This document shows, piece by piece, positions 1 through 64,000 of a DNA stretch of 64,000 bases. Positions within the stretch are counted from its first letter, which is position 1. Every line of letters begins with the position of its first letter. The notes beneath the pieces are model-generated. The model worked only from the letters and a program-made list of their open reading frames with translations, was not told the origin of the DNA and did no database searches. The translations under genes and the position numbers were made by a program. This DNA is from a virus (taxonomy: Duplodnaviria; Caudoviricetes): the IMG/VR virus record IMGVR_UViG_3300031953_000001. One strand, 5' to 3'.

Positions 1-770
1 GTATCGCGCCGGTGGATCAGTTTGATGATCTGTGCGGGGATGTCCCATTCCCACCAGCGTTCTTGGGTGGTCCACCGCGAAGGATGGGCGTGGTGGTTGT
101 TGTGCCAGCCCTCACCCATGGTGACCAAGTTGGCGATCCAGCTGTTGCGACTGGTGTCACCCTTAAGGTCGTGGTTACGATAACCGTGCAGGTGAGGGAT
201 AACGATGATGCCGCAGGCGCTGTGCAACGACAAGATTGCGGGTACGGCGTAGACAAAGACCACGCCTTGCCACCCCAGCGTTATGTACAGCAGCAAACAC
301 CAAAGGATCAGGATCTCAAAGTAGTTGGCGTGCATCCATCGGTGCAACGGGTCTTTACGAAGCCCTTTGGAGACTCGACCCGCTTGGGTAAACCCCGAGG
401 TGTTCCAGACCCCGAACCAAGCTCTGAATACCCCGATGTTTTGTGGGCTGTGTGGGTCGTGCTCTTGATCGGTGTGTATATGGTGGATGCGGTGTACGAT
501 GGTCCAAGCCAAAGGGCTACCCACCGTGGTTAAAACCCCACAAAACAGTAAGAACGCTTCTATGGGCTTGTACGTCTTAAACGCACCATGAGCCGCCATG
601 CGATGAAAGCCGACGTTGATGCCCAAGATGCCAATGAACCAGTAGGTTAACCACGACACCATAAGCCAGCCCCACCAGCCTTGTACGACCGCCCAGATCA
701 CCAAGGGTAAGGCGATGATGTGGGTGGCGATTTGCAGTAAGCGTACGCCTTGGTTGTGTGTAAGTTTCAT
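1..770 (-). CDS. membrane acyl-CoA/acyl-lipid (delta-9-like) fatty acid desaturase, 3' end beyond window edge
   Basis: Not in the ORF track because it has no stop inside the window. Hand translation from ATG 770 gives MKLTHNQGVRLLQIATHII...FHRMAAH...VHRIHH...GEGWHNNHHAHP...WWEWD, with all three His boxes and hydrophobic segments. Confidence 0.93.
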   Translation of the reverse strand, partial: MKLTHNQGVRLLQIATHIIALPLVIWAVVQGWWGWLMVSWLTYWFIGILGINVGFHRMAAHGAFKTYKPIEAFLLFCGVLTTVGSPLAWTIVHRIHHIHTDQEHDPHSPQNIGVFRAWFGVWNTSGFTQAGRVSKGLRKDPLHRWMHANYFEILILWCLLLYITLGWQGVVFVYAVPAILSLHSACGIIVIPHLHGYRNHDLKGDTSRNSWIANLVTMGEGWHNNHHAHPSRWTTQERWWEWDIPAQIIKLIHRRD

Positions 771-773
771 GCC

Positions 774-1532
774 TTATCCTCGTTTTTTAATGAGCCAAAT
801 GAACATCGCTGGGGGATCGATCTCCCACCAACGGACTTGAAAGTTGTATCGCCCAGGGTGCGCGTGGTGGTTGTTGTGCCAGCCGTCGCCCATGGTCAAA
901 AAATGACACAGCCAACTGTTCTTGCTGTTGTCCTTGATGTCGAAGTTACGGTATCCCCACTGATGCGCTAAGATGGCCAAGGCGTAACTGACAAAGAAGG
1001 TTGACAAAGCCGCGGGGATCAGATAGACCGCGATCACAATCTCAACCCCCCAAACCAACCACAGCGCCGCAACGATTGCCAGGTGCAGATGAAAATAATA
1101 GCGGTGTATCCACATGAACGATGGGGTATCGAGGATGTCTCGCATCGCCACTCGCCGGTCCTCGGTTTCAACGTAGTGCAAACACCATAAGGATTTCCAA
1201 TACCCCATGTGCCTATGACAATGGGGGTCTTTGGGTGTTTCGGTGTATCGGTGATGTACCCGATGTATCCACGCCCAACTGTGGGGAGTGCCTACCGTAC
1301 AAGGCACACTCAGAAGACCCAAGGCCCACTCTATCGGCCCGTACGTCTTAAAGGATCGATGCGATACGTACCGATGTAAATACGCGTTGAACCCGATGCC
1401 CTGAATGACGCCGTAAGCCAGCACACTGACCCACAACAACCCAGGGTCGGTCATCGCCAGATACACCACCCCAGGAATAAAACAAGCAAACAACATTAAC
1501 CGCCACCAGTTTAACCGTTGGGTGGTAAACAT
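774..1532 (-). CDS. membrane fatty acid desaturase (delta-9-like), tandem paralog
   Basis: His boxes LHRYVSH, IHRVHH, WHNNHH. Start moved to ATG 1532, which has an AGGAG SD; the ORF track starts at 1565. Confidence 0.93.
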   Translation of the reverse strand: MFTTQRLNWWRLMLFACFIPGVVYLAMTDPGLLWVSVLAYGVIQGIGFNAYLHRYVSHRSFKTYGPIEWALGLLSVPCTVGTPHSWAWIHRVHHRYTETPKDPHCHRHMGYWKSLWCLHYVETEDRRVAMRDILDTPSFMWIHRYYFHLHLAIVAALWLVWGVEIVIAVYLIPAALSTFFVSYALAILAHQWGYRNFDIKDNSKNSWLCHFLTMGDGWHNNHHAHPGRYNFQVRWWEIDPPAMFIWLIKKRG

Positions 1533-1542
1533 AACACGTCTC

Positions 1543-2748
1543 CTAATGATGTTTCTGCAAAGCAAGGACTGAGTTTAGACCCCCAAACCCAAACGCAGTC
1601 TTAACCACCACGTTTATATCCACGTTGTCTTGACGTTGAGCCAATTGAATGGGGGCCAAGTCGGGATCGAGTGTACTCACTGGGTTGCCCACCAAAAACC
1701 GATGGTTCATCATCAGCACACTGTACCATATCTCAAGACTGCCTGAGGCGGTAACGCTGTGGCCGGTTAACCGTTTAAACGCAGTGACCGGAACGCTATC
1801 GCCATAGACGTCGTAAATCGCTTGAGCTTCGGCCACGTCGCCGTTGGGGGTTGACGTTGCATGGGCTGAGATGACGTCGGGGTATATCCCCTGAAGGTCC
1901 AGTTGCGCTTGCACTGAGGCCATGCAGCGCCGGGCTCCTTCCCCGGTGGGGTTGGTCAAGTCGCCGCCGTCGGAGTAATCCGCGTAAGCCACGCAGCGGG
2001 CGTAAGCGAACGTTCCTTGACGAGCAACCCAATGTTCATAAGACTCTACGATCAAACAGCCACCGCCTTCAGAAATGGTAAACCCCGCTCGATCTTTAGA
2101 GAAGGGTGCCGACGCATGAGTGGGATTATTGCCTCGGTACAACGCCCGCATGGCGTCAAAGCCGGCCAAGGTCTCCCCCAGAATCTTCTCAGCGCTCACA
2201 CAGACCACCACATCGGCTTTGCCCAACTCGATCAAGTCCATGGCCTGGGTAACCGTACGGACCCCAGAGGCGCAGGCGTGTTGAACCGTGTGCACAGGTC
2301 CTCGAATATTGAACAAGGCCGTTAGAGGTCCTGTGACAGCCGTGGGGATAGACTTAAGCAGCGCAAACGGGGAGGTGCGCTTTTCTCGATACCCCAACAG
2401 CGAATGCAATCCGTCGATTCCTGTGGCCCCCATCGCTGAGACCAACGCGGTGCGCTCACTGGCGAAGACCTCAAGACCCAACCCGGCGTCCGCCAAGGCC
2501 CGTAGAATAGACACGTAGCTGATGGCCAGAGTGTCGTTGTACACGCTCTTAGGTAAGTCGCGGGCAGGACTGTCCTCTTTAAGGTTGAACACGCAAGGGC
2601 TCCAAAAACTGGCTTTGAGGTTCTTGCTGAGTATCGCCATGGGACTGATGTTGGACGTCTCTGCTTTGAGGTTATCCACCAGTTCTTGCTGTGTCTGCCC
2701 CATGGGGGTGATTCCACCGGCGCCGGTGATGAGGGTATGAACGGACAT
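1543..2748 (-). CDS. fabF: beta-ketoacyl-ACP synthase (FabF/FabB family)
   Basis: Cys-His-His triad motifs QHACASG, SAHATST, KRLTGHS; PFSKDRAGF and C-terminal AFGFGGLN; 401 aa. Confidence 0.93.
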   Translation of the reverse strand: MSVHTLITGAGGITPMGQTQQELVDNLKAETSNISPMAILSKNLKASFWSPCVFNLKEDSPARDLPKSVYNDTLAISYVSILRALADAGLGLEVFASERTALVSAMGATGIDGLHSLLGYREKRTSPFALLKSIPTAVTGPLTALFNIRGPVHTVQHACASGVRTVTQAMDLIELGKADVVVCVSAEKILGETLAGFDAMRALYRGNNPTHASAPFSKDRAGFTISEGGGCLIVESYEHWVARQGTFAYARCVAYADYSDGGDLTNPTGEGARRCMASVQAQLDLQGIYPDVISAHATSTPNGDVAEAQAIYDVYGDSVPVTAFKRLTGHSVTASGSLEIWYSVLMMNHRFLVGNPVSTLDPDLAPIQLAQRQDNVDINVVVKTAFGFGGLNSVLALQKHH

Positions 2749-2756
2749 GGCGTGGT

Positions 2757-3311
2757 TTACTCTTTTAGATAGACATCAATGGGGATGGCCAATCGTAACC
2801 CTTTGGCGTGTTCTTGCACGTAATGCTGCAAGTACGATGGGAAGATCAGCAACCCCCCCGTTTGGGGTTGGTGTTTGTACGGTTGAAAGTGGTTGTTGAT
2901 CACATCCCAAGGGTAACCGCGCGAAGCCAGACCGCGTGGGTCGCACACGGTTAAGTACCCCTCGCACGCTTCTAGATAATAAATGGCTGACACATGCGCC
3001 CCGGTGTGGTGGTGCAAGGGCGTACCGTGACCATCACTGCTGTTGCGCACCCACGCCTGCCAACTGTCGATCAGAGGCTCGTACGCAAACTGTTCGCACG
3101 CGTATTGCATGATCAACGGGATCAGCTGATCTTCCACAAACGCTTTGAGTCGTGGGTACTCTGGTAGATGGAGGTTTTTGGTCTCATCGATGGGGCGATC
3201 GTCGTAGGATCGACCAGGCATCAAGGCTTCTTCCACCAAGGCGTCCAGATTGGGGGCTGGAACCGTTTCTTCACGCAGTACAATCTTCCACGGTTGAATG
3301 TCGGTGGCCAT
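2757..3311 (-). CDS. putative 2OG-Fe(II) oxygenase (TIGR02466/PF13759-like)
   Basis: HHHTGAHVSAIYYL, DPRG, LLIFPSYLQHYV, distal R-x-A-I motif. Confidence 0.8.
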   Translation of the reverse strand: MATDIQPWKIVLREETVPAPNLDALVEEALMPGRSYDDRPIDETKNLHLPEYPRLKAFVEDQLIPLIMQYACEQFAYEPLIDSWQAWVRNSSDGHGTPLHHHTGAHVSAIYYLEACEGYLTVCDPRGLASRGYPWDVINNHFQPYKHQPQTGGLLIFPSYLQHYVQEHAKGLRLAIPIDVYLKE

Positions 3312-3321
3312 AGTTGAGTCC

Positions 3322-3885
3322 TTACTGGGGTTCTTTTAAATACAGATCGGTGGGCAGAGATACCCGCAACCCCTGACCGTGACCGTCAACGTAATGCTGC
3401 AAGTACGATGGGAAGATCAGCAAGAGTCCCGCTTGGGGGTTCTCACTGAACAGGTTAAAATGGCGGTTCCTCACGTCAGTAGGATAACCGCGACACGCCG
3501 ATCCCCTAGGGTCAACTAAGTTGATGCTGCCCTCACTGGCGCAGGGGTAATAGATGGATGACAAGAGTGCCCCACTGTGCTCGTGCAGCTTCATGCCTTC
3601 GCCCCCTACTGTCACGCGCAACCAGGCGGTGTAACTGTCCACAAACTGCCGTACCCCGAACTGCTGAGTCAGGTAGTCTTGCAAACGAGGCACTATCTCA
3701 TCGTACACCAAGCGATGGGCTTGAGGGAAATCGCGTTCTGACACCGTGTTGTCATCCAACTCCAACCCATCGAAGTTGCGATTGGTGGACCGCATCAAGG
3801 CTTCTGTGATCAACGCCTCGTTGTCCACTCCTTCAAGAATCTCCCGTCGTACCACACAGCGCCAGGGTTCTAGGTCTTGAAACAT
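3322..3885 (-). CDS. putative 2OG-Fe(II) oxygenase, tandem paralog
   Basis: LHEHSGALLSSIYYP, DPRG, LLIFPSYLQHYV. Start moved to ATG 3885 (GGAGG SD). Confidence 0.8.
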   Translation of the reverse strand: MFQDLEPWRCVVRREILEGVDNEALITEALMRSTNRNFDGLELDDNTVSERDFPQAHRLVYDEIVPRLQDYLTQQFGVRQFVDSYTAWLRVTVGGEGMKLHEHSGALLSSIYYPCASEGSINLVDPRGSACRGYPTDVRNRHFNLFSENPQAGLLLIFPSYLQHYVDGHGQGLRVSLPTDLYLKEPQ

Positions 3886-4292
3886 GCAGCCTCCGCTAGA
3901 CACTCGTCTTTAAAGTAACGCACCGTAAAATCCACCCAGAGCCCGGTTAAAGGAATGTGGTCTATCCCCCCCAGCCCTTCAAGGATTTTGTCGTAGTCCG
4001 TTTTGTTCTCACTGTAAGGCACAAAGTACGGGTCGTTGCCAAACAACAAGTCAGGGTCATCCAATACCTCGTAGAAGTCTTCGTCAAAGTGATCGCGCAA
4101 CAGTCTGGCATAGATAACCGCAATGGCGTACGATTTCCCTGGATAAACAGACGCGGCTATAGGAGCACGAAAGTACCGTAAAGCCTCACCCACAACGTCA
4201 GGATCGGAGATGGTGGTGAAGTTGCGGGTATCGTCGCTGTGCTCTTCCGTCAGTCGGTGGTACAGAAGTTGATTGACTTTCCATTCTTTCAT
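3870..4292 (-). CDS. hypothetical protein in radical SAM cluster (YPGKSY motif)
   Basis: ATG 4292 overlaps the upstream stop (ATGA); acidic DDPDLLFGNDPYF segment. Confidence 0.7.
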   Translation of the reverse strand: MKEWKVNQLLYHRLTEEHSDDTRNFTTISDPDVVGEALRYFRAPIAASVYPGKSYAIAVIYARLLRDHFDEDFYEVLDDPDLLFGNDPYFVPYSENKTDYDKILEGLGGIDHIPLTGLWVDFTVRYFKDECLAEAACFKT

Positions 4293-5377
4293 GCGATTCG
4301 CCTTTCCCAGTTGAATTCGTCTCGCATCGCTTGGGCGGTGGAGATGCAACGGTCAGCATTGGTGATGGCCATGACTTTCTGTACCCCTCGCTCGGCACAC
4401 TTAGCCACAAACTCACAGCCGCCGCAGATGCCGTTGGATTGGGCTAAACTCAAACACTCGAACATCCCCGCCTCTTCTTGCGCAAAGATGCTCTCAAAGG
4501 TCCAGGGACCGTCAACGCGATGCTCGGGTTCAAAGGACGAGAAGGCCTCCACAATGAACGGCGGCACGAACAACTCGCCGTTGCGATAGACCACGTCCCA
4601 GTCCTCGCCCTCACTCAATTGCAACTCGACGATGTCGAAATGTTCCCCACGCTCGGTTGCAGCCAAACGCGCGTCGATCAGCAGTCGGTTTAGATGGTGA
4701 AGACTGGTCAAGAACCGAGTCTGGTTCTCGGGGTCTCTCAAACTGTCTCGACCGTGGGGAAGAATGAAGTCGTTGTGTGACGTTGGGTGCAGTTCGGTGT
4801 GGTACATCCGGGTCAACAGGTCTTTGGTCAAGGTGAATTTACGCTTGACGTCGTTGGCGATCGATTCTTCAAAATTGATCACGGTGTAGACTCGGGTGAT
4901 GGTCACGGTCTTAAGGCAACTCTCAAAGTAAGCCACCTTCTGACGAATGCCATCCACGTACGCTGGGTTGTCCAAATGCCGCACTTCAAACGGCACCGTG
5001 AACTTCAACAGCCCGTTAGGGATCAGCGCTTCGACTTGTTCGGCTAAGCGCTCGTAGATCCGCGGGTTGGGGTCTATGAACGCACAGTTTAAGGTGGTCT
5101 TTAAGAACCGTTTGGCTATAGCTTTGATGCGGGGGTGTTCCAAGATCGCGTCTTTGTTCTCAGAGCTCAAAATGTCGGTGGGGCCTAGGATGAAATTGAG
5201 CATCTCCAACTCGGCCGTTTCAAACGACGTCAACATCCGGTCGATGCGATCGAACTCCTCCTCGGTTGGAAGTCGGTTGTTGTCTTTCTCCACCATACAC
5301 CCAGAACAGTGGTGACGGCACCCAGAGGCGATCTCCATGGTGAAGTCGATCAATTTGTTAACTTGAGATACGTGCAT
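4289..5377 (-). CDS. divergent radical SAM protein with C-terminal Cx2Cx5C
   Basis: CRHHCSGC (CxxxCxxC); GPTD where GGEP is usual; C-terminal CGGCEFVAKC. Confidence 0.75.
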   Translation of the reverse strand: MHVSQVNKLIDFTMEIASGCRHHCSGCMVEKDNNRLPTEEEFDRIDRMLTSFETAELEMLNFILGPTDILSSENKDAILEHPRIKAIAKRFLKTTLNCAFIDPNPRIYERLAEQVEALIPNGLLKFTVPFEVRHLDNPAYVDGIRQKVAYFESCLKTVTITRVYTVINFEESIANDVKRKFTLTKDLLTRMYHTELHPTSHNDFILPHGRDSLRDPENQTRFLTSLHHLNRLLIDARLAATERGEHFDIVELQLSEGEDWDVVYRNGELFVPPFIVEAFSSFEPEHRVDGPWTFESIFAQEEAGMFECLSLAQSNGICGGCEFVAKCAERGVQKVMAITNADRCISTAQAMRDEFNWERRIA

Positions 5378-5381
5378 GTTC

Positions 5382-6437
5382 TCACCAATCGCATTTGTGG
5401 GGAAGATGTCCCAAAATAGAAAGACACTGGTCGGTCTCTAACAGCCGTTGCAGTCGATGCACCCCACGCGTCGCGCATTTGCTAACAAAGTGACACCCAG
5501 AACATGAGGTGAGGGTGGTGGCGTGTTCAACCGATTTAAAGTAGGTCTGTTGATCCGACCGTTGAATGGAATCCAGCGTCCACGGTTTATCGAATTTAAA
5601 GTCGGGGTGGAACACGGCGATGGGGCTGTTGATCAACGGAGCAATGTACAACTCACCGTCGCGGTACGATAAATGGTAATCTGAGCCGACGTGCGAATCC
5701 AAGTCGTCAATTTTAAACTCATACCCTTTATCGAGTTGATTGGCAAACACCGCGTTTTGCTTGAGAATGGTTCTGACGAATTCTTCCCGATTGCTCTTAA
5801 CGGTTAAGTCACGACGCCCATTGTGCAAGACGAAGGTGGTGGTGTCCGATCGTTTAAACAGCTGGATGTGGCGGGTTTCGTACAACACCTCTTCGGTGAT
5901 CAAGCCACTGTCAAGCATTGTCTCGGTCAGGTTCACTATAGTGGTCACACTGGCCAGACGAATGCTGGTTAAGTGCTGCTCAAACCAGGCAATACGCCCC
6001 CGCAGTTTCTCGATGTAGCCCAGGTTTCGATGGTGCTTCAATTCGAAAGGCACTAAGAACTCAACATCAAGGCCCGGCATGAACGCTTCCAGCTCTTTAG
6101 CAAACTGGACGTAGGCATCGGGATTGGGGTTCAAAAATGAGCAGTTGAACACCACCGATTTAAACCCCTTAACCATGTCTTTGATGGCTGGGTGGGTGAA
6201 TACGTCACGTCGGTTGCTGGCCGCCATGACATCCGTCGGGGCAAACTCCATCCACGACATCTCCCAGCCTCGTTGACGTACCTCTTCCACCACCTGAGTT
6301 AAGGCGTAAAGATCGTCTTCCGTGTACGGTGTAACGTCTTGGGTGTTGACACTGCAACCCGAACAGCTGTAGTCGCAGTCTTTCAACAACTCCAACGCAA
6401 GATTGCCAATGTTGTCTTCTCGGATCAGGAGGGTCAT
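5382..6437 (-). CDS. divergent radical SAM protein, paralog of 4289-5377
   Basis: CDYSCSGC; APTD; C-terminal CSGCHFVSKC. Start moved to ATG 6437 (ATGA overlap). Confidence 0.75.
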   Translation of the reverse strand: MTLLIREDNIGNLALELLKDCDYSCSGCSVNTQDVTPYTEDDLYALTQVVEEVRQRGWEMSWMEFAPTDVMAASNRRDVFTHPAIKDMVKGFKSVVFNCSFLNPNPDAYVQFAKELEAFMPGLDVEFLVPFELKHHRNLGYIEKLRGRIAWFEQHLTSIRLASVTTIVNLTETMLDSGLITEEVLYETRHIQLFKRSDTTTFVLHNGRRDLTVKSNREEFVRTILKQNAVFANQLDKGYEFKIDDLDSHVGSDYHLSYRDGELYIAPLINSPIAVFHPDFKFDKPWTLDSIQRSDQQTYFKSVEHATTLTSCSGCHFVSKCATRGVHRLQRLLETDQCLSILGHLPHKCDW

Positions 6438-7393
6438 TGTTGCTCTGCCCATTGGATCAGGTGAATAAACCCGTTGCACGAGTACTCCGTGCTTTGGACG
6501 TCTCTTAAATGTTCCGACAGACAACGCCCTAAGTAGCGACACCCACTGCACCCAGAGTTTTGTACGCGCTCTTTCTCGGTCACGCACCATGCGAAATACT
6601 CATCGATGGAGTCTAACTCTAAGAAGAACTCGTTGTCTTGGGCGTCAAACTCCAACACCCCAAATTTCCCAGTGGGTGTCACATAGACGTGGTCGTCTGA
6701 AAAAGCGTTGCCCCGTCCGGCGATCACTTCATCCAACTGCTGTGCATTGACAAAGTCGAACTTCATCTCGTCACGGCGGGCGTGCAGTACTTTGATGAAC
6801 GCCTCGTACTCCGGATAACTGACCGGCAGTTGGTTGGCTTGATTGGGGCTGTAAGGCTTGATCTCCACCGAACTGAGGTTGGCCAGCAAGTTCAAGGTGC
6901 CAATGATCTCATCCGGGTTCTTTGCCAAAAGCGCGGGTGAGGCCAACATCAAGATGCAGAACTCCCGTTCCATCTTCAGCATTTGCTGAAAGACAAGGTC
7001 GCTTTTCTCTCGGGCGTCGAAATCGTAGCTGACCGACAGGTACCAATCGGGATCGTGCACCACCGGGTTGTTCATCGACAGGTTGGTGATGATGTTCAGA
7101 TCGTCAATGCCGCGAAGATGCAGTCCGGCTTTGAGTTCCGTCAAGTACTCCACAGGCAGCAGCAGAGGCTCGCCGCCGTACAGATCCACCATCCCGACCT
7201 CAGCCACGGCTAAGACCTCATCCACCCGCTCAAAGAGCCGTGAGAGCTTAAGACGTTGCTTGTCTCCAAGTTGCTCATCCGTCAAGTAACAAAACGAGCA
7301 ACGAAAGTTGCAATAGTAGCTAGGATTCAGGCTGAGGTTCAGAGTCGGCTTAACCGACGGCGATGATGTTGCTGGGTACATCGATGGCCTCAT
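6434..7393 (-). CDS. radical SAM protein with SPASM/twitch-like tail (start uncertain)
   Basis: CNFRCSFC, LYGGEP, C-terminal CSGCRYLGRCLSEH...C. Confidence 0.88.
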   Translation of the reverse strand: MRPSMYPATSSPSVKPTLNLSLNPSYYCNFRCSFCYLTDEQLGDKQRLKLSRLFERVDEVLAVAEVGMVDLYGGEPLLLPVEYLTELKAGLHLRGIDDLNIITNLSMNNPVVHDPDWYLSVSYDFDAREKSDLVFQQMLKMEREFCILMLASPALLAKNPDEIIGTLNLLANLSSVEIKPYSPNQANQLPVSYPEYEAFIKVLHARRDEMKFDFVNAQQLDEVIAGRGNAFSDDHVYVTPTGKFGVLEFDAQDNEFFLELDSIDEYFAWCVTEKERVQNSGCSGCRYLGRCLSEHLRDVQSTEYSCNGFIHLIQWAEQQ

Positions 7394-8450
7394 TGACGTA
7401 GTCGGTAGGGATCAGTTGTCCGGTTAACCCATTGGCGTCGATGATCTGAGGGGCCAGAGCTTTCATCTTCACGCAGTGTTCTTCCACCCGCCCGGTTTTC
7501 TTTGCGTCGCGGATGCTTTTCTTGCACCCGTTGCAGATTGAAAACATAGGACAGAAGTAACAACTCTGTTTCAGGCTGGCCAACTCAACCACCTGCAAGG
7601 GCCGTTGTTTTGCCCCCGCCATCTCAACTTCAAAGTCAATGGGGTATTCTCCATCGTCACCAAAGGAGCCGCAGGAGTAATAACCGCCGTTGGGTTGCAT
7701 GTTGCGAATGCCCGAGTCACAATCCCGAGCCAAAGGACAGGTGGTTGCTCCCCCGGCTAAGACGGTCATCATCTGTTGAGTGCTGTGTTCCCACTGAGCC
7801 AGCCCTGCGGCGTAGATCTCAAGGTACACCTCGTACATGTCGGCCACCACAAAGTGCTGACCTTCGTTGCCCATGGTGCCTTTTCGAGTCTGGATCACCG
7901 GTCCTGAGGCGTTGGCGTAGTTCAGTTTGCACACCACGCCCATGGCCTTGGCCAACTCCACCGTTTTTACCGCTGTGTCGCGGTTGCTTTCGTCGATGAC
8001 CGCAATGAACCCAGGACGATAACCCACGTGTTCCAGCATGGCGTCTGAGACGCCCCAGAACTCCTCTTCGGTGAAAGGGGTATAATCACCCTTTAAACGT
8101 TTGTCACCGTACTGGAAACTGGTGTGGACCCCAATGCGAGGATGATTGAACAGCTCAGACCACATCGAGGGTTTCTTGTAGAAAGGCCAGAGGTTAGTGG
8201 TCAAAGATAAGACCGTCTCCTCCATCTCCAACTCGTCCAAGACCGCAATTATGTCCCAGTAATACTGCACTGGCATCATCAGAGGATCACCGCCGTTGAC
8301 GATGATGGTCTGGGTTTCTGGGTAACGCACTAAGAACCGCCGGATGTCCGCCACAGACACTATGTCGTCTTTGTCGTCAGCGATGTTGGTGCTGGAGCAA
8401 AAGGTGCATTTAAAATTGCATTTCTCAGTCGGTTTTATGATCAAGTCGAT
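7350..8450 (-). CDS. radical SAM/SPASM protein (start ATC 8450 or TTG 8444)
   Basis: CNFKCTFC, NGGDP, CPLARDC...YYSC, CYFCPMFSICNGC...C. Confidence 0.9.
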   Translation of the reverse strand: MDLIIKPTEKCNFKCTFCSSTNIADDKDDIVSVADIRRFLVRYPETQTIIVNGGDPLMMPVQYYWDIIAVLDELEMEETVLSLTTNLWPFYKKPSMWSELFNHPRIGVHTSFQYGDKRLKGDYTPFTEEEFWGVSDAMLEHVGYRPGFIAVIDESNRDTAVKTVELAKAMGVVCKLNYANASGPVIQTRKGTMGNEGQHFVVADMYEVYLEIYAAGLAQWEHSTQQMMTVLAGGATTCPLARDCDSGIRNMQPNGGYYSCGSFGDDGEYPIDFEVEMAGAKQRPLQVVELASLKQSCYFCPMFSICNGCKKSIRDAKKTGRVEEHCVKMKALAPQIIDANGLTGQLIPTDYVNEAIDVPSNIIAVG

Positions 8451-8481
8451 GTTACTACCCTCCTACTCAGACCTACTCCAA

Positions 8482-9540
8482 TCATACCGCTACAATTGGA
8501 ATCAGACCCAAGGCAGTGTTGTGCAAGACGTCGATGTATCGGTGGGTGGCTTTATACACACACTCGTCCATCTCGTCGCGAAAGCGGTAATTGTGTTGCA
8601 TGAAACAGCCCAACTCACACCGATGAAAATACTCACAGGTGGTGCAGCCGTACTTCTCCATGAACGCTTCTTCTATACCGCTGTTGTCTTTGGCTTCAAT
8701 GGGGGTGGTGTAAATATCTTTGGCCACCTCCGGGTCGATCAGATTCCCGCAGCCGCAAATCGTGCCATCTTCCAACACCAACTTACTGGACCGACACGAC
8801 AGACTCGACGACTGACGTTTCAACCAACCGGCGATCGGCTCACACCGAGGGTAGCGATCGATCAGAAACTTGAACATACGAAACAGGTCGGTGTCGCTGG
8901 GGGCGGCGTCGGTGCGCTCATCCGGCATCAGGTAATCAAAGTACATCTTGAACCCGGCCTGATACGCCCACTGAAAGAACTCGTCGGTGTCTTTTACAAA
9001 GTGGTCGATGTTTTGTTTGGTCATCAACAAACTGATGCTGGTCACTGTCTCAGGGCCGTAGTATTCCAGGTTGGCACGGAACTGTTTGAACTGCTTCCGA
9101 TTGAACCGTCCTTTAGGATCGTAAGAGACGGTCACGGTGGTCTTGACGTCCACCGTTTGTACTCGCTCCAAAAAAGACGTCAGCTGAGTGGTGTCCGGAG
9201 TCACCAGGTTGGTGACCCAGTTCAAGGTTACCTCTAGGTTCAGCTCGCGACACATCTCAGCGATCGCTTGACTGAAGTAGAGGTACGTGTCCGCCAGAAG
9301 TGGGGTAAAGATCTCAGGAGCAAAGACCTCACCGCCCATGATGTTAAACACCACCTGCGATTTGGTCTCTTGTTCCAACAGCGACCGAACAATAGGGAGC
9401 TTGTCCAGTACGTCATCTACCCCCACCAGTGAATCGTGATCCTGCCAACAGAAACTGCACGACAGATTGCAATAGGTAAACAGGTGCAACGTGTACTCCT
9501 GTTCCTTATCGCGTTTGTTCTGTAAAAAGAGGTCGGTCAT
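8482..9540 (-). CDS. radical SAM/SPASM protein
   Basis: CNLSCSFC, MGGE, CTTCEYFHRCELGC (Cx2Cx5Cx3C). Confidence 0.9.
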   Translation of the reverse strand: MTDLFLQNKRDKEQEYTLHLFTYCNLSCSFCWQDHDSLVGVDDVLDKLPIVRSLLEQETKSQVVFNIMGGEVFAPEIFTPLLADTYLYFSQAIAEMCRELNLEVTLNWVTNLVTPDTTQLTSFLERVQTVDVKTTVTVSYDPKGRFNRKQFKQFRANLEYYGPETVTSISLLMTKQNIDHFVKDTDEFFQWAYQAGFKMYFDYLMPDERTDAAPSDTDLFRMFKFLIDRYPRCEPIAGWLKRQSSSLSCRSSKLVLEDGTICGCGNLIDPEVAKDIYTTPIEAKDNSGIEEAFMEKYGCTTCEYFHRCELGCFMQHNYRFRDEMDECVYKATHRYIDVLHNTALGLIPIVAV

Positions 9541-10550
9541 AGTTCAAAGCCTTTGCACGCCTCCGGACTCAGACTCACGGCCCAATGGATTAAGTGCACG
9601 TTGAGTTTGTCCAGATCCGCCCAGTCCAGGTAATCGGTGTGCTCGTTGCTGGCACGGAGCATGTCGATGAACAGATCGGTGACTTGGTTGTTGCCCATGG
9701 GTACGCTGGTGTTAACGATCTTCAACTTAGCCCGCTCGGCGCTGACTTGAGTTTTCTCAATCGCCTCCGACTGCTCCAGATACAACGCGTAGTCACTCAC
9801 CACCGCCTCGATGGCCGCTGGCTTAAGTCGAGTAATGCCGGCTCTCAACTTAGGGTTGTTGATCATGGTGAGCCTAGGAATCTTCGACAACAAATCAACT
9901 TCTCCTAAGTGGTCTTTTGCCGTGTACCCGTATTTCTCTTGCATGTAATCTGAGAAGAACAGAAGCGTCAGATTGCGTTGAGTCTCATCGAGGGTGTTGA
10001 GTACGCCGCGCAGGGCAAACACTCGGATCGACTCGGCGATGCTGGCGCGTTTGTTCCCAGATAGATGATCCAGTAACTTATACTCCAACGACACCCGCTG
10101 AGTCAGGTCTTGGGTCAATGTTCTTAACTTGTCTTCCCTTGGGGTACGACTCAAGTTCTCGATCCACGTCTTTAAAGTCGTCGGGTCAGGCAAGCCGACG
10201 CCTTGAGCGTGCAGGGTCAGCATCTCCAAGTTAAGGAGTGTCTTTATCTGATCGTCCTGAGCGTTAGGGAAGATGGCTTTCAACCACATAGCCACCAAGG
10301 CCCCATACGTCTCCAAACTGACATAGATCACCAGCTTAGCATCGCCGGCTTCTACAAACTTGGCCAGCAGCTCGACAAACCCCTCGTCGATAAAGGCCGC
10401 CTCATCCTGAGTCTTACCCACCATCACAGGACCCACGCCCAAACGTTCGTCGTAGTTCTCAGCCAGCTGAGCCGACGCCAGATAGAAGGTGTGCTTATCC
10501 GACTTGAGTGAATCTACTTCGAGGTAAACCCGACTGAATAAATGATACAT
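9537..10550 (-). CDS. hypothetical protein in radical SAM cluster
   Basis: 337-aa ORF coupled on both sides (TAATG and ATGA overlaps). Confidence 0.75.
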   Translation of the reverse strand: MYHLFSRVYLEVDSLKSDKHTFYLASAQLAENYDERLGVGPVMVGKTQDEAAFIDEGFVELLAKFVEAGDAKLVIYVSLETYGALVAMWLKAIFPNAQDDQIKTLLNLEMLTLHAQGVGLPDPTTLKTWIENLSRTPREDKLRTLTQDLTQRVSLEYKLLDHLSGNKRASIAESIRVFALRGVLNTLDETQRNLTLLFFSDYMQEKYGYTAKDHLGEVDLLSKIPRLTMINNPKLRAGITRLKPAAIEAVVSDYALYLEQSEAIEKTQVSAERAKLKIVNTSVPMGNNQVTDLFIDMLRASNEHTDYLDWADLDKLNVHLIHWAVSLSPEACKGFEL

Positions 10551-11275
10551 TACGCGTCCTCGATGGCTTCGTGGTTGTGCTTTAAGGTAGACATCAGTCC
10601 GTCAAACTCGGTGTCTGTGACCACCTCGGCGTCGCTGAAGGTCAACGACATCAGGTACACGTCGTTCTCCGGGATTGCCCAGAAGTGAAACAGGTTCTTA
10701 CTTTTGAACATGTAGTCGTTGAAATACTTGGTGTAGTTCTTCACCAACCCCTCGTTAACTGCCCCTAAGGCAATTGGAAACAACGGGTTATCAAACAAAT
10801 GAACAAAGTTAATGCCTTTGGTATCCGACGTGTCGTCTGTGGGATAAACGTCCACCACGCTTTGGAGCTTCTCGTCCTGAAACGTGGTCATCACGTACAG
10901 ACTCATCGAGTCAATCAACGACAGCCACTTGCCCAAGATCTCAAGGTGCTCTTTGATCCACTGATCGGTGACCCAGCTGCACTCGGCAAGTCCTTTGATG
11001 TGCAAGACGACTTCCAACACCAAGGTTTCCAGTTGAGGGCACTTTAACAAGGTCGGCAGATTGAGGTACGCGTCCACCACCTCCAGGACGTCTTCACCCA
11101 AGAACGTAACGTCCACCGGCAACTCCAAGTTGCTCAGATAGATCAACGCTTGTAAGGGCGCTACTTTATCTTTGGAGGCACTCAGGTCCACGTCCAGGAT
11201 CACGTCAGGGTCGCCGATCACGGCTCTGAGGGTGGTTACGGGTATGGGTACGTTGGTTTTAATGACGGTACTCAT
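10550..11275 (-). CDS. hypothetical protein in radical SAM cluster
   Basis: Start moved to ATG 11275 (TGATG overlap with the upstream stop). Confidence 0.75.
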   Translation of the reverse strand: MSTVIKTNVPIPVTTLRAVIGDPDVILDVDLSASKDKVAPLQALIYLSNLELPVDVTFLGEDVLEVVDAYLNLPTLLKCPQLETLVLEVVLHIKGLAECSWVTDQWIKEHLEILGKWLSLIDSMSLYVMTTFQDEKLQSVVDVYPTDDTSDTKGINFVHLFDNPLFPIALGAVNEGLVKNYTKYFNDYMFKSKNLFHFWAIPENDVYLMSLTFSDAEVVTDTEFDGLMSTLKHNHEAIEDA

Positions 11276-11829
11276 CAACGGCGTCCTCGGGAGTTGTGGC
11301 AGTTGCTGTGACATTGCGTATGACACACTTGTCGTGAGAAAGTTCTAAGCGTATTAACTCGGGCGCTCTGAGCGTAGAGGTTGCGCACCCGTTCAATGTA
11401 GTCGTATGTTTGAGACTGATCCACCGGCAATCCGTTGACCAACCCACCGGCGGCAGGACTCGCCAGAGGCACGTAATCGCCCGCCGGTAAATGCGCAATG
11501 GCGATCGCGTTGTAGATCACCGTGGCGGTGTTGTTGGAGTACCCGGACTTACTGCGGGTGATGTAGATTTGGGTACGACGAATCCGTGAGTACACGTTAA
11601 CGTAACTCATAAAGACATCACGTAAGGTTTTGGCGGTTAACTCGTCTGAGGGCACTTGCAGTTGCGCCAACGAGGGCACGCCTAGATCGCCTGAGGTGGT
11701 GCCACCGAACCAACTCACCAGCGAGTTAGCTGGATAGATGTTGGTACCCCAAGAGATACCCGATCGGGTGTATCCAACCACCCGTCCTACGAACTGATTG
11801 TACACGTCTAATGATTTAACGTCAGCCAT
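11275..11829 (-). CDS. protein with C-terminal (CHxx)3-RGRR motif; candidate modification substrate
   Basis: Ends VCHTQCHSNCHNSRGRR; the only three Cys in the protein are in this tail. Confidence 0.8.
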   Translation of the reverse strand: MADVKSLDVYNQFVGRVVGYTRSGISWGTNIYPANSLVSWFGGTTSGDLGVPSLAQLQVPSDELTAKTLRDVFMSYVNVYSRIRRTQIYITRSKSGYSNNTATVIYNAIAIAHLPAGDYVPLASPAAGGLVNGLPVDQSQTYDYIERVRNLYAQSARVNTLRTFSRQVCHTQCHSNCHNSRGRR

Positions 11830-11873
11830 GATCGCTTCCTATTGATTAAATTCCCATACGATCTGACGACCGC

Positions 11874-12923
11874 TTATCCGACGTTGAGTGCCGGAATTAG
11901 TTCAGGCGCGCCGTATTTAAAGTGCGAGAGCAACAACATCAACCCCGGACACGAATCGCCCTGCCACACCAAGCGGTGACAATCGCCTCCACACACGTCC
12001 AACAGATGGCAACTCACGCAGTTGGGGTTGAGGTCCAACTCGGTGGTGATGCGCTCCATCCGTCCTTCACTGACCAGAAACTCATCAATGGGGTCGTTCA
12101 AGGTACCGTTGGATTCTGCCTTAGCCCCGTTGGCACAACCGCCGATGTTGCCAGCTCCATCAATAGTGAACAGATTCTGTTCACAGTCACGACAGTTGGT
12201 GTCTACTTTGAACTGATTGGTTTCAAACTTGGTTTCAATGGCGTCCAAGGTGTTGATGTGGTAGTTGGGCTTTAGTCGCTTGTACGCAAAGTACAGGTCG
12301 TAGTAAAACCGATCCACCGCTCGATTGTCTGGAAACATGTGGGGGTTGTCCACCGCGTTGCCATCGGACGTCAAGCGCTCCACCGCAATCTCCGTTACCC
12401 CAAATTCTCCCCACAAGTGAATCAACTCGTCGATGTCGTACGTCAGTAACTGATCGGTCACCGTGACGAACATCTTGATGGTGATGCCTTGAGCTCGCAG
12501 CATGGTCAAGTTGTTGCGCCACTGCGTGTACATGCGTTCGGTCTTAAACCGATAAACCGGGTCCCAACTGGTGCCCACGTGACTGCTCATCATCGTCTTA
12601 AAGAATTCGACGTGGCGATCGGTTAGCTTGTAGATCAGATTGGTGGTGGCGCCAATGGAGATATCTTCCCAACGTTCGACACTGACCCGCGACCGCACCG
12701 CGTTAGCAAACTGCCAGTGCTCGTCAATCGGGCGTAAGAAAGGCTCACCCCCGTGCAATTCTAGATGTAGATGTTCCTCGGGAAATCGCTGACCTAATTC
12801 ACTGGCCCACTGTGCTACTTTATCGATGTCCCAGACGGTTTTAGCGCCCTTAGACCCGGAGGTGAAACAGTGATCGCAATCGAGGTTGCAGGTGTCCGTG
12901 GGTTTTATGTAAACAACTTTCAT
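11874..12923 (-). CDS. radical SAM/SPASM protein
   Basis: CNLDCDHC, HGGEP, CRDC...GGC, CVSCHLLDVCGGDC...C. Start ATG 12923 (ATGA overlap). Confidence 0.92.
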   Translation of the reverse strand: MKVVYIKPTDTCNLDCDHCFTSGSKGAKTVWDIDKVAQWASELGQRFPEEHLHLELHGGEPFLRPIDEHWQFANAVRSRVSVERWEDISIGATTNLIYKLTDRHVEFFKTMMSSHVGTSWDPVYRFKTERMYTQWRNNLTMLRAQGITIKMFVTVTDQLLTYDIDELIHLWGEFGVTEIAVERLTSDGNAVDNPHMFPDNRAVDRFYYDLYFAYKRLKPNYHINTLDAIETKFETNQFKVDTNCRDCEQNLFTIDGAGNIGGCANGAKAESNGTLNDPIDEFLVSEGRMERITTELDLNPNCVSCHLLDVCGGDCHRLVWQGDSCPGLMLLLSHFKYGAPELIPALNVG

Positions 12924-13402
12924 AACTTCCACCGGTCTTCAATAAAACGTTCATTGCCAAAACTGATCATGATCGACTCCTCGTGATTCAACGCGCGGTG
13001 AGGCACACCGGCGAGAACCCAGACACCGGGGTTGTCTGCGTTTAACGTTACCAGCTCCCCTGCAATCTCAAGGGTCTTAGTGCCCCAGATCCACTTTAAG
13101 TAAATGTCATAGGGGTCTTGATGAAGAGGGAAACTGGGAGCCCCGGCACAGGCCCAAAACAAATGAGCGTTGCAAGGTCCCTCGTGTCCGCTTTCTTCTT
13201 TGATACGACACGTTTCTAAGTAGACCTCTTTAAAGACTTTCTCCAACTCTTCTACCTTTACAGTTTTTAAACTGTCGTCAAACACCTCGGCTGCCGATTG
13301 AGCTGGGCGTATCTGTTGGTCAGCATCAATGCGCGAGACCATACCTTCTTCGTACAAATCGGGTAGGGTGAGCAGCAGCTCAAGTCGGTCTTTAAAGTCC
13401 AT
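12920..13402 (-). CDS. JmjC/cupin-like Fe(II)/2OG hydroxylase
   Basis: SFPLHQDPYD (HxD), GTK, distal PHRA His. Start ATG 13402 with GAGGAG SD. Confidence 0.75.
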   Translation of the reverse strand: MDFKDRLELLLTLPDLYEEGMVSRIDADQQIRPAQSAAEVFDDSLKTVKVEELEKVFKEVYLETCRIKEESGHEGPCNAHLFWACAGAPSFPLHQDPYDIYLKWIWGTKTLEIAGELVTLNADNPGVWVLAGVPHRALNHEESIMISFGNERFIEDRWKL

Positions 13403-13463
13403 CGCGTGTCTCCTCGTTAATCTCATAAGGTGTATGATTAACGTACGGCTTTATATAAAAGGG

Positions 13464-13489
13464 AAAAAAGAGAGGACCGAAGTCCTCTC
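13464..13489 (-). terminator. intrinsic terminator between tail genes and the enzyme cluster
   Basis: GAGAGGAC-TTCG-GTCCTCTC followed by T6 on the minus strand. Confidence 0.85.
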
Positions 13490-13503
13490 GTGTGGGGTGT
13501 GCG

Positions 13504-14961
13504 TTACTGCCACTGAGGCGGCCAAACCTGACGCCAAGTACCGGCCACATACGCTTGCAACGTGCCCGCGGATTCACGCAGCGACAAAGACTCATTGACG
13601 TTCTTCTGAACGTATCTCGCTAGAGTGCCTGTGAGGGTCTCTGTTACATAACTACTGACCAACGCAGGGGTCATGTACCGGTCAGACGCCGTACCCGTAA
13701 GCGCTTCCAGAGAACTGGCTACAGGGAAATTGCTAACCGACCCCAAACCCACTTGCGCCTTAGTGACTTGGTGGGGGTTGCTGGTGTTGCTCACGTGAGC
13801 AGTCAACGGCAGTCCAGCCTGGAACGCAATGGCTTCTTTTACGCGCTGCGGTGTCATGTACCGATCGTTGCGAGTACCTTCCTGAGCATCCAACAAAGAC
13901 CCCAGAGGGTGATTCGCCACCGAACCCAAGCCCACTTGGGTCTTGGTCACCAGATGCGGGTTGTCTTTATTGGCGTCGTGTGCCGCCACCGCGTCTCCAG
14001 CCAACTGATCAATCGCCGCCACCAAACTCGGAGGCGTGATGTACCGATCGGAACGTACCCCTTCAATTGCCTCAGCCGGGGTGGCGTCCAAGTTGTTACT
14101 GAGGTTTCCTAAGCCCACTTGAGCTTTGGTCACCAAATGCGGGTTGTCTGACCGAGCTGTGTGTGCACTCAGATCCACCCCAACCTGACTGGCGATGGCT
14201 TGACGTACCCGATTGGGCGTCATGAACCGAGAGTTGTTCAGACCCTCTTCCGCTTCGAGTTGGGTGGCGTCTCGGTAGTTGGACACCTGAGACAAACCCA
14301 CTTGAGTTTGAGTGACCTGATGTGGGTTGTCGGTGCGGTCGGAGTGAGACTCCAATTGGGTGCGCACTTCTTCAGCCCGGGTCAACGCTAACTGGTATCG
14401 GTCTTCGATCTGTATCCGTATCTCATCGTGCGAGGCCACATCGCCGTACAGAATCGCTTGACGGATCTGATCCAGCTGCTGCACCACGTACTCAAAACCG
14501 TAAATGTCGCCTAAGTCGTGCAGGTGAGGTGAGGGTGGAAACGCGTCTGGCCGTCCCAGCAAATCGCCCCATATGACTTCACGGTCATCGAGGTTCAGGT
14601 TATCAATCAGATCGATAATGACCTGAGTGATGTTGGCGTAGTCGCCTCCCACCACCTGATAGTCAAGAGTGACCTCATCGGATACCGATCCGTCGGTGAC
14701 GATCACCGCCGTGCAAATTTCCTTACCCGAGCGCTCGCTGGGTTCGGCGTAGTACATGATCGGAATGTACTGATCGTTCGGAACCAGCAACGCACCACTG
14801 ATGCCGTCGCGGACCACCAAGGACTCGGTGTAAAAGGCACCGTATCTGGGTACCGCCGCGCGGTTGAGGCCTGGGTGCAACGTGTGCGGTTCCCCAAGAA
14901 GCAAGTTCTCAGGCGAGGTACCCGTTAAGTCTAATGGGTACTTGTTGACGATATCATTCAT
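13504..14961 (-). CDS. virion structural/tail-fibre-type protein with four NPHxVT-QVGL repeats
   Basis: Four ~61-aa repeats NPHxVTKxQVGLGxVxN...xMTP; N-terminus paralogous to 18718-21399. Confidence 0.75.
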   Translation of the reverse strand: MNDIVNKYPLDLTGTSPENLLLGEPHTLHPGLNRAAVPRYGAFYTESLVVRDGISGALLVPNDQYIPIMYYAEPSERSGKEICTAVIVTDGSVSDEVTLDYQVVGGDYANITQVIIDLIDNLNLDDREVIWGDLLGRPDAFPPSPHLHDLGDIYGFEYVVQQLDQIRQAILYGDVASHDEIRIQIEDRYQLALTRAEEVRTQLESHSDRTDNPHQVTQTQVGLSQVSNYRDATQLEAEEGLNNSRFMTPNRVRQAIASQVGVDLSAHTARSDNPHLVTKAQVGLGNLSNNLDATPAEAIEGVRSDRYITPPSLVAAIDQLAGDAVAAHDANKDNPHLVTKTQVGLGSVANHPLGSLLDAQEGTRNDRYMTPQRVKEAIAFQAGLPLTAHVSNTSNPHQVTKAQVGLGSVSNFPVASSLEALTGTASDRYMTPALVSSYVTETLTGTLARYVQKNVNESLSLRESAGTLQAYVAGTWRQVWPPQWQ

Positions 14962-14987
14962 GGTGACAACCCTTTATCGTTCGAGGA

Positions 14988-15425
14988 TCAAGAAGCATTG
15001 GGGTTAAGTACATCGGCGTCTCCCGAATAATCGGCCAAGTACCTTTGCATACGAGCGCTGTATTCAATGCTGCGGCGTTTATTAAAGCGCCGCCACCCGA
15101 AAGCTCGCACCGCCAAATACATTCCTTTAGCGTACCTATAAGGCACGCCTTCTTCCAACATACACTTATAAAACAGCGCATCCGCGACTCGACGGTCCAT
15201 CTCAGTGACGGAGTACAAAAAGTCGTGGAGCAAGGCGGACCAGCGGGCCCACCCTTTAATCAATGCAAAGAGACCTGGGATGTGTGGCACGGTGTCCAGG
15301 TCGCTTACAAACCCTCTCGGGATCACATACCCACAACACGTCCAGTCCTCATTAACCACCCAGTAGTGGCGCTGAGGCAGAGGACTCATTGACGGTAATT
15401 GTAAGTAGTTTTTGACTTCGGACAT
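14988..15425 (-). CDS. DUF1353 family protein
   Basis: IPRGFVSDLDTVP, ALLHDFLY, ADALF, MYLAVRAFGW. Confidence 0.75.
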   Translation of the reverse strand: MSEVKNYLQLPSMSPLPQRHYWVVNEDWTCCGYVIPRGFVSDLDTVPHIPGLFALIKGWARWSALLHDFLYSVTEMDRRVADALFYKCMLEEGVPYRYAKGMYLAVRAFGWRRFNKRRSIEYSARMQRYLADYSGDADVLNPNAS

Positions 15426-15520
15426 ACCCCGTCCCTTCTTACTGTTTGGATAAAGTGTCGGTGTTACTCATAAAGATATCGCCGATCCCAAGTCCGTAGC
15501 TTTAAGCCAAGACATCGACT

Positions 15521-16120
15521 TTACCCGGGTGCTGAGACCAAACGCATATTTTCCAACTCAGCTACGGCCTGGTTGTATACAAGACGTACTTCCTCGTAAG
15601 GCACAAGCATCAGGTCTCGTTTGGCCTTCAATCGAATGCGGCGGATGGAGCTGATGGCCTGGCGATACATGTTGATCGCCGATTTGATGTCGTTGGTGGT
15701 CCACACCAAATCCTTCCCCGTCACTTCTTGCCAAATAGCAACGTCGGGCGGAACGTCGTCGGTGGGTTTGCCTTTCTTTTCCCATTTATCCAATTCGGTT
15801 TCAACTTGAAGGTACTCTATGTCGATGGTGGCAAACCCGACCTCCATGTGGGAGCGACGGATCTGATCGGCCAACAGATCGATTTTCATCTGGAACTCGG
15901 ATCTTTGTGTGGCCCAAACGCCGTTGGTGAGTTCGGCTTTCCATCCCCCTCGGGCTTTGATCTTAACCAACTCCACTTCTTCCGGAACCAACTCAACCAT
16001 GTCCACATCGAGGCTCTCAACCGCCGAGTAAGCGATCTCGACGCCGTCGCCGTTTCTCACCACCAAAGTCACGTTGCCGCGATAGTCTTTTGCGTCCTGC
16101 ATTGGGTATTTAACAAACAC
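15521..16120 (-). CDS. hypothetical protein, possible tail-fibre assembly protein
   Basis: 199-aa ORF among fibre genes; helical C-terminus. Confidence 0.55.
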   Translation of the reverse strand: MFVKYPMQDAKDYRGNVTLVVRNGDGVEIAYSAVESLDVDMVELVPEEVELVKIKARGGWKAELTNGVWATQRSEFQMKIDLLADQIRRSHMEVGFATIDIEYLQVETELDKWEKKGKPTDDVPPDVAIWQEVTGKDLVWTTNDIKSAINMYRQAISSIRRIRLKAKRDLMLVPYEEVRLVYNQAVAELENMRLVSAPG

Positions 16121-16130
16121 AATCGATACC

Positions 16131-16619
16131 TCACGGTTGAGTAGGTTTCAAGTATTTTAAAGCCACTATGCCGTAGTAGTCGGATCGATCCGATTGCGTG
16201 TGCATAATGATCTCGGTGTTAGATAAGTAGATCGCTACTTGACTGCCGACTATTTTCCCGCCTTGGAAGTCAAGTTCGCTGGTGTGGGGCAATGACCCTG
16301 TATCGCCGTTGGTGGGGTTGTAAAAGAATGAGTTACCGCTGTCGATCCAACGTTCCCCCACGGTGCCCCAATGATTTAAAATGGTCTGACCGAGCAAATA
16401 CACTTTGGTACTTTGATTGGGCAGAACGCCAAAGTTAACAACGACTGCCCAAACATCGTTTCCATCGATGCTATGTCCTGTAAAAAAAGGAACGTTGTAA
16501 TCGATAGAATTGGCACTTAACAGATCGGCGGAGGTGAGGAAGTTTTGCTTCAAACCGCTTGTAAAACTTTGAATGCTGGTTTGTAATGCGGTGAGTTCAT
16601 TAAGGTACGGACTTGCCAT
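16131..16619 (-). CDS. hypothetical (probable virion) protein
   Basis: 162-aa ORF, GGAGG SD, located among tail genes. Confidence 0.6.
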   Translation of the reverse strand: MASPYLNELTALQTSIQSFTSGLKQNFLTSADLLSANSIDYNVPFFTGHSIDGNDVWAVVVNFGVLPNQSTKVYLLGQTILNHWGTVGERWIDSGNSFFYNPTNGDTGSLPHTSELDFQGGKIVGSQVAIYLSNTEIIMHTQSDRSDYYGIVALKYLKPTQP

Positions 16620-16698
16620 GGTTGCCTCCCTTGGCCGAATAAGGGAGGGGATTCCCCTCCCTTACGGTCTTATGGTCCCATAGGACCGGTTACATCAC

Positions 16699-17853
16699 TT
16701 AGGCAGCGTTCAGGCTGGCCAATGCGTCGTTAAACGCAGTTTCCAGAGACGTCAGCGCCAAAGCAGTGTCGGCTTCCATTACATCACGGACGCCTTTAAC
16801 ACCAGCTGGTGTCACGAACAGGTTGGTTGCAGTGCCAGTAACGGTTTCAGCAACAGTCGCGCTGGCAAAGTTATCAACCAGATCCAGACCAACGTCTGAT
16901 TTGGTCAGTGCCGCTACAGCCGCGTCGATGTCGGCTTGAGTTGCCTTGGCATCGATGTTGGACTGAAGGCCTTGAGCCACAGCGTCGGTGTGTGCTTTAA
17001 CCAGAGCAGGCGTTACGTACTTGTCGGTAACCAGACCGGCAACCGCTTCAGGAGCTGTTGCAATGCCGAAGTTCTCAACCAGACCCAGACCGATGTCTGC
17101 TTTTGTCAATGCCGCGATGCTGGCATCGATGTCCGCTTGATCGGCTTTAGCGGCGATCATGTTGGTCAGGTTGTCGATGATGTCTGGGTTGTTTTCCAGA
17201 GCAGCGGCCAGTTCAGCGATGGTGTCCAGAGTGCCTGGAGCGCCGCCGACTTTCTGTGCCCAGAATACGTCCAGTACGTTCCACAGTACGGTCGGGGTCA
17301 AGAAACGGTCGGTAGTAACCGCACGGATACTAACGATGTCGTTCAGCAGCGCGCCGTTCACCAGAGTGATGGTGTCGTTCGGTACGTCTACGGTGTAGTC
17401 AGACTCAGCAACGCGGTTGCCGTTGATTTCAACGTAAACCACCGCAGTGTCTTGCAGCTCAAGTACGGCAGTCGCATCGTCAGCACCGGTAAACACGGTT
17501 TGATCAGCGGTGGCGGTGTACGTAAAGCCGGCACCCGAAGCTTCCACATCGGAGGCGGTGGCAAAGTTATCAACCAGACCCAGACCGATTTGCTCAGCGG
17601 TAACCATATGCGGGTTATCGCGACGGGCAATGAAATCATCCAGTGACGTTTGAACGTCTTGAATGGTCAGGCCAGTAGTACCAGCGATCAGCTCAACCAC
17701 TTCGTTCAGCGTTAGGCCTTCAAGTTTACCGGAGTTCTCTGCGTACGTAGCGCTGTCGGCATTCGCAGCGGTGGCATCCAGTTTGGTTTTCAGTTCAGCA
17801 GCAAATGCTAGGATCGCATTACGTACTGCAGTGTTTTGAGTATCGTACGACAT
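16699..17853 (-). CDS. virion structural/fibre protein with QVGL repeats and an inserted beta domain
   Basis: NPHMVTAEQIGLG, TKADIGLGLVENF, TKSDVGLDLVDNF; APGTLDTIAELAAAL motif typical of phage fibres. Confidence 0.75.
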   Translation of the reverse strand: MSYDTQNTAVRNAILAFAAELKTKLDATAANADSATYAENSGKLEGLTLNEVVELIAGTTGLTIQDVQTSLDDFIARRDNPHMVTAEQIGLGLVDNFATASDVEASGAGFTYTATADQTVFTGADDATAVLELQDTAVVYVEINGNRVAESDYTVDVPNDTITLVNGALLNDIVSIRAVTTDRFLTPTVLWNVLDVFWAQKVGGAPGTLDTIAELAAALENNPDIIDNLTNMIAAKADQADIDASIAALTKADIGLGLVENFGIATAPEAVAGLVTDKYVTPALVKAHTDAVAQGLQSNIDAKATQADIDAAVAALTKSDVGLDLVDNFASATVAETVTGTATNLFVTPAGVKGVRDVMEADTALALTSLETAFNDALASLNAA

Positions 17854-17976
17854 AGAGGATCATCCTTCAATTGGTTAACGTAGAAGTTACTACTTACGAA
17901 GCGCTTCGATGCGATGTTGATGGTGAAGTCTTGATTTTCACTTCTCCATACCATCGGTAATAAATTACAGCAATTA

Positions 17977-18654
17977 TTACTTAGTCAAAGAGGCGATGAC
18001 GTGGGCCTGTACTTCGAGCTGACTAAAATGCTCAACCGCAGACGATATCAAAGCAGAACCTGAGGTGTAGTTGTGGTCACAACTGATGTACCGATCTTGA
18101 TAATCCAAGTCGTGTTCAGAGATACCCCGGTTGTCAGTGATCTCACCTTGATACCGAACCGCCGCCCGACGTTCGCTATGATTACCGCTGGCGTCCACCT
18201 CAATGTGTCTAAGGTGATGGACCTTACTCACTTGAAGCAGCGTGGTCTCATTCATTATGTATCGGCGGGTAGCGGTGTTCTCACGCATCAATCGAGAAAA
18301 GCTCAACTCACGCCCAACCCCAGACTCACCTTTCAACACAGACGCATAGAAATGCCGCCGAATCTGATTCATGAGATCGTCGATATCGATCTTAAGTGTG
18401 CCGATCAGATAACTGAATGATCGAGCTCCACTGTAAGGCGATTGATAGTCCTTGGCTTCAGCCCAGGCCTCAGACGTTTGCGGTTGCACAATGCCTTCGA
18501 TGAATTGCATTTGATACGTCACGACCCTATACCGCACCGGCGGTGGGGCAGAATAGATTCGAACGTTGACCGGTTTACAGAACGCCTGCGTGGCGGTTGA
18601 TCGACGGGCATTAAAGCCAGAGCATAAGAATGCCCCCGACATGCTATCGCTCAT
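17977..18654 (-). CDS. hypothetical protein
   Basis: Start moved to ATG 18654 (AGGAG SD). Confidence 0.6.
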   Translation of the reverse strand: MSDSMSGAFLCSGFNARRSTATQAFCKPVNVRIYSAPPPVRYRVVTYQMQFIEGIVQPQTSEAWAEAKDYQSPYSGARSFSYLIGTLKIDIDDLMNQIRRHFYASVLKGESGVGRELSFSRLMRENTATRRYIMNETTLLQVSKVHHLRHIEVDASGNHSERRAAVRYQGEITDNRGISEHDLDYQDRYISCDHNYTSGSALISSAVEHFSQLEVQAHVIASLTK

Positions 18655-18717
18655 GTGCGCTCTCCTAAAATACAAGGATAAACACGGGTGGGAACCTCCA
18701 CCCGCGCGTTGTGCAGT

Positions 18718-21399
18718 TTAATCAATTGACAGATACAAGACACCTTCTGGTCCTGCGGTCTGCCAACCTAGCTGAGACGCACCCAGAGCACTCAAGATGA
18801 CGTTTTCGGGCGTGGTGGGAACTGTGTTCCAGAACCGACCGCCGTCGATGCTACGAATGACGGTGTTGGCTTCGGTTAAGGCGCCCCACAACCCAAATTC
18901 GTCAATCACCAAATCCTTCAACTGAGCGGTGTGTGCCAAGAGTTGCCAACCGTTGTTGACCGGACTGTATCGGTGATGCGCTCCCCCGACATCCACCGCC
19001 ACTACGTGACCCTCAGCGTCCGACCCTACGTGGGCGTAAGCTTCAGTGGCTGGCACTTCTGGAACCATAACCCCACCCAGAACATCGCTCCAACTAAAGA
19101 TCCCCGCTACTGTGGCCATGTAATAACTGCCAGCCGCTACCAAGGTGGCATCGGTGACGTCAGGAAACGCACTCAGATCAACTCCAGCGTTAAAGGTTAG
19201 ACCGCCGTCGGTTGATTCTCGAAGGGTTTGAACACCCACCAAAGTAACGACTTGATTGTGATCGGTGACCATAGCGACCACTGGAAACAGAGGCTCGCTG
19301 CTGAGGTCGACTTCAGACCAGGACGCCCCGGCATCGATGGATCGCCACAGACGACCTGAGACGGTCGTCAATAGATAGACATCGCCAGTGAGGTACTTGA
19401 TCTCAGAGACGGTTTCAGTGATGCCCACGTTGACCTGAGACCACCCCAGACCATTGTTGGTGCTACGTGCAATCAGTCCGTTGGTGCCACCCACTACCCA
19501 GCGGCTGCTGCTATCCCCGTCAATGCTTTGAACCACGTCCGTAGGTTGAGTAAAGACCCCCGACAAATCCCCAGACTCAAAGCGGATCACGTGCTTCCCA
19601 CTCAGGTCCCACATGCTGTCTTCGAACGCAGTGGTAAGATTCTGGTTAAGGATGACGATCTCTTCGTTGGTCACGTAGATCTGTTCGATGTCCAACGTGA
19701 TGGAATCCAAAAGATCCGGTAAGGTGAGTCCCGCAAACAACGCGCTGTTGGCCGCGGTGTCGTTGATGCTCAGTTTACCCAACAGCAAGGTGTCGATATC
19801 GCTTGCCGCATAACCGCCCACTTGATCGATGGTAACCTGATGTGGGTTGTTCAGATCCGATACGTGTTCGGTCAGAGTCGTCCCATTGTTGGTTTGAGTG
19901 GTTTCCAACTCGTTCAGTCGATTGCCCAGGTTCCCGTAGGAACTGCTGACGTAGGAATCGATTGCTGACCTCACCGTCTGTGGGGTCATAAACCGATCGC
20001 CCCTCAGTCCATCATTAGCTTCCACGGCTGTGGCGGTGGCGTAGTTGCTCACCAGACCCAAACCGACTTGCGCCTTGGTGACGTTGTGGGGATTGGCGTC
20101 ACTGTTGATGTGACTTCCCGCCACGTCGCCAACCAACTCGTTGATGCTCAACCGCACCAAATACGGCGTCATAAACCGATCGATGGCGGTGGCGTCTCGG
20201 GCTTCGACTTCACTGGCGGTGATGAAATTATCCACACCACCCAAACCCACTTGCGCCTTAGTCACCTGATGAGGATTGGTGTAGTCGCTTATGTGCTCGC
20301 CTAATGGCCCTGAGGCCATGTCCTCAACCAACATCTTGGTATGGTACGGCGACATAAAGTAACTGGGTGAGTTCCCCGCTACGGCAATCGCGTTGCTGGC
20401 CATGGGGTAATTGGGTACCGACCCCAAACCCACTTGTGCGGCGGTGGTGCTGTGGGGGTTGTCTTGACTGTTGACGTGGTCCCCAACTCCCGTGCCTATC
20501 TTCTCATTCATCAATACCGTGACGCTTGCAGGCGTCATGTAATGCGCCTCAGAGACGCCGTCGCGAGCAGTCACATCATCCGCAGGCGGATAGTTGACTA
20601 CATTGGACAAACCGATCTGAGCCTTAGTGACTTGGTGAGGATTCTCCAGGTCGTCGGCGTGCGCGCCGTACGCATCGGCCACTTGATCGGCGATCGCGGT
20701 TTTAACCGCGCTGGGCGTCATGTACCGATCGTTACGATCGCCCTCACGGGCTTCGTTGATACTGGCTATGGGGTAATTGGACACCAGCGCCAGACCGACT
20801 TGCGCTTTAGTGACGTTGTGAGGATTGGTGTAATCGGTGAGGTGATCGCCGACCACGTTCTCACCGCTGCCGGCGGTTTCAATCGCTGCGCGAATAGCGT
20901 CCAACGAATCGTTGACTTCAGCCATGCCCACCAGATCGGTGAGGTTCCACTCGTGATCGATCACCGGGAAAGTGGCTGGTTGTTCGACCACTTGCTCCCA
21001 GGTGGTGACCCGAGGGTTGCTCATGGCGTTGGCCAACATCTCAGCCGCGGCTTCTTCGTTGATGGTCCAAGGACCGCCCAAGGTCTGATAGGTGACTTCC
21101 ACCACGCCGGTTAAGTCTCGATCGTACAGTGAGATGGCCCCATAGATCGGCTTAGCCGTTGCTCGGGAGGCACTCAGGAACTGATAACCCAGAACGTAAT
21201 CGACGCCATCAACCAACTGCTGTCCGCTAGGCCAGTGGGTGATGATTAGGTTTTCTTTAAAGAACGGACCAGCCAGAGGCACAACGAAATAATAGTCGTT
21301 GTAGTCTGGGGGATTGATAACGTGACGTTCATTTTGAATCAGGTTACCGCTCGCCTGACCTGTAGGATCAAACGGATAAGCGTACTGTTGTTCACTCAT
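18718..21399 (-). CDS. tail-fibre-type virion protein: NPH/QVGL repeats plus C-terminal Asp-box (BNR) beta-propeller
   Basis: Five full repeats and one partial; RSTNNGLGW, WRSIDAGASW, ESTDGGLTF, RSIDGGRFW. Confidence 0.78.
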   Translation of the reverse strand: MSEQQYAYPFDPTGQASGNLIQNERHVINPPDYNDYYFVVPLAGPFFKENLIITHWPSGQQLVDGVDYVLGYQFLSASRATAKPIYGAISLYDRDLTGVVEVTYQTLGGPWTINEEAAAEMLANAMSNPRVTTWEQVVEQPATFPVIDHEWNLTDLVGMAEVNDSLDAIRAAIETAGSGENVVGDHLTDYTNPHNVTKAQVGLALVSNYPIASINEAREGDRNDRYMTPSAVKTAIADQVADAYGAHADDLENPHQVTKAQIGLSNVVNYPPADDVTARDGVSEAHYMTPASVTVLMNEKIGTGVGDHVNSQDNPHSTTAAQVGLGSVPNYPMASNAIAVAGNSPSYFMSPYHTKMLVEDMASGPLGEHISDYTNPHQVTKAQVGLGGVDNFITASEVEARDATAIDRFMTPYLVRLSINELVGDVAGSHINSDANPHNVTKAQVGLGLVSNYATATAVEANDGLRGDRFMTPQTVRSAIDSYVSSSYGNLGNRLNELETTQTNNGTTLTEHVSDLNNPHQVTIDQVGGYAASDIDTLLLGKLSINDTAANSALFAGLTLPDLLDSITLDIEQIYVTNEEIVILNQNLTTAFEDSMWDLSGKHVIRFESGDLSGVFTQPTDVVQSIDGDSSSRWVVGGTNGLIARSTNNGLGWSQVNVGITETVSEIKYLTGDVYLLTTVSGRLWRSIDAGASWSEVDLSSEPLFPVVAMVTDHNQVVTLVGVQTLRESTDGGLTFNAGVDLSAFPDVTDATLVAAGSYYMATVAGIFSWSDVLGGVMVPEVPATEAYAHVGSDAEGHVVAVDVGGAHHRYSPVNNGWQLLAHTAQLKDLVIDEFGLWGALTEANTVIRSIDGGRFWNTVPTTPENVILSALGASQLGWQTAGPEGVLYLSID

Positions 21400-21516
21400 G
21401 TGACGATCCTTTAGAGTAAAAGGAGTGAAATCCTATAGAGAAGCTTCTATATTTGCCATATCATTTAACCGATGCTCCGCAGCCTCTGTGGGGTCAGACC
21501 ATCAAGGAGACGCTGC

Positions 21517-22755
21517 ATGTCCTATAGCTACGTGAAAGCTATCGTAAAATCGAAAGGTCGCGGAGAGCGCTGGCGTGAGGAAGACGTGCGCGGCATGACG
21601 TTGGCTTCCCTGTTAAACAACCACGTAAACGGCCGCATAGAACTGACCCACCCCGTCTTAACCGAGCCGCAAACCTTAACCCTAGACACCATGCGCCCTT
21701 TGGTGGGCGCGTTGAATGTTACGGTCGAGGAGTGGCTGGTGAGCTTAGGCGATCGGAGTCTTCCAACCACGACGGGTTCGGTGGCCTTGAACACCAAAAC
21801 GGCGACCAACATCGATGCCTGGATGGCTGGGTTTGATGTGGAGCCTGCACGAATGGGTTCTCACCCCGACAACGTTTGGGGAAAAGAGCAGATGGTGGAC
21901 CTGTTACTGACCCGCGATGCAACCGACTACGACGACCTCTATCGTCATTGTCTGGTCACCGTCAACGGCTTGGTACATCGCACCTCCGCCTCAGAGGCCG
22001 GACTCTACGTGGTAAAAGGCGCCCGCTCGCAAGTGGACAGCAACCAAACCAACGTGGCTTTGACCTCCTTTGCCGACATAGCGCCGTTGCAGTTCGTCGA
22101 TCTGAATCGAGATATGCTGTACCGTCCCAACCCAGAGGTCAAAAGTTATCAGCAAGCGTATTTGAACTTAGGAGTACCTACAGAGAACCGATCGGTGCTG
22201 TTGGTGATTGGTGGGTACCTTCATTTGTTGGACGATGTTTATCAATCGATTGGGGATGGATTACTGAAGATCGACTTTAACGCTTACCCGATGGTCCAGC
22301 GGTATTACGAGTCACGCACGTTGATCGATCTGAGCACATTGCCGCTGTCGACCTTTGATCAGAACGAAAGCCAACGCGACGTCAACGAGTTGATTCGCTC
22401 AGAGGCCACCATCGAAGCGCTGTTGGATCTGGATGAGACTTTCGCCGTGGTGGTGGCAAGCGACAGTCTGTACGTGGTTAAGCATCAAGTGGAGAAGTCG
22501 GGGTTGGTGGGTACCTTCATCAGTCAAACTCGTCCCCTGTGGCCGCTGCGGACGCAACGCGGAAAGCTTAAAGAGTATTGGGCGTACGAAGACGACGGGT
22601 GTTGGGTGATCAACTGTCAAAGCAACCTGTTGCCTAACTACCAGTTCGAACACACGCACTATGAGACCTTAGCCTCCATTACGGACGCACGTATCCCCAG
22701 TGCCCCTCGCTATCAAGATCGCGGGTTCTTACTGGAAATTGGTAAAGACCTTTAA
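21517..22755 (+). CDS. virion structural protein, phiKZ-like
   Basis: ATG 21517 with AAGGAG SD; long ORF within the structural region. Confidence 0.6.
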   Translation: MSYSYVKAIVKSKGRGERWREEDVRGMTLASLLNNHVNGRIELTHPVLTEPQTLTLDTMRPLVGALNVTVEEWLVSLGDRSLPTTTGSVALNTKTATNIDAWMAGFDVEPARMGSHPDNVWGKEQMVDLLLTRDATDYDDLYRHCLVTVNGLVHRTSASEAGLYVVKGARSQVDSNQTNVALTSFADIAPLQFVDLNRDMLYRPNPEVKSYQQAYLNLGVPTENRSVLLVIGGYLHLLDDVYQSIGDGLLKIDFNAYPMVQRYYESRTLIDLSTLPLSTFDQNESQRDVNELIRSEATIEALLDLDETFAVVVASDSLYVVKHQVEKSGLVGTFISQTRPLWPLRTQRGKLKEYWAYEDDGCWVINCQSNLLPNYQFEHTHYETLASITDARIPSAPRYQDRGFLLEIGKDL

Positions 22756-22775
22756 TCGACAGAACGGCATAAACA

Positions 22776-22798
22776 GAGGAGGCCCAAAAGGCCTCCTC
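22776..22798. terminator. bidirectional terminator hairpin
   Basis: GAGGAGGCC-CAAAA-GGCCTCCTC between convergent genes. Confidence 0.8.
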
Positions 22799-22806
22799 TT
22801 ATTCGG

Positions 22807-23961
22807 TTAAGTGAAATTTGGGGCGTTGGTGGACAGCAGTGAACTGTAATCTGCAAAGCTAGCGTATGAGGTAACGTTACTCACATCCCAGCCTTTGATG
22901 TACTGATTGAACGCGGAGGCGAAGTTGAACATTTGCCTCATGTTCGTTACGCTACCGACGTTCCAGTTGTTCAGGGGTTGGTTGAAGACACTGGCTCGGT
23001 TGAACATGCCCTCCATGTTAATAACCTGACTGACGTTCCAACCGCCGATGGCGCCATTAAACGCACCCGCTTGTCTAAACGTATCCGTCATAGTTAATAC
23101 GCTACTCACGTCCCAACCACTGATGTCTTGGTTAAAGACGTTAGTTGACTTGAACATGTACGCTATACTCACCACACCACTGACATCCCAAGCGGCCAAC
23201 GGCTGGTTGAACGCATAAGCAAGTAAGAACATCGACGTCATGTCCACTACGTTGCTCGTGTCCCAGTGATTGATGTTGCTGTTAAAGTTAGTGGCGCTGT
23301 AGAACATCTGAGCGCAGCTTGCGCCTGGTAAAAAGGTCGGGCCATCGCTGGCGCTGATCACAAACCCAGTTCGCCGAGCAAACATCGCCTGAGCCGAAGC
23401 GAACTCCACCTCACCCCATTGCATCACGTCTTTGAGTTGCTGTTGCGATTCGACTAATGGGTTAGTGAAACCATTGATCGTACCGTGAACTTCTACGGTG
23501 TATTGGCCGGGTGTCGAGTAGTCGTGTGAGGCAGCTCCAGTGAACGCCTGAATTTCTGACCCATCGCCCCAGTCGATGGTGACGTCACTGCCTGTGGCAA
23601 AGGACAGAATCACGTTGGTCGCACCGCCGGCCGTACCCTCGGTGTCCACCAGTAATTTCATACCGTCACCGAACAGACGTCCGGTGCGGAGGATGGTGGC
23701 GATGTCGTCGCGAACCAACGCGTTCATGGCCGCAGGGCGGCTGAACAGTTGGTCGTCATTGGTAACCGTAGGGTCGTCTTGTTTGACCTGAGAAATCAGC
23801 TTAGCGTACTCATCTCCTGTGGCTATGGCCAACGCTTTAGCGTCATCGAGTGCCTGTTGTGTGATGGTGCTGGTGCTGAAATCCAACACGGCTTGCTTGT
23901 AATCGTCGATTGCGGTATTGAGTTCGGCTCGTTTTACATCCAGGTCGTTCAGGGTCGCCAT
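22807..23961 (-). CDS. DUF285/BspA-type repeat protein (6 repeats) with PKD-like domain, copy 1
   Basis: 25-aa repeats FNxxIxxWdVSxVxxMxxMF; IDWGDG...HDYSTPGQYTV. Confidence 0.85.
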   Translation of the reverse strand: MATLNDLDVKRAELNTAIDDYKQAVLDFSTSTITQQALDDAKALAIATGDEYAKLISQVKQDDPTVTNDDQLFSRPAAMNALVRDDIATILRTGRLFGDGMKLLVDTEGTAGGATNVILSFATGSDVTIDWGDGSEIQAFTGAASHDYSTPGQYTVEVHGTINGFTNPLVESQQQLKDVMQWGEVEFASAQAMFARRTGFVISASDGPTFLPGASCAQMFYSATNFNSNINHWDTSNVVDMTSMFLLAYAFNQPLAAWDVSGVVSIAYMFKSTNVFNQDISGWDVSSVLTMTDTFRQAGAFNGAIGGWNVSQVINMEGMFNRASVFNQPLNNWNVGSVTNMRQMFNFASAFNQYIKGWDVSNVTSYASFADYSSLLSTNAPNFT

Positions 23962-24012
23962 ATCAAATTCCAGTGTGGTGTCATTAGGGGGTGATCATAG
24001 AATGTTGGATTA

Positions 24013-24759
24013 TCAACCGGGAGGTTTGGGGGGGATAGAGACACTGGAACCAAAGTGTGTGATGAACCATTTCCAACTCAAATCCACGAAGATCGCCTCC
24101 CAGGTTTCCACGGGCGTAGGACTTGTCCCATTCGGGTCGATGTTTTGAAACATAGCGTTGATGGCCACGTCAGAGATGGCGTCCGAGTATTGAGTCAACA
24201 ACACATTTACCTTAGCGGCGTCCAGTGGCCAAGCTACGTCGAGGATGTCAGGTTCAGCTTCCAATCGAGGCGAGCTGGCGGGTGTCGGTTCAGGCGTGGC
24301 AAGCGGGTCGGCGACTATGAAGTCGTCGTAATAACTCAAAGGTCGACTGAGGGTGGTTTCAATAAACCCACCCATAACGAAAATGGCTTTGGCGTTGCTG
24401 TTGACCAAGGTGCTGGCATCGCCTGCCCCGTGACCGTAATGTACCGACAAGAACCCAAACAATCCGGAAATGACGTTCTTCACCGTCTGAGCAGGCAAGG
24501 GGGCGTGATTGACATACCCCATCAACGCTGTATTAAAGACGAGCCAGTAAGGTGCGTACTCCACACTGCCCGCTTGGCGATCGGATCGATCGTAGGTGTA
24601 GGCCTCCATGGCCAGTAATTTGTGATAAAACGGAAGGTCGTACTCACCAATGCGGGCATCGATCTTTGATTCAAGGTGCGGTATGACCAATCCCAACGAC
24701 TGCAACTGAGTGCGCAGCGCCTCGTCGGCGATGTCGGCGTACGGAATGGTGGCGGGCAT
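24013..24759 (-). CDS. hypothetical protein
   Basis: 248-aa ORF directly downstream of the PAAR-like gene. Confidence 0.6.
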   Translation of the reverse strand: MPATIPYADIADEALRTQLQSLGLVIPHLESKIDARIGEYDLPFYHKLLAMEAYTYDRSDRQAGSVEYAPYWLVFNTALMGYVNHAPLPAQTVKNVISGLFGFLSVHYGHGAGDASTLVNSNAKAIFVMGGFIETTLSRPLSYYDDFIVADPLATPEPTPASSPRLEAEPDILDVAWPLDAAKVNVLLTQYSDAISDVAINAMFQNIDPNGTSPTPVETWEAIFVDLSWKWFITHFGSSVSIPPKPPG

Positions 24760-24760
24760 G

Positions 24761-25066
24761 TTAATCTCCTGTGGTAGAATCGGGGGAGCCGGTGGTCAGT
24801 ATGTAGGTGCCGCCCGGCAATAAACCAAGATCGCCAATGCGATGCACGCCTTGGCCTTCGGCTCGGGTGGTCTGTGAGCTGCCAGAGACGATGCTCACGT
24901 GACCGCACGTCGATAACCCTAGGCTGAGTCGGGTCGTCACTGGGATGCCGTTAGCGCCAACCGTAGCCGCCCCTGTGACCATGGTGGTGATTATGCCGAT
25001 GGTGCCAGGATGGGGAGAACAGGTCCCTATCCCAATGTCTCCGATACGTCCAGGGGGTTTGCTCAT
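24761..25066 (-). CDS. PAAR-like spike tip protein (phiKZ gp163-like)
   Basis: RIGD...CSPHPG...CGH...RIGD motifs, about 100 aa, directly after the spike gene. Confidence 0.75.
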   Translation of the reverse strand: MSKPPGRIGDIGIGTCSPHPGTIGIITTMVTGAATVGANGIPVTTRLSLGLSTCGHVSIVSGSSQTTRAEGQGVHRIGDLGLLPGGTYILTTGSPDSTTGD

Positions 25067-25077
25067 GGGGTGCCTCA

Positions 25078-26739
25078 CTAAGCGTAGTAGTTTGTAAGAC
25101 CGGGTGTGTATTTGCCGTTCAACATGGTTAGCAGTTGCCCGCGCTGATGGGTTTTGATGGGGTCAAAGCTGATGTGCAACCAAATAGAGTTGCCGTGTTC
25201 AAAGATCAGCTGGTCGCACGGTAGGTTCTCAGCAATCCATTCGGCCACCTCCATGTACTTCTGAGACGACCACCCAGCCCCTTGAATGTCGGCGGCTTGA
25301 CCGCGGGTGTGTTGACTGGCGCCATTTCCCACGCGATAACCGGAGTTGACCGTGAAGTCCCCAAATTGATCGGCGGTGGGCTGCAGTATCTTTTCAGCCA
25401 AGTGTTCCAAGTTAGACACAAGGTCTTGAACGCTTAACCCCCCCTGCGCTCGGATAGAATGAGGGAAGACCGCTTGGGCTGACAACTCCCCGATGGTGAA
25501 CTGAGTTGACCCTAAGCGAAGACTGTAGTCTACCCGCACGCCGATCTCGGTGGTGCTGGTCAATTCCCCAGTGGGCTTTTCCGTTGACTGCTGGGTTGAG
25601 ACTACTTTAGCCTCACCGGTGTACCCGCTCGGTTTAGTGTCCGGCGGATAGAAGGATGGAATCGAGTCGATCTCCCCTTCCTCGTCCAAGACCGCAAACC
25701 GCCCTGCGCTTTGTCGAAGCGTGGCGGTGGCTTTGATGCCGTACTCTTTACTCAGAGGTACCGGGTCGGGACGGACAATCGCCACAGGCGTCGGCTCTGG
25801 TCCTTTGGTGCCGTCTTGAATAGCGCCTGTGTCCACCACAGGGGCCATGCCTGCTTGGAAGTTGACACCAACCCCATCCATGGCCACAGCCCCGTCAGAC
25901 AGCACTGTGTGGCCGCCTGCGTGATAGTGCCCAGCCTCGCCCAGCACCACTTCGGTCTTATTGCCGTTGCACAACACGTTCCAATCCCCGCCGACAAACT
26001 GGTTTAAATTGCCTTCAACGTAATGCAACATGTCGCCGCCTGAGGACGCTTGCATGACATCGTCACTGCGTACCCGCACTTTGTCTTTGGCGTAGCCGTA
26101 CATCCGAGTCTTTTCTAAGGTGACTTCGGTCATGTCCTTGTTGATGGCCTGAATCTTGGTCTTGGCCGAATCCAAGGTTACCGTGTTGCCCACCTGGTCG
26201 GTCAAAAAGAACTTACCCTTGGCCGTATCCAGCTGCATGGTGTATTCAAAAGGCTCGCCGTTGGCTTGGGTGGTGTGCAAGGTCAAATGTTTGCCGTGGG
26301 TGGAGATCTCCAAGGAGTACATGTTCTCTGGCAAACTCAATGATACCTTCTCATCGGAGGTGGCGCTCCAGGCGTAGATGACCGTCTCCAGGCGACGTAG
26401 GTCATCGTCTATGCCCATGGGACTCCAGTAGTACTGATCAACGTCGGCGTATTGCCAGATCAGCAGGTGCTCCCCGCGGCGAACGTCGGGAGAGCTGACT
26501 CGGTTGCTGCCCCAAGGTAACCATCGCGCTGTGAGCGTGCTGGAGGTGTTGAGTACCACCGAGTAATCCACTCCGTTTTTATCAACGCCACCCACTTCGG
26601 TTTGCGTTAACGCCTCAATCAAGTCGCCGTCTACCCCAGGCACCAATTCGATGGGGGTGATGGGCAACTCGTGACTGTCGAGCGCTTTGTTTTCTGCCGC
26701 GACTCCGATGGAGACCACGCGCAGTTTGGATTTGAACAT
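25078..26739 (-). CDS. central spike protein (phiKZ gp164-like) fused to C-terminal M15 Zn peptidase
   Basis: Spike-like N-terminal part with beta-strand-rich repeats; C-terminal NSGYR...SQHTRGQAAD...WLHISF. Confidence 0.78.
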   Translation of the reverse strand: MFKSKLRVVSIGVAAENKALDSHELPITPIELVPGVDGDLIEALTQTEVGGVDKNGVDYSVVLNTSSTLTARWLPWGSNRVSSPDVRRGEHLLIWQYADVDQYYWSPMGIDDDLRRLETVIYAWSATSDEKVSLSLPENMYSLEISTHGKHLTLHTTQANGEPFEYTMQLDTAKGKFFLTDQVGNTVTLDSAKTKIQAINKDMTEVTLEKTRMYGYAKDKVRVRSDDVMQASSGGDMLHYVEGNLNQFVGGDWNVLCNGNKTEVVLGEAGHYHAGGHTVLSDGAVAMDGVGVNFQAGMAPVVDTGAIQDGTKGPEPTPVAIVRPDPVPLSKEYGIKATATLRQSAGRFAVLDEEGEIDSIPSFYPPDTKPSGYTGEAKVVSTQQSTEKPTGELTSTTEIGVRVDYSLRLGSTQFTIGELSAQAVFPHSIRAQGGLSVQDLVSNLEHLAEKILQPTADQFGDFTVNSGYRVGNGASQHTRGQAADIQGAGWSSQKYMEVAEWIAENLPCDQLIFEHGNSIWLHISFDPIKTHQRGQLLTMLNGKYTPGLTNYYA

Positions 26740-26828
26740 AATGCCGCTCCTAAAATGTTTCTTTCATTACATTAATGAGTCACAGTATAGATTGAGACAC
26801 CCGCCGCACCTACTTACAAGTGAGCGCT

Positions 26829-29297
26829 ATGTACATTAAGAAAGTGATCCTCAACGGATACAAGCGTATTCTACTCAGCGACATCAGATCGCTGACCATC
26901 ACCATGGACAGTGTCTTTCAAGTGATCCTGGGCACCAATGGCAGCGGTAAGAGCTCGTTGCTGCAAGAGTTAACGCCTTTGCCTGGAGACCCTAAGGATT
27001 ACCTCAAAGGAGGCAGTAAAGAGATTCACATCCAGCACAACGGCCATGACTACGTGATGACGTCCGAGTACAACGGGGCCAAGCACCATCATTGCTTTTT
27101 GAAAGACACCGAAGAGAAGAACGACGGTCACACCATCACCGTGCAACGGGAGTTGGTGCGTCAAGAGTTTGGTATCACCGAAGAGATCCGCGACTTGCTG
27201 ACTGGGGGGTTGCGCTTTACTCAAATGTCCCCCACCAAACGACGTGAAGTCATCACCCAAATGTCCGACACCGATTTGACCTACGCCATGGGGATCTACA
27301 AGAAACTGGCCACCATAGCGCGCGACAACCAAGGTACGGTCAAACACATCCGTCAGCGCATTGCAAAAGAGACGGATCAGTTGCGTGCTTTGGGCACTCA
27401 AGACGACATAGAGTCGGACGTAAAGAAGCTGCAAGACGAGCTCACCACCTTAATGGAGCACCGTCGTGCCGATCTACCTCAGTCGAGAGACGTGGAACGT
27501 CGCTTAGAGGCCACGCTAAGCTCCGCAGATGCTATTGCTCATAAGATCCTGACCTATCCCTACCGGGAAGGTGAAGCCCAGTACGGGTCCTTAGAGACCC
27601 TCACAGAGGCTACTCGAGAAAGACGCTCTCAAATACAAAGTAAGCAAGAGCTGTTGAGTCATCAAACCAAAGAACACGACAAGCTGGCGTCCTTGGTCGG
27701 ATCGCTCGGTGAGAGCGGTGTGGGGGATTTAACGGAGTTGGCTAAGAAAGCCGAGACCTTAACGGCTCGCATCGCTGCAGAGGATGCTAAGTTGGGGGAG
27801 TTCCGCTTCACCGACGACGTGAGCGACCTAGTGCCTGTGGCGCAATCGATCAAGCTGCAACTAACCGAGATTCTCAACGAGCTACCGGACAACGCCGAGC
27901 GGCGGTTCTCACGGGCTCAGTTGGAGTCGGTGGAGCAGGCCTTAAAAGAGATGCGTTCAGTGGCGGACACCAATGCCTCCAAAGCGTCTCGATGCAGCAA
28001 AGAGATTGACCACATCTTAAGCACCAAAGAGAACACCTGTCCTAAGTGCACTTACGTGTGGCGCGATGGCGTCAGTGAGGGCGATGTGGTGGTGTTGCAG
28101 GCTCGGCGTAAAGAGTACGAGGCCGCGGCTGCAGACGCCGAGGCGGCGTTCAAGGCCCACTCCGAATACCGGGAAGCCATCCATCACTACGCACATCACT
28201 TTGGGCGCATTCGAACGTTGGCCCACGCTTACCCCAAAGCCAAGAACCTGTTCGACTGGTTAATGGAAGACGATCGCATCTATCACGCGCCAGCGCAATA
28301 CATCCCGACGATCGACCGATGGATGCGGGATCTGTACATCACCGGGGAATCTCAACAGCATCAGAAAGAACTGAAGATGGTGAACGAGACTTTGGCGAAA
28401 GCCCAGATGCTCAGCGACACCAACGTGGATCACATCGGCGATACTCTGCAGGACCTGCATCGTCAGATTCAAAGTACCAGTGAGGAGGTGCGTCAAGGTA
28501 AAGTAGAGCTTGGGGCTCTGGAGAAGCGTCAAACTCACGCAACGAGAGCCGAAGGGTGGGGGCAGCAGTTGACTGAGCTGTATCAGCAGATACAACAAGA
28601 CCACGGGGTGATGACCGAGTGTTTGAAATCGGAGACCTTGGCGCGGTTGATTCGAGGACATCAATCGGAACTGGCGATCAAGACGCAGAAACTTAACGAG
28701 AAAGAATCGGTGGTGGGGATCATCAAGGATCTGGAGAAGTCCTTGGCCGAGGTGGATCGTGCGCACGAGACGCACAAGTTGCTGTGTAAAGCCTTGTCAC
28801 CCACCGATGGGGTTATTGCTGAGCAGATGACGGCGTTCATCGCCTGTTTGACCGATCAACTCAACGACATCCTGGAGCAGATCTACACTTACCCGTTGAA
28901 GATCTACCCGTGCGGTTACGATTCCGGGGAATTGGATTATAAGTTTCCATTGGTCGCAGGCGATGATCAAGTCCATGCCCCGGACATCAACAAGGGGTCT
29001 GAGGGACAGCAAGAGATCGTTGACTTTGCGTTTAAACTGATCGCGTCTTTATACTTGGGGTTTAACAACTACCCTCTGTACTTGGATGAGGTCGGGCAGA
29101 ATCAAGACGAGACGCACCTGACCAACGTGATGAACTACGTTAAGATGTTGATCGACGCCGACCGTCACAGTCAATTGTTCATGATCAGCCATTACGCCCA
29201 GGGACACGGAAGCTTTACCCAAGCCGATTACCTGGTGCTGAACGGAGCAAACATCAGTACCCCGCAAAGACACAACGAACACGCCATACTGGCTTAA
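26829..29297 (+). CDS. sbcC: SbcC/Rad50-like SMC ATPase
   Basis: Walker A GTNGSGKS, coiled coil with CPKC hook, GSEGQ signature, YLDE Walker B, ISH. Confidence 0.88.
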   Translation: MYIKKVILNGYKRILLSDIRSLTITMDSVFQVILGTNGSGKSSLLQELTPLPGDPKDYLKGGSKEIHIQHNGHDYVMTSEYNGAKHHHCFLKDTEEKNDGHTITVQRELVRQEFGITEEIRDLLTGGLRFTQMSPTKRREVITQMSDTDLTYAMGIYKKLATIARDNQGTVKHIRQRIAKETDQLRALGTQDDIESDVKKLQDELTTLMEHRRADLPQSRDVERRLEATLSSADAIAHKILTYPYREGEAQYGSLETLTEATRERRSQIQSKQELLSHQTKEHDKLASLVGSLGESGVGDLTELAKKAETLTARIAAEDAKLGEFRFTDDVSDLVPVAQSIKLQLTEILNELPDNAERRFSRAQLESVEQALKEMRSVADTNASKASRCSKEIDHILSTKENTCPKCTYVWRDGVSEGDVVVLQARRKEYEAAAADAEAAFKAHSEYREAIHHYAHHFGRIRTLAHAYPKAKNLFDWLMEDDRIYHAPAQYIPTIDRWMRDLYITGESQQHQKELKMVNETLAKAQMLSDTNVDHIGDTLQDLHRQIQSTSEEVRQGKVELGALEKRQTHATRAEGWGQQLTELYQQIQQDHGVMTECLKSETLARLIRGHQSELAIKTQKLNEKESVVGIIKDLEKSLAEVDRAHETHKLLCKALSPTDGVIAEQMTAFIACLTDQLNDILEQIYTYPLKIYPCGYDSGELDYKFPLVAGDDQVHAPDINKGSEGQQEIVDFAFKLIASLYLGFNNYPLYLDEVGQNQDETHLTNVMNYVKMLIDADRHSQLFMISHYAQGHGSFTQADYLVLNGANISTPQRHNEHAILA

Positions 29298-29302
29298 CCC
29301 AA

Positions 29303-29325
29303 GAGAGGGACCTAAGGTCCCTCTC
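29303..29325 (+). terminator. terminator-like hairpin
   Basis: GAGAGGGACC-TAA-GGTCCCTCTC directly after the SbcC stop. Confidence 0.65.
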
Positions 29326-29431
29326 TCTATGCCGTTTTGACTGTGATCCGAGCGAATCTCAAACCTATATCACACAGGTGAGTTGGTTCCACGAACCGCA
29401 TACCCCATACCCTATAGAAAGGAATTCCCTT

Positions 29432-29629
29432 ATGTTGAACAAAATCATCATCGTTATATTTCTCAGTGTGATCGCGTTTGGAATCGGCGATCTTCTAATT
29501 GCCAATCATCATCCACTGCTGGGTCTGTTCACTACCCTGGCCGCCGGTTTAGGACTGATCAACGGCTTAGTGTTGGTCGTGTTGATGGTTCTGTGTGGTG
29601 AGTTTCAATTGTCCAGTTTTACCGATTAA
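29432..29629 (+). CDS. small membrane protein (2 TM)
   Basis: MLNKIIIVIFLSVIAFG... with AAGGA SD; two hydrophobic segments. Confidence 0.6.
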   Translation: MLNKIIIVIFLSVIAFGIGDLLIANHHPLLGLFTTLAAGLGLINGLVLVVLMVLCGEFQLSSFTD

Positions 29630-29654
29630 TGCGATACCGGCTAGGAGAACGCCC

Positions 29655-29963
29655 ATGTCCACTAAAACCAATAACTATTCAGATGCTAAACGTACAGACC
29701 ACGGCGTTGATGTCGCAGCCCACGTCTTGTTGACTGCACGGGTTCGATACGTCACTAGCAAAGTTAAGCACCAAAGGCTGGATTACTTCAAGTTAGTTAC
29801 TCAACTCAATCTGGCGGGCAATGACGCCGATGCCGAGCGCGTTGCTCGACTAACCGAACAAGTCTCCGCTGCCTACGAAACTCTGAACCAAACCAGAGAC
29901 GCCCTAGGTAAACTCCAAGGTCTTCTTAACGAAGTGTCAGAACGGTTGGAGTCGAGTCAGTAA
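29655..29963 (+). CDS. hypothetical protein
   Basis: AGGAG SD then ATG 29655; helical sequence. Confidence 0.6.
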   Translation: MSTKTNNYSDAKRTDHGVDVAAHVLLTARVRYVTSKVKHQRLDYFKLVTQLNLAGNDADAERVARLTEQVSAAYETLNQTRDALGKLQGLLNEVSERLESSQ

Positions 29964-30011
29964 CAGTATGAGCGTTTGATCGGTTATCCCACAAACTTTA
30001 GGAGTGGTGTT

Positions 30012-30371
30012 ATGATTGTTAATACAGCGTATCAAGCCAACGCGTTATTAGAAGACAAGAACCATCAACTGATAGCGCGAGCCATCACGTTCTATGTTCC
30101 CAGTGCGTTTTATTTGTCGAACCATCACCGGCGACTGAAACTGTTGTCAGCGGTTGAATCGCATTACCAGTTCCAGGGACGCGTGATGTCGTTGATGGTG
30201 GCGGAACAAACCGATATCGGTAAACAGATCGTCTCCATTCGCCGAGACCCTAACAGCTCAATTGGTGAACTCCAGGTCAATCGTTCGCCCACATTGGCCC
30301 CGGGTTTCCGTTTAGGCGGTGAGGTTATTGCCATCGCCGTTGACACGGTAGAGAATTCTATTCTTCACTAA
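30012..30371 (+). CDS. hypothetical protein
   Basis: GGAG SD then ATG 30012. Confidence 0.55.
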   Translation: MIVNTAYQANALLEDKNHQLIARAITFYVPSAFYLSNHHRRLKLLSAVESHYQFQGRVMSLMVAEQTDIGKQIVSIRRDPNSSIGELQVNRSPTLAPGFRLGGEVIAIAVDTVENSILH

Positions 30372-30383
30372 GGGAAGGCCGGC

Positions 30384-30998
30384 ATGAACGCAATCGTTAA
30401 ATCGTACGACGGGGACGTCTTCAATCTGTTCAGTTACAACCCCGAAGACTTAGACCAGATCGCCCTGTATCGAAACTCTGTGGTGGGACGTCTGATTCAC
30501 CATCCTTACATAGAGCGGTTCGACGTGCTCGATCGCTATGTGAGCGATTGGACGTTTCAATGGGTCGCCACTTTGGGTAAAGAAAATCACGGGGTGTTGA
30601 TCTTAAAGCCCACTAATCGACGCACTAAGCAATTGGTGGTGGTTGGACGTGCTATCCGACTGATCCGAGAGTTTGGGGTGGATGCACACACGGCAGAACG
30701 CTTAACCCAAGCCATGTGGGGGGTACGTCATGCCTCTAATGAAGAAGTCCTGGGGTTGATCTGCGACAGCCTTACCCCTGGGATTTGGGACGACTTTGAC
30801 GCAAACCCAAGAGAGTGGGTGCGTCAACGTCTGTCGTCCACAGAGAACGGCTGGGACCGCATGCGCTCACTGCACGTCGATAAGATCGCCGCGGCCAAAG
30901 ACGTGGTGGTGGCGTATCATGAGTTGTGTTGCGGTGAACGCATCGGTCCGTCGTTTCCCCGCAGTCTGCTTACTGAGGCTCTCAGCGACCCGTCGTAG
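30384..30998 (+). CDS. hypothetical protein
   Basis: 204-aa ORF in a co-directional run. Confidence 0.6.
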   Translation: MNAIVKSYDGDVFNLFSYNPEDLDQIALYRNSVVGRLIHHPYIERFDVLDRYVSDWTFQWVATLGKENHGVLILKPTNRRTKQLVVVGRAIRLIREFGVDAHTAERLTQAMWGVRHASNEEVLGLICDSLTPGIWDDFDANPREWVRQRLSSTENGWDRMRSLHVDKIAAAKDVVVAYHELCCGERIGPSFPRSLLTEALSDPS

Positions 30999-31086
30999 CG
31001 AATGGGGCGCTAGTGTTGAGAGGCTTCGGCTTCTCATTTTTTGTCAAGAGGGCCTTAAAGTATGAGACTATTTCGAGGAAATCCCC

Positions 31087-31710
31087 ATGTTACGTAGAAC
31101 TCCGATCGTTCGTCAGATGGCAGATGCACTTGCCATCGCGGCGTCCTATACGCAAGAAGATAAGAACGACGAGATTGAGCGGGTGTATTTCGTCAGGTTC
31201 AGTGACTTTACTCAACTCAGTTCAGCGCCACACGTCGAAGAGCACGAGCAGTGGGAATATCGGTTGTTTGAAAACGACAAACCGATAGGCACCCTACGCT
31301 CCCGCAGCATCGATCAAGGCGATTCTTACGAGTTGACCATCAAGACCTACCGCAAAGGCGACGTAGGTTCGATGGAGTGCAACTTGGCGGGCACTCAAGA
31401 CATGCACGAGACGGTAGCGGCTTTGGCTGACCGGGTACTGAGGAAGATCCGGTATGTGTATCGGGTACCGGTGACTCACAACGGAGTCGAGTTGGATCTT
31501 AAGTGGGAGATCGACGTCTTTAAGTTACCGGATGGCAGCTTCTATCCGTGGGTTAAGGTGGACTTGGAAGTGCCCGACCCGGCGGTACAAGCTCCTGCTT
31601 TTCCGTTTCAGTACGAAGAGATCATCGACGCCAGTTACGACCGCACACTCACCGCCGACGAGAAACGCACCATTGACGCGTTGTTCGTTGCCGTCAAAGC
31701 CGATCACTGA
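31087..31710 (+). CDS. CYTH-like (triphosphate tunnel metalloenzyme) protein
   Basis: EIERVYF (ExE), EQWE, LRSR...LTIK, KIRY, WEIDVF, VDLEV. Confidence 0.65.
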   Translation: MLRRTPIVRQMADALAIAASYTQEDKNDEIERVYFVRFSDFTQLSSAPHVEEHEQWEYRLFENDKPIGTLRSRSIDQGDSYELTIKTYRKGDVGSMECNLAGTQDMHETVAALADRVLRKIRYVYRVPVTHNGVELDLKWEIDVFKLPDGSFYPWVKVDLEVPDPAVQAPAFPFQYEEIIDASYDRTLTADEKRTIDALFVAVKADH

Positions 31711-31736
31711 CGGCAGTATCTATTTGGAGCAACACC

Positions 31737-32270
31737 ATGACCGTTCGACTGACTGCAGAGACCCTGACGCCAGAGAACCTTACTCACGCCGCGGTGCACC
31801 AGACCGGTCTCCTGGGACTTTATCAGCGCCACGAGTACGACGCCCTGATGGCTTCGGGGCTGGTAGACTGGGGCTTTGGTTGGCTACCGTCAACGCTGGA
31901 CCCCAATACAGGACGAGTGAAAATGCTTCCCTTAACCCAAGACGCCGTAAAGCTTCTGGATCGAGGGCGGGCGTTACGGATTCAAGACCGTGCCAAGGAC
32001 ATGAGTCTACCCAGAGCCATTGGGTTTATCAAAGTGGTTAAACGCCATCGATTGGGCATGCTCGGCGATGTGCAGGATGCTTTGCTAAAGTGCTGGAACA
32101 AACCCGGCTACGACGACGCCATGATTGACCTGCCGTCCTTTGGGCGGTGGCTGAAAGAACATCACGGCAACGGCTTACGTCCGGAACAACGGCGGGCGGC
32201 GTTTGAGTTGATGCCGAAAATTCAACGAGTGATGAGCAAGGACTTCAGCACTAAGCGCACCACCGCATGA
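31737..32270 (+). CDS. hypothetical protein
   Basis: GGAG SD; 177 aa. Confidence 0.6.
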   Translation: MTVRLTAETLTPENLTHAAVHQTGLLGLYQRHEYDALMASGLVDWGFGWLPSTLDPNTGRVKMLPLTQDAVKLLDRGRALRIQDRAKDMSLPRAIGFIKVVKRHRLGMLGDVQDALLKCWNKPGYDDAMIDLPSFGRWLKEHHGNGLRPEQRRAAFELMPKIQRVMSKDFSTKRTTA

Positions 32271-32277
32271 CGGCATA

Positions 32278-32299
32278 GGGGAGGGCTTGCGCCCTCCCC
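32278..32299. terminator. bidirectional terminator
   Basis: GGGGAGGGC-TTGC-GCCCTCCCC between convergent genes. Confidence 0.75.
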
Positions 32300-32321
32300 G
32301 TATGCTGCTTTGCCAACACGC

Positions 32322-32942
32322 CTACTCCGGAGGTGGCAGTAGGTTGTTGTCTATTACTAACTGCTCCAGCGTCTGGAGACGTTCAATCAGATCGCTGTTC
32401 AGTTGCAATTGATGCAAGTACTTGGCTCGGTCGGTGGTTCGAAACTCAATGTTGGCCAAGCGAGACGCTTCCAACACCTGATGTTCAGTAGGAGTGACTG
32501 CCCCTGAGACCGGAGCCACGGCTTCTTTCACTTCGGGTTCTTTACCGATGATCTTACTGCCGACGGTTTCCATCTCCTGACGGATGTAGTCCAGGTCTAG
32601 GAAATCGGGCAACACCCCAAAGTCCACAGACAAAACCACCCGTTGGTAGTTCACCACCCCCAAATCCGGGTAGGACACTATGTAGGTGTCCGGCACATAG
32701 ACGATGTCGAAGTCGTCAGAGATCAGGGTAATGATGGCCGTATGGGCTTGTTGGTCTGCGTTGAAAACGCTTTGACTCAACCCCTTGGGTTCGTAATATC
32801 GACGGTAGACATCTTCACCCAACTCATAGATGTCTTGAAAGGATCGGATTGCCTGACAGGTGTACACCTTAGCCGCTGAGACTTCCCAGGGCTGGCGCAG
32901 CTGATAGATCCCACGAGCCGCGAGCGGTGGGGTTATTCTCAT
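32322..32942 (-). CDS. probable virion structural protein
   Basis: 206-aa ORF coupled to the upstream structural gene. Confidence 0.55.
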   Translation of the reverse strand: MRITPPLAARGIYQLRQPWEVSAAKVYTCQAIRSFQDIYELGEDVYRRYYEPKGLSQSVFNADQQAHTAIITLISDDFDIVYVPDTYIVSYPDLGVVNYQRVVLSVDFGVLPDFLDLDYIRQEMETVGSKIIGKEPEVKEAVAPVSGAVTPTEHQVLEASRLANIEFRTTDRAKYLHQLQLNSDLIERLQTLEQLVIDNNLLPPPE

Positions 32943-32984
32943 ATGACTACCTCATCAGTCCGGTTGAGGAAACAGTGGATCGCC

Positions 32985-34346
32985 TTAACCGACGATGTCG
33001 ACAGGCTCTACGGTGGGATCAATCTCCCCAAACAGATCTTCGTACGCCAGACGCGAGACCACCAGATACTGGAACTCCGCATGAGAGGCCACCAAGTACA
33101 ACACACCGTCGCGCTCAAGGCGAGACATGCCGATGGGTAGGTCGGAGTACTCAGTCATGTCGTCGGCAACCCGCATCATGTTTGACAACAACACCGTCCA
33201 GTTTTGAGTGTCTGGCGACATACGACCAAACTCACCGGAGTCCGTTGGGATGGCGATGTAGTCTGGGAACTTCTGCGACAGTGTGTTGATGGCGTCCCGA
33301 TTGTCTGGACCGCCCACGGCCAAGAACCCCATAGACCGCCAGTTAGCGACTGAGGTCTCTACCACGTCGTCTACGTGTGCTGACGGGTAACGGGTGGCGG
33401 TGAGCCTAGCTATGGCCAACACGGTCTTGTGTCGAATCGTGGGGCTGTATAAGCCTTTCACCAAAGTTTCGTTAGGAATGCTGAAGTTGGCCCACAAAGG
33501 GGTGATGATAAACTCAGTGGCCTTAAACAAGTCGGGAATGAACTCTTCCCAAGCAGCACGGTCGCGGGCGGAGTTGGCTAGAATGTACGAGGACAACGTG
33601 GCTTTGATGTTGTCGATGTTGTTGCCCGCAGGACCGTAGATAACCAGCGTCCAGGGGGTGGTCAACTCGTAATCCGGTTGAATCGGATTCGCCCAAGTGT
33701 ACAGCTCTACTCGCTGGTGCGTAGGAGGCTTATCACCGATGACGGCTTGAATGCGTTGCATGCGTTCTGTGTCGTTGTACTGATCCAACAGCGCTTTGAC
33801 TTCCACCGCAGTCTTAAAGAAGTCGTCCAGTGCGTCGATGGGAGGTACCACTTCGATGGTGTACTCATCATACTGTGCACGAAACGCTTGATCGCTTAAC
33901 CACAAACGGATGAAGTTTTCAGCATCCACGCCTGGAGCAACCACTTTAAAATCAAGATACTGTGGCAACCAGGTAGTGGTGTCGCCCTCTTGAACCATCT
34001 GTCCCACATTGAGATCGGTCAGGCGGTCGGAGAACTCGGCCAGCAACAAACTGCTGAACTCACTTTCACTGCCGTTAAAAAAGCCGCCTATGGCGTTGGT
34101 GTATAGCCATTGACCCAACTCCAGGATCGGGTCGCGGTAAGCCACACGGATTTCGGTTTGAACGCCGTCGTCGATTTGACTGTGGAAGACCATCAGGTCT
34201 ACGTCTGGCTCAGCGCTGCGGCTGTAATGCCCAATGTCTTTGCTGAAGGTTTTGGCGTAAGTGGATAGTTCGCCCAGCTGGGCAATGGCGCCTGGGGTGT
34301 TGTCGGCCAATGGCTGGATGACCATAAAGCCTTTCATAACGTACAT
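32985..34346 (-). CDS. probable virion structural protein
   Basis: Start moved to ATG 34346 (AGGAG SD). Confidence 0.6.
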   Translation of the reverse strand: MYVMKGFMVIQPLADNTPGAIAQLGELSTYAKTFSKDIGHYSRSAEPDVDLMVFHSQIDDGVQTEIRVAYRDPILELGQWLYTNAIGGFFNGSESEFSSLLLAEFSDRLTDLNVGQMVQEGDTTTWLPQYLDFKVVAPGVDAENFIRLWLSDQAFRAQYDEYTIEVVPPIDALDDFFKTAVEVKALLDQYNDTERMQRIQAVIGDKPPTHQRVELYTWANPIQPDYELTTPWTLVIYGPAGNNIDNIKATLSSYILANSARDRAAWEEFIPDLFKATEFIITPLWANFSIPNETLVKGLYSPTIRHKTVLAIARLTATRYPSAHVDDVVETSVANWRSMGFLAVGGPDNRDAINTLSQKFPDYIAIPTDSGEFGRMSPDTQNWTVLLSNMMRVADDMTEYSDLPIGMSRLERDGVLYLVASHAEFQYLVVSRLAYEDLFGEIDPTVEPVDIVG

Positions 34347-34516
34347 ACGCGAGCTCCTAGTTACTAATTCTATGACTATTGACGCAGGACTGGGCGTGCG
34401 TTTAAGTGGGCACACCTGCCCCTAGGCACCCGCGTACAACTGCGTATTGTGGGAGAAAACAACCATATCATGACGGTCATGCGTCGATGATTCTCCCGTT
34501 GAAACTCAGGAGTGCC

Positions 34517-34981
34517 ATGAACTTACTTAAGATATTCAAGGTCCTGGAAGTTATGTGGCCATTTATTAAAGAGATCTTACTGGATAAAGATACGCCGGCA
34601 CCGGATCGCAGAAAGAAAGGGATGGCTCTGGTGCTTACCTTGGCGTTTATCTTTGTTGGTTCGGGGGGGTGGACCATGGTTCACGCGTATGTGACACCGT
34701 TCCTACCGCCCAATCAAACCAGCACGCCCTCCGACACGGACCGAGACGATCAATGGGTTCGGTTTTTAGAAGACCGCCTGACTGAGAACCTCGGTCAGAT
34801 CACCCAACTTCGACGTGAAGTGGCCACCTTAACGGTTAACCACAAGCGCGAATTGGCCCGCGCCAACCAACTGCAAGTGGAGATCGATGAGTTGATTCAA
34901 GATTTTGATCACCCAGTTGAGGAACGGGTGACCAAGAACCGCATACTGGATCGACTGGAGTCTCTGAGGAATGTTCAATGA
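34517..34981 (+). CDS. putative inner-membrane spanin (i-spanin)
   Basis: One TM helix (ALVLTLAFIFVG) followed by coiled coil; ATGA overlap with a lipoprotein gene; CAGGAG SD. Confidence 0.6.
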   Translation: MNLLKIFKVLEVMWPFIKEILLDKDTPAPDRRKKGMALVLTLAFIFVGSGGWTMVHAYVTPFLPPNQTSTPSDTDRDDQWVRFLEDRLTENLGQITQLRREVATLTVNHKRELARANQLQVEIDELIQDFDHPVEERVTKNRILDRLESLRNVQ

Positions 34982-35409
34982 GATACTTTGTTCTGATGTG
35001 TGCCCTGCTGGCTGGGTGTGTGGCGCCTCCTATTACCATCACTCAGGGCGCACGAGAGGCGAGTAAACGCGAGGTAGATAAGGTTGAGCGGGTGATCGTT
35101 ATGGTGTATCACCACGAGGTGGTTAAACCGTCACAGATGACGATGGCGCCAACCGCAGCACCCTTACTCTCTAACGCCAGTGTGTCGGCGGTGGTGTCCT
35201 CCGAGTGTCCTCGATTTAAACGGCCCAGATACACCAACCTCCCAAGTGTACCGGTTATAGACCCAAGTCGCAGCGACGACTACCAACACATCGCGGAGGT
35301 CCTTCTGGACCATGTAGAAGCATTGATACAACACGCCGCGGACGTTAAACGTCGAAGTGCGGTTGCGTACAATCAATACGTTCAAGCCTGTGAGTTAAAC
35401 GTGGATTAA
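34978..35409 (+). CDS. putative outer-membrane lipoprotein spanin (o-spanin)
   Basis: Signal peptide with lipobox LAGC; Pro-rich mature part. Confidence 0.62.
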   Translation: MRYFVLMCALLAGCVAPPITITQGAREASKREVDKVERVIVMVYHHEVVKPSQMTMAPTAAPLLSNASVSAVVSSECPRFKRPRYTNLPSVPVIDPSRSDDYQHIAEVLLDHVEALIQHAADVKRRSAVAYNQYVQACELNVD

Positions 35410-35455
35410 TCCTGACGGAGTCGACTCATCTAATGATGGGCGGCTCTGTTAGGGC

Positions 35456-36994
35456 ATGTATTCTCAGCTTACCAACTCGGATGTAGTTATGACCGAAGAA
35501 ACCAAAACCACCAAAAATGAACCCCCTATAGAAGAGTCGTTGAACTTCATCGTCTACACCGACGGGGGCAGTAAACCGTCTCGAGGTCGAGGCGGGTATG
35601 GCTTTCACGGGTATCTCTATCGCGATGAGGTGCCTAAGCAAGGTTCTGGGGCCAAAGCCACCCCCACGAAGAACGGCTATGTTCCTTCAGCCCCAAAAGA
35701 CCAAGCGGTTGAAGTGGTTGAGTACGCCGATCTGTACGCGTCTATGGCTGATGAAACCACCAACAACGCTATGGAGTTGATGGCTGCGATTGAGGCTTTG
35801 GAGTTTGCTGACCGTAAGAACGTTCGGTACATGAAGTTGTATTACGACAGTCAGTACGTCGGCAATGGGTTGGCCGAATGGGTCTCTGGCTGGCAGGCGA
35901 ACGATTGGAAGAAGTCAGACGGCACCGACGTACAGAATCGTGAGTTGTGGCAGCGCATGCTCAAAGCAAAAGGCAACCTTGAGATCAAGAAGGTCACCAT
36001 CGACTTGCAATGGGTACGAGGACACAACGGCGATTTGGGCAACACCTTGGCTGATGCACACGCCAGTCGAGGGGTCTTATTGGCGCAGAAGCGCATCGTT
36101 GATCGGCAGCTGCTGGAAAGCAGTGGCAAAGGGTATTGGAACATCAAAGCTGAGTACAATCGCATGCTCTCTAAGAGCTGTTGGTATTTTAACACCAACG
36201 TAGGCGACAGCTTTAAAACCGAAGACGGACGGGTGGTGTATCACCTAGGGAAGCATGGGGACAATGATAATATGTTGGGCAAGCGAATGTCCGATGCCAG
36301 CTTCTCCGTGGTGTACCTGAAAGAACCCAGTCCGGTCCTTGAGACCTTGCGACACTATCAGGACCAAGTGAGCGATGGCACGAGCAATCGGGTCATCATC
36401 GGACGTTTGGACGCCATCCACCAACCTCGCAACTACCTGGACATCCACGATAATGGGGATAAGTTCTTAACGCGCGGGGGACGGCATTTGGATCTGACCA
36501 ACGTCGACGCTGTTCAGTTGACCAAAGAAATGCGCCCGGCACGTCTGGCGTTCCGCGCCATTGAAACCCTGGTGGGGCTCGAGGCGTTTTTGGAGGACTA
36601 CGTCTTTGATCGTAAAGACAACCCCCAACGCATCGATTATATAACCAAAGACATCACCGACCATCTGTTTGACAAGGAGACAAACGGTAAAGGGAAAGTG
36701 AAGTGTAAAATGAAGAAAGAGTTGGGTACTTCTACCCGCGCCCTTGAAGTGGACGTAGATTACGCCACTGGGACACATCAAGGGACGATGGCCATTGCCT
36801 TGGCGTTCGATCTGGACCTACCGAGCCGTAACGCGCTCTCCGCGCTGGCCGATCGCGATCCGGTGGTGAAAGTCATGACGTGGCGTGAGTCCGATGCGTC
36901 TTTCCGATACGCCACGTTGGTGGAGGCGGGAGACGACGTCGGGATCTGGTCGTCCGTGTACTCTAACCTGAAACTCGTCAACGGCGCCGCTTAA
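35456..36994 (+). CDS. rnhA: ribonuclease HI with C-terminal extension (phiKZ gp155-like)
   Basis: VYTDGG, TNNAMEL, YDSQYV, NRELWQ, WVRGHNGDLGNTLAD. Confidence 0.9.
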   Translation: MYSQLTNSDVVMTEETKTTKNEPPIEESLNFIVYTDGGSKPSRGRGGYGFHGYLYRDEVPKQGSGAKATPTKNGYVPSAPKDQAVEVVEYADLYASMADETTNNAMELMAAIEALEFADRKNVRYMKLYYDSQYVGNGLAEWVSGWQANDWKKSDGTDVQNRELWQRMLKAKGNLEIKKVTIDLQWVRGHNGDLGNTLADAHASRGVLLAQKRIVDRQLLESSGKGYWNIKAEYNRMLSKSCWYFNTNVGDSFKTEDGRVVYHLGKHGDNDNMLGKRMSDASFSVVYLKEPSPVLETLRHYQDQVSDGTSNRVIIGRLDAIHQPRNYLDIHDNGDKFLTRGGRHLDLTNVDAVQLTKEMRPARLAFRAIETLVGLEAFLEDYVFDRKDNPQRIDYITKDITDHLFDKETNGKGKVKCKMKKELGTSTRALEVDVDYATGTHQGTMAIALAFDLDLPSRNALSALADRDPVVKVMTWRESDASFRYATLVEAGDDVGIWSSVYSNLKLVNGAA

Positions 36995-37027
36995 CCGCAC
37001 GCCTTGGTGAACTAGCTGGACTTTGTT

Positions 37028-37471
37028 ATGATTGTCTTACGTAAAGCACTGCTGTTGATACTCAAACCTCTGATCTTGATACTGACGTCTGTGTGTGGGT
37101 TGCTTTTACCCGCTCGAGGAAAGCGGATTATCTTTGCGGCATCTTTGTACACGCATCTGAACCGAATCGACCCCAGTCAACTGGATCAGGCCGCCATGGC
37201 GGAATACCTGGACGAGCTTAACCGCTTGTTTCAATTGACCGGACGAGAGCATCGCGCGTTGCTCATGCCGTTGATGTTGCACGAGTTGATTTGGGCGGAC
37301 GTAGACCTGCCCGACAACGAGCGACTGACTAAGCAAACGGTGCAAAGTAACTGTGAGGTTTTACTCAAACGCATTCCGCAATGGCTAAAGTACGATCACA
37401 AGGTGATGCGTGATGACGCGTCTTTGATCGTGCGGCGCTGTGCGGGCCGACATTTACGTTTACAGTCTTGA
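37028..37471 (+). CDS. hypothetical protein, hydrophobic N-terminus
   Basis: 147-aa ORF. Confidence 0.55.
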   Translation: MIVLRKALLLILKPLILILTSVCGLLLPARGKRIIFAASLYTHLNRIDPSQLDQAAMAEYLDELNRLFQLTGREHRALLMPLMLHELIWADVDLPDNERLTKQTVQSNCEVLLKRIPQWLKYDHKVMRDDASLIVRRCAGRHLRLQS

Positions 37472-37514
37472 CCCTCAGTGGGTGTGAGGGCAGTCGAGAA
37501 TAAGGAGATAGGCA

Positions 37515-37979
37515 ATGATGTACGATCCAACGCTCCCAGAGGTCTTTGGGTATCGCGGTGAATTCTTCTTCTTAAGCAACTTCTACCCCCACATGAACCC
37601 TCTGATAGAAACGTTTCAAGGAACCTCTATCTGTTACCCTACCGCCGAACACGCCTATCAAGCGTCTAAGTCACTGCGTCTGGCCTCAAGATTGACGGTC
37701 GCCAACGCCCCCACTCCCGGGAAATCCAAAGTGGCAGGTCGCAGTTTGGCCTTGCGACTGGATTGGGATAAGGTTCACCTCGACGTCATGCGTCACTGGG
37801 TGCGAGAAAAGTTCGCACAGGAGCACTTGGCACAGAAGTTGATCGAGACCTACCCCAGGAAGCTGGTAGAAGCCAATAGCCATGGGGATCAGTACTGGGG
37901 CACTGATGAGTTTGGCGACGGTCTGAACTGGCTTGGAGAGCTTCAGATGGAGTTTCGTTTGGAATTGATTGAACGTTAA
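37515..37979 (+). CDS. NADAR (YbiA/DUF1768) family protein
   Basis: FLSNFY, YPTAEHAYQA, DWD, KF, LVEAN..GDQYWG, NWLG. Confidence 0.85.
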   Translation: MMYDPTLPEVFGYRGEFFFLSNFYPHMNPLIETFQGTSICYPTAEHAYQASKSLRLASRLTVANAPTPGKSKVAGRSLALRLDWDKVHLDVMRHWVREKFAQEHLAQKLIETYPRKLVEANSHGDQYWGTDEFGDGLNWLGELQMEFRLELIER

Positions 37980-37992
37980 AACAGCATAAACA

Positions 37993-38015
37993 GAGGAGGC
38001 CTTTTGGGCCTCCTC
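37993..38015. terminator. bidirectional terminator hairpin
   Basis: GAGGAGGCC-TTTTG-GGCCTCCTC between convergent genes. Confidence 0.8.
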
Positions 38016-38039
38016 TTATTCGGTCCTACTTAGTTGAAG

Positions 38040-39569
38040 TTACAAGATGCCAAGTTGGGCATTGCTTGGGCGTTGGTTAACAGTCAAGTTAGACCCACCT
38101 GAGAAGGCACTGGCAGTCACAACGTTATCGACATTCCACATGGAGATGTTCTGACCGAACGTCGATGCACTAAAGAACATCGTAGCCATGTCCGTAACAC
38201 TAGACGTGTTCCAAGCATTTAGTGGTTGATTAAAGGCCCCTGCGGATCTGAACATGGAACTCATGTCAGTGACGTTCGACACGTTCCAGTTATTCAGCGG
38301 ACGGTTAAAAGTAATTGCATCAAAAAACATGGAGTCCATACTGGTCACGTTAATTGTGTTCCACGTGTTCAACGTGCCATTAAAGGCTGACGCGCCGCGG
38401 AACATGCGAACCATGTCAGTGACCTTGGAAACATTAAAGTGATCTATCGATTGGATAAACGAGATGGCAGTATTGAACATCTCCCTCATGGTTGTCACGT
38501 TGCCTGTATTCCACCCAGCTAACGAACCATTGAACACGCTGGCGCCGAGGAACATACGAGACATGTCCGTAACCGCACTCACATTCCAAGTGTTCAGGTG
38601 CCGGTTGAACGCGCTGGCGTTGTAGAACATGTTACTCGTGTTAAGACAGCTGCTCAGGTTCCAGTCGTTTACCGAGCCGTTGAAACTCAACGCATGTGAG
38701 AACATGTGTCTCGCGTCTACCACATTACTGACATTCCAAGTATTCAAGGCTTGATTGAAGGTACTGGCGTAAATGAACATCTGTTCCGTCTTAGTGACAC
38801 CACTCACATCCCATGAGTTCAGCGGTTGGTTGAAGACGGTGGCCTGGGCGAACATCGACGTCATATCAACGACGTTAGACACATCCCAATGGTTGATGTT
38901 GCTGTTGAAGTCACCGGCAGCCTGGAACATGCTAATGCAGCTTGCGCCCGGCAAGAAGGTCGGTTCGTCACTGGCACTGATCACAAACCCAGTACGATCA
39001 CGGAACATGCTCTCAGTAGACGCGAACGTGGCCACGCCCCACTGCATGACGTCTTTGATCTGTTTCCGGTTGGCGATCAACGATCTTGTGAAACCATTGA
39101 TCATACCGTGGACTTCTACGGTATATTGACCTGGCGCGGAGTAAGTGTGAGAGGCAGCGCCGGTATAAGACTGATACCCAGAGTTATCGCCCCAGTCAAT
39201 GGTGATGTCGGAGCCAGTCTCAAACGACAGGATGACGTTGGTGGCACCTACGGTGGTGGCTTCGGTATCCACCAACAGTTTCATACCTTGACCGAACATT
39301 TTACCGGTCGTGACGATAGTGGCGATGTCGCCGCGGACCAAGGCGTTCATCCGCCCTGGATTGGAGAACAACTGATCGTCGTTGGTGACGGCTGGGTCGT
39401 CTTGCTTAACCTGAGAGATGAGCTTCGCGTACTCATCGCCTTTGGCTTGTGCCGCAGCGCGAGTGGCATCTATGTCTACTTGAACCCCAGAGACGACGGC
39501 TGCCGTGTGGTTTTCAATGGCGGTGTTCAGTTCTAGGCGTTTTGCGTTTAAGTCGTTTAAATCGGCCAC
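38040..39569 (-). CDS. DUF285/BspA-type repeat protein (11 repeats), copy 2
   Basis: Same N-terminal anchor and PKD-like domain as copy 1; 11 x 25-aa repeats; GTG start. Confidence 0.85.
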   Translation of the reverse strand: MADLNDLNAKRLELNTAIENHTAAVVSGVQVDIDATRAAAQAKGDEYAKLISQVKQDDPAVTNDDQLFSNPGRMNALVRGDIATIVTTGKMFGQGMKLLVDTEATTVGATNVILSFETGSDITIDWGDNSGYQSYTGAASHTYSAPGQYTVEVHGMINGFTRSLIANRKQIKDVMQWGVATFASTESMFRDRTGFVISASDEPTFLPGASCISMFQAAGDFNSNINHWDVSNVVDMTSMFAQATVFNQPLNSWDVSGVTKTEQMFIYASTFNQALNTWNVSNVVDARHMFSHALSFNGSVNDWNLSSCLNTSNMFYNASAFNRHLNTWNVSAVTDMSRMFLGASVFNGSLAGWNTGNVTTMREMFNTAISFIQSIDHFNVSKVTDMVRMFRGASAFNGTLNTWNTINVTSMDSMFFDAITFNRPLNNWNVSNVTDMSSMFRSAGAFNQPLNAWNTSSVTDMATMFFSASTFGQNISMWNVDNVVTASAFSGGSNLTVNQRPSNAQLGIL

Positions 39570-39630
39570 GTGGGTATCCTTTTAAGTAGGAGAATAAGAG
39601 GACAAGGTGTCCTCTGTATTTGGGCTAACG

Positions 39631-40455
39631 TTATTCGGTGGCCAAGGCACCGGCGGCTTCGATCGAGGCTTGCAATTGCTCGATCATGAACGTGTGGGTG
39701 GCGTAGAACTCTACCTCTTGAGCCATGACGAAACTGACCTTGGCCAACTCGGAAATGCTAACACCGGAGGCGGCGTAGGTCTCTGGGTCGGACTCCATAC
39801 GTTGCAGGAGCTTATCCAAATGCTCGCTGATCGTTTTCACCAAGTCCAGTACCGTCTTCCGCGGGACCCGAGCCAGACGTTCTACCAGATCGTTGTACTC
39901 ACTGGCAATTTTAGGCCATTCCGCTTGACGGGTGATCAGATCCCCGTACGGACGGCGTTCGGCACCATCGCGAGAGAAGTCTTTGGCGATCAAGTCGCGG
40001 ATCGACTCTATGTCGTGAGTAACCACCTTATCCACTATTTTGGATTCACGTTGGGACTGCAAAGTCGAGGGGTCGGTGAGTAGTACAGCTAAGTGCTTCT
40101 CAAACGGTTCAAGGGTCTCTTGAATCAACCCGTCTACAGCGTCCTGAGCCTTATTGAGCGTGCTTAAGTGTTTAAGGTACGTGGTAGCCAGGCCTTTGGG
40201 AACCATCACTGGGGTGCGTCTGAGCAGCATGTAGTTGGATTTCTTAGACAGCTGATAGTGTTTGCTTTCGTTCAGCAGGTCCAGCTCCACGTCAACGTCG
40301 CTCAGCGAGTTGGAAACGAACTCGGTGACTTTGCTGAAATACGCCGGAAGTTTCTGTCGGAGGTAGTCAAAAGAACCCCGAAACGACAGAGCCTCGGTAG
40401 TCAATTCCAGTGCTGCTTGTTCAAGAACGCCCAGGTCGATGGGTTGCTCAGACAT
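39631..40455 (-). CDS. hypothetical protein (probable virion protein, phiKZ-like)
   Basis: 274-aa helical ORF divergent from UvsX. Confidence 0.6.
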   Translation of the reverse strand: MSEQPIDLGVLEQAALELTTEALSFRGSFDYLRQKLPAYFSKVTEFVSNSLSDVDVELDLLNESKHYQLSKKSNYMLLRRTPVMVPKGLATTYLKHLSTLNKAQDAVDGLIQETLEPFEKHLAVLLTDPSTLQSQRESKIVDKVVTHDIESIRDLIAKDFSRDGAERRPYGDLITRQAEWPKIASEYNDLVERLARVPRKTVLDLVKTISEHLDKLLQRMESDPETYAASGVSISELAKVSFVMAQEVEFYATHTFMIEQLQASIEAAGALATE

Positions 40456-40586
40456 AAGTTACTCCGATTATACTCGAAAGGTTGGATACGGTTCATAAAA
40501 TTTAACGGTACTCGGCTATGGTTTGACCTGAAGCATCGCACTTAGCCGCGGTATCTACAACGAACATACCATTTTAGGAGTCTTAC

Positions 40587-42041
40587 ATGACAGGCTTTAC
40601 TCCTGCCCCACACATTCGCCCTCGGCCTTGCCTTGGTTCCCTGATGGACATTCCCGCAGGCCGTTACCACAAAGGTAAACTGGGCGATATGATTTTGAAT
40701 GGGGGATTCAGTAATTTCGTTGGCATTGGCGGACGAGGCAACACTTTCAAGACAGCATTAGGATTGTCCAACGCACTGACCGTCTTGGACCGATACACCA
40801 ACGCTGAGCTGGTGGTGTACGATGCAGAGATCACGTTTGCGTGGGACCGCATTGAAGACATGTGCGCACGGTATCGAAACATTGACTGGGCCGAAGCAGC
40901 CGATGCGGGACGTATCGTTCTGACGTCAGCGGCAGAGCACAGCGGCAATGCTTGGTGGCAGCTTATTCGGGATCAAGCCGAAGAGCGTGTTAAACAAATG
41001 AAGAAGATGAAGACCAACACGCCGTTCATCGATCGACAAGGCACTCCCATCAAAGCCTTCCCCCCGATGATCCATTTCCTGGACTCTATGAGTCAGCTGC
41101 AAACGGACGCCGTGGAAGAGATTTATAAGAAGCACGAAATCGACGCAGGTGCCGCCAACACCGACGCCCTTAGAGGGGCGGCGATCAAGACGCGTCTGGT
41201 CATGCAAGTTCCTCAAGTCACGTCGGGTGCGGGCATGACGCTGATTGCCACCGCCCACGTGGGCGATGAGATGAAGCTGGACCCTTACGCCCCCGCCAAG
41301 CAACAGTTGGCGTTCTTGAAGAAAGGCTTGAAGTTTAAGAACTGCCCGGAGAAGTTTACCTTCTTGACCTCAAACTGCTGGGTCGTCTCTGATGCCTCGC
41401 CGTTGTTGAACAAGAGCACCAAGTCGCCTGAGTACCCACTGCCGGGTATGAACGATGCGGTAGGCGATACCGATCTACAAGAGCTGACGGTCATTAACGT
41501 GCGCTCCAAGTCAGGACCCACAGGACACACCTTTAAACTGATCATCTCTCAAACCGAAGGACTGCTCTCAAGTCTGAGTGAGTTCCACTACCTTAAGTCT
41601 AGGAAAGACAAGTTCGGACTGGAAGGTCCTGAGGGCGTGACTAAAGACTATCGATTGATCCTGTACCCAGAGCCAATTCTTAAACGGACTAAGGTGCGCG
41701 ACACCATCGATGAGCTCCCACGTCTGCGACGGGCTTTGGAAATCACGTCGGAACTAGGCCAGATCTATGACTACTGGCCGGATTTCCCAAGAGACGATGT
41801 GGTGCAGCCAAAAGCGCTGTACGACAAATTAACGGCACAAGGATACGATTGGGACGTGTTGTTGGACACCCGTGGGTATTGGACGTTCGACCATTACGAA
41901 AACGAAGTCCACCCACTGTCCACCATGGACCTGATCAACATGTATCATGAGCGGTACATCCCGTTCTGGTACCCCGACAAAGACAAATTGAAAGTCACAC
42001 TAAAACCAAATGGTGATACCGATGGCGAGATCAACGCGTGA
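40587..42041 (+). CDS. uvsX: UvsX/RecA-like recombinase (phiKZ gp152-like)
   Basis: P-loop GRGNTFKT, Walker B IHFLDS, LIATAH; position in phiKZ-like gene order. Confidence 0.8.
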   Translation: MTGFTPAPHIRPRPCLGSLMDIPAGRYHKGKLGDMILNGGFSNFVGIGGRGNTFKTALGLSNALTVLDRYTNAELVVYDAEITFAWDRIEDMCARYRNIDWAEAADAGRIVLTSAAEHSGNAWWQLIRDQAEERVKQMKKMKTNTPFIDRQGTPIKAFPPMIHFLDSMSQLQTDAVEEIYKKHEIDAGAANTDALRGAAIKTRLVMQVPQVTSGAGMTLIATAHVGDEMKLDPYAPAKQQLAFLKKGLKFKNCPEKFTFLTSNCWVVSDASPLLNKSTKSPEYPLPGMNDAVGDTDLQELTVINVRSKSGPTGHTFKLIISQTEGLLSSLSEFHYLKSRKDKFGLEGPEGVTKDYRLILYPEPILKRTKVRDTIDELPRLRRALEITSELGQIYDYWPDFPRDDVVQPKALYDKLTAQGYDWDVLLDTRGYWTFDHYENEVHPLSTMDLINMYHERYIPFWYPDKDKLKVTLKPNGDTDGEINA

Positions 42042-42360
42042 TCTAGCGGCAGAGTTGTTTGCTCTGCTGGGTTCACGCTCACCCGATCATGCGGAGCGTT
42101 GGAAAGCGCTCTTCATCAACCGACACCCGTGGTGGACAACTGGTCCACTGCCGGATGTAAGCATTCAGATTCGTGAGATCAATGAGTTTTGGCGTGTGCA
42201 GTTAGGTATGCTCCTGGGAGACACCTTGCACGCTCGGAGTTGCATTGTAGACAACCTGGAGCCAGATGTGTGGCTGGGTAACTTCAAACGTTACGTCATG
42301 GAGGCTGTATTATACGAACCATTACCCAACCAGCGGTGGCAAGGACATTGCTGCGCGTAA
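42022..42360 (+). CDS. hypothetical protein
   Basis: Overlaps the UvsX stop; about 112 aa. Confidence 0.55.
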   Translation: MARSTRDLAAELFALLGSRSPDHAERWKALFINRHPWWTTGPLPDVSIQIREINEFWRVQLGMLLGDTLHARSCIVDNLEPDVWLGNFKRYVMEAVLYEPLPNQRWQGHCCA

Positions 42361-42767
42361 TCGTGGCGGGTTCACGGACGGTGAAGGATTATCTTTACGT
42401 TCGTGATCGCCTCTTAACGTTTGTGCGAGATCATCCGGATTGTGAGATTGTGTGGGTGAGCGGTATGGCCGCCGAAGGTCCCGATGACATGGCGTATCAC
42501 TTCGCGCGCTGGGACATGCCCGGTCAGTGGGTTGAGATGGCCGCGGATTGGGATTCTTACGGCAAAAGCGCAGGCTACATCCGCAACGCCGAAATGGCTA
42601 AGTTGGCCGATGAACTGCTGTTGTTCTGGGACGGGCGCTCTAACGGCTCCCGCCACATGCGTGAGACCATGAACAAACAAGGTAAGCCGGTTACCACTCA
42701 CGTGCTGGACGTAACCACGTCTGAAGGCGACTTTGAGATCTTCGACTTTAGGACCATTGCCCTGTAA
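42336..42767 (+). CDS. SLOG family (DUF2493/YspA-like) protein
   Basis: VIVAGSR, VSGMA.EGPD, GKSAGYIRNAEM, LFWDGRSNGSRHM. Confidence 0.8.
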   Translation: MARTLLRVIVAGSRTVKDYLYVRDRLLTFVRDHPDCEIVWVSGMAAEGPDDMAYHFARWDMPGQWVEMAADWDSYGKSAGYIRNAEMAKLADELLLFWDGRSNGSRHMRETMNKQGKPVTTHVLDVTTSEGDFEIFDFRTIAL

Positions 42768-42879
42768 CTGTCCGAGTTCGCTCGGGTGGTTGCAGGGCCT
42801 TATGGCGTCTGTGATGATCGTTATCCTATGTCAGTTTCCATGCACACACGCCACGGCCAGCGACCTAGGGTAAAGTTAT

Positions 42880-43959
42880 ATGAGCACTATATCAGATCTT
42901 AATATCAAACGCGATGAGTTGAACGCAGCCATCAACGACTACAAGCAAGCGGTCGGCGACTTTGCCGCCAGCACCATCACACAGCAAGCCTTGAATGATG
43001 CTAAAGCGTTGGCTATTTTAACGGGTGATGAGTATGCTAAGCTGATCTCTCAAGTCAAGCAAGACGATCCCAACGTGACCAACGACGATCAGCTGTTCAG
43101 TCGTCCGTCGGCGATGAACGCCCTGGTAAGAGACGACGTGGCGGTCATCCTGACCACCGGGTCATTCTTTGGGTCTGGCCTGAAGCTTTTAATCGACACC
43201 GAAGCCACCACCGTCGGGGCCACCAACGTTGTCCTGCCTTTCGCCGTAGGCAGTGATGTCACCATCGAGTGGGGAGACGCAACCGCGCGTCAGTCGTTCA
43301 CAGGCGCCGCCAGCCACAACTACGCCACGCCTGGGCAGTATGAAATTCAGATCATCGGTACGGTGAATGGGTTTACCGCCCCAGCAGTGATCGATCGTCG
43401 TACCATCAAAGATGTTCTACAGTGGGGAAATGTTGAGTTTCAGTCCACAGAGCTTATGTTCCGCGACCGTACGGGCTTTGTGATCTCAGCTTCGGATTTC
43501 CCACGCTTCCTACCCGGCGCCTTCATGCGAGCGATGTTTGAGAACGCCAGTGACTTCAATAGCAACATCGAACACTGGGACACGAGTAACGTAGTGGACA
43601 TGATGAGGGTATTTAAAGGAAATACCGTGTTCAACCAACCGTTGAATGCATGGGAGGTGGGTAACGTTATTAACATGGATGAAATGTTTCGGCTGGCTCT
43701 CGCGTTCAATCAAAACATCAACGACTGGGACGTCGGTAAGGTTGAGCGGATGAGACTGATGTTTATGGACACGGATTCCTACAGTCAAGGCATGTCCCGT
43801 TGGAACACAGAATCGGCCGTTGAGATGACCGGCATGTTCCGTAACGCGGGTGTGTTTAACGAGAATCTGTCTTCGTGGAATGTGAGTAACGTCCTTTACT
43901 ACACTCAGTTCAGCGATGGTACTCCTATGTTTACATCGAATTTACCTAACTTCCAATAA
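42880..43959 (+). CDS. DUF285/BspA-type repeat protein (5 repeats), copy 3
   Basis: Shared anchor GDEYAKLISQVKQDDP; 5 repeats. Confidence 0.85.
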   Translation: MSTISDLNIKRDELNAAINDYKQAVGDFAASTITQQALNDAKALAILTGDEYAKLISQVKQDDPNVTNDDQLFSRPSAMNALVRDDVAVILTTGSFFGSGLKLLIDTEATTVGATNVVLPFAVGSDVTIEWGDATARQSFTGAASHNYATPGQYEIQIIGTVNGFTAPAVIDRRTIKDVLQWGNVEFQSTELMFRDRTGFVISASDFPRFLPGAFMRAMFENASDFNSNIEHWDTSNVVDMMRVFKGNTVFNQPLNAWEVGNVINMDEMFRLALAFNQNINDWDVGKVERMRLMFMDTDSYSQGMSRWNTESAVEMTGMFRNAGVFNENLSSWNVSNVLYYTQFSDGTPMFTSNLPNFQ

Positions 43960-43967
43960 CCGAATAA

Positions 43968-43989
43968 GAGGAGGCCCAAAGGCCTCCTC
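43968..43989 (+). terminator. terminator hairpin shared with DUF285 copies 1 and 2
   Basis: GAGGAGGCC-CAAA-GGCCTCCTC followed by TGTTTGTTT. Confidence 0.75.
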
Positions 43990-44035
43990 TGTTTGTTTCA
44001 TCCATTAAGAATACGCAACTAGGAAATCGATCGTC

Positions 44036-45193
44036 ATGGCGACTTTACAAGACTTAGACTTAAAGCGGGTTGAACTCAACAGCGCGATTAACGATTACAA
44101 GCAAGCGGTGGTGGATTTCAGAAACGCCACAAACACCCAAGGTGACGTAGACGCCGCTAAAGCCTTAGCCGTCACCAAAGGCGATGAGTACGCTAAGCTG
44201 ATCTCTCAAGTCAAGCAAGACGATCCCAACGTGACCAACGATGATCAGCTGTTCAGCCGCCCTGCGGCCATGAACGCCTTGGTGCGGGACGATGTGGCGA
44301 CCATCGTTCGTACCGGACGCCTGTTTGGCGACGGCATGAAGCTTTTAATCGACACCGAAGGCAACGCGGCTAACGCCACCAACGTCATCCTGTCCTTTGC
44401 CACAGGCAGTGCGATTGATGTGGATTGGGGCGATGGCAGCAACATTCAGGCGTTTACAGGTGCAGCCAGCCACAATTACGCCATTCCAGGACAGTACACT
44501 GTCGAGGTTCACGGCACCGTCAACGGTTTCACCTCACCGCTGGTGGAGAGTCGTCAACAACTTAAGGATGTGATGCAGTGGGGTGAGCTGGAATTTGCCA
44601 ATGCGAACCTCATGTTCCGATCTCGCACTGGGTTTGTGATCAGCGCAGCCGATGGTCCGACCTTCTTACCCGGATGTTCGTGCACGACTATGTTTTATGG
44701 GGCATCTGACTTTAACTCAAACATCAATCATTGGGATGTGAGCAACGTTGTCGATATGGCCTCAATGTTCGCCTCAACCGACGCTTTCAATCAACCCTTG
44801 AATTTGTGGAATGTGGGTAACGTTGTCAATATGGCCTCAATGTTCTACTATGCCAGCTTATTCAATCAGCCCTTGAACAGCTGGAACGTGTCGAAAGTAA
44901 CGAATTTCGCATCCATGTTCAGAGACGCCGCGGCCTTTAATCAGCCGTTGAGTCCTTGGGTCGTTTCTTCAGCAGTAGACATGAGGGCCATGTTTATGTA
45001 CGCCAGCGCCTTCAATCAGAATCTGGGCCCCTGGAATGTGAGTAATGTCATCACCCTGTTCCGCATGTTCTACAAAGCCACGGTGTTCAACAAGAACATC
45101 GCCGCTTGGAACGTGAGTAGCGTTACAGATACTAATAGTTACAATGATTTTGCGTATCTATCGAGTTTGGCCGGTAGCAACTCGCCGTTTTAA
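44036..45193 (+). CDS. DUF285/BspA-type repeat protein (6 repeats), copy 4
   Basis: Shared anchor; 6 repeats. Confidence 0.85.
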   Translation: MATLQDLDLKRVELNSAINDYKQAVVDFRNATNTQGDVDAAKALAVTKGDEYAKLISQVKQDDPNVTNDDQLFSRPAAMNALVRDDVATIVRTGRLFGDGMKLLIDTEGNAANATNVILSFATGSAIDVDWGDGSNIQAFTGAASHNYAIPGQYTVEVHGTVNGFTSPLVESRQQLKDVMQWGELEFANANLMFRSRTGFVISAADGPTFLPGCSCTTMFYGASDFNSNINHWDVSNVVDMASMFASTDAFNQPLNLWNVGNVVNMASMFYYASLFNQPLNSWNVSKVTNFASMFRDAAAFNQPLSPWVVSSAVDMRAMFMYASAFNQNLGPWNVSNVITLFRMFYKATVFNKNIAAWNVSSVTDTNSYNDFAYLSSLAGSNSPF

Positions 45194-45220
45194 CGCATAA
45201 CGACGGGACATTCAGCCACG

Positions 45221-45250
45221 AGGGAGACCTTCGGGTCTCCCTTTATTTTG
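45221..45250 (+). terminator. intrinsic terminator
   Basis: AGGGAGACC-TTCG-GGTCTCCCT followed by TTATTTTG. Confidence 0.85.
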
Positions 45251-45298
45251 CAATCACTATGACCCATAGGGTGAGACTAACCGTTACGGGAGAGCACT

Positions 45299-45967
45299 AT
45301 GAATGCGGCGCGTAAAGAAGCCACCGACTACGCGATTAAATTGCTCAGTAAATTCGCCGGTAAGAACGAATCGGTTGCCGAGATGCAAACGATGTTGGAC
45401 GCTTTAAGCGATGAGCGGTTTGATGCGTACATGCAACAACTGGCCAGTGGGGATGAGGTCTTGTCCTACATAGTGCCGAACCTGGGTACAGTGCGATTGA
45501 GTGTGGATACGAACCTGAAGATTGCGGAAGAACTGAAGCACGAGTTCTTTGAGCGCTTGTGGTTGACCGATCCCGCCACAGGTCAGACCTATCTTACCCC
45601 AGAGAAATATCTGATCATCGATTTGCCGTTGAAACGTTTGGCGCAGCATCTGCACAAGAAGATCTCGATTCCCGAAGACAACACCCACATCGACGAACTG
45701 ACCGGGCAAGCCACAGGCAACTCCAAAGGCAGCGGCTTGTCGTTCCCAGAGTTGCAGATCATGTACTCTCACGGACTAGAGAACGCCATACGTGAGTTGT
45801 TCAAGTTTCGGGGGGGTGATACTGAGGCCTACAAATCGCTAACCCGAGAGATCCTCTCCGGCGGCCTGCCCAGTATGGACGCGGTTGACACGGGTGAAAC
45901 TCGAGCCCGTTCCACAGACGTATTGCAAATTCTGTTGAAGTCCGCGCACCTCGACAACAATCTGTAA
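45299..45967 (+). CDS. virion RNA polymerase beta subunit, C-terminal part (phiKZ gp149-like)
   Basis: LTGQATGNSKGSGLSFPEL...ELFKFRGGD aligns by eye with the RpoB TGQP..GG.RFGEME...ELLTVKSDD region. Confidence 0.75.
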   Translation: MNAARKEATDYAIKLLSKFAGKNESVAEMQTMLDALSDERFDAYMQQLASGDEVLSYIVPNLGTVRLSVDTNLKIAEELKHEFFERLWLTDPATGQTYLTPEKYLIIDLPLKRLAQHLHKKISIPEDNTHIDELTGQATGNSKGSGLSFPELQIMYSHGLENAIRELFKFRGGDTEAYKSLTREILSGGLPSMDAVDTGETRARSTDVLQILLKSAHLDNNL

Positions 45968-46002
45968 TACTACAATAACGATAAAGATCTAGGAGCAGTA
46001 CC

Positions 46003-46596
46003 GTGCTTAATATTCCACAAATCAACCACATTAAGACCACCGCTAAAGAACTGTTTGTGCAGTCCTACCTGACCCCCATTCATCTTCGCAGTAGCTCTGA
46101 GATGATGGTCACTAATCCGGAGTTGGTAGAAGCCATCATGTCCGTGGTGGGCGATGCAGGTATGATCTACCTGTCTGTCTGGGAAAACGTCAGTGGGCTT
46201 TGGGCCAAGTTTCGGGAACAGGATGACGCTGGGGTGTGTCAGTGGTTGCTGCAGGCCGCCACGACGTTTCGAATCTTAGCCTTCACCAATGGAAACGAGT
46301 ATCAGAATTGGGTTGAACATCTGGTGTCCAGCTATTGCTCGCACGCAGTAGCGTCGGGTAGCGTAGGACAGTCCAGTCAGAAAGAGCTGGAAGAAGCCGT
46401 GGCCATTGACGATGAGTACGCCGATCGTATTCCTCGGGCAACAGAGTACCGTGCGTTGATGTACGCCAATCCTTGGTTTGTGTACTTGGCGTCGTTGCAG
46501 TTGAGTTACCATGAAATCTATTCTGAAATACTCACCTCCCAGTTCACCGATGACTTGAAGTCACAACTGACCGGTTCACGAGGAGTTCCCCAATGA
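46003..46596 (+). CDS. hypothetical protein
   Basis: GTG start with AGGAG SD. Confidence 0.6.
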   Translation: MLNIPQINHIKTTAKELFVQSYLTPIHLRSSSEMMVTNPELVEAIMSVVGDAGMIYLSVWENVSGLWAKFREQDDAGVCQWLLQAATTFRILAFTNGNEYQNWVEHLVSSYCSHAVASGSVGQSSQKELEEAVAIDDEYADRIPRATEYRALMYANPWFVYLASLQLSYHEIYSEILTSQFTDDLKSQLTGSRGVPQ

Positions 46597-46985
46597 CCCA
46601 AGTCCTGACCAACCATTTTGACGCGGTGATCTCTGTGTTGTTGTCCGATCCGTTTAACGATTGGGAGCAGTGGCGTGCGGTGGAAACGGGGAGAGACTCG
46701 TTATGTGTCAACCCCCGTGACTTGCACGACAGTCTGGATGAGTTCCGAGGGAAGTTTGACGTTGCCATCGTCGACCACATGTCATACGTGGGCCATAAGC
46801 TCATGCGCGATGTGAACAAAGGCGATGTGGGTGCCACTAGAGGCTTTCAGAGGTGCTTAACGCGCTGGTGTGAGATGCCCTACTTTACCCGTACACCGGA
46901 ACCGATCACCCACAGTGAATTGAACGCCGTCTTCTTTCGCTATCCGTGGTTCTTTTATCTGTTGTTCACGGACCCTGCGTTATGA
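46593..46985 (+). CDS. hypothetical protein
   Basis: ATGA overlaps at both ends. Confidence 0.55.
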   Translation: MTQVLTNHFDAVISVLLSDPFNDWEQWRAVETGRDSLCVNPRDLHDSLDEFRGKFDVAIVDHMSYVGHKLMRDVNKGDVGATRGFQRCLTRWCEMPYFTRTPEPITHSELNAVFFRYPWFFYLLFTDPAL

Positions 46986-47686
46986 AGCGCCGGTTGTATG
47001 TGGAGTTGGATGGACTGCTGGACACGCGCTTGGCCACGTTGATCCTACTGGATGAGGCCGAAGCTGCCAAAGCGTTGGACTTAGGGTACCGGACCCGATT
47101 GAGCGACGATTGGGTCAAGTTGGGACTTGCGGTGGATCAGGCGACTTACGATGAACGGTATCGACTCCGTGATCGAAAGACGCTTCAAGCCGCGCGTCCC
47201 ACCGGCATTGTACCCATGGTGCATCAGTTGGTAGGGGCCTTGGGAAAGATGGCTGACAACACCCCGTTTGTCGAAGCGGTGACCTTGGACATCAACTTCT
47301 GGCCTTACCAAGTCAGCGAAGCCGAGCGGCAGGAGATTCTAACAGCGGTGAGTTTCTCGGTGGGGGGGACTGTACAGATCGATTCAGTCTACTTCTCTCC
47401 TGGGGAGTTGTCGCCCAAACTCATCGAGCAGTGCTGGGATGGGGTGATCGTGTACGACTTCAACCGCTGGCTGGTGGAGAATGAGGAGAAACTCAAGACC
47501 GATCGCATGCCGTCGGTGGCGTTCATTGCCCCAACGCTCTACGCCAATCGCGAACCCACCGACAAAGAGACTTACGTTGAGGAGATGGGCGAGGTCTCGC
47601 CGTTTGCGGCTTTGGAGGCGGTGTTGGTGGAATACTTGATGTTGCATATGACCGATACCGAGTACTTCAGCTTTGTAAAGGTCTGA
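46982..47686 (+). CDS. hypothetical protein
   Basis: Start moved to ATG 46982 (ATGA overlap). Confidence 0.6.
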   Translation: MKRRLYVELDGLLDTRLATLILLDEAEAAKALDLGYRTRLSDDWVKLGLAVDQATYDERYRLRDRKTLQAARPTGIVPMVHQLVGALGKMADNTPFVEAVTLDINFWPYQVSEAERQEILTAVSFSVGGTVQIDSVYFSPGELSPKLIEQCWDGVIVYDFNRWLVENEEKLKTDRMPSVAFIAPTLYANREPTDKETYVEEMGEVSPFAALEAVLVEYLMLHMTDTEYFSFVKV

Positions 47687-47694
47687 CGGCATAA

Positions 47695-47715
47695 GGGGAG
47701 GCCACTGGCCTCCCC
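47695..47715. terminator. bidirectional terminator
   Basis: GGGGAGGCC-ACT-GGCCTCCCC between convergent genes. Confidence 0.7.
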
Positions 47716-47770
47716 GTTATGCTCCCTGCCGTTGCTGTAACAGTTTACATAGGACAGCGATCTTATAGCA

Positions 47771-48235
47771 CTATTTTGATTCCATACGCTCTAGAAATTC
47801 CTTCGAGGTCTCCTGACGCACACCGATGTCGGTTTCCCCATCGCCGACGTTGGTCTCAGGGATCTCACCGAGAGCGGGGGTAGGAATGCGGTCGACTTCT
47901 TCTCCTGGAGTGACGGACAAACCGCGAGGGTTGATCTGAGCCAAACGCTCAACCAACTCTTGCACGGCTTTACCGCTGGCGGTGTTCTCACGATCCACGT
48001 CCAACTTCAGTCGGTTAACGGAGGTCTGATCCATGTCGTGCAAGGCTTGCAGTAATACTTGTCGATCGGCCTTGTCCTCAGGCAGGCCTCTGGTGGTCAT
48101 GGACTTGACCAGATTCTTACGTACCCCTTGAGAATACCGCAACAGACCTTCAGCGCTTAAGTCTTCGTCTGAATCGATTTCATCGCCCGGTGGTTTGTTG
48201 GGGATAAACTCACCCTCGTACTCGTGCTCGCTCAT
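47771..48235 (-). CDS. hypothetical acidic protein
   Basis: GGAGG SD; 154 aa. Confidence 0.6.
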   Translation of the reverse strand: MSEHEYEGEFIPNKPPGDEIDSDEDLSAEGLLRYSQGVRKNLVKSMTTRGLPEDKADRQVLLQALHDMDQTSVNRLKLDVDRENTASGKAVQELVERLAQINPRGLSVTPGEEVDRIPTPALGEIPETNVGDGETDIGVRQETSKEFLERMESK

Positions 48236-48288
48236 GCGTAACCTCCAAATAGTTTCAGGGATATATCATCCAAAGGTAGCTTCCAGGA

Positions 48289-48852
48289 ATGATCCAATGG
48301 ATTACTCGAATGTTAAAAGATATGTACTATCGTTATCGGTACAATCGTCTGTTGCTGTTCGAAACAAACCCGCAGAGTCGATGTCTGCAGCTGTTAGAAC
48401 GGTATCATCGATTGTGTCGTATAGTCTCATTTAATAAGGTCGCCTACCGACGCCGTATTCGGTATTCGGTCTCCACCAAAACCCGTCACTTAGGAGAGTT
48501 ACTGGATCTCTTAGACACCGTCTTAAAACACGTTGAAGTCCGTTCTATCGATCTGGATACCCTAGCAATTCGGTACGTCGATCGAGAACAGCGTTCGGTA
48601 GACATGTGGTTGGTGAACAAAAACCAAGTCGCCTACGCGGAAGACCAAGCGGTGGTGGAGTTGATCCAACGTACGGACTTACTGATTCAAGGGGTCGGTG
48701 ATTTTAAGAAGAACAAACCGTCGCTGTACACGTACTATAATCAAAACATGCAGTTCGTCTTGTACGACGTCTTAGAAGTACTGGATGCCTTGCTAGCGAT
48801 GCAACTGTCGGTGGATCGAGTCTGTACAATAAAAACCCTGACCGGCCACTGA
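48289..48852 (+). CDS. hypothetical protein
   Basis: 187-aa ORF. Confidence 0.55.
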   Translation: MIQWITRMLKDMYYRYRYNRLLLFETNPQSRCLQLLERYHRLCRIVSFNKVAYRRRIRYSVSTKTRHLGELLDLLDTVLKHVEVRSIDLDTLAIRYVDREQRSVDMWLVNKNQVAYAEDQAVVELIQRTDLLIQGVGDFKKNKPSLYTYYNQNMQFVLYDVLEVLDALLAMQLSVDRVCTIKTLTGH

Positions 48853-48867
48853 TTGAACCTTTAGGAG

Positions 48868-49566
48868 TTGACAATGTCCGAGGAGATTCACAAGATCCTC
48901 TCCCTAGATGATCGCGGAGTACCCGAAGCCCGAGACGCCCCTGCAAAACTGTTTCGAGGTATCTTGTACGACGTGCGAATCGAGCGGATGACTTGGGATC
49001 GATTGATGCGCGATTTCTTAACCAATCCCCGCAGTGGGATTCCCGATAACCCCACCAAACGCTCCAGCGAGCGCAGTAACCTGAACCGCGCCTTGGCCAA
49101 ACCGAACATCACATGGAAGATGTTTCGTAAAGCCATTCAGGTACTTAACCCCAAAAGCGTATCCTACGAATTGGAAATTGTCTGGTCTAAAGACTACATC
49201 TTCCCGAATGAGAAGCCCCATACTCTGAGTTACAGCCCGCAAGCCAAAGAGAACGAGCTGGCGCAGATGTTTCGGATCTTGAACCGAGATCTTGGGATCA
49301 CTCCGCAAATCTGGAAACGGTTGGTGGAGAGGTACTTGGATTCGGTGAGTAACCGGGTTCGTGACAACCCACCGGATCGGTCCACGGTGCGGGGAAATCT
49401 AAGCAAGGCCTTGTTGGCCAAAGACGAGTTTACTTGGTCGACATTCTGTAAGGGCATGCGGATCTTGGGGATTAAAGAGGCCACGTTGACGGTGACTCTG
49501 CATTGGTCTAAGAAAGCCACCCAACACAGACACCACTTCACTACCGGGATTGGAACTAAAGAATGA
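48868..49566 (+). CDS. hypothetical protein with internally duplicated domain
   Basis: Two copies of W.RL...(F/Y)L...NP..RS..R.NL..AL...TW..F.K....L. Confidence 0.65.
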   Translation: MTMSEEIHKILSLDDRGVPEARDAPAKLFRGILYDVRIERMTWDRLMRDFLTNPRSGIPDNPTKRSSERSNLNRALAKPNITWKMFRKAIQVLNPKSVSYELEIVWSKDYIFPNEKPHTLSYSPQAKENELAQMFRILNRDLGITPQIWKRLVERYLDSVSNRVRDNPPDRSTVRGNLSKALLAKDEFTWSTFCKGMRILGIKEATLTVTLHWSKKATQHRHHFTTGIGTKE

Positions 49567-50018
49567 CTAAGATCGATCACACGCAAGATGGGGTCACGCA
49601 TATCTGTGTGGGGCCAAACGGAAAGACAACGCTGGGGCGTCTTCTGTACATCGGGGCACATCGACCGTTCGTTGATCCTCAGTATGGATTCTTTGCCAGT
49701 GTCATTGCGTTTTGGGTCTGGTACGACAGCGGTCGTCACGACTCTTTGCGCGAGATTCATCACGACACTATGATTCGCTCCAGTTTGAGCGGTCTGCCGG
49801 ATATACCCGGTAACCGTCAAGAAGTCATGGGGGTTCTTAACCGCAGCATCAAACAGGACACAACCTTGGCGACCCAACTGGCTCAATCAACTCTGCCCTT
49901 AGTGGCGTATGAGACGATTGAGTACGAGGGACGTCAAGCGCCTGTCAGCTACCCGTTGCCAGATCGCGAGTGGTACGTGCACGTGTTAGAGAAGATACGC
50001 CACGAACTTCAGGCGTAG
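49563..50018 (+). CDS. hypothetical protein
   Basis: ATGA overlap with the upstream gene; 151 aa. Confidence 0.6.
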   Translation: MTKIDHTQDGVTHICVGPNGKTTLGRLLYIGAHRPFVDPQYGFFASVIAFWVWYDSGRHDSLREIHHDTMIRSSLSGLPDIPGNRQEVMGVLNRSIKQDTTLATQLAQSTLPLVAYETIEYEGRQAPVSYPLPDREWYVHVLEKIRHELQA

Positions 50019-50031
50019 ATGAATTGGCTGT

Positions 50032-50053
50032 GGGGAGGGCTTCGGCTCTCCCC
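50032..50053 (+). terminator. terminator-like hairpin
   Basis: GGGGAGGGC-TTCG-GCTCTCCCC. Confidence 0.65.
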
Positions 50054-50114
50054 TATGCCGTCATTTTATGACACGTCCATTATTTTTTCTGAGCGTAAGT
50101 AGCGGGAGAGCATT

Positions 50115-51329
50115 ATGATTAAAGTCACTGGTCGGGGGTCACGCTCGTTGGGGACGGGTAAAAACGTATCCGGTGCGGCCGACACGTTTGTAGAGACAGG
50201 ACCCAAAGACGAATTGACCACGGTGGATGCTTACGCAGGGTCCTTACCCAACGATCGCCCTGTAAGTATAGATAGTGCCTCCACAACGAGCGCTCAAGCC
50301 GTAACCTCCACCGATGGGGGGGATAGCATCAGTGAACGACTCAGTGGCTCTGGAGGCACCTCAGAGCGTGTAACGGCTACTCTCTGGGAAGCCTTATTGT
50401 GCGGCTCACTCAGTCCCAACGCCGAATCCGATGGTAACCGTCGAGCTCGGATGAATCGTCTGGCGCTGTGGATGCGATCCACGGGATGTGGGGCTGAGAA
50501 TCTGATTGGATTGTTGGCCGTAGAAGGAGGTCGTGCGGGCATCAATCGTGAGGAGTTGCAACGGCGCTTAGATGCAGCTTTGGACAACTCGATCGCGGTG
50601 TTGGATGAGGAAGAACGCGACAACCTGATCAACCTGCTGGCTGAAACCACCGGTTCTGATCCTGGGGTGATTCGAGCGTCTATGAACGCCGGGGCTGAGT
50701 ACAGTGAATTGCCGGTGTCGGAGCGAGAAGAAACCGAGCGCTTCTCTGAGCTGTTAGGGCAATACGCGGGGGTGAACGACGCCGTTCAGATCTTAGACTT
50801 GCATGCCGAGGCGGCCATTTTGGATTCGTTGGTCAGTAAGGCCATCGCCTTAGGTTTGCCTCAAGCGTACGATTCCATTTTAGACCAGATACAAGATGAC
50901 ACCCTAAAAACACGGGTAGCGTTAAGATCGTTGCGTCAAGCGGCTTTGATGAGTAATCTGGAGACCGTGCAAAAGACGGTGGACCGCACTGGGCGCTCTC
51001 AAGCCTTGGCCGAGGTACCGGATTTGATCTCGTTGATTTTGCAGTTCTACAACTGGGGCGCCCGCACTACCGCGGGACAATACCCAGAAAAGCGTACCCA
51101 ACTGCTGGAGACCTTGGCGGCGGTCGATCCCAATTGGGCCAAACACCAACGACGTGGTGTGTGGGTGGACAATCTAGAACCCTTTACCAACGCATCGCAT
51201 CAGGCCTTGACTTTGTTAAAAGATTCCCCATACGCGGTACAGGCTATGATCGCCCAACCGTTTGTGGAGATAGACTACCGCAGTGTAGCACGCAAGTACC
51301 ATCCCTGGGCTTTAGACTTTACCGCCTAG
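50115..51329 (+). CDS. probable virion structural protein
   Basis: 404-aa ORF next to tail genes; GGGAG SD. Confidence 0.55.
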   Translation: MIKVTGRGSRSLGTGKNVSGAADTFVETGPKDELTTVDAYAGSLPNDRPVSIDSASTTSAQAVTSTDGGDSISERLSGSGGTSERVTATLWEALLCGSLSPNAESDGNRRARMNRLALWMRSTGCGAENLIGLLAVEGGRAGINREELQRRLDAALDNSIAVLDEEERDNLINLLAETTGSDPGVIRASMNAGAEYSELPVSEREETERFSELLGQYAGVNDAVQILDLHAEAAILDSLVSKAIALGLPQAYDSILDQIQDDTLKTRVALRSLRQAALMSNLETVQKTVDRTGRSQALAEVPDLISLILQFYNWGARTTAGQYPEKRTQLLETLAAVDPNWAKHQRRGVWVDNLEPFTNASHQALTLLKDSPYAVQAMIAQPFVEIDYRSVARKYHPWALDFTA

Positions 51330-51337
51330 ACGGCATA

Positions 51338-51373
51338 GGAGGAGGGCTCTTGCCCCCCTCCTGTTTTTTTTTT
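51338..51373 (+). terminator. intrinsic terminator
   Basis: GC-rich hairpin followed by T10. Confidence 0.8.
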
Positions 51374-51376
51374 GTT

Positions 51377-53344
51377 TTAGCGAGACGCTTCCCTGGCAAA
51401 GGCGTTTAACATTTGTCCGGGGATGGTGTTCGCTGCCCACATACCGTACTTAGCCGGTGACGACCACTGGCGCCAACTGGCCATCTTCCGGGTCAGACTC
51501 AACCGTAAACGAGACCCTGCGTAAAACTGATCCGCTAACGACAAGCTGCCTAAGACGGCTAGGTAGTCGGTGTAGGCGTTGTCCTCATCAAAGATGCCTG
51601 GAGAGGCGTTCATGGGCATGTGCAAAATGCTGGACAGATCCAACACCGAGAAGGTGACGTCTATACCCAACGGCTCTTGGTTGCGAGTCCAACCCACGTT
51701 ACCCACACCACGGGTGATCTGCAAGCTGTCAATCACACCCAATCGAACCTGCTGGCGGCCTTTGTCAAAGATCTCCACTAAGAACGGCGAGTCGTACGAA
51801 TGCTTACCCGTAGACTTCGGTAACGCACCGGCTAGGATCATGCTCAAGGGCACGTACAGATTCATAAACCGAGACATCTTGTTGCCGTACGGGGTACGCA
51901 GGTGCATGGTGTAAGTGGACTTAGGCAGATCCGCGGTGGAGTTTTGCCACACTTGTGGGATGTCCACAAAAGCGTTGCCCATCAAAGCCCCAAGACCTGA
52001 GACCCCAAGCGACTCGCCCACGCCTCCAACAAACTCTTTTGCTGAGTTAAGTACCCCCCCAACCAAAGCCCCCACGGCGCCGTCGGAGATGTTGCCATCG
52101 GCAAAGCTGAATCGTCCTGAACGTGCACCGGACGACATGCCGTTGATCTTACTGGCAATTTGAGATTCACCAGCGGAGTTGCTAAACGATTCTCCGATGT
52201 CACCGGTGTGGTTGACTCGGAACGTGGCGAACTGACTGCCGTCTCGAATCTCCGCTTCGGCGAATTCGATGAAACTTGAAAACCAACTGGCGTTCTCCTC
52301 AGGCTTATCGAAAATCCCTTTCTCCATGCTGTCGCCTGCGGTGCTCCCTTCCTTAGGGGTACCCGGGGCTTGATCCATCCAATGCGCCAAGTAAGTCTGC
52401 GCACCAGGATCGACTCCCGGAATGGCTTCGAACTGATGGGCTGGGACTTTCATGGTCGTCACTTCATTGATGTGGTCGATCATGTTCCCTTGCAGGTCAC
52501 CAACGGTCTCGGTTTTGGCGATGACATCGTTTAACTTCTCCCGCGCTCGATCTGCCAGACGCTGTGCTCGACTGGCCACAGCGTAGACATCGATGCCCCC
52601 ACCTTCGTGATAAATGTCTGGCAGTAAGTTGTGGTACGCGGCTATGTCGTCTGGACCGTAAGTGGCGCCGTCGTTTTGATCCACGATGGCGCCTGAGTTG
52701 TATTCCTCCCCTTCCGCGGCGTCGTCTGGACGAGTGGCGGTGGCTTGGTTTTTATCCGAGGCAAACACCCGCGGGATGATGCCCATGTTCACCGCTATGC
52801 CGTTGGCAATCGAGTTGACGGCGCTCCAGTACAGCGGCATCGCCGGTTTGAGGTAATAGAACTTACTGGACGGTTTGCGGGCCAAGTAACGGTACACGCG
52901 ACCTGCCATGATCAGGGGGAGCAAGGGTAGCGTCACCACAAACCCACTGACTCGACCTAGGTTGTAAAAGAACCCTGGACTGCGCCCGGTACGAGACAAG
53001 ATAGAGGCACCTGAATCGTAGAACCCGGTAAAGAACGTCATCAACGAATTGAACTGAGGCAAACCAAACCGCATGTGGATCAGCTGGCCGTTGTCGTCGA
53101 TGGCTTCGCTGTACTTACGGCCCATGCCTTTTGAGCGCCCACCGCGGACATTAACCTTCAGATCCGCAGTGCGTGTGAATTGGGGTGGGGGGTTGATTGC
53201 AAAGTTGCCCCCCAGGGTGGTGTCTGTGAACTTGGAATAAGCACCGCTGAGTCGAGACCGTTGAGCGGCCATCTGATCCGCCGCGTGGGACGGAATCATA
53301 AAACTGGATTTAACCCATTTACTGTCTTCAATTGGGCTGGTCAT
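51377..53344 (-). CDS. virion tail/baseplate protein (phiKZ gp182-like by synteny)
   Basis: 655 aa, directly downstream of the gp181-like gene. Confidence 0.6.
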   Translation of the reverse strand: MTSPIEDSKWVKSSFMIPSHAADQMAAQRSRLSGAYSKFTDTTLGGNFAINPPPQFTRTADLKVNVRGGRSKGMGRKYSEAIDDNGQLIHMRFGLPQFNSLMTFFTGFYDSGASILSRTGRSPGFFYNLGRVSGFVVTLPLLPLIMAGRVYRYLARKPSSKFYYLKPAMPLYWSAVNSIANGIAVNMGIIPRVFASDKNQATATRPDDAAEGEEYNSGAIVDQNDGATYGPDDIAAYHNLLPDIYHEGGGIDVYAVASRAQRLADRAREKLNDVIAKTETVGDLQGNMIDHINEVTTMKVPAHQFEAIPGVDPGAQTYLAHWMDQAPGTPKEGSTAGDSMEKGIFDKPEENASWFSSFIEFAEAEIRDGSQFATFRVNHTGDIGESFSNSAGESQIASKINGMSSGARSGRFSFADGNISDGAVGALVGGVLNSAKEFVGGVGESLGVSGLGALMGNAFVDIPQVWQNSTADLPKSTYTMHLRTPYGNKMSRFMNLYVPLSMILAGALPKSTGKHSYDSPFLVEIFDKGRQQVRLGVIDSLQITRGVGNVGWTRNQEPLGIDVTFSVLDLSSILHMPMNASPGIFDEDNAYTDYLAVLGSLSLADQFYAGSRLRLSLTRKMASWRQWSSPAKYGMWAANTIPGQMLNAFAREASR

Positions 53345-53360
53345 GGGGACTCCTACTGAG

Positions 53361-53389
53361 AAAAAGACTGGGGGCCCGAAGACCCCCAG
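53361..53389 (-). terminator. intrinsic terminator
   Basis: CTGGGGGTC-TTCG-GGCCCCCAG followed by TCTTTTTC on the minus strand. Confidence 0.75.
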
Positions 53390-53399
53390 AGTCGTTTCA

Positions 53400-56300
53400 T
53401 TACGTCAAAGGCACACCCGCCGGTAGAGGTTTGTCAGACTCACCTCCGCTCCGACTCAAGGTGCCCCGACCACTGGCCGGTTGCTTGCGGGTTTCCAGGT
53501 CCCGTTGTTTCTTGTGGTCTTGGAAGTACGCGTTGATTTCCTTAAGCGAGTGATCCATGCTTTGCTGCGTCGTGTGACTGGCGGTTAGAACGGTGACCAT
53601 CCGAGACATTTCCTCAGACATCCGCACGCTGGCGGTGTTGGCTTGCACCGCCGTTTGACGGGCGATCCGTTCTTGCCGGGCGCGTTGCGACACAGCGCGG
53701 TCCGATGCGCCGTCGGTGACCTCGATTTGACGGCCTTGTGACATAGCCTCGCTTTCTGCGGCCAGACGTGCTTCGGTCGATTTCTCAACCCAAGGGTCGG
53801 AGATACCGGACGCTGCTGCGATAGGTACCTTTGAAGCACTCTGAGAGGCTGCTGGTACAGGACTTGTTACTATCCTAACCGGACGCCCATTGCGATTTGT
53901 CTTAGGCGCCACAGCTCTCTGAGTGGCCTTCATCGCTGCACTCGCAGAAACCACAGCTTCAGGCGTTGGTCGATTGCCCGTGCGTCTATCGGTTTCCGCT
54001 TCCGCCAGTGCGTCGGTGCGATCGGCTTCTGAGGGTGGGGGTAGGGTCTTGAGTGCTTTCTCAAGCTCCTCGTTGACCTTCTCCACCCCTGGAAGACGCG
54101 ACACGGCGACGAACGGCGATACTGAGCCATACGGCATCTGGTCGCCTTTGAACTGGGTCCGGCGCAAGTAACTGCGTTTAAGGTCCGAGTCCATGTCGTC
54201 GGTTTCCGTCAAGTCAGCCGAGCCTGTCATGTCTTTCGCTATCACAGCGTGACTTAAGTACACCGGCTTAAACCTTTCTTGAAACCACATCAACCAGCGA
54301 CTGACTGCGACTTGATCGCTGATGTCCACGCCGAAGTCGTCCATAACCTCTTCCAGATCGATGCCTTTACCCAAAGTGGCTAAGCGCTTGCCGTCGAACT
54401 GAACTTCGTCTTCCATGGCGTCTTCCACCAACGCGATCTGACCGACCTGATCTTTGTCGTCCGGGTTGGCGCCGTATTGCGCTAACCGCACCCGATGCAA
54501 GGGACCGTCAGGCTGCCGTGAAAAGTGACGGTACGCAAGGTAACCGCCCACTCCTACAGCTGCGACTGCGCCTGCGGCTAAAACCACCGGTGCGCTGAGC
54601 ACACTGGCGGCCGCTGACCCCAGACCTAACAGCGCCTTACCAGCACCGATCGCTAACGCCTTACCGCCCATCAAAGCTGCGGGTATCGCAAACTTAGCCG
54701 CCGTGCCGATACCTCGACCCACTGAACCACCGACTTTCTTAAGACCGCCCCACAAACGCCCCAATTTACTGGTAGGACGCGCAGGAGGAGTAGCCGGCGG
54801 ACGTGCGCCGGGCAGTAAGCCGCCAGCCACATCCAGACCTGCACCCACAGCCGCGGCACCGGCGCCGCCCAAACCGAGCATGCCTTTTAGCTTATCCAAC
54901 ATACCGCCACCGGCAGAGTCTCGGTCTCGGGCTTTGGCCTTCTCTCGAGCCGACCTGGGTGCAGACGACGCTTCTTGATCGTCGCCGTACAGCTGCGACC
55001 GCCAGCCGCCTTTGCGCAGCGGCTTTTCCATCCGGTCATCCAGTATGTCACGGATCTCTTTCAACAGCGACACTTGCTGTTTACTGGACGATCCCAACAA
55101 ACTAAACCCTCCGCCTTCCTCAGCCTCGCCACCGCCACCGCCACGGGTTAAGTTAAAGGCACCCTTGGCCAAACCGCCCATGGCTTTGTAAGCCCCAGAC
55201 AGATAACCGGTCACGCCCTTAACCACGCCCTTGACAGCACTCTTAGCCCCACTGAGAAGTCCTCGGATGGCTTTGCCGCGCCAATCGGTCAGTCCTTGTT
55301 GAATGTCGGCGTGCGATAACACCACGTTGCCCTGTCGGTCTTTGACCTCACCGTCTATGTCTCGGAGGCTGTTGATCACTTTACCACTGGCGGCGGATAC
55401 GTAACCGCCGTTTTTCATGATCACCGCTAAGAGCCGAGGTTTGTTTTCCCCTTTGACGTATATGTCTCTGGGACGAGTGAGCCAACTTTTGCCGGTACTG
55501 AGTACAGAGCCCGCCACTGAAAACATTGCCCGATAAGGCGACGTCATGGCGCTGGTCAAGCCGCCCGTAAGCGACTTGATGCGATCCATCACGGACGCGC
55601 CTTCACGATTGACCAGAAGACCTTCGTCTAAATCGTACTGACTGATCACCACGTCGCCTTTGTCGTCGATGACTGGACCTGTGATCTCATCAATGCGTTG
55701 GACTATGTCTCCGGTTTGCTGATCGAAGTAACGACCCAACCGCAGATCGCGAGCCAGCATGACGGGTCGGTTTTGTCCTTGAAGGTAAATGTCCATGACC
55801 CCGTCGCTTTCTGAGCGACCGCCTGAGAACATCTTCCCCGCAAGGTTGCCCAACATGCCGGTACCGCCTTTGGCCAGATTACCGACCGACGACCAGACCC
55901 CACCGTAAAAGCTCATGATACCACCGACGCCCGATGCGGCGCCTCGCCCTAACCGTTTAAGCATGCCCGGTTCGGTAGACGCTCCGGCCATCTCGGCCAA
56001 CGTCAGGTTCTCAATGGAGGTTTGCAGTTGTTCCGTCTTACGGTCTAGGTGCGACATCAGTTGATCCAACAATCCCTGAGCGCGTGCCCAGTAACCGTCG
56101 CCGCTGTCACCGCCTGTGCCGTCGTTATCAGAACCACCACCATCACCGCCGCCGGATGAGATCATGCGCCGCTGCACCTGCTCCACCACCCGATTTAAGA
56201 CGTCTCGACCCAACTGCGCTGAGGCTTTTGATTTCTGAGCGACTTTCTCACTCAGTTCGCCGCCTGCGATGTTGAGTCTGGTCATGACCGTGTCTGTGGT

Positions 56301-59168
56301 GTCGGCACCCAACACGCTTAACTGCTGCGTCTTGTCCGACAACCCAGACCGCAGTTGCCGTCCTTTGTCTTTCCCACGGTTCAGCAGATCGCTCAGTTGT
56401 TGACGCGAATCCTCGTCGGGTAGGTGCCCTTGCAGGTACTTCTTAATGTCCCCCATCTTTGAGTCGTAACGCTGATCGTTCATAGACACAGACGCACTGC
56501 CGGCCACTCGACCCATCCCTGTGTCCATCGACTGTCCATACACCGTGCTGTCTTCCCCGACTGCCGAGGCTCGAGCTTGTGCCCCGCCAAACATGCTTTT
56601 CATTTTTACAGGAAGCATGTTCAGTTCTCGGCGACCGCGCGCAGCGTCTAATTGCGACACTGACCCTCGGGTTGACCCTAAGACATCACCCCACCGATCT
56701 TGTTGTCGCTCAGTCAGACCGGTACGAGCGTTTTTAGGTTGATCTCGACGTGAAGGACCTTGGGGTCCAGAGGGACCGCCACTAGGACCACCGCCAGGAC
56801 CGCCACCTAGACTGTCTTTCAAGAGGGTGTATATGTCTTTCAACCAGCGTGCGTTCAGATCCAGATGTTTCAGCGGGTTGATCTTCCCGATGGCGTCTAG
56901 GACGTGTTCGAATTGTCTCCGGAGGTCGTCGCTTCTTTGAACCTCCACAAGTCGTTCCAGAACCCCCACAACTCGATCAAGACCCCGAGGGTCAACGCCA
57001 GAGCCGCCACCAAGACCGTGACGGCCAAACGACCCACCCGTCTCGTCCTCAGCTGCACCATCGCGACGACGTACGTCAGATACCTCATCCGTCGGTTCTC
57101 CTCGATTGGACGTTTCGCCCAGGTTGATGTAATCCAAGATACTGGCCGTGTCGGCTCGCGTCTCTCCTGGGGCTTGATCCTGGGTCACCAGTCCCGCTTC
57201 TCTGAGCGTTCTGGCGCCGTATAAAGGCATCAGTCGAGCAATGGTCTCCTGGTAGTTGGGTATGTCTTCTTTAGCCCGGTTAAAGACCCGCGCGGAGTCG
57301 GATCTTAACGCCACCGCGTGTCGGTCGTATTTGCGGAAGCCCCCGTCGTCTCGAAGAAACCCTTCTTTGATCAGGTGGCGTATTTCTCCGACCAAGTCCT
57401 CATCGGCGACTTCGTACAAACCACCCGGCTCAAAGTAACGGACAGGGTCGAACCTGCGTCCTTGAGACGCATCGCTCAACATCTGCCGAGTAAAGGCCAT
57501 CCGAGCGTCGTCCGACAAACGGCGGTCTGGGTCTATGCGATCGACAATGGTAGTCAGATCGTCACGGATCGATTCCATCCGACCTTCGGGTAATGCCCGC
57601 TTAACCAACCGACGTTGCGTGGCGCCTTGGGTGCTGATCTCACCGGTTTCAAAATCGAACCCACGTCTGGGAGTGCTGGCGTCTGAAGTGCGCATCATCT
57701 CCGTTTCGTGCAAGATCTCACCCAAGAGTCCGGGGATGATCTCAGTGATCGACTTGTCCGCTAAGCTGGTGTAAGGCGATGCTTCGCTGGCCAACTCAGT
57801 GGCGTCTCGACCAAACGATGCTTCTGGTGATTTGCTGCCCATGAACCCAAGCATCATCTCAGCCAAACTGCCTTTAGTCGCATCCACAGCTCCGCCAAAG
57901 CCGGTGCGTTCCATGCTGTCGCGTTGACCCATCAGGTAATCGCGAACCATCTCAGACTTGTTGTCGCTGTAATACTCCAGGTTGTTGCCAATCCGAGAGA
58001 CGGTGTCGTTGCGACCCAAGGTCATGCCAAGCTTCTTAGCCAAGGCCGCCATGCCACTGGAGCCCGCCACATCGCCACCAATCTGACCGCCGAGTTCGGC
58101 TTGGTCGATGGGAACGTCGTCTACCATGTCCATGGTGTTGGACGCGGAGCGAATGCCCTCAGCAAAGTTCCCAGTGACGTTACCCACCGCCTTCGTCAGT
58201 TTCTCTTTTAAGCCCGCGGTTTTGTTTTGAACCATACCGCCGACTTTACCCAACATCCGTTCACGCAACATCGCCCGTGCGGCTTCGTTGGTCTGGGTCT
58301 TGACAAACTCCGGCATAGCGGTGTTCTTGACCACCGCGTTCAGATGTTCATTGGTCTGCTTAACAAACGCCTGACTTAAGGCATAATGGTCCCGAGCAAC
58401 AAAGAACTGTCTGTATTGAAGTTCCAAAGACTTGCGTTGATAAGATGCGGTTACGCGGTCTTGATAATCCACCAGCCGCTCAACACCCGAACGCATCATG
58501 TTCAACAGATTGGATTCGGTCTTCCAACGGGCTTCACTGATCAGGTCTTCTTTGAACCGCTCGCCGTTGTCGCGCTGGTCGCGCTGCATGGCCAGGTCTA
58601 ACTGAGCGCCCAACAGATTGCGAGTGCGGACCTCACTGCGTAACCGCTTGGATTGATCGTCTTTCTGTTTCTGTGATTGATCGGCCAAGAAGTCCCCGAA
58701 GACTTCGGACACCGCTGAGGTCATCTCTACCTTATTCAGATCGATCTGCGCCAGACGTTCGTCGACCACATCCTCAGGTGCAACCAACTCCTCCAATCGA
58801 GCCTGAAGGCCCGGTGGAAAGATGTCTTTGGTTTTTCCAGCGACGTAACGACCGATTTTCTTCAGGTCACGTCGTACGGGGACAAGGTTTTCTCTCGCCG
58901 TATCGTATAGATCCTGGCCAAGATCGACCGCACTTTCAGCGTCTCCGACCGCTTTGCCATAACCCGCCGGTAAGGCGTTGCGGATCATCTCTCGCTGATT
59001 GCTGCGGTTGAGCGCAGCGGTTTTCAAGCCGTTGTAAAAGCCACCGGTAACTTTATCGATGGGGGTGCGTTTGTCGTTACCCCCATCCAGCATTGAATCG
59101 TCAAAATCTGGAATGTCGAGATCGTCATCCAGGTCTGGCTTATCGAGATCTGGGTCTTTACTGGCCAT
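53400..59168 (-). CDS. very large tail protein, tape-measure/phiKZ gp181-like
   Basis: About 1920 aa from ATG 59168 (AAGGAG SD); helical and Gly/Ala-rich; two DIY..G...P..LA repeats; divergent from the vRNAP beta' gene as in phiKZ. Confidence 0.75.
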   Translation of the reverse strand: MASKDPDLDKPDLDDDLDIPDFDDSMLDGGNDKRTPIDKVTGGFYNGLKTAALNRSNQREMIRNALPAGYGKAVGDAESAVDLGQDLYDTARENLVPVRRDLKKIGRYVAGKTKDIFPPGLQARLEELVAPEDVVDERLAQIDLNKVEMTSAVSEVFGDFLADQSQKQKDDQSKRLRSEVRTRNLLGAQLDLAMQRDQRDNGERFKEDLISEARWKTESNLLNMMRSGVERLVDYQDRVTASYQRKSLELQYRQFFVARDHYALSQAFVKQTNEHLNAVVKNTAMPEFVKTQTNEAARAMLRERMLGKVGGMVQNKTAGLKEKLTKAVGNVTGNFAEGIRSASNTMDMVDDVPIDQAELGGQIGGDVAGSSGMAALAKKLGMTLGRNDTVSRIGNNLEYYSDNKSEMVRDYLMGQRDSMERTGFGGAVDATKGSLAEMMLGFMGSKSPEASFGRDATELASEASPYTSLADKSITEIIPGLLGEILHETEMMRTSDASTPRRGFDFETGEISTQGATQRRLVKRALPEGRMESIRDDLTTIVDRIDPDRRLSDDARMAFTRQMLSDASQGRRFDPVRYFEPGGLYEVADEDLVGEIRHLIKEGFLRDDGGFRKYDRHAVALRSDSARVFNRAKEDIPNYQETIARLMPLYGARTLREAGLVTQDQAPGETRADTASILDYINLGETSNRGEPTDEVSDVRRRDGAAEDETGGSFGRHGLGGGSGVDPRGLDRVVGVLERLVEVQRSDDLRRQFEHVLDAIGKINPLKHLDLNARWLKDIYTLLKDSLGGGPGGGPSGGPSGPQGPSRRDQPKNARTGLTERQQDRWGDVLGSTRGSVSQLDAARGRRELNMLPVKMKSMFGGAQARASAVGEDSTVYGQSMDTGMGRVAGSASVSMNDQRYDSKMGDIKKYLQGHLPDEDSRQQLSDLLNRGKDKGRQLRSGLSDKTQQLSVLGADTTDTVMTRLNIAGGELSEKVAQKSKASAQLGRDVLNRVVEQVQRRMISSGGGDGGGSDNDGTGGDSGDGYWARAQGLLDQLMSHLDRKTEQLQTSIENLTLAEMAGASTEPGMLKRLGRGAASGVGGIMSFYGGVWSSVGNLAKGGTGMLGNLAGKMFSGGRSESDGVMDIYLQGQNRPVMLARDLRLGRYFDQQTGDIVQRIDEITGPVIDDKGDVVISQYDLDEGLLVNREGASVMDRIKSLTGGLTSAMTSPYRAMFSVAGSVLSTGKSWLTRPRDIYVKGENKPRLLAVIMKNGGYVSAASGKVINSLRDIDGEVKDRQGNVVLSHADIQQGLTDWRGKAIRGLLSGAKSAVKGVVKGVTGYLSGAYKAMGGLAKGAFNLTRGGGGGEAEEGGGFSLLGSSSKQQVSLLKEIRDILDDRMEKPLRKGGWRSQLYGDDQEASSAPRSAREKAKARDRDSAGGGMLDKLKGMLGLGGAGAAAVGAGLDVAGGLLPGARPPATPPARPTSKLGRLWGGLKKVGGSVGRGIGTAAKFAIPAALMGGKALAIGAGKALLGLGSAAASVLSAPVVLAAGAVAAVGVGGYLAYRHFSRQPDGPLHRVRLAQYGANPDDKDQVGQIALVEDAMEDEVQFDGKRLATLGKGIDLEEVMDDFGVDISDQVAVSRWLMWFQERFKPVYLSHAVIAKDMTGSADLTETDDMDSDLKRSYLRRTQFKGDQMPYGSVSPFVAVSRLPGVEKVNEELEKALKTLPPPSEADRTDALAEAETDRRTGNRPTPEAVVSASAAMKATQRAVAPKTNRNGRPVRIVTSPVPAASQSASKVPIAAASGISDPWVEKSTEARLAAESEAMSQGRQIEVTDGASDRAVSQRARQERIARQTAVQANTASVRMSEEMSRMVTVLTASHTTQQSMDHSLKEINAYFQDHKKQRDLETRKQPASGRGTLSRSGGESDKPLPAGVPLT

Positions 59169-59218
59169 GAGCTCGCTCCTTTTAACTTGTGTCATAGGAT
59201 TCGAAATGGTGACCATCG

Positions 59219-60847
59219 ATGGCAACTGAACGAGCACCGTTTAATGTTAAGCTTCTAAAGCTGACGCCGGCGCAATTGCGCCTTATAAACCCAATCGCAA
59301 GTCTGGATCGCTTTGACGGTGCAGGCTCCGCCAACTTCCATGCGCATGGGTTGTTCTCCACCGAGATCTTCGGTCGTGTGGGCGATGAGGCCCGTGATCA
59401 GAACTTCGGGTACATTCCTTTAAAGACGGCCATACTCCACCCGGTCATCTACCAGCGCTTGGAACGCTTGAAACGTTTGTACATCGGTATCCTCTCAGGG
59501 AAAGAGTTTGCCGTTTGGGATACCGCCGAGAAAGACTTTGTGGCGTCTGATGAGTTGGATGGCCAGACCGGTTTTCAATTCTTCATGGAACACTGGGAAG
59601 AGTTGACCTTCCGTGACGGTGCCTCGGAAATCCGCAAGATGCGGATATCGTTGATTGATAAGTTCCGAGACGAGGCGGTGTTGAACAACGTGTTGGTTAT
59701 GCCCGCAGGCTTAAGAGACGCTGAGGTGGACAGTCTAGGTCGCACTCGAGAAGATGAGATCAACGACCACTACCGCAGCCTCATTCGAATCTCCAACACC
59801 ATTGCCAAGTCCACTAAAGGCGATTCCGAGGTCTTGAACGCCCCTCGCTGGTCAATGCAACAAGCGTTCAACGAAGTGTACGTGACCATCGAAAACATGC
59901 TTTCAGGTAAGAAGGGTTTCTTACAGGATAAGTGGGGCTCGCGGAACATCATGGACGGCACGCGAAACGTGATCTCCTCTATGGACATCTCCGCACCCGA
60001 CTTGGACAGCAAGGACTACCCAGGGCCGGACGATACCGTCTTAGGGCTGTGGCAGGTCTCACGAGGGGCTTTACCGGTCACCCTTGCGCGTCTACGTCAG
60101 AACTTGTTGGACGACGTCTTTGGCGATGTGGAAGGCAACGTTCGTCTGGTAGACACCAAAACCCGAGAGGCTGAGTTTGTACAAGTCTCCGCTCAAACGT
60201 ACGATCGCTGGACCACCACTGAGGGGTTGGAGAAAGTGGTTGGTATGCAGAAGATGATTGAGATGCGGGCCAAGCCGGTGATGATTGAAGGGCGCTACTT
60301 GATGTTGGTGTACAAGCCCAAATCCGATCTGGTGTTTAAGCTGTTCAACGACATCCGCGAATTGCCTGAAGGCCTCAGTAAGAAAGACGTCTACCCACTG
60401 ACCTACGAGGAACTGATCTACCTATCCAACTACCGAGAATGGAACAGCCTTAGGGTCATCTCCACTCGGTATCCGGTAGCGGAGGAAGGCAGTACTTATC
60501 CGTCGCGGGTCTTTCTAAGAACCACAGTAACGTCAGAGGCGCGGGTTGAGTTGGGGATGGATTGGCAACCGTTGCCTGCTGAGGACAACACCGCTAAGGT
60601 GTATCCGGTGTTTGATCCTGAGTCGTACATCGACTCCGCCATGGTGCACCCATACCGCGTTAAGGGCCTCAATGCTGATTACGATGGTGACATGATTTCT
60701 AACAACATCCTGTATACCAAAGAATCGATCGAGGAGATTGACCGTTACCTCAACTCGAAGTCGGCACACATAGATCCTGCCGGTGGCCTTAGAGCCAGCG
60801 CTTCGATCGATACGACTAATCTGGTCATGTACAACATCACCGGCTAA
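59219..60847 (+). CDS. virion RNA polymerase beta' subunit, catalytic part (phiKZ gp180-like)
   Basis: GLFSTEIFG, LHPVIY, GKKGF, RYPV, NADYDGD (60671-60691). Confidence 0.9.
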   Translation: MATERAPFNVKLLKLTPAQLRLINPIASLDRFDGAGSANFHAHGLFSTEIFGRVGDEARDQNFGYIPLKTAILHPVIYQRLERLKRLYIGILSGKEFAVWDTAEKDFVASDELDGQTGFQFFMEHWEELTFRDGASEIRKMRISLIDKFRDEAVLNNVLVMPAGLRDAEVDSLGRTREDEINDHYRSLIRISNTIAKSTKGDSEVLNAPRWSMQQAFNEVYVTIENMLSGKKGFLQDKWGSRNIMDGTRNVISSMDISAPDLDSKDYPGPDDTVLGLWQVSRGALPVTLARLRQNLLDDVFGDVEGNVRLVDTKTREAEFVQVSAQTYDRWTTTEGLEKVVGMQKMIEMRAKPVMIEGRYLMLVYKPKSDLVFKLFNDIRELPEGLSKKDVYPLTYEELIYLSNYREWNSLRVISTRYPVAEEGSTYPSRVFLRTTVTSEARVELGMDWQPLPAEDNTAKVYPVFDPESYIDSAMVHPYRVKGLNADYDGDMISNNILYTKESIEEIDRYLNSKSAHIDPAGGLRASASIDTTNLVMYNITG

Positions 60848-60881
60848 AGGTCGGTCGACCCACATTCGCTCGGAGTGCGTT

Positions 60882-63865
60882 ATGCAACCGTATGCTACGT
60901 TTTACCGCAATCACGGCATTCGCCTGAAGGCGCAGTTAACCAACCCGCCTCTGGGGGCGGTCAGCGACTTGATGTTGCCTAAAGACAGCATTGTTCATCA
61001 TCTAAGTATGGACGATGTGGCCTTAGGGCCAGAGCCGGAAGACGCGCTGTTCAAACACCACGATGGCCGTGTGTTGGTTGAGCACGTGGCGGAACTGAGT
61101 GGTCCTGTAGGTGGCCCTAGACCCAACCGCAGCACCCCACAAACCCAACTGTCACGCAATTACCACCGGCGCTTTCGCACCATGCGTCCGTTGCACGACT
61201 TTGATAAGTCTCTGCGCGATCCTCGCACGTTGATTGTTGAGAACTATGCCCACTTAAATCAGCTGTGGCAGTACATGCGTTCGGTCTACGCAGGTTACTA
61301 CAAGTGGCACAACATCTTAAAGACCCTGGTAGAAACCGTCAGTCTGCGGTGTGAGAACAACGACCGCCAACACTTCATCGCTATGAAGGCCCCTAATCGC
61401 CTGCCCACTCGTGCCATGCTAATGAAAGCCGAGCAAGGGCATAAAGCCATGCCTAAGGATTTGGTGGAGATCTTTGCCCGGCCGGAACAGATGTTCCTAT
61501 TGGAGCTGTGGACTTGGTTGGGGGAATCCTCAGACCAGTCGGTGTTCAGTGCGTTAAAACCCGAACATTACCACAAGATCAATCTGGTCTATGTCGAGAG
61601 TGGGTCTTGGTTTGTGGTCAACCTGGGGAAGTTGCTGGAAGTCTTTGGGGAAGAAGCCGATGACAGTGACGGCAGCACTCAGATGCAACGCTATTTCATG
61701 CGTCTGATGATCTCGGTGTTTGAATTGCGCACGGCGGTGATTAACGAAACCGACGACACTCAAGGTGAGGTCTCAACCGTAGTAACCAAAGACCCTGAGA
61801 ACCGTGTGGACGAGCAAGCCATCGACGAGGACTTGGAACAACTGGAAAAGTTGTCTGAGACCATCGCTGAGAAAGAAAGCACTCAGCCGCGTCAAGAAGC
61901 CCCAGAAGATTCTTCCGATGCTCTGTTACAACGTGTGGAGGAGATGGGCGAGAATGGCAAACTCTCACCCTCACAACAGAAACGCTTTATCAAACTGGTG
62001 GAACGGCATCGTCAGATCCCAAGCCCTTATGGTGAAGGTACCTTAGATGAGTACCGTAAGATCAGCCCTAAGGATTTGGAACTGAACCCTGAGTTGATCA
62101 AACTGCCAAAGATGGCGGGGGTGACGGATGAGTCCATGTTGGAATCCACACTCATGGCCTTTGACAGTCAGTACCTGAGCACGGTCTTTAACAAAGACGT
62201 TATTAATGCCGCCATGGCGGTGCAGAACGCTGGGGTGATTGTTACTGACTACGAGGTTGAGGAAATTGAGGACGCCGCGAATCACTTTCAACAAGTGACC
62301 ATGCGCCTGACGCCGATCGACGGAGAGCCGTCTACTGTTAGGTTCCGCTTACCGGTGGTGGATAAGGATGGGGTGTTTGTCGCCAACAACGTCAAGTACC
62401 GACTGCGCAAACAACGTGCCGATAAACCGATCCGTAAGACCACGCCGAGCAAAGTGGCCCTGACCTCGTACTACGCCAAAGCGTTTGTCGAACGGTCTCA
62501 GAAAAGCGTGGTCAACTACCCTAAGTGGTTGTCCAAGCAGATCGAGTTGAAAGGCATGGACAGTGAGGATGAGTCGGTCACCGACCTGAAACACATCAAG
62601 ACCTTTGTGTCAGATCAAACTCTGCCACGGATTTACACCATCTTGTCACACCACTTTCGTGAGTTTACCGTCGACGGTAAGTACCAAATCTACGTGGACT
62701 ACACTCGTCGCCTAACGCGTTTTACCGACGCGGTTGTCTTGGCGGTGGAAACGGATGGGTTTGTGTTTGTGGGGATGAGTGGGAATGATCCGTTGGTGGT
62801 GGATCAGAACAACACCTTCTATTTGGTGAAGAACGGGAAGCGAGAGATCCTGGGGCGCATTGAAGACCTGTTGGGGTTGGATGCCAGTAAAGCACCGGTG
62901 GAGATTGCTGAGTTGCAATTGTTCAGTAGAACCATCCCGGTGGGCATTGTGTTAGGTCATCGGATGGGCTTGAGTGAGCTGATGTCGTTGTTGGAGGTGG
63001 TGCCGCGGCGAGTCCCGGTTGGGGAGCGTTTAACGCTCACCGATGATGAGTACGCTCTGAGGTTTGCCGATGAGTCGTTGGTCTTTAATAAAGACAACCA
63101 GAAAGCGCAGTTGGTCTTAGCGGGGTTTAACCGCTATCATCGCAGCATCCGTCAGTACAATGTGGATACGTTCGATGATTCTGAAGTCTACGTCAATGTG
63201 ATGGAGGATAGTGGCATTCGGGTAGGGTCGGTGCGCGAACTGGAACTGACCATGGACATGTTCGTTGATCCGATCACTCGCGATTTGCTGGTAGAGATGA
63301 ATGAGCCTACCACCTTAGCGGGGTTGTTGATACGGTCGTGTGAGTTGCTGATGTTGGACTGGCATCCGGATGAGACCGACATGTCAGCGATGCGCATTCG
63401 GGGTTATGAGCGTATGGCGGGGGCGGTTTACAGCGAGTTGTTGAAAGGCGTTCGGCGTTACCGCTCACGAGGCGTTGGCAGTGCCGCTAAAGTGGACATC
63501 AACCCAGAAGCGGTGTGGATGAACATCAACAAAGACGCGAGCATCTCTCAGATTGAGGAATCCAACCCTATCCAGAACTTGAAGGAGAAAGAGTTGGTGA
63601 CCTACATGGGCACCGGTGGGCGAGGAACTCGCAGCATGGTCAAGCACACTCGAGCGTTTCACAAGAACGACTTGGGGGTGATCTCTGAGGCCACGGTGGA
63701 TTCATCCGCAGTCGGGGTGAACGCCTACCTCTCAGCCAACCCACAACTGAAAAGCCTGCGGGGTATTACCGGGCAGTACGTCTCTGGAGAAACCCCAAAC
63801 TCAGCCATGATCAGCACCTCAGCGTTGTTGGCTCCGGCCGCCGACGTGGATGATCCAAAGCGTGT
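60882..63865 (+). CDS. virion RNA polymerase beta subunit, N-terminal part (phiKZ gp178-like), exon 1
   Basis: SNPIQNLKE...TYMGTGGR, R.FH..DLG.ISEAT.DS, DDPKRV. The reading frame stops a few codons after this motif, inside intron-like sequence. Confidence 0.88.
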
Positions 63866-64000
63866 TAACCTTAGCACCCTTGCGTTGTAAGACGCATTGA
63901 ATAACTTCCCTAAAACGGGAAACTCTTACTTTTGAACGAGTATGAAGTAGTTTGACATATGGTATGTGATATCAATAGAGTACGTACCCATGTCAGAACC
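63866..64000 (+). mobile_element. group I intron, 5' part (continues beyond window)
   Basis: P1-like stem GUGUU/AGCAC with U63865.G63874 wobble; P2-like stem UGCGUU-GUAA-GACGCA (GNRA loop); CTAAAACGGGAAACTC (63910-63925) resembles the T4 td intron core; sharp drop in GC content. Confidence 0.78.

Follow-up and report, generated by a model that had tools for sequence, protein, structure and literature searches.

The left end of the window, by which we mean the whole 64,000-nucleotide stretch of phage DNA analysed here, carries two gene modules, not a single pathway; they adjoin each other within one operon whose genes are translationally coupled. Module A (2757-13402) runs in the order cupin, radical SAM enzyme, Cys/His-tailed (CH-tail) protein, two unknowns, radical SAM enzymes, unknown and 2OG oxygenase; module B (1-2748 and sequence farther left) joins a ketosynthase with five desaturases. 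With a probability of about 0.55, we read module A as a cassette for the maturation of one virion protein and module B as a set for the desaturation of host fatty acids. A heavily modified virion protein is the best reading of module A because the cassette is a conserved unit and a homologue of its CH-tail protein is found in the virion of phage Atu_ph07.

The 222-kb genome belongs to an uncultured giant phage known from brine metagenomes, which from its sequence is probably a phiKZ-like jumbo phage. Of the marks of such phages (Chimalliviridae), namely split multisubunit RNA polymerase genes and the shell protein chimallin, pieces of an RNAP beta subunit were recognised by PHROG 2986 and 3148; the closest cultured relative is just 46% identical. 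No match to the block turned up among 50,697 phage records searched by megablast. Module A and its upstream border comprise the following features.

13504..14961, minus strand: tail-fibre-like virion protein of 485 aa, preceding the cassette (PHROG 2163/13857, E 1e-135)
13470..13489, minus strand: intrinsic terminator hairpin, after the fibre gene, which stops at 13504, and ahead of the cupin gene
12920..13402, minus strand: small cupin of 160 aa, which opens module A; H-x-D...H and a Lys are invariant
11874..12923, minus strand: radical SAM/SPASM enzyme rSAM6, beside the CH-tail gene (Pfam, TIGR04085)
11275..11829, minus strand: CH-tail protein of 184 aa, proposed substrate (family alignments; Atu_ph07 gp170 in the virion proteome)
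11278..11325, minus strand: codons for residues 169-184, the (C-H-x-x)x3-R-G-R-R tail at the C-terminus, which is invariant in three alignments
10550..11275, minus strand: conserved protein unk258 (PHROG 20767; confident model)
9537..10550, minus strand: conserved protein unk337 (own HMM, 71/80 loci)
8482..9540, minus strand: radical SAM enzyme rSAM5, with SPASM-like Cys pattern (motifs; Pfam below cut-off)
7350..8444, minus strand: radical SAM enzyme rSAM4, the best-conserved cassette gene (52-62% identity across unrelated phages)
6434..7393, minus strand: radical SAM enzyme rSAM3 (Pfam and motifs)
5382..6437, minus strand: radical SAM-like paralogue rSAM2, lineage-specific (motifs; without Pfam match)
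4289..5377, minus strand: radical SAM paralogue rSAM1, lineage-specific (Pfam below cut-off; motifs)
3870..4292, minus strand: conserved protein unk159, with many invariant polar residues (PHROG 20737)
3322..3885, minus strand: 2OG-Fe(II) oxygenase (PF13759)
2757..3311, minus strand: 2OG-Fe(II) oxygenase, last gene of module A (PF13759)

The genes of positions 1-13402 are consecutive and all on the minus strand, as the initial annotation had it, although the ORF listing and junction analysis raise their number from 15 to 16. The same analysis confirmed the start-stop overlaps reported there: ATGA joins cupin/rSAM6, unk337/rSAM5, rSAM3/rSAM2 and rSAM1/unk159, TGATG or TAATG joins CH-tail/unk258 and unk258/unk337, and the remaining junctions are gaps of at most 44 nt. 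Several starts lie later than in the longest ORF (cupin, ATG 13402; rSAM2, ATG 6437; unk159, ATG 4292; desaturase, ATG 1532). The strong terminator described downstream of the tail-fibre genes consists of a GC-rich hairpin of 8 bp and a T-run (minus strand, 13489-13470), followed by an AT-rich stretch and then TATG ahead of the cupin gene. One RNA-library contig ends near it, at 13498, a weak hint only. RNA-library contigs span the whole block at low depth, possibly from carried-over DNA; their coverage was set aside as expression evidence because contig depth cannot rank genes. The same-strand block continues for about 12 kb past the left edge of the window, with three further desaturases, and since every Radical_SAM match of the 222-kb genome falls inside it, the clustering of these genes is not due to chance.

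All six candidate radical SAM ORFs possess the N-terminal CX3CX2C and C-terminal CX2CX5C motifs originally read from them. Taking CX3CX2C (the SAM-binding 4Fe-4S cluster) together with a PF04055 score above 29.5 bits as the mark of membership, rSAM3 (34.9 bits), rSAM4 (36.6) and rSAM6 (32.6) pass, rSAM1 (19.2) and rSAM5 (18.7) score below the cut-off, and rSAM2, which lacks a PF04055 match, is 29% identical to rSAM1; by motif and homology all six are assigned to the radical SAM superfamily. The SPASM extension (TIGR04085/PF13186, at least 27 bits) is defined by a C-terminal seven-Cys pattern with CX2CX5CX3C and two auxiliary clusters. rSAM6 reaches it at 28.9 bits; rSAM4 and rSAM5 score 17.2 bits yet have the full Cys pattern, and rSAM1-3 add just one or two Cys to CX2CX5C. 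The genes weakly resemble maturases of peptides and proteins, namely DynA, AmcB, PapB, anSME, HxsB/HxsC and the CXXX-repeat family, all NCBIfam maturase matches being far under their cut-offs.

The other module A enzymes were predicted with differing success. Both 2OG oxygenases called earlier hold up (PF13759, 50.8 and 47.4 bits against a cut-off of 27), but the proposed JmjC identity of the first gene is not established. JmjC/cupin_8 oxygenases are marked by a JmjC domain plus an iron-binding HxD/E...H triad and a Lys that binds 2OG. The gene encodes a small cupin in which H94-x-D96...H135 and K109 are invariant, which matches nothing in Pfam or NCBIfam, and whose profile, compared with the PDB, finds generic cupin_2 best (E 6e-7) and JmjC-type hydroxylases weakly (YxbC and 1vrb 3e-3, MINA53 0.01, NO66 0.4). 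Searches of Pfam, NCBIfam, PDB profiles and the Atlas assigned no family to unk258, unk337, unk159 or the CH-tail protein; unk337 was also without a PHROG match. The unk258 model (pLDDT 84.6) resembles no known fold, finding nothing in the PDB and one uncharacterised AFDB cluster, and that of the CH-tail protein (pLDDT 67.6) finds no PDB fold and only its own family in BFVD. A predicted complex of these two proteins scored 0.30 against a mark of 0.32, which bears neither way on binding.

The Cys/His-tailed protein of the initial annotation is indeed present: the 184-aa ORF terminates in CHTQCHSNCHNSRGRR, that is, in (C-H-x-S)x3-R-x-R-R. Its family comprises 537 representatives at E <= 0.001, and the terminal CH..CH..CH..R.RR is found in 132 of the best 150 of these and in 83/87 viral ORFs; residues 1-165 have conserved motifs of their own. 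The homologue in Atu_ph07, gp170 (31.9 kDa), is a virion protein identified by 8 peptides at 35% coverage, whereas the enzymes encoded beside it are absent from the virion protein list (PMC6102473, Table S5). It peaks in the top gel band 1, where the other proteins are of 75-139 kDa (PMC6102473).

Module A gene order was found again in 80/80 IMG/VR loci, with the CH-tail gene in 80, rSAM6 in 76, cupin in 75, rSAM5 and unk258 in 74 each, unk337 in 71, rSAM4 in 65, rSAM3 in 64, unk159 in 61 and 2OG oxygenase in 57, the absences falling mostly at contig ends. The same genes in the same order occur in cultured jumbo phages: Ralstonia RSF1 and RSL2, Burkholderia FLC6, FLC8 and S13, Pseudomonas pPa_SNUABM_DT01, Agrobacterium Atu_ph07 and Sinorhizobium Phosso, of which RSF1, pPa_SNUABM_DT01, Atu_ph07 and Phosso are unrelated phages. 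Most of the cultured carriers have four radical SAM genes where the window phage has six, and, unlike it, none of them has the ketosynthase or desaturases. The earlier expectation of co-occurrence in other genomes is thus borne out for the radical SAM, cupin, 2OG and CH-tail genes, which form one conserved unit. The gene upstream of module A is always fibre-like; homologues of the 485-aa fibre protein precede it in 23 loci, and comparison by hhalign did not connect the two sorts of fibre gene that stand in this position. Papers on the cultured phages record cupin, radical SAM and 2OG oxygenase as accessory genes with no role assigned (PMC8066314, PMC11898562), and those on Atu_ph07 and S13 do not mention a function for the cassette. 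A role in DNA modification, prompted by DHFR genes within the RSF1 cassette, was rejected, since those genes come after an HNH endonuclease and are found in no other cassette.

Gene neighbourhood and analogy point to the C-terminus of the CH-tail protein as the substrate of the radical SAM enzymes. Four core enzymes and two lineage-specific paralogues would act on the (Cys-His-x-Ser)x3-Arg-x-Arg-Arg tail, and the cupin and PF13759 oxygenases would also modify the protein. Thioether or cyclophane-type cross-links and hydroxylations would be the likely changes, and the matured protein would be incorporated in the particle near the fibres.

In outline module A resembles the HXS antiphage system (HxsA/B/C/D; Li et al., Nat Commun 2026), in which a whole HxS-repeat protein is matured by radical SAM enzymes (PMC13128918). 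In both, on the reading above, two or more such enzymes serve a whole protein with short His-x-Ser repeats, and both are placed in phage-host conflict. Module A is nevertheless not a member: rSAM6 matches HxsB at E 2.8e-10 (39.5 bits, cut-off 370) and rSAM4 matches HxsC at E 1.4e-5 (24.1 bits, cut-off 268), scores far below the cut-offs, and the CH-tail protein has neither the HxsA signal nor its peptidoglycan-binding domain. HXS is bacterial, its three-residue repeat lacks Cys and is part of a periplasmic protein that bears a domain for peptidoglycan binding, and it is without cupin, 2OG oxygenases or counterparts of unk258, unk337 and unk159; the CH-tail protein, by its homologue, belongs to the virion, and it ends in (CHxS)x3-RxRR. 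A bolder extension, which we regard as unlikely, is that RiPP-type radical chemistry finishes the particle, the cross-linked (CHxS)x3 tail either stapling the protein to fibre or baseplate, covalently or via bound metal, or entering the periplasm with the phage tail and acting at DNA entry as a phage-side counterpart of HXS.

Phage fibres commonly bind metals. The Cys/His tail could do no more than bind metal or mediate oligomerisation in a protein associated with the fibres, while the radical SAM enzymes and oxygenases have another target, for instance a glycan, a nucleotide or the fibre proteins; we think this unlikely. The Cys/His spacing (i, i+4, i+8) would face one side of a helix, and SDS-resistant oligomers could equally account for the position of gp170 in the top band. 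Against it, rSAM6 flanks the CH-tail gene in 76/80 loci, and the 16-residue end is kept across more than 500 family representatives, more strictly than metal sites usually require. The DHFR genes inserted in the RSF1 cassette might also have spoken for such targets, but their position after the HNH endonuclease and absence elsewhere weaken the point.

That the cassette makes and releases a peptide natural product, with the 184-aa protein as its precursor and the last 16 residues cross-linked and then cleaved from a long leader, is quite improbable, although a precursor beside a maturase, a C-terminal core-like repeat and SPASM-type enzymes make the locus RiPP-like. The best, if weak, family matches of the enzymes are indeed to RiPP SPASM maturases (sactipeptide, ranthipeptide and triceptide synthases, DynA, PapB, AmcB, TIGR04115) and the anaerobic sulfatase maturase, with which they share CX3CX2C, in some of the six the C-terminal CX2CX5CX3C auxiliary-cluster motif, and a gene beside a Cys-rich repeat protein, here the proposed substrate. 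No equivalog cut-off is reached, however, and the cassette lacks an RRE domain, protease and exporter, neither of the last two being conserved in it across the 80 IMG/VR loci. The Atu_ph07 homologue is present as a protein in purified virions, the N-terminal 165 residues have conserved motifs of their own, and the locus always lies among fibre genes. A protein-sized substrate that stays in the particle, with up to six paralogous enzymes for one 16-residue motif, further separates the cassette from RiPP systems.

Module B, read here as the host fatty-acid desaturation set, comprises the following features.

1543..2748, minus strand: FabB-like beta-ketoacyl-ACP synthase, first gene of module B (intact Cys159-His296-His330 triad)
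774..1532, minus strand: predicted membrane delta-9-type desaturase, orthogroup A (Pfam, His boxes)
1..770, minus strand: predicted membrane delta-9-type desaturase, orthogroup B (last 10 codons left of the window)
Left of the window: three desaturases, cupin-like 174-aa protein, S74 tail fibre, DUF285 protein and endolysin

The ketosynthase named at the outset contains both ketoacyl-synt domains (N, 91 bits; C, 70 bits). Its equivalog scores (FabB 239.5 bits, cut-off 630; FabF 228, cut-off 494) and the 32-37% identity of its clade to bacterial FabB (KAS I), the closest relative and an enzyme of unsaturated fatty-acid elongation, mark it as a putative divergent FabB-like enzyme, not an orthologue. 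Pfam likewise upheld both desaturases within the window. All five reach 42-71 bits with PF00487 (cut-off 29.7) and have the three His boxes (HX4H, HX2HH, HX2HH) and hydrophobic segments expected of transmembrane proteins; they are thus predicted membrane fatty-acid desaturases, delta-9 type by box pattern. The five orthogroups and a cupin-like protein of about 174-175 aa are retained over 40-60% divergence.

The ketosynthase would draw on host acyl-ACP and malonyl-ACP, and the five distinct desaturases would introduce double bonds into host acyl chains during infection, probably raising the unsaturation of host membrane lipids. With ACP, acyltransferase and ligase all missing from the phage, these enzymes more probably remodel host lipids than acylate a protein, as had been proposed for them. 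A search of the whole genome found none of these, nor Fer2 (ferredoxin) or an AMP-binding domain or other acyl-activating enzyme; left of the window, where such genes had been thought worth seeking, stand three more desaturases instead.

Rather than bulk membrane fluidity, module B might serve to make one particular polyunsaturated lipid, such as one that nucleus-forming phages would use in their early membrane vesicle, or to change envelope lipids so that superinfection is blocked. Retention of each orthogroup, which suggests five different specificities rather than dosage, and the probable phiKZ-like nature of the phage favour this reading, but the genes are placed among late genes for fibres and lysis and all five desaturases share the delta-9-type box pattern, and we hold it to be very unlikely.

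The single modification pathway first envisaged is supported in part: for the conserved radical SAM, cupin, 2OG and CH-tail unit, with its virion homologue in Atu_ph07, but not for the fatty-acid enzymes, which are separable. An integrated route joining an unsaturated acyl chain to the radical SAM-modified protein, yielding a lipidated virion or RiPP product, is highly improbable: the modules lie 8 nt apart (last oxygenase to ketosynthase) within one coupled operon, and module A is directly upstream of the ketosynthase in 6/8 distinct contexts, but such adjacency inside one clade reflects shared descent, the acylation machinery is missing, the cassette stands without ketosynthase or desaturase in 78/80 IMG/VR loci and every cultured carrier, and contigs L021 and L022, viewed over 21 kb only, have module B without module A at the syntenic place. 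rSAM4 has 1,286 metagenome matches (over 1,200 clusters, about 60% identity), and no contig sized like L021 or L022 is among the best 120 of them, a scope too narrow to show that those two phages lack the cassette elsewhere. Within this clade a functional link between the modules may exist.

Module B is confined to this small clade, and searching IMG/VR with the ketosynthase protein alone gave no match. Cyanophages also have DesC-like desaturases as auxiliary metabolic genes. Among cultured phages the sole PF00487-type record found is the one desaturase of Pelagibacter phage Mosig (26% identity), and no comparable ketosynthase-desaturase set is on record; in contrast to such single-desaturase phages, the window phage, probably phiKZ-like, combines five conserved paralogues with genes for a ketosynthase and a cupin-like protein.

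Module A is among the best-conserved accessory gene sets of the large phages examined, spanning unrelated jumbo-phage lineages, and the idea is directly testable because cultured carriers exist, with Ralstonia, Burkholderia, Pseudomonas and Agrobacterium as hosts. If its radical SAM enzymes cross-link a particle protein, they would represent a new route of virion building and a new class of SPASM substrate. Module B would take viral lipid metabolism beyond single desaturases, to a set of seven genes that includes a condensing enzyme, and this in a hypersaline habitat.

The stretch 1-13402 is filled by 16 minus-strand genes in the ORF listing, one more than the 15 counted in the initial annotation, whose description of consecutive, coupled minus-strand genes and a strong terminator otherwise stands. 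After start correction, neighboring genes either overlap (ATGA, TGATG or TAATG) or lie at most 44 nt apart; the last oxygenase is separated from the ketosynthase by 8 nt, and the ketosynthase from the first desaturase by 10 nt. On the same strand, the block extends approximately 12 kb to the left of the window. Its features are as follows.

2757-13402, minus strand: module A (the cassette), comprising a cupin, the radical SAM enzyme rSAM6, a 184-aa protein with a Cys/His repeat tail (the CH-tail protein), unk258, unk337, rSAM5 to rSAM1, unk159, and two PF13759 2OG oxygenases
1-2748, minus strand, and leftwards: module B, comprising a FabB-like ketosynthase and five membrane desaturases
13489-13470, minus strand: GC-rich 8-bp hairpin with a T-run, between the block and the fibre gene ending at 13504
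Left of the window, in order: third desaturase, small ORFs, 740-aa fibre with an S74 chaperone domain, fourth desaturase, unknowns, fifth desaturase, DUF285/PKD protein, muramidase endolysin
L001:9352-10566 and 11653-12465, left of the window: BspA-like DUF285 protein carrying a PKD domain, and PG_binding_1/muramidase endolysin, at the end of the same-strand block

The pair formed by the DUF285/PKD protein and the endolysin also follows the desaturases in L021, a contig with module B that lacks module A at the syntenic place. A 3.7-kb contig from one metatranscriptome library covers the fibre genes (13498-18000) and stops at 13498, beside the hairpin of the terminator, where it runs into adapter sequence. 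Its word depth is about 10 times that of the cassette contigs (1-13200) and the DNA run is flat, contig depth being a measure that cannot rank genes. There is here a weak hint that the terminator is functional and that transcription of the block is lower or falls at a different time.

The window corresponds to positions 46133-110132, read on the reverse strand, of an IMG/VR virus record of 222,493 bp that has direct terminal repeats. Because it encodes a split RNA polymerase beta (PHROG 2986, 3148), an SbcC-like gene, RNase H, and many fibre-like genes, its gene content marks it as a putative phiKZ-like jumbo phage; the closest cultured relative shares only 46% identity in an RNA polymerase subunit. 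Near-identical DNA is present in brine metagenomes from more than 10 studies (2019-2024) and in aquatic metagenomes; a halotolerant bacterium is the probable host. Scattered over both strands are genes for four paralogues (359-509 aa; 22807-23961, 38040-39569, 42880-43959, and 44036-45193) that have in common a C-terminal domain with matches to PHROGs 17273, 22899, and 3649 (function unknown).

Pfam/NCBIfam searches supported the radical SAM, PF13759, ketosynthase, and FA_desaturase genes first proposed from sequence alone; within the window these are a pair of PF13759 oxygenases, two FA_desaturases, and a ketosynthase in which both domains are recognised. All six radical SAM ORFs carry CX3CX2C and a C-terminal CX2CX5C; the SPASM-like Cys pattern is complete in rSAM4-6, and SPASM scores above cut-off in rSAM6 only. 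Every Radical_SAM match of the whole genome lies inside this block. The gene initially read as JmjC encodes a cupin of 160 aa in which H-x-D...H and one Lys are invariant, its profile scoring best against generic cupins and matching JmjC-type hydroxylases weakly.

The initial annotation saw a single pathway coupled to fatty-acid enzymes, a view that the distribution of the genes does not favor. The cassette lies directly upstream in six of the eight distinct ketosynthase contexts (the window, L006/L104, L009, L103, L108, and L109). The other two, whose ketosynthases are the most divergent, have syntenic fibre genes without the cassette, in the order fibre, three small genes, ketosynthase, four desaturases, 175-aa protein, desaturase, endolysin. 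No relatives of the ketosynthase or desaturases were found in cultured jumbo phages. Module B thus appears distinct from module A, and the placement of the cassette beside fatty-acid enzymes is probably a juxtaposition within one lineage.

In module B, the ketosynthase retains its Cys-His-His triad and belongs to a small clade of about 17 metagenomic proteins (43-75% identity), present in only two IMG/VR contigs, with bacterial FabB next at 32-37%. HX4H, HX2HH, and HX2HH boxes and hydrophobic segments are kept in all five desaturases, which form five orthogroups, each kept in relatives at 40-60% identity alongside a cupin-like 175-aa protein. This protein of about 175 aa (L001:7083-7607; L021:9476-9988 and 14249-14779) is pirin/HutD-like by Atlas structure (TM 0.5-0.64), occurs in two copies in some relatives, and in some close relatives separates the last oxygenase from the ketosynthase. 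The ACP, acyltransferase, or ligase that the initial annotation suggested looking for left of the window is absent from the whole genome; since genes for ACP, ferredoxin, acyltransferase, and acyl-activating enzyme are all missing from the 222,493 bp, module B must draw on host carriers. Nothing points to a step of acyl transfer to a protein.

Module A, by comparison of loci, recurs as a unit. In tblastn searches, genes 52-62% identical to rSAM4 were found in Ralstonia phages RSF1 and RSL2, Burkholderia phages FLC6, FLC8, and S13, Pseudomonas phage pPa_SNUABM_DT01, Agrobacterium phage Atu_ph07, and Sinorhizobium phage Phosso. Their annotated loci are arranged alike: the cupin comes first, then an rSAM, the small protein and two unknowns, and last the rSAMs and oxygenases, the whole set standing behind large virion or fibre genes. 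An IMG/VR scan with a profile of the CH-tail protein yielded 80 loci, scored with HMMs made from orthologues. Nearly all have the order cupin, rSAM6, CH-tail, unk258, unk337, rSAM5, rSAM4, rSAM3, unk159, 2OG, missing genes being mostly at contig ends; rSAM1 and rSAM2 are additional paralogues, present in 27 loci.

Several variants were seen. The RSF1 cassette (L004) has an insertion at 12330-13619, where genes for an HNH endonuclease and two dihydrofolate reductases separate one radical SAM gene from another. L094, L096, and L098 carry a tandem pair of CH-tail paralogues that each keep the complete tail, with three to five genes of the rSAM1/2 type behind them; cupin and rSAM6 are absent from the stretch seen. 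An rSAM4 homologue (P0339, 61% identity) is encoded by a contig of 241,743 bp recorded as Streptomyces sp. CHB9.2; this contig may be a jumbo phage or prophage within an actinomycete assembly.

The gene directly upstream of the cassette is a homologue of the window's 485-aa fibre in 23 loci. The alternative, in about 45 IMG/VR loci, is a 365-1821-aa protein whose last 150 or so residues form a common domain, matching the end of a PHROG tail-fibre family; this protein may be a docking partner of the CH-tail protein. The domain (e.g., L018:6917-8449 and L003:19634-21457) has conserved motifs including YADLAEKY and ALKGRVPVKV, and is carried by the Atu_ph07 virion protein gp176.

The CH-tail protein is the proposed substrate of the cassette enzymes. 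Its C-terminus, C-H-x-x-C-H-x-x-C-H-x-x-R-x-R-R, is present in all homologues compared despite overall identity of just 22-33%. A profile search of 1.84 billion representatives gave 537 family members; the exact ending occurs in 132 of the 150 best (consensus V-C-H-[SA]-S-C-H-S-[SN]-C-H-x-S-R-[GS]-R-R), and the tail ends 83 of 87 ORFs of viral loci, the four exceptions being front halves of split genes. Structure predictions for the CH-tail protein and for unk258 resembled no known fold.

The Atu_ph07 virion proteome lists the CH-tail homologue gp170 (31.9 kDa, 8 peptides, 35% coverage), and the neighboring radical SAM, cupin, and unknown proteins are absent from that list (PMC6102473, Table S5); the CH-tail protein is therefore structural, unlike the enzymes. 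Abundance of gp170 is highest in gel band 1, otherwise composed of 75-139 kDa proteins (PMC6102473, Table S5), so that it runs far above its own size, as would a cross-linked or SDS-resistant form. The closest known analogue of module A is the HXS defence system, in which a pair of radical SAM enzymes carries out the maturation of an entire bacterial protein bearing His-x-Ser repeats, and a mass change was located to one repeat (PMC13128918). Both systems pair radical SAM enzymes with a repeat-bearing protein, but the window enzymes match HxsB and HxsC weakly, as they do the CXXX-repeat maturase family, DynA, PapB, AmcB, and anSME. By this analogy, and with gp170 in the Atu_ph07 virion, the oxidised and cross-linked virion protein suggested in the initial annotation would fit module A.

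Follow-up and report, generated by a model that had tools for sequence, protein, structure and literature searches.

A ketosynthase gene at the head of a five-member desaturase set in a giant phage lineage

Known routes to unsaturated chains in bacteria and phages

Pseudomonas-type hosts make unsaturated fatty acids both through FabA/FabB and with the Delta9 desaturases DesA/DesB. In JamA/JamB/JamC, the polyyne clusters (cay, pgn) and NodE/NodF, several desaturases or a specialized ketosynthase (KS) work together with housekeeping FASII to give an unusual unsaturated chain. Phage desaturases are usually treated as single, host-derived "fluidity" genes. For those of cyanophages (vFADs), experiments have demonstrated Delta9 desaturation of lipids (Roitman et al. 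2017, PMC5776448). The desaturases (FADs) of vOTU43_CB18_222366, a jumbo phage from Arctic cryopeg brine, have been described as auxiliary metabolic genes (Zhong et al. 2020, PMC7300359; Zhong et al. 2023, PMC10405475). A role in membrane fluidity was proposed for these FADs, which are transcribed at a low level in situ according to brine metatranscriptomes (PMC7300359, PMC10405475). The first of the two papers reported purifying selection on viral FADs and inferred at least four host-to-phage FAD transfers (Zhong 2020, PMC7300359). Freshwater pelagimyophages carry fabF and a stearoyl-CoA desaturase according to a one-sentence gene list (Zaragoza-Solas et al. 2020, PMC7029224), the only published mention that we found of a phage with a KS-type gene as well as an SCD-type desaturase.

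The window analysed here, a stretch of 64,000 nucleotides, comes from an IMG/VR record of 222,493 bp that is rated 100% complete and encodes a phiKZ-type split RNA polymerase together with tail fibres and a baseplate, identifying it as a phage. The source genome is almost certainly vOTU43_CB18_222366, and the 12 vFADs published earlier almost certainly include its five FADs. The KS is mentioned in neither of the Zhong papers ("ketoacyl" occurs in neither, and "synthase" is also missing from that of 2020), and in the literature we found neither the linked ketosynthase nor the fixed five-gene FAD set reported. The FADs of the genome were therefore known, and what is new here is the KS clade, the KS-FAD linkage and the five FAD orthologous groups. 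A chimeric assembly or contamination was rejected, as the GC content matches that found elsewhere in the genome and at least 10 independent assemblies show this gene order.

The ketosynthase and the five desaturases

The coordinates of the KS, the two FADs nearest to it and the adjoining oxygenase genes are collected in Table 1. Matches of the KS to ketoacyl-synt (PF00109, 1.1e-25) and Ketoacyl-synt_C (PF02801, 2e-19) indicate a two-domain thiolase fold of ~400 aa; among solved structures its closest relatives are those of FabB (4xox, 216 bits, full length), and FabF structures also align over the full length. The catalytic set consists of Cys159 (HACASG), His296 (HATSTP), Lys325, His330 (TGHS) and the gating Phe388 (GFGG), with all five residues present in 16/16 members of the phage KS clade, and the enzyme is predicted to be catalytically intact. 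The earlier note had described an intact Cys-His-His ketosynthase in a phage, and both halves of that description stand, the triad being present and the RNA polymerase, tail and baseplate genes marking the genome.

Table 1. Features at the start of the window (L005 is the genome's own locus)
Feature	Assignment	Position in window	Strand	Length	Supporting match
FAD2	group B, Delta9/SCD-type desaturase	1-770 (ORF 3-770; full gene L005:4231-5031)	(-)	266 aa	PF00487 2.1e-17
FAD1	group A, Delta9/SCD-type membrane di-iron desaturase	774-1532	(-)	252 aa	PF00487 2.3e-19
KS	FabB-like elongating beta-ketoacyl synthase	1543-2748	(-)	401 aa	PF00109 + PF02801, FabB structures
2OG gene 1	2OG-Fe(II) oxygenase	2757-3311	(-)		PF13759 2.4e-13
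2OG gene 2	2OG-Fe(II) oxygenase	3322-3903	(-)		PF13759 2.7e-12

The phage KS clade is monophyletic (SH-aLRT 100), and its long stem joins the tree outside the canonical FabB clade; identities are 43-87% inside the phage-only clade, 33-37% to FabB and at most 37% to any cellular FabB. All sampled viral KS proteins are placed on the same side of the tree (81-97 support, though with warnings of long branches). Because of this placement, and because the KS falls under the equivalog cut-offs for FabB (NF005935, 239.5 vs 630 bits) and for FabF (TIGR03150, 228.2 vs 493.75), we call it "FabB-like" and not FabB. No PHROG family was matched, the best tblastn identities of the KS query in GenBank phages were at most 37% (mostly fragmentary or unannotated records labelled phage), and an IMG/VR scan with the single KS protein gave no match; with the clade alignment as query, two members came up. 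Judged from these searches, the clade is rare, phage-only and confined to one phage lineage.

The genome encodes five FADs, three in tandem and two more 4 and 8 kb further on, so that three of the five lie beyond the window. The two tandem desaturases with three His boxes reported in the earlier note are thus both confirmed, and its count has to be raised by a third tandem copy and the two outlying ones. FAD2 crosses window base 1, with its last 10 codons and stop outside and its end 31 nt past that base, and it is missing from the ORF track because it overruns the first base. The His boxes of FAD1 and FAD2 read HRxxxH, HRxHH and HNNHH, and FAD2 aligns to mouse/human SCD1 (4ymk 4.7e-17; 4zyo 1.3e-16) in an alignment that runs from box 1 through box 3 and keeps the three boxes and the TM4 His in register. 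The nine iron-ligand His (HX4H, HX2HH, HX2HH and the TM4 His) are present in 5/5 of the genome's own FADs and in 32/33 clade copies. FA_desaturase scores are 58-71 bits in four copies and 41.8 in FAD5 (cut-off 29.7), while the DesA-family equivalog NF049918 gives 29-86 bits against a cut-off of 400, matching positions 5-232 only of its 385-position model. Their sequences assign all five to the Delta9 "first desaturase" family.

The five FADs represent five orthologous groups (98-100 support each), each with its own signature motifs and each including members from phages whose KS proteins share merely 44-50% identity. Group E, with the HNAHH and HxxHH variants, is rare and confined to the KS-clade phage lineage. 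Identity to the best match among 185,579 species genomes is 28-36%, and in the trees, which contain 182 viral and 82 cellular FADs, the two kinds are almost wholly separate (2 label changes); the five groups appear to have arisen by old duplication inside phages. IMG/VR yielded at least 517 short viral desaturase hits, with two or more copies in over half of the best 80 loci, and by their placement in the trees the short viral desaturases are a radiation of their own.

These comparisons bear on whether the cassette consists of passenger genes, that is, host genes captured recently or decaying without a role in infection. The whole block is bracketed by tail-fibre genes in a variable accessory region, and this position, together with the low FAD transcripts in situ, would suit such genes. 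Against them stand the catalytic residues, which persist in phages whose KS proteins are down to 44-50% identity, the conserved gene order, the lack of any close cellular relative of the KS or the FADs, and the purifying selection on viral FADs (Zhong 2020, PMC7300359), and we regard passenger genes as very improbable. Recent host-like acquisition, which the earlier note had named as a finding that would speak against its reading, does not agree with the low identities to cellular FabB and to the species genomes.

Gene order, neighbours and missing partners

The cassette genes are packed with gaps of 3-10 nt and have their own Shine-Dalgarno sequences. An AGGAG overlaps the KS stop codon, with the FAD1 ATG 10 nt past the stop, and the FAD2 ATG lies 3 nt past the FAD1 stop with AGGA ahead of it. 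The mechanical ORF of FAD1 spans 774-1565 from a TTG; given the TAGGAG that precedes an ATG at 1532 in the sequence, this ATG is the more likely start, and it gives the length found in the orthologs. The KS adjoins FADs in 10/10 clade loci and is followed directly by a group A FAD in nine of the ten related loci. A scan for promoters and terminators gave counts no higher than in shuffled sequence, its sole stand-out being one 11-bp hairpin after the third FAD operon. In sum, the cassette is made up of intact, tightly coupled genes, is conserved as a unit in related uncultured phages and is specific to phages; in this genome it comes without ancillary genes.

Several small neighbours were considered as partners. 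A family of 78-101 aa after the FADs (L005:6251-6556, motif TDNxIDD) was rejected as an ACP, the hhalign probability against a genuine phage ACP being 0.1%, and it matches PHROG 2738, a family of unknown function. A recurrent 170-aa partner (L005:12050-12574) was rejected as a hotdog dehydratase or flavodoxin: its predicted fold is a bicupin, like pirin, HutD or YhaK (pLDDT 93). Neighbouring ORFs of 93 and 76 aa had no Pfam or NCBIfam match.

On the other side, the 2OG pair (2757-3903) closes an upstream radical-SAM/2OG array and abuts the KS. The array adjoins the KS in six of the ten loci (the genome's own, L006, L010, L011, L107 and L108), whereas in L007, L008, L012 and L013 the KS and FADs stand with no radical-SAM or 2OG genes within ~10 kb. 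The array is therefore a separable neighbour and no part of the KS-FAD module, and the dedicated acyl chain for the radical-SAM cluster that the earlier note had envisaged is not supported by this test, which the note itself had set. Radical-SAM genes flank FADs in two unrelated giant-phage contigs too. A broader version, in which the cassette would supply an acyl donor for protein or peptide modification (by the array together with a Cys/His-tailed virion protein, or as tail-fibre lipidation), could draw on the six loci where the KS abuts the array, on those two contigs and on the location of the block between tail-fibre genes. The four loci that lack the array argue against it, as do the lack of an ACP to carry the chain, of PlsC-type acyltransferases (PF01553) in the complete genome at E<=1, and of any acyltransferase/GNAT among the 20 ORFs downstream of FAD1 that were scanned against Pfam. 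We consider this donor role improbable.

The earlier note had found no ACP in the window, and the result extends to the whole 222-kb genome, where PP-binding (PF00550) had no match at E<=1, and to the KS-clade relatives G019 and G020. At the same threshold the complete genome had no match for FabA, ACPS/PPTase, SDR, AMP-binding/FAAL (PF00501), thioesterase (PF00975), or the electron carriers rubredoxin (PF00301) and Fer2 2Fe-2S ferredoxin. Every one of these searches, and likewise that for PlsC-type acyltransferases, returned hits in control genomes. With no carrier protein, PPTase, reductase, dehydratase, acyltransferase, thioesterase or any of the electron carriers searched for, the module must plug into the host fatty-acid machinery.

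Some other giant phages have fuller versions. The IMG/VR locus L126 combines 11 FADs and a KS with a canonical GGDSLD ACP, a PPTase, an ATP-grasp enzyme and a PP-loop enzyme; in a complete 364-kb phage an ACP, a Rieske protein, a FabA-like dehydratase, a second ACP and a KS adjoin FADs; and ACPs adjoin FADs in 5/15 multi-FAD viral records. All three observations favour a private pathway for a specialized lipid, in which the KS and the five FADs would act in sequence on one ACP- or lipid-bound chain to give a defined polyunsaturated, conjugated or acetylenic product, by a NodE- or JamB-like logic in which the phage has lost its own ACP and uses that of the host. Such a product could go into a phage-specific membrane or act as a signal or an antimicrobial. 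The five distinct conserved FAD groups with their group-specific active-site motifs (those of group E included), the long stem of the KS outside FabB, the position of the sampled viral KS proteins on one side of the tree, and the rarity of the KS clade and FAD group E within a single phage lineage point the same way. Such a pathway is nevertheless opposed by the lack of an ACP in the present genome, G019 and G020, and by the lack of PPTase, FAAL, thioesterase and rubredoxin, which leaves nothing to load, release or export a product. The FADs, moreover, belong to the Delta9 "first desaturase" family, whose characterized viral members act on ordinary membrane lipids (PMC5776448). We regard a private pathway as the main rival explanation and, on balance, an unlikely one. 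A more specific idea, to which we give nearly the same weight, is that the cassette would be no fluidity booster but a stripped-down form of a carrier-protein-dependent phage pathway, the fuller versions of which are those of the other giant phages; it would make a defined polyunsaturated or acetylenic lipid that the phage itself uses while infecting. The polyyne/alkyne cluster analogy drawn in the earlier note is not supported for this genome, which has no match for AMP-binding/FAAL, ACP, thioesterase or rubredoxin.

Proposed role and comparison with known systems

The best explanation, to which we give about even credence, is that the KS and the five FADs are a host-dependent, phage-lineage-specific lipid-unsaturation module with the window's three genes as its head; the remodelling of host membrane lipids that the earlier note had offered as one of two options thus remains the preferred reading. 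As Pseudomonas-type hosts have two routes to unsaturated fatty acids, the key enzyme of either route has its counterpart in the phage. The KS (FabB-like, decarboxylating) would condense host malonyl-ACP with host acyl-ACP, these substrates and the use of the host ACP being presumed, and could so reinforce the FabB step that limits oxygen-independent unsaturated fatty acid synthesis. The FADs, in the inner membrane, would use O2 and host reductant to introduce cis double bonds into existing acyl chains. As a result, the lipids of infected cells in a subzero hypersaline brine would be more unsaturated, probably with double bonds in different places. Since the FADs are ancient orthologs that have each been conserved separately, they probably act at different positions, on different chain lengths or on different lipid substrates instead of being mere extra copies; we infer both their regiospecificities and the benefit to the phage.

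Three observations count against this lipid-unsaturation module. Fluidization alone needs one desaturase, as in cyanophages, and not five with a long-branch KS; the private ACP, PPTase and FabA-like dehydratase of giant-phage relatives look like a dedicated pathway; and the cassette sits amid late tail-fibre and lysis genes, with low FAD transcripts in the brine metatranscriptomes.

For the cryopeg system, our analysis revises the published account of FAD origin and adds a missing enzyme, the KS. Where single fluidity genes are the usual picture, one giant-phage lineage has five ancient orthologs and a phage-specific ketosynthase, and giant phages with their own ACP, PPTase and dehydratase extend the theme. 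The five-FAD set, the viral FAD radiation and the carrier-bearing relatives suggest that phage lipid chemistry is more elaborate than auxiliary-gene catalogues imply, and the KS-FAD cassette is a concrete, synthesizable gene set with which to test that chemistry.

Among described phages, the pelagimyophages are T4-like and belong to a different group, and linkage, paralog sets and conservation were not analysed there (PMC7029224). With the vFADs of cyanophages (PMC5776448) and of the brine phages the present FADs share their nature as phage-encoded Delta9/SCD-type membrane di-iron desaturases with a proposed role in host membrane fluidity; cyanophages, however, have one FAD, whereas in this phage a ketosynthase heads five orthologous groups that form a fixed set. 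In contrast to the at least four host transfers of Zhong 2020, our trees set the viral FADs apart from cellular ones, with groups that appear to be old within-phage duplications. The KS resembles FabB (KAS I) of proteobacterial type II synthesis in fold, length, Cys-His-His triad, catalytic Lys and the Phe of GFGG, and differs from it in its low identity, in its long stem outside the clade and in being encoded without FabA or ACP. Compared by gene content, the present genome is unlike polyyne and terminal-alkyne cassettes, whose defining FAAL, private ACP, thioesterase and rubredoxin it lacks, whereas some other giant phages, with ACP, PPTase, KS and many FADs, do resemble the logic of the Jam, polyyne and NodE-NodF systems.

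The ketosynthase and desaturase block

The source of the window is a virus record in IMG/VR of 222,493 bp with a completeness rating of 100%, of which it covers bases 46133-110132 in reverse orientation. The genes of this record include those for split RNA polymerase subunits of the phiKZ type, for tail fibres and for a baseplate, and a UvsX-like gene. From length and content we infer that this record is the same genome as vOTU43_CB18_222366, a complete, circular cryopeg-brine phage genome of 222,366 bp with a predicted Pseudomonas host, whose membrane fatty-acid desaturase (FAD) genes show low-level transcription (PMC10405475). The "direct terminal repeats" annotated by IMG/VR are probably a 127-bp assembler overlap and not true phage termini, because 222,493 - 222,366 = 127, as an assembly with k=127 would give.

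The ketosynthase (KS) and the desaturases FAD1 and FAD2 form a closely packed minus-strand trio heading towards window base 1. An AGGAG overlapping the KS stop precedes the FAD1 ATG, and the resulting protein resembles its orthologs in size; FAD2 starts 3 nt past the FAD1 stop and could be missed by an ORF track because it runs off the window. Both desaturases carry the His boxes HRxxxH, HRxHH and HNNHH. Past the window edge a third FAD overlaps FAD2 by 4 nt, a fourth comes after a tail-fibre-like gene, a fifth lies 4 kb beyond, and a muramidase gene comes after the block. The intact ketosynthase followed by two tandem desaturases described in the earlier note is thus borne out, with domains, catalytic residues and His boxes all present; the count of two holds for the window, and a search of the whole genome enlarges the set to exactly five. 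About 1.2 kb past window base 1, just after a 93-aa ORF trailing the third FAD, a perfect 11-bp stem with a 4-nt loop is likely to mark the end of a long co-directional operon containing the radical-SAM genes, KS and FAD1-3.

Positions of the features discussed (unprefixed positions are those of the window; L005 is the own-genome locus past window base 1, L006-L011 are related KS-clade loci, and the remaining prefixes are other viral or metagenomic FAD loci)
Feature	Position	Strand	Description
KS	1543-2748	-	401 aa; both ketoacyl-synthase domains, 1.1e-25 and 2e-19
FAD1	ATG at 1532 (mechanical ORF: TTG at 1565)	-	252 aa; FA_desaturase 2.3e-19
FAD2	cut by window edge	-	whole gene 266 aa; FA_desaturase 2.1e-17
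Hairpin	L005:6186-6211		
~170-aa family	L005:12050-12574		own copy, ~7 kb past window base 1
~170-aa family	L007:9484-9990		
~170-aa family	L010:9418-9942		
~170-aa family	L011:8068-8601		
78-101 aa protein	L005:6251-6556		own copy
78-101 aa protein	L006:11985-12227		
78-101 aa protein	L010:14377-14628		
78-101 aa protein	L011:13098-13334		
L126 cassette	L126:1-16738		
L126 PPTase	L126:6285-6617		
L126 ACP	L126:14510-14752		canonical; GGDSLD
L198 cassette	L198:7585-19981		
Hexapeptide-repeat protein	L095:6274-6885		left-handed beta-helix, LpxA/acyltransferase-like; directly upstream of KS + four FADs
PP-loop ATPase	L094:9364-9978		
PP-loop ATPase	L150, L159, L171, L176, L179, L180, L184, L188, L189		

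Over its full length the KS aligns with crystal structures of FabB (216 bits for 4xox, ~203 bits for E. coli FabB), above its 169 bits against the FabF structure. Structural and 44-sequence alignments place the Cys159 nucleophile (HACASG), His296 (HATSTPNGD), Lys325, His330 (TGHS) and the gating Phe388 (GFGG), and the presence of these residues argues that the protein is an intact decarboxylating, elongating condensing enzyme, as predicted from sequence. Among 5.8 billion protein clusters it has 17 relatives at 43-87% identity, beyond which identity falls sharply to 37% or less (cellular FabB); it has no match among PHROG families and scores far under the NCBIfam equivalog cut-offs of FabB and FabF. 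Rooting the KS tree on cyanobacterial FabF yields a monophyletic phage clade (SH-aLRT 100) with a long stem, which lies on the FabB side yet outside the canonical FabB clade; the sampled viral KS proteins all lie on a single side of the tree, with support of 81-97, a placement that carries explicit long-branch warnings.

Conservation of the unit and of five desaturase groups

Ten KS-clade contexts were compared, eight on metagenomic contigs (up to 135 kb) and two on IMG/VR contigs (73 and 170 kb). KS directly adjoins one to five FADs in all ten, among tail-fibre, cupin-like and endolysin genes, whereas homologs of the upstream array of radical-SAM and 2OG-Fe(II) oxygenase genes are present in six and were not found within ~10 kb of KS in the other four. 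What is conserved is thus KS together with its desaturases, and the radical-SAM genes are a neighbour that can be separated from them. The relatives lacking the array weaken a reading in which the module makes acyl groups for the radical-SAM system or for a virion protein, as does the absence of a PlsC-type acyltransferase from the genome, and we consider this reading improbable.

Two small families accompany the module. A phage-only protein of ~170 aa, with no Pfam or PHROG match, occurs in nine of the ten loci, often immediately upstream of KS and at times in two copies; AlphaFold (pLDDT 93) predicts a bicupin like pirin, HutD or YhaK, with no obvious conserved metal site in the model. A protein of 78-101 aa with a hydrophobic N-terminus follows the last tandem FAD in four phages. 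Its motif T-[DE]-N-x-x-D-D is invariant, it belongs with PHROG 2738 (unknown function) by sequence match, and profile comparison ruled it out as an ACP.

The clade FADs resolve into five groups, A to E, each with 98-100 support in a 70-sequence tree and each drawing members from our phage and as many as six others. A larger tree of 264 sequences keeps these groups. Identity is 44-60% within groups and 22-39% between them, and all nine His residues aligned to the SCD1 di-iron ligands are kept in 32 of 33 clade FADs. Group B is marked by IVIPH in TM4 and group E by HRVLTH, HNAHH and NTWGH; group E, like KS, is limited to our phage lineage (10 clusters, then 30% identity). Supported groups with ligands kept and signatures of their own indicate that the five FADs are old duplications held under constraint, which argues for distinct specificities over simple gene dosage. 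That these are passenger or decaying genes is contradicted by such conservation and is scarcely credible.

Desaturase origins and cassettes in other phages

The closest cellular FADs in 185,579 species genomes, from cyanobacteria, planctomycetes, acidobacteria and Acinetobacter, are just 28-36% identical. Viral FADs as a whole stand apart from cellular ones, and related phages share the five conserved paralog groups; in the 264-sequence tree, whose cellular sampling goes no further than the best 80 loci and whose deep support is modest (80), 82 cellular and 182 viral FADs separate with just two label changes. Compared with the at least four host-to-phage transfers inferred for these brine viruses (PMC7300359), a within-virus radiation appears to be the better fit to the trees.

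Short viral FADs (~250 aa) are common, and IMG/VR contains 517 or more stretches that match them. Among the best 80 IMG/VR FAD loci, 42 have two or more FAD copies within 8 kb either side and seven have a KS. Of 15 multi-FAD viral records, five have ACPs adjoining the FADs, whereas none of the three records of our KS clade has one. The fullest version among the loci seen is L126 (IMGVR_UViG_3300013006_001903), on a putatively viral 52.6-kb contig (CheckV 2% complete), where 11 FA_desaturase genes surround a 386-aa KS together with an ACP, a PPTase, a RimK-like ATP-grasp enzyme and a QueC-like PP-loop protein. Homologs of the last (~300 aa) lie within 8 kb of viral FADs in at least ten viral loci, and may be an adenylating partner or merely a common phage 7-deazaguanine gene.

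The L198 cassette belongs to an IMG/VR phage of 364.5 kb with a completeness rating of 100%. Its order is ACP, Rieske [2Fe-2S] protein (a possible electron carrier), a 302-aa unknown, a FabA/FabZ-like dehydratase, an ACP-like 122-aa protein and KS, then three unknowns, an ABC1/UbiB-type kinase and two FADs a few kb from KS, and it is a putative phage-encoded mini fatty-acid synthase set. In L095, a 348.5-kb metagenomic contig from an unrelated giant phage-like lineage with a divergent 354-aa KS and four FADs, the hexapeptide-repeat protein hints at an acyl-transfer step.

Inferred dependence on the host and relation to published systems

At E<=1 the complete genome of our phage has no match to PP-binding/ACP, FabA/FabZ, PPTase, AMP-binding (FAAL), rubredoxin, 2Fe-2S ferredoxin, SDR (FabG/FabI type), PlsC-type acyltransferase or thioesterase, in searches whose controls were detected in 10-14 reference genomes; the small ORFs beside the FADs were ruled out as ACPs. 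The lack of an ACP in the window reported earlier therefore extends to the whole genome, and the analogy drawn with polyyne clusters fails on four defining components. With no ACP, FASII partner or electron carrier found, KS and the FADs must therefore use the carrier protein, FASII partners and electron donors of the host.

Pseudomonas-type hosts use both routes to unsaturation, FabA/FabB and DesA/DesB. On the oxygen-independent route, the FabB-like KS would strengthen the condensation step that is limiting; the five membrane FADs would insert double bonds aerobically. Such a host-dependent unsaturation module is the best-supported reading, to which we give about half of our confidence, because the absence of ancillary genes, the experimental precedent in cyanophages, whose single FADs are Delta9 lipid desaturases (Roitman et al. 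2017, PMC5776448), and the cold saline habitat all fit. Its main rival, a private but pared-down pathway whose product would be a defined lipid with a high degree of unsaturation, would account for five conserved specificities, a divergent KS and relatives bearing ACP and PPTase, but our genome has no loading, carrier or release function, and we regard it as possible though unlikely. The KS/FAD cassette is directly testable by gene expression and fatty-acid profiling.

A set of 12 viral FADs in four viral populations (10 from cryopeg brine, 11 of Delta9 type) was first described by Zhong et al. 2020 (PMC7300359), who proposed that they are auxiliary genes fluidising host membranes; Zhong et al. 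2023 (PMC10405475) found FADs in two cryopeg-brine vOTUs, vOTU43_CB18_222366 among them. If our record is indeed vOTU43_CB18_222366, its desaturases are already published. The word "ketoacyl" is absent from both papers, and "synthase" from the first. The intact KS with its invariable coupling to a FAD array, the organisation of the FADs as five orthologs and the connection with fuller cassettes, ACP included, of other giant phages appear undescribed in the searchable literature, where nothing else on phage KS/ACP/desaturase clusters was found beyond a sole co-mention: one sentence on freshwater pelagimyophages that names both a KS-type gene and an SCD-type desaturase (PMC7029224).

Follow-up and report, generated by a model that had tools for sequence, protein, structure and literature searches.

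The window, the whole 64-kb stretch of phage DNA that was analysed, carries on its minus strand a module of radical SAM (rSAM) and Fe(II)/2OG oxygenase genes that includes a small open reading frame, here termed T (11275..11829). The module is preceded by a gene for a tail-fibre or virion structural protein (13504..14961, minus strand), which has NPHxVTKxQVGLG repeats and matches phrog_2163 and tail families. The two are separated by a hairpin and T-run (13470..13489, minus strand) whose 8-bp stem, UUCG loop and T6 tract form a strong terminator. The first gene of the module, Cu (12920..13426), encodes a cupin/JmjC-like Fe(II)/2OG oxygenase in which an H102-x-D104...H143 triad and K117 are invariant, and whose homologs match PF07883 and JmjC_2. 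It is followed by R1 (11874..12932), a radical SAM/SPASM gene (PF04055, TIGR04085, phrog_1802) that lies directly upstream of T. R1 scores 28.9 bits against the TIGR04085 SPASM domain (cut-off 27), and both its CxxxCxxC (C15/C19/C22) and GGE motifs and its SPASM cysteine set (C250-x10-G-x4-C266, C305x2C308x5C314x3C318 and C328) are invariant in 67 sequences.

Downstream of T, on the same strand, lie two partner genes. A (10550..11275) encodes a conserved protein of 241 aa (phrog_20767) whose alignment contains no conserved Cys, His or Asp set and no catalytic-looking conserved residues. The product of B (9537..10550; 337 aa) evolves fast, with only Y9, D78 and E156 conserved and, as in A, nothing catalytic-looking among the conserved positions, and has no family match in Pfam or PHROG and no sequence match in the PDB. 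Next come R2 (8482..9540), a radical SAM/SPASM gene with a conserved CxxxCxxC motif and seven C-terminal cysteines; R3 (7350..8444), also radical SAM/SPASM, with SPASM-type cysteines and the most conserved of the set; and R4 (6434..7393), a radical SAM gene with one C-terminal Cys cluster. Two divergent rSAM paralogs with a CxxxCSGC motif, R5 and R6 (4289..6590; phrog_31457), occur in only part of the family, R6 being confined to a phiKZ-like subgroup. The remaining genes are p (3870..4349), for a conserved protein of 159 aa with many invariant Tyr, Asp and Lys residues, and two 2OG-Fe(II) oxygenases (2757..3903; PF13759). Judged by their conserved catalytic motifs, the module enzymes look intact. 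PADLOC gave only weak, generic viperin-type rSAM matches.

T starts with an ATG at 11829, 7 nt downstream of a Shine-Dalgarno sequence (AGGAAG), and its TGA stop codon (11277-11275) overlaps the start ATG of A (TGATG). Its 184-aa product consists of a folded alpha/beta body (residues 1-169) and a flexible C-terminal tail. The protein ends in VCHTQCHSNCHNSRGRR, or in longer form ...SRQVCHTQCHSNCHNSRGRR, and its C-terminal tryptic peptide is QVCHTQCHSNCHNSR. The core of the tail, C169-R184 (11278..11325, minus strand), reads CHTQ-CHSN-CHNS-RGRR. The only cysteines of the protein, C169, C173 and C177, are each directly followed by a histidine (H170, H174 and H178). An initial sequence-only reading had described all cysteines of T as lying in a period-4 Cys-His repeat at the extreme C-terminus, and the translation of the open reading frame bears this out, as it does the HNS of the third repeat and the RGRR end. 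The same reading placed T between SPASM genes, which is accurate for R1 upstream (11874-12932); on the downstream side R2 (8482-9540) is reached only after two genes that are not rSAM genes (10550-11275 and 9537-10550). The upstream TATG that it had assigned to T is present (11858-11855), but a 4-mer of this kind carries no statistical weight. Across the six frames of the 64-kb window, the tail of T is the sole instance of CHxxCH. The protein had no match in searches of Pfam, PHROG, NCBIfam or PADLOC, with nothing in NCBIfam at E<=0.1.

The T family and its gene neighbourhood

An exhaustive phmmer search of 1.84 billion representatives placed relatives of T in at least 164 clusters at 50% identity (E<=0.001); a word-indexed search returned eight relatives. 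In IMG/VR, 188 contigs carry relatives of T. Among prokaryote genomes, sampled as one genome for each of 185,579 species, just three matches were found, all on MAG contigs bearing the same phage module. Isolated phages with T homologs are Pseudomonas pPa_SNUABM_DT01, Agrobacterium Atu_ph07, the Ralstonia phages RSL2, RsoM3USA and the FLC4 series, and the Burkholderia phages FLC6, FLC8 and SURPRISE13; many uncultured phages have one as well. RP12 and RP31 have a differing rSAM arrangement, and a clear T homolog was not found in them. GenBank phages had no megablast match to the 10-kb module, and tblastn with a distant family member (P0060) likewise found nothing. A literature search that included the letter string of the motif found no description of T or of its tail. 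The T family is thus large, undescribed and confined to phages.

Within this family, strict invariance is confined to the tail. In an alignment of 99 sequences with a mean column identity of 23%, the only invariant columns are C169, H170, C173, H174, C177, H178, R181, R183 and R184, which indicates that selection is concentrated on the tail. An ending of the form CHxxCHxxCHxxRxRR is shared by 200 of the 224 distinct homologs and, as its nine defining residues are also the sole invariant columns, the tail cannot be put down to chance. The fourth position of each repeat is likewise constrained, being Ser (93%), Ser or Asn (97%) and Ser, Ala or Asn in repeats 1, 2 and 3, respectively. This gives a consensus of [VI]-CHxS-CHx[SN]-CHx[SAN]-RGRR-stop, that is, three His-Xaa-Ser units with a Cys before each. 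In 131 of the 200 homologs with the canonical tail, the tail cysteines are the only ones in the protein.

Open reading frames were called in 88 related loci and assigned to classes by jackhmmer seeded with the window genes, and linkage was counted in the 58 non-redundant loci with the canonical tail and sufficient flanking sequence. Cu, R1, A and R2 are present in all 58, R3 and R4 in 57, B in 56 and p in 54, and R1 lies immediately upstream of T in every locus with flank. Oxygenase genes occur in nearly all of the related loci. The gene order is essentially fixed as Cu-R1-T-A-B-R2-R3-R4, sometimes with R5/R6, then p, with 2OG oxygenases interspersed. The order from Cu to R4 is common to phiKZ-like phages, the Rak2-related Atu_ph07 and uncultured phages. 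The tail is therefore a conserved short core motif that is co-inherited with an rSAM enzyme. Homologs commonly found without rSAM neighbours had been named beforehand as the observation that would count against T as a substrate of these enzymes; R1 and R2 accompany T at every one of the 58 canonical loci.

Naturally occurring variants of the tail bear on the enzyme set. In a minority type (loci L067, L094 and L039), four CH repeats are followed by GDGPGxGGGV in place of RxRR, and the module is reduced to an oxygenase, R1, T, A, B, R3 and a second oxygenase, without Cu, R2 or R4. As this four-repeat, Gly-rich tail occurs with only R1 and R3, the enzyme set is tied to the type of tail. A two-repeat variant retains about four rSAM genes; rSAM gene number therefore does not follow CH repeat number, and there is no simple rule of one enzyme per repeat.

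The module always follows a fibre gene. In 28 loci the gene immediately upstream encodes a fibre of the repeat-bearing type, and among the other loci sampled all nine have an upstream fibre bearing a phrog_22593/19602 C-terminal domain. The C-terminal regions of these fibres are of two or more unrelated types and have no Cys/His motif in common, which weakens the idea that the module acts on a conserved domain of the upstream fibre. In an independent study of pelagimyophages, 'radical SAM cassettes' were located in the host-recognition cluster (PMC7029224).

Predicted structure and presence in virions

AlphaFold2, supplied with the family alignment, predicts T with a mean pLDDT of 92 and a pTM of 0.85, the body lying above 90 and the tail falling to a pLDDT of 56. 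On this model, the tail would be an accessible, flexible peptide on a folded carrier. The fold of the body had no Foldseek match in the PDB at E<=0.001 (the best Z score in VIA wide was 4.5), and searches of AFDB and BFVD returned family members alone. For A (AlphaFold2 pLDDT 88), a known fold was not found in structure searches, the best score (Z 5.3) extending only over a generic beta-alpha-beta subdomain of 60 residues. In profile searches of PDB sequences, neither T nor A nor B had a match at E<0.05. Prediction of an R1 and T complex from both alignments scored 0.02, a value that weighs neither for nor against their binding.

The virion proteins of Atu_ph07 have been determined by ESI-MS/MS of purified particles (PMC6102473). 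The T homolog of this phage is gp170 (AUZ94952), with a computed mass of 31.89 kDa, and it has the three tail cysteines and no others. The mapping of gp numbers to accessions was made in two ways: gp180 corresponds to the 13,350-nt structural CDS (AUZ94962), and the computed masses of AUZ94952, AUZ94958 and AUZ94959 (31.89, 66.07 and 21.66 kDa) are identical to the masses that the paper gives for gp170, gp176 and gp177. In the virions, gp170 was identified by eight unique peptides with 35% coverage in bands 1-9 (PMC6102473). Looking for the protein in purified virions had been suggested on the basis of the window sequence, and for this one homolog the answer is that it is there. The virion table does not contain gp171 (R1), gp172 (Cu), gp169 (A) or gp168.

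The distribution of gp170 in the gel is unusual for its size. It is most abundant in band 1, at the top, a band in which the other peaking proteins are mostly of 75-140 kDa, and only one other protein below 40 kDa with at least two peptides has its peak there. Several other proteins of 31-35 kDa peak in band 7 (gp32, gp59, gp65 and gp324), and a few in bands 11-13. No reducing agent is named in the description of the loading buffer (PMC6102473), so the high-mass form may be disulfide-linked or otherwise covalent. If it is a disulfide formed through free tail thiols, this would argue against thioethers.

Relationship to known radical SAM systems

The best NCBIfam matches of R1 are SPASM enzymes that modify peptides or proteins, namely DynA, AmcB, PapB, anSME, HxsB, YhhB and FxsB, at about 40-48 bits against cut-offs of 340-450. 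Scores against cyclophane synthase families are similarly low (AmcB 44.7, cut-off 425; YhhB 39.0, cut-off 445; FxsB 37.6, cut-off 370), with GrrM a further weak match of R1. The same applies to PapB (42.7 bits for R1; cut-off 340), StsB (25.5; cut-off 625) and QhpD (20 for R2; cut-off 453). For the HXS system, R1 scores 39.5 against HxsB (TIGR03978; cut-off 370) and R3 24.1 against HxsC (TIGR03977; cut-off 267.9), and T is not in the HxsA family (TIGR03979; NCBIfam, E<=0.1). With scores below the cut-offs, the maturases were rejected as members of the HXS, triceptide (XyeB, GrrM, FxsB, YhhB, AmcB) or sacti-/ranthipeptide families. As the rSAM enzymes score far below the cut-off of every curated family, their chemistry is not transferable by homology. 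Since T and the enzymes fall outside these families, the likeness of the T module to HXS, triceptide and ranthipeptide systems is functional rather than homologous.

HxsA, of the HXS antiphage system, is the closest analogue of T and its best precedent. It is a protein of 214 aa with five basic HxS repeats that is matured by the rSAM enzymes HxsB and HxsC together with HxsD (Li et al., Nat Commun 2026, PMC13128918), and a modification of +8 Da has been mapped to its SHRSS sequence (PMC13128918). In common with HxsA, T would be a folded substrate of protein size (184 aa) that is retained rather than cut to a small peptide. Both bear tandem His-Xaa-Ser units in a basic context, which in T are three H-x-S/N/A units followed by RxRR, and both are accompanied by more than one dedicated radical SAM enzyme and by small non-enzymatic partners. 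Despite this, the two share no detectable sequence homology. The repeat of T has a period of four, an invariant Cys before each His, a position at the extreme C-terminus and an RxRR end, and T lacks a signal peptide and a peptidoglycan-binding domain. Furthermore, its module is phage-encoded and includes four to six rSAM genes together with Fe/2OG oxygenases, and T is virion-associated, whereas HxsA is a periplasmic effector of host defence.

In triceptides, SPASM rSAM enzymes form His-C2 to X3-Cbeta cyclophanes on omega1-X2-X3 motifs, with HaaB acting on HAA, YhhB on HNR and HtkB on HTK (PMC11499958). The three H-x-[S/N/A] units of T fit the His-type omega1-X2-X3 motif. In contrast, the invariant Cys before each unit is not a triceptide feature, and T, in which a cross-link is proposed, is a folded virion protein rather than a short leader-core peptide. 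Thioethers of Cys are the other classic outcome of SPASM chemistry, and QhpC provides an example of a retained protein subunit that is cross-linked by an SPASM rSAM enzyme. T has in common with the sacti-/ranthipeptides and QhpC/QhpD the occurrence of short Cys repeats beside SPASM maturases, but its tail is without conserved Asp/Glu acceptors and its His residues are as invariant as its Cys, with Ser nearly so. Phage fibre tips can also carry His-metal sites, such as the HxH-Fe of T4 gp37. T resembles these tips and spikes in its virion location within the host-recognition region and in its His-rich periodic motif; it differs from them in lacking HxH, in having Cys, in always being linked to rSAM genes and in a tail that is predicted to be flexible rather than a beta-helical needle.

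Proposed maturation of the tail and alternative explanations

On balance, T is probably a virion protein of the host-recognition cluster whose exposed tail is matured by the dedicated, co-encoded rSAM enzymes and Fe(II)/2OG oxygenases. The suggestion from sequence that T is a substrate of the radical SAM array is supported by the linkage (58/58) and by the virion location of a homolog; from these we infer that the tail is covalently modified. In the proposed mechanism, the body of T, which is variable and of novel fold, would fold on its own and carry an exposed and invariant C-terminal peptide of 16 residues, (Cys-His-Xaa-Ser)x3-Arg-Xaa-Arg-Arg. This peptide would be the dedicated substrate of R1 and R3 as core enzymes, R3 being retained in the minimal module, with R2 and R4 in accessory roles. 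The Fe(II)/2OG oxygenases, the JmjC-like cupin included, may also act on the tail, which would be cross-linked, oxidised or both after translation, either ahead of virion assembly or as T is incorporated. T would accordingly be a RiPP-like substrate of protein size, kept whole and with no leader-core cleavage. The likeliest chemistries would be three-residue cyclophanes that join His-C2 to Ser-C-beta in each of the three H-x-S units, Cys thioethers, or both, whilst the Arg-rich end may be hydroxylated by the cupin. The matured tail could then provide an attachment that withstands SDS, or else give the fibre a conserved tip for ligand binding.

The main rival explanation, though unlikely, dispenses with a covalent change altogether. 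Here (CHxS)3 would be a plain metal-binding tip that coordinates Zn, Fe or Cu, perhaps between the subunits of an oligomer, and the neighbouring enzymes would act on the fibre, A, B or a small molecule. Cys and His, invariantly paired here, typically serve as metal ligands, and conservation would also be expected of a tail that binds metal without being modified; known fibre tips bind metal through His, and T has both a homolog in virions and genes that adjoin those of fibres. The high-mass gel species, seen with no reductant described, also suggests free thiols able to form disulfides. Despite this, we know of no metal motif that matches the Cys spacing of i, i+4, i+8. A metal site would furthermore leave unexplained the near-invariant Ser/Asn at position 4 and the invariant RxRR, the presence of R1 directly upstream in 58 of 58 loci and the pairing of particular tail types with particular enzyme sets. 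In particular, the Ser, Asn or Ala of position 4 is not needed by a pure Cys/His metal site, but fits the acceptor of an omega-X-X cyclophane.

A covalent change could also fall elsewhere, since the rSAM enzymes might instead modify A, B or the neighbouring fibre. In one such scenario, considered very improbable, T is an accessory, carrier or scaffold that presents the fibre, A or B to these enzymes, much as HxsD or RiPP recognition proteins do, or serves through its tail as an Fe-S or sulfur donor. The grouping of T, A and B between R1 and R2 across loci (B in 56/58) and the fibre gene that precedes the module are compatible with this, and the HXS system offers a precedent in the small non-enzymatic HxsD, which binds HxsC (PMC13128918). 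An accessory would not, however, be expected from the Atu_ph07 virions, in which T is found but the enzymes and A are not, nor does the lack of a common Cys/His motif among the upstream fibres favour them as clients. Outside the enzymes, moreover, it is the tail of T that shows the strongest conservation in the module.

The position of the core at the C-terminus and the similarity of the enzymes to RiPP maturases recall a classical RiPP, in which the 168-residue body would be a cleaved leader and the 16-residue modified peptide would be released as a diffusible antibiotic, metallophore or signal. Long leaders are known from the proteusins. Such an origin of the tail is nevertheless scarcely credible: genes for a protease, a transporter or immunity were found neither in the window module nor among the called genes of related loci, the family occurs only in phages, within host-recognition clusters, and the body is predicted to be a well-folded conserved domain whose peptides, in the Atu_ph07 homolog, account for the 35% coverage in virions. 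The sequence-only reading had left open whether the region before the tail was a long leader or a structural body. The confident fold, the lack of a protease or exporter in the module and the virion peptides favour the structural body, and the long leader is disfavoured.

Returning to the preferred reading, in which the tail is matured, two extensions of it can be considered. The rSAM enzymes may make intermolecular covalent links from Cys/His to carbon that rivet the (CHxS)3 tail of T to another T or to the tail fibre, and this would account for the SDS-stable high-mass species of Atu_ph07 virions; such riveting is distinctly unlikely. It is also a possibility that the basic HxS-type tail is a phage-side counterpart of the bacterial HXS DNA-entry barrier.

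Clusters of four to eight radical SAM genes have been noted, and left unexplained, in the genome papers of 332-Vera (where they were called 'highly unusual'), FLC6, S13, DT01, RP12/RP31 and pelagimyophages (PMC12390700, PMC8066314, PMC11898562, PMC8541153, PMC7029224). Bacterial natural products provide the known cases of peptide maturation by radical SAM enzymes, joined in 2026 by a single antiphage effector (HxsA), but such maturation is undescribed for phage virion proteins. With a defined candidate substrate, an invariant peptide of 16 residues borne by a soluble carrier of 20 kDa, the phage rSAM clusters become directly testable. The possible gains are Cys/His cross-linking chemistry of a new kind and a principle, also new, by which phage host-recognition structures are built or stabilised. 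Should the links prove to be intermolecular, no virion organelle cross-linked by radical SAM enzymes would have been known before, and the host-recognition machinery of phiKZ-like, Rak2-like and marine myophages would contain a new class of protein-protein cross-link made by enzymes.

Genes adjoining the module

Several tail-fibre-like proteins (485, 384 and 893 aa), carrying many copies of an NPHxVTKxQVGLGxVxN repeat, are encoded at 13504-21399, and homologues of these repeat-containing proteins lie upstream of the module in 28 loci. The C-terminal region of the 893-aa protein gives a weak Sortilin/BNR-like match. Two of the fibre genes flank a gene for a DUF1353 protein (14988-15425; PF07087, E 1e-15). 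Beyond the oxygenases, the minus-strand string of genes runs on through window 1-2748 with a FabF/FabB-type ketosynthase gene (1543-2748) and a pair of membrane fatty-acid desaturase genes (774-1565 and 3-770). In the close relatives L003-L005 the module is likewise followed downstream by the ketosynthase, which is absent from that position in most other loci.

Module composition in related loci

The divergent radical SAM paralogues R5 and R6 (4289-6590; phrog_31457), which possess a CxxxCSGC motif and a short Cx2Cx5C C-terminal cluster, are restricted to the phiKZ-like subgroup of loci. In the Ralstonia/Burkholderia phiKZ-like phages RSL2 and SURPRISE13 (L089/L090), two genes annotated as ‘dihydrofolate reductase’ are located between radical SAM genes of the module. 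Judged by position, this pair probably corresponds to Ox and p, small conserved module proteins, and the annotation may therefore be erroneous. A minimal module, composed of R1, T, the partner proteins A and B, R3 and oxygenases, is found in L067, L094 and L039, where the tail of T (the CH-tailed protein) is a variant of four CH repeats with a GDGPGxGGGV end. PAAR, muramidase and baseplate-like genes occur near this module in L094.

T paralogues and the T body fold

T paralogues occur as a tandem pair in L084, L086 and L087 (about 9007-9933): one of 308 aa, whose Gly/Ser-rich C-terminus lacks the CH tail, is followed by a second, shorter T-family ORF. When model m9945b99bad77 was compared against BFVD, the T body fold was matched in three ‘Myoviridae sp. 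ctijX18’ proteins of 504-660 aa (probability 1.0, TM 0.54-0.58). The T-body domain is therefore also present within larger phage proteins.

What the first reader, a model, noticed from the sequence alone, without database searches (positions are those of the whole stretch)
22807..45193. Four dispersed DUF285/BspA-repeat paralogs with a common anchor and 5, 6, 6 and 11 repeats
Seen: genes at 22807-23961, 38040-39569, 42880-43959 and 44036-45193 share a helical N-terminal module (GDEYAKLISQVKQDDPxVTNDDQLFS), a PKD-like domain and exact 25-aa repeats. Lengths 359/384/385/509 aa differ by multiples of about 25. They sit at three separate sites, in both orientations, among conserved core genes. Established: these repeats form LRR-like binding solenoids in bacterial surface proteins. 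Inference: an interchangeable set of virion adhesins or decorations that dock through the same anchor.
Basis: partly seen in the sequence, partly recalled or inferred. Interest (0 to 1): 0.68.

Follow-up and report, generated by a model that had tools for sequence, protein, structure and literature searches.

The report
Swappable adhesin heads on new phage anchor
A giant nucleus-forming phage from brine carries a gene family (four copies in this window, nine in the genome) that joins a previously undescribed 95-residue helical front end to a leucine-rich-repeat binding head; the head matches that of a protein found in particles of phage Goslar, so these are probably interchangeable host-binding proteins on the virus particle, though this has not been shown.

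Summary
The four ORFs exist as described: 384, 509, 359 and 385 aa, 54-68% identical, with DUF285 at E 1e-43 to 1e-93. Their repeat period is exactly 25 residues, with 6, 11, 5 and 6 units. The whole 222-kb phiKZ-like genome holds seven full-length copies and two anchor-only genes.

The ~95-aa N-terminal module is new. It matches no Pfam or PHROG family and no GenBank phage. Only about 25 clusters among 1.84 billion representative proteins carry it. In relatives it is fused to other heads (beta-propeller, possibly LamG-like, an unknown beta domain) or stands alone, so "one anchor, swappable heads" is supported.

The head cassette (PKD-like sandwich plus DUF285 solenoid) is homologous to the head of Goslar gp161 (hhalign 99.3%). 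gp161 is one of the DUF7941 "fibre cloud" proteins that Basu et al. 2026 report as virion-associated. The anchor itself is unrelated to DUF7941.

Virion attachment is therefore likely (about 0.6) but rests on homology of the head, gene context and late-type TATG promoter motifs. The docking partner is unknown.

This scan had already described the same family from another window of this genome (e1-5408368). I rate it a new variant of a known kind.

The parts
22807..23961 (-). Paralog P1 (P0001, 384 aa): anchor residues 1-100, beta-sandwich 101-165, solenoid about 170-384 with 6 canonical 25-aa units
38040..39569 (-). Paralog P2 (P0002, 509 aa, GTG start): anchor, sandwich and 11 units (unit 7 has Phe in place of Trp); it lacks the C-terminal PNF tail of the others
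42880..43959 (+). Paralog P3 (P0003, 359 aa): anchor, sandwich and 5 units; first gene of a tandem pair
44036..45193 (+). Paralog P4 (P0004, 385 aa): anchor, sandwich and 6 units; holds the only DNA-level tandem repeat (75-nt period, 80% matches, 44732-44877)
23662..23961 (-). Coding segment for the P1 anchor module (alpha-hairpin 4-29/35-62, conserved acidic loop, third helix 81-93). Equivalent segments: 39285-39569(-), 42880-43179(+), 44036-44335(+)
22775..22799 (.). GC-rich hairpin terminator 3' of P1. The 15-mer CCGAATAAGAGGAGG directly follows the stop codon here and after P3, and lies 16 nt past the stop of P2; it occurs nowhere else in the genome
37992..38016 (.). Same hairpin terminator 3' of P2
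43967..43990 (.). Same hairpin terminator 3' of P3, between P3 and P4
45222..45241 (+). Hairpin terminator 3' of P4 (a different sequence)
42823..42832 (+). Promoter-like ATCCTATGTC 57 nt upstream of P3. The same decamer precedes paralogs A and G outside the window. It contains TATG, the phiKZ late-promoter core
   Evidence: PMC4666361
23993..24003 (-). Weaker TATG-containing motif (ATTCTATGATC) about 40 nt upstream of P1

Best explanation
Each gene is a self-contained cassette of its own promoter-like motif, ORF and hairpin terminator, encoding a three-part protein. Part 1 is a ~95-residue N-terminal module: a long antiparallel alpha-hairpin, a strongly conserved acidic loop (DDPxVTxDDxLFSxP) and a third helix. 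Part 2 is a small PKD-like beta-sandwich. Part 3 is a DUF285/BspA-type leucine-rich-repeat solenoid of 5-11 exact 25-residue units whose positions 7, 17, 18, 21, 22 and 24 are hypervariable. I propose that the proteins are made late and attached to the outside of the virion through the common N-terminal module. That module would dock non-covalently to a repeated site. The peripheral baseplate or its single DUF7941 filament protein is my first guess, and the capsid lattice my second. The different solenoid heads would bind different host-surface ligands, giving the phage a mixed, exchangeable set of adhesins. SHOWN: the family and its architecture, the modular exchange of heads on one anchor, the homology of the head to Goslar gp161, and purifying selection on the anchor. 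INFERRED: late expression, virion location, docking and ligand binding.
For: (1) Architecture: the AF2 model built with an alignment has pLDDT 92.9 and shows a helical hairpin, a beta-sandwich and a solenoid. The solenoid matches BspA-type LRR structures 4fs7 and 6mlx at Z about 14.
(2) Modularity: a profile of the anchor finds only about 25 true clusters among 1.84 billion representatives. The anchor is fused to PKD+DUF285, to a beta-propeller (P0020; Atlas TM 0.76-0.81), to a weak LamG-like domain (P0028) or to an unknown beta domain (P0012/13), or it stands alone. The homology breaks at about residue 96.
(3) Head homology: family residues 90-313 align with Goslar gp161 residues 265-460 at hhalign probability 99.3%, E 9.6e-21. 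gp161 is DUF7941 + DUF285. It is one of ten DUF7941 proteins that Basu et al. 2026 report associated with Goslar virions and propose to form baseplate-anchored host-recognition filaments (bioRxiv 10.64898/2026.04.21.720040).
(4) Context: P1 lies between tail-fibre-like genes and the baseplate/lysozyme gene plus SbcC. Phages OBP and Yubaba carry giant DUF285 proteins beside the same baseplate and SbcC genes. The anchor-only gene s2 lies directly after the major capsid gene, and its positional orthologue in a relative is a full-length family member.
(5) Promoter motif: AT[GC][GC]TATG is strongly enriched in non-coding DNA (16 of 25 sites lie in 5.7% of the genome, all upstream of same-strand genes). 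It precedes four anchor genes and also a tail-fibre-like gene and a gene weakly like internal head proteins. TATG is the phiKZ late-promoter core (PMC4666361).
(6) The anchor is under purifying selection rather than gene conversion: 84% amino-acid identity but near-random synonymous codons.
(7) The N-terminus is hydrophilic and has no signal peptide (read from the sequence), so a surface-binding head can only reach a cell surface on a virion or after lysis.
(8) Two DUF285 proteins are packaged in particles of the giant virus AaV (PMC7507832).
Against: There are no proteomic, structural or expression data for this uncultured phage or any anchor-bearing relative. The anchor is unrelated to DUF7941, so the Goslar evidence transfers only to the head, not to the attachment. 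Most copies sit beside replication or transcription genes (PhuZ, DNA polymerase, RNAP beta, a UvsX-like gene) rather than in structural modules. Four of the nine genes (P2, P4, F, s1) have no TATG motif in their upstream spacer, and TATG alone is not sufficient for a late promoter even in phiKZ. LRR solenoids can bind intracellular targets as well.
Confidence: 0.6

Rival explanations
1. Non-virion, host-directed proteins. The LRR heads bind host cytoplasmic or envelope proteins during infection, for example as defence decoys or takeover factors. The N-terminal hairpin would be an oligomerisation or localisation element rather than a virion dock.
For: The copies are dispersed as single-gene units among replication and transcription genes. 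Giant viruses expand DUF285 and other repeat families fused to enzymes such as E3 ligases. LRR folds bind proteins in many intracellular systems. Four of the nine genes lack the late-type motif.
Against: The head cassette is homologous to that of gp161, a Goslar DUF7941 protein reported as virion-associated. The alternative heads (propeller, possibly LamG-like) are typical extracellular binding modules. From my own knowledge, not checked here: Ig/PKD-like domains in phages are reported on virion proteins (Fraser et al. 2006, J Mol Biol). One copy is linked to the capsid gene.
Confidence: 0.17
2. A self-assembling fibre rather than a docking adaptor. The hairpin modules of the nine proteins would bundle with each other into homo- or hetero-oligomeric coiled-coil stalks that themselves form a fibre. 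This would parallel the head-to-tail DUF7941 filaments, and only one end would touch the virion.
For: The N-terminus is a long antiparallel alpha-hairpin like those that pack into helical bundles; its nearest solved match is the MexA hairpin, Z 10.4. Head-less anchor-only proteins exist and are conserved in relatives, as expected of filler subunits such as Goslar gp23.
Against: The strongest conservation lies in a loop and the end of helix 2, not in a heptad pattern along the helices. That fits one conserved external partner better than self-association.
Confidence: 0.12
3. Capsid-internal cargo. The N-terminal module would be a prohead-targeting propeptide, removed by the head protease at the G-D-E site, and the LRR proteins would be ejected into the host with the DNA.
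For: The four window proteins have G-D-E at residues 49-51 (44-46 in the shorter P2), which fits the S/A/G-x-E cleavage motif of phiKZ-type prohead proteases (motif recalled from my own knowledge; sequences). One copy lies beside the capsid gene.
Against: The Glu of the motif is not conserved across the family (GYD, GKT, GDA and GES variants), whereas residues after it are the most conserved. The PKD, propeller and possibly LamG-like heads point to extracellular ligands.
Confidence: 0.04

Closest known systems
Goslar gp161 and the DUF7941 'fibre cloud' family of Chimalliviridae (Basu et al. 2026, bioRxiv 10.64898/2026.04.21.720040)
   Same: Both are multi-copy families in a nucleus-forming jumbo phage, with a shared N-terminal module and different binding heads. 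The head of gp161 (sandwich, cap and DUF285 repeats; residues 265-460) is homologous to the head here (hhalign 99.3%). Head-less members exist in both families.
   Different: The N-terminal module here is about 95 aa and helical, with no detectable similarity to DUF7941 (276 positions). This phage and its relative each have only one DUF7941 gene, against ten in Goslar. Virion association and filament formation are reported for the Goslar family, not for this one.
Bacterial BspA-type / DUF285 (PF03382) leucine-rich-repeat surface proteins; solved relatives BACOVA_04585 (4fs7) and TpLRR (6mlx)
   Same: The repeat family and solenoid fold are the same. Thousands of bacterial homologues match the repeat region at 35-55% identity.
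   Different: There is no signal peptide, lipobox or T9SS sorting domain. A phage-specific helical anchor takes their place, and the proteins are short (5-11 units).
Giant DUF285 proteins of cultured jumbo phages (OBP_145, 1713 aa; PAU gp103, 1857 aa; Yubaba 'outer surface protein')
   Same: They are DUF285 repeats in jumbo phages. OBP_145 and the Yubaba protein lie beside the baseplate and SbcC genes, near where P1 lies.
   Different: Each is one very long protein with many repeat blocks rather than many short paralogs. They have no anchor module and no DUF7941.
Modular receptor-binding proteins and Ig-domain decoration proteins of tailed phages (e.g. T4 Hoc; tail fibres and spikes with a conserved N-terminal attachment domain). 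From my own knowledge.
   Same: The logic is the same: a conserved N-terminal attachment part, an Ig-like spacer and an exchangeable distal binding part. One copy sits next to the major capsid gene.
   Different: There is no sequence relationship. Nine genes share one anchor, and the heads are probably monomeric solenoids rather than trimeric fibres.

Membership tests
DUF285 / BspA-type LRR (PF03382) | Match to PF03382 above the gathering score | tested here: met
   147-307 bits against a cut-off of 25, E 2.7e-43 to 8.1e-93
DUF285 / BspA-type LRR (PF03382) | Tandem units of about 25-26 residues forming an LRR-like solenoid | tested here: met
   Exact 25-residue period in 48 units across the 7 genomic copies. 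AF2 pLDDT is above 95 over the solenoid. VIA Z is 14.0 to 4fs7 and 13.8 to 6mlx.
DUF285 / BspA-type LRR (PF03382) | Export to the cell surface (signal peptide, lipobox or T9SS domain), as in bacterial BspA proteins | tested here: not met
   The N-termini are charged amphipathic helices with no hydrophobic h-region. No sorting domain was found in Pfam. No dedicated signal-peptide predictor was available.
PKD domain (PF00801 / PF18911) | Pfam match above the gathering score | tested here: not met
   17.2-19.6 bits against 23.5/27 in P1, P2 and P4, and nothing in P3. Relative P0018 passes (30.0 and 24.0 bits).
PKD domain (PF00801 / PF18911) | Ig-like beta-sandwich fold | tested here: inconclusive
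   AF2 gives beta-strands over residues 101-165 at pLDDT 94-97. The domain was not folded or searched alone.
Chimallivirus DUF7941 fibre-cloud family (PF25613) | N-terminal DUF7941 module | tested here: not met
   No Pfam hit even at E<=10. hhalign probability is 0.3% against the phage's own DUF7941 protein and 0.15% against gp161.
Chimallivirus DUF7941 fibre-cloud family (PF25613) | Host-recognition head shared with family members (gp161-type LRR head) | tested here: met
   hhalign 99.3%, E 9.6e-21, 185 columns
Chimallivirus DUF7941 fibre-cloud family (PF25613) | Presence in purified virions and filament formation | not testable with these tools
   The phage is uncultured and no proteome exists.
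Capsid decoration proteins (Hoc-like) | Gene linked to the major capsid gene, and protein bound to the capsid lattice | tested here: inconclusive
   The anchor-only gene s2 and its full-length orthologue P0016 lie directly after the MCP gene. The other eight copies do not. Binding was not tested.

The most novel reading that the evidence does not exclude
The 95-residue module is a new non-covalent 'plug' that seats interchangeable heads on a repeated virion site: the lone DUF7941 filament or peripheral baseplate, or the capsid lattice. In this clade it would replace the covalent DUF7941-head fusions of Goslar. A single virion could then display a mixture of up to seven adhesins, and the two head-less anchor-only proteins would act as blank plugs that set occupancy.
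Probability: 0.3. Interest if true: 0.7.

Novelty: new variant of a known kind. Interest (0 to 1): 0.5.

Why it matters
How nucleus-forming jumbo phages recognise their hosts is poorly understood. The only described system is the DUF7941 fibre cloud, reported in 2026. This family suggests that a second, unrelated attachment module carries the same kind of head, has expanded to nine genes in one genome, and exchanges heads between related phages. If the anchor's docking site were found, it would give a compact, natural plug-in system for displaying binding domains on a jumbo-phage particle. It would also help to predict host range from metagenomic jumbo-phage genomes. As it stands, the work defines a new domain family and a testable hypothesis, not a demonstrated mechanism.

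Tried and rejected
- Complex prediction of three copies of the anchor (alignment A4) gave score 0.00, 'no answer'.
- Single-sequence AF2 of P1 was useless (pLDDT 42). The run with an alignment worked.
- Foldseek against the PDB gave only weak LRR rows (E about 1e-2). VIA-wide was clearer.
- A profile search of the anchor against PDB sequences gave nothing meaningful (best E 0.033, a designed protein).
- PHROGs found no family for the anchor. Pfam at E<=10 gave only noise.
- The long weak hits of the anchor profile are TPR/STAND proteins and spurious.
- Megablast of 10 kb of the window against GenBank phages found no match. tblastn of the anchor gave a best E of 0.3.
- The OBP virion-proteome paper (Cornelissen et al. 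2012) is not held, so whether OBP_145 is a virion protein stays open.
- I first read locus L016 as the P3/P4 slot. Synteny showed it is the paralog-G locus.
- The prohead-protease cleavage idea (GDE site) lost weight because the Glu is not conserved.
- Recent gene conversion as the cause of the conserved motif was rejected, because synonymous codons are near random.
Full report
OBSERVATION. The window is part of a 222,493-bp IMG/VR virus record with direct terminal repeats, rated complete. Its gene content is that of a phiKZ-like, nucleus-forming jumbo phage: PhuZ tubulin, a phiKZ-type major head protein, split RNA-polymerase beta subunits and a PicA-like protein. They are 54-68% identical to one another, and tblastn finds no further copy in the window. 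All four match PF03382 (DUF285) far above the cut-off, and three give sub-threshold PKD matches. The invariant tryptophan recurs exactly every 25 residues. This gives 6 (P1), 11 (P2), 5 (P3) and 6 (P4) canonical units after two degenerate cap units, and the protein lengths differ by 25 and 125 residues. 'Exact' holds for the period, not for the repeat sequences. At DNA level only one 75-nt repeat, in P4, is still recognisable.

THE FAMILY IS LARGER THAN FOUR. The whole genome holds seven full-length copies. The extra ones are at C1:18832-20043, 119451-120665 and 197033-198187. There are also two short ORFs of 93 and 96 aa that consist of the N-terminal module only. The copies are old duplicates. 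Among identical residues only about 45-55% use the same codon, yet the segment around the quoted motif keeps 84% amino-acid identity. This points to purifying selection on that segment, not recent gene conversion. Within the repeats, framework positions are 85-98% conserved (F1, N2, W8, V13, F20). Positions 7, 17, 18, 21, 22 and 24 are nearly random, with entropy above 3.2 bits.

STRUCTURE. With a 37-sequence alignment, AF2 gives a confident model (pLDDT 92.9). It has a long antiparallel helical hairpin (residues 4-29 and 35-62), a lower-confidence conserved loop and third helix (63-100), a beta-sandwich (101-165) and a solenoid (about 170-384). The solenoid matches BspA-type LRR structures (4fs7 Z 14.0, TpLRR 6mlx Z 13.8). 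The hairpin matches only generic hairpins such as that of MexA. Predicted viral structures with the same solenoid are common in giant viruses, cyanophages and jumbo phages.

THE ANCHOR IS NEW AND MODULAR. A profile of the nine N-terminal modules was searched against 1.84 billion cluster representatives. It found 33 proteins at E<=1e-3. About 25 are true hits, and the long weak ones are TPR/STAND proteins. The module has no Pfam match at E<=10, no PHROG, no PDB sequence relative and no tblastn hit in 50,697 GenBank phage records. Among the true hits the module is fused to several different C-terminal parts:
- PKD+DUF285, the majority of hits;
- a beta-propeller (P0020; Atlas TM 0.76-0.81 to LVIVD/DUF6923 propellers);
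- a weak, sub-threshold Laminin_G_3-like domain (P0028);
- an unidentified beta-rich domain (P0012 and P0013);
- nothing at all (75-109 aa proteins).

tblastn of these relatives against the genome shows that similarity stops at about residue 96. Nearly invariant residues are D6, R11, Y21, G49, P64, F73, S74, P76, R84 and G94.

GENE TURNOVER. A 62%-complete relative holds five copies. In a relative collinear with the DNA-polymerase region, the propeller-headed member sits in tandem with the orthologue of paralog G, and an extra DUF285 member occupies a site that is empty in this genome. In another relative, collinear around the major capsid gene, a full-length member (P0016) occupies the position of the anchor-only gene s2, which lies directly after the MCP gene here. 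Repeat numbers differ between closest relatives, from 4 to 7 and 11. For P1-P4 the repeats diverge faster than the anchor (51-72% against 67-77% identity). One pair is mosaic in the opposite sense.

Each gene looks like an autonomous cassette. The 15-mer CCGAATAAGAGGAGG and the hairpin it begins occur only at the 3' flanks of P1, P2 and P3. It directly follows the stop codon of P1 and P3 and lies 16 nt past the stop of P2. The decamer ATCCTATGTC precedes P3 and paralogs A and G.

LINK TO WHAT IS KNOWN. Earlier notes of this scan (e1-5408368, e1-155102) pointed to Basu et al. 2026, which I read. In the chimallivirus Goslar, ten proteins share a DUF7941 module. gp22 and gp23 are present at about 580 and 2,140 copies per virion by mass spectrometry, and the authors state that the other eight are also associated with virions. 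gp86, gp92 and gp161 add carbohydrate-binding, hydrolase or LRR domains. Purified gp22 forms filaments. The authors propose a baseplate-anchored 'fibre cloud' for host recognition.

I confirmed that gp161 is DUF7941 (residues 4-186) plus DUF285. Its residues 265-460 are homologous to residues 90-313 of the family here, covering the linker, sandwich, cap and first repeats (hhalign 99.3%, E 9.6e-21). The anchor, in contrast, shows no similarity to DUF7941. This phage and its relative each carry only one DUF7941 gene. So the same kind of head, reported on virions in Goslar, sits here on a different and much smaller N-terminal module that has itself expanded to nine genes.

TIMING AND LOCATION, INDIRECT. 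The motif AT[GC][GC]TATG occurs 25 times in the genome, and 16 of these lie in the 5.7% that is non-coding, all upstream of a same-strand gene. Eleven sit at promoter-like distances, and four of those precede anchor genes (A, P3, G, s2). TATG, with its G as the transcription start, is the core of phiKZ late promoters, necessary but not sufficient (PMC4666361). P1 lies between tail-fibre-like genes and the baseplate/lysozyme gene. OBP and Yubaba carry giant DUF285 proteins beside the same baseplate and SbcC genes. Two DUF285 proteins are packaged in AaV particles (PMC7507832). Against this, most copies sit beside replication or transcription genes, and four of the nine have no TATG in their upstream spacer.

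VERDICT. The 'common anchor, interchangeable heads' reading is supported by comparative evidence. 'Virion adhesin' is the best explanation (about 0.6), but it rests on head homology, context and motif. What the anchor binds is unknown.

Rivals are an intracellular host-binding role (0.17), self-assembly of the hairpins into their own fibre (0.12) and capsid-internal cargo (0.04). The last is weakened because the putative cleavage site is not conserved.

The kind of system is known: a chimallivirus multi-paralog adhesin family with swappable heads. The anchor domain, its nine-fold expansion and its apparent substitution for DUF7941 are new, so I rate this a new variant of a known kind. The same family was already reported by this scan from another window of this genome (e1-5408368; also e1-5408419), and my independent analysis agrees with it.

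Noticed in passing
window 22807-22830, 42880-43959 (3' end), 44036-45193 (3' end); also genome copies A, F and G: Most family members, including relatives, end in a conserved C-terminal tail N-x-P-N-F (one or two residues before the stop). P2 instead ends ...NAQLGIL. This could be a solenoid cap or a second short tag.
   Followed up: no
window 22792-22806, 38009-38023, 43960-43974: The 15-mer CCGAATAAGAGGAGG, which starts a GC hairpin terminator, occurs only three times in the 222-kb genome, each time at the 3' flank of P1, P2 or P3. The duplicated unit therefore included the terminator.
   Followed up: partly
genome-wide; in the window e.g. 42823-42830(+), 40565-40572(-), 17947-17954(-), 11855-11862(-): The candidate phage promoter motif AT[GC][GC]TATG is about 11-fold enriched in non-coding DNA and is always oriented towards a downstream gene. 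It may be the late (nvRNAP) promoter of this phage.
   Followed up: partly
G000:C1:140534-141364 (outside the window): This is the only DUF7941 (PF25613) gene of the genome (103.7 bits), against ten in Goslar. It is followed by the same class of GAGGAGG...CCTCCTC hairpin as several anchor genes.
   Followed up: partly
G000:C1:111018-111299 and 148437-148727 (outside the window): There are two anchor-only ORFs (93 and 96 aa). One lies upstream of a 740-aa tail-fibre gene that carries an S74 chaperone domain. The other lies directly after the major capsid gene, with its own ATGGTATG motif.
   Followed up: partly
window 25078-26739 (-): A 553-aa protein joins a baseplate-assembly-protein region (phrog_3216, residues 3-268) to an endolysin-like C-terminus (phrog_894, residues 412-545). 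It is probably a virion-borne cell-wall hydrolase.
   Followed up: no
window 18718-21399 (-) and 16699-17853 (-): Two tail-fibre-like proteins share short segments with many PHROG tail and virion families. The 893-aa protein also has a weak Sortilin-Vps10-type propeller hit. They may form a second modular fibre family next to P1.
   Followed up: no
L016:9770-12229 and genome C1:197033-198187: Paralog G and its closest relative P0042 are mosaic: the anchor is 57% identical but the repeats are 84% identical. This suggests recombination that reshuffles anchors and heads among paralogs.
   Followed up: no
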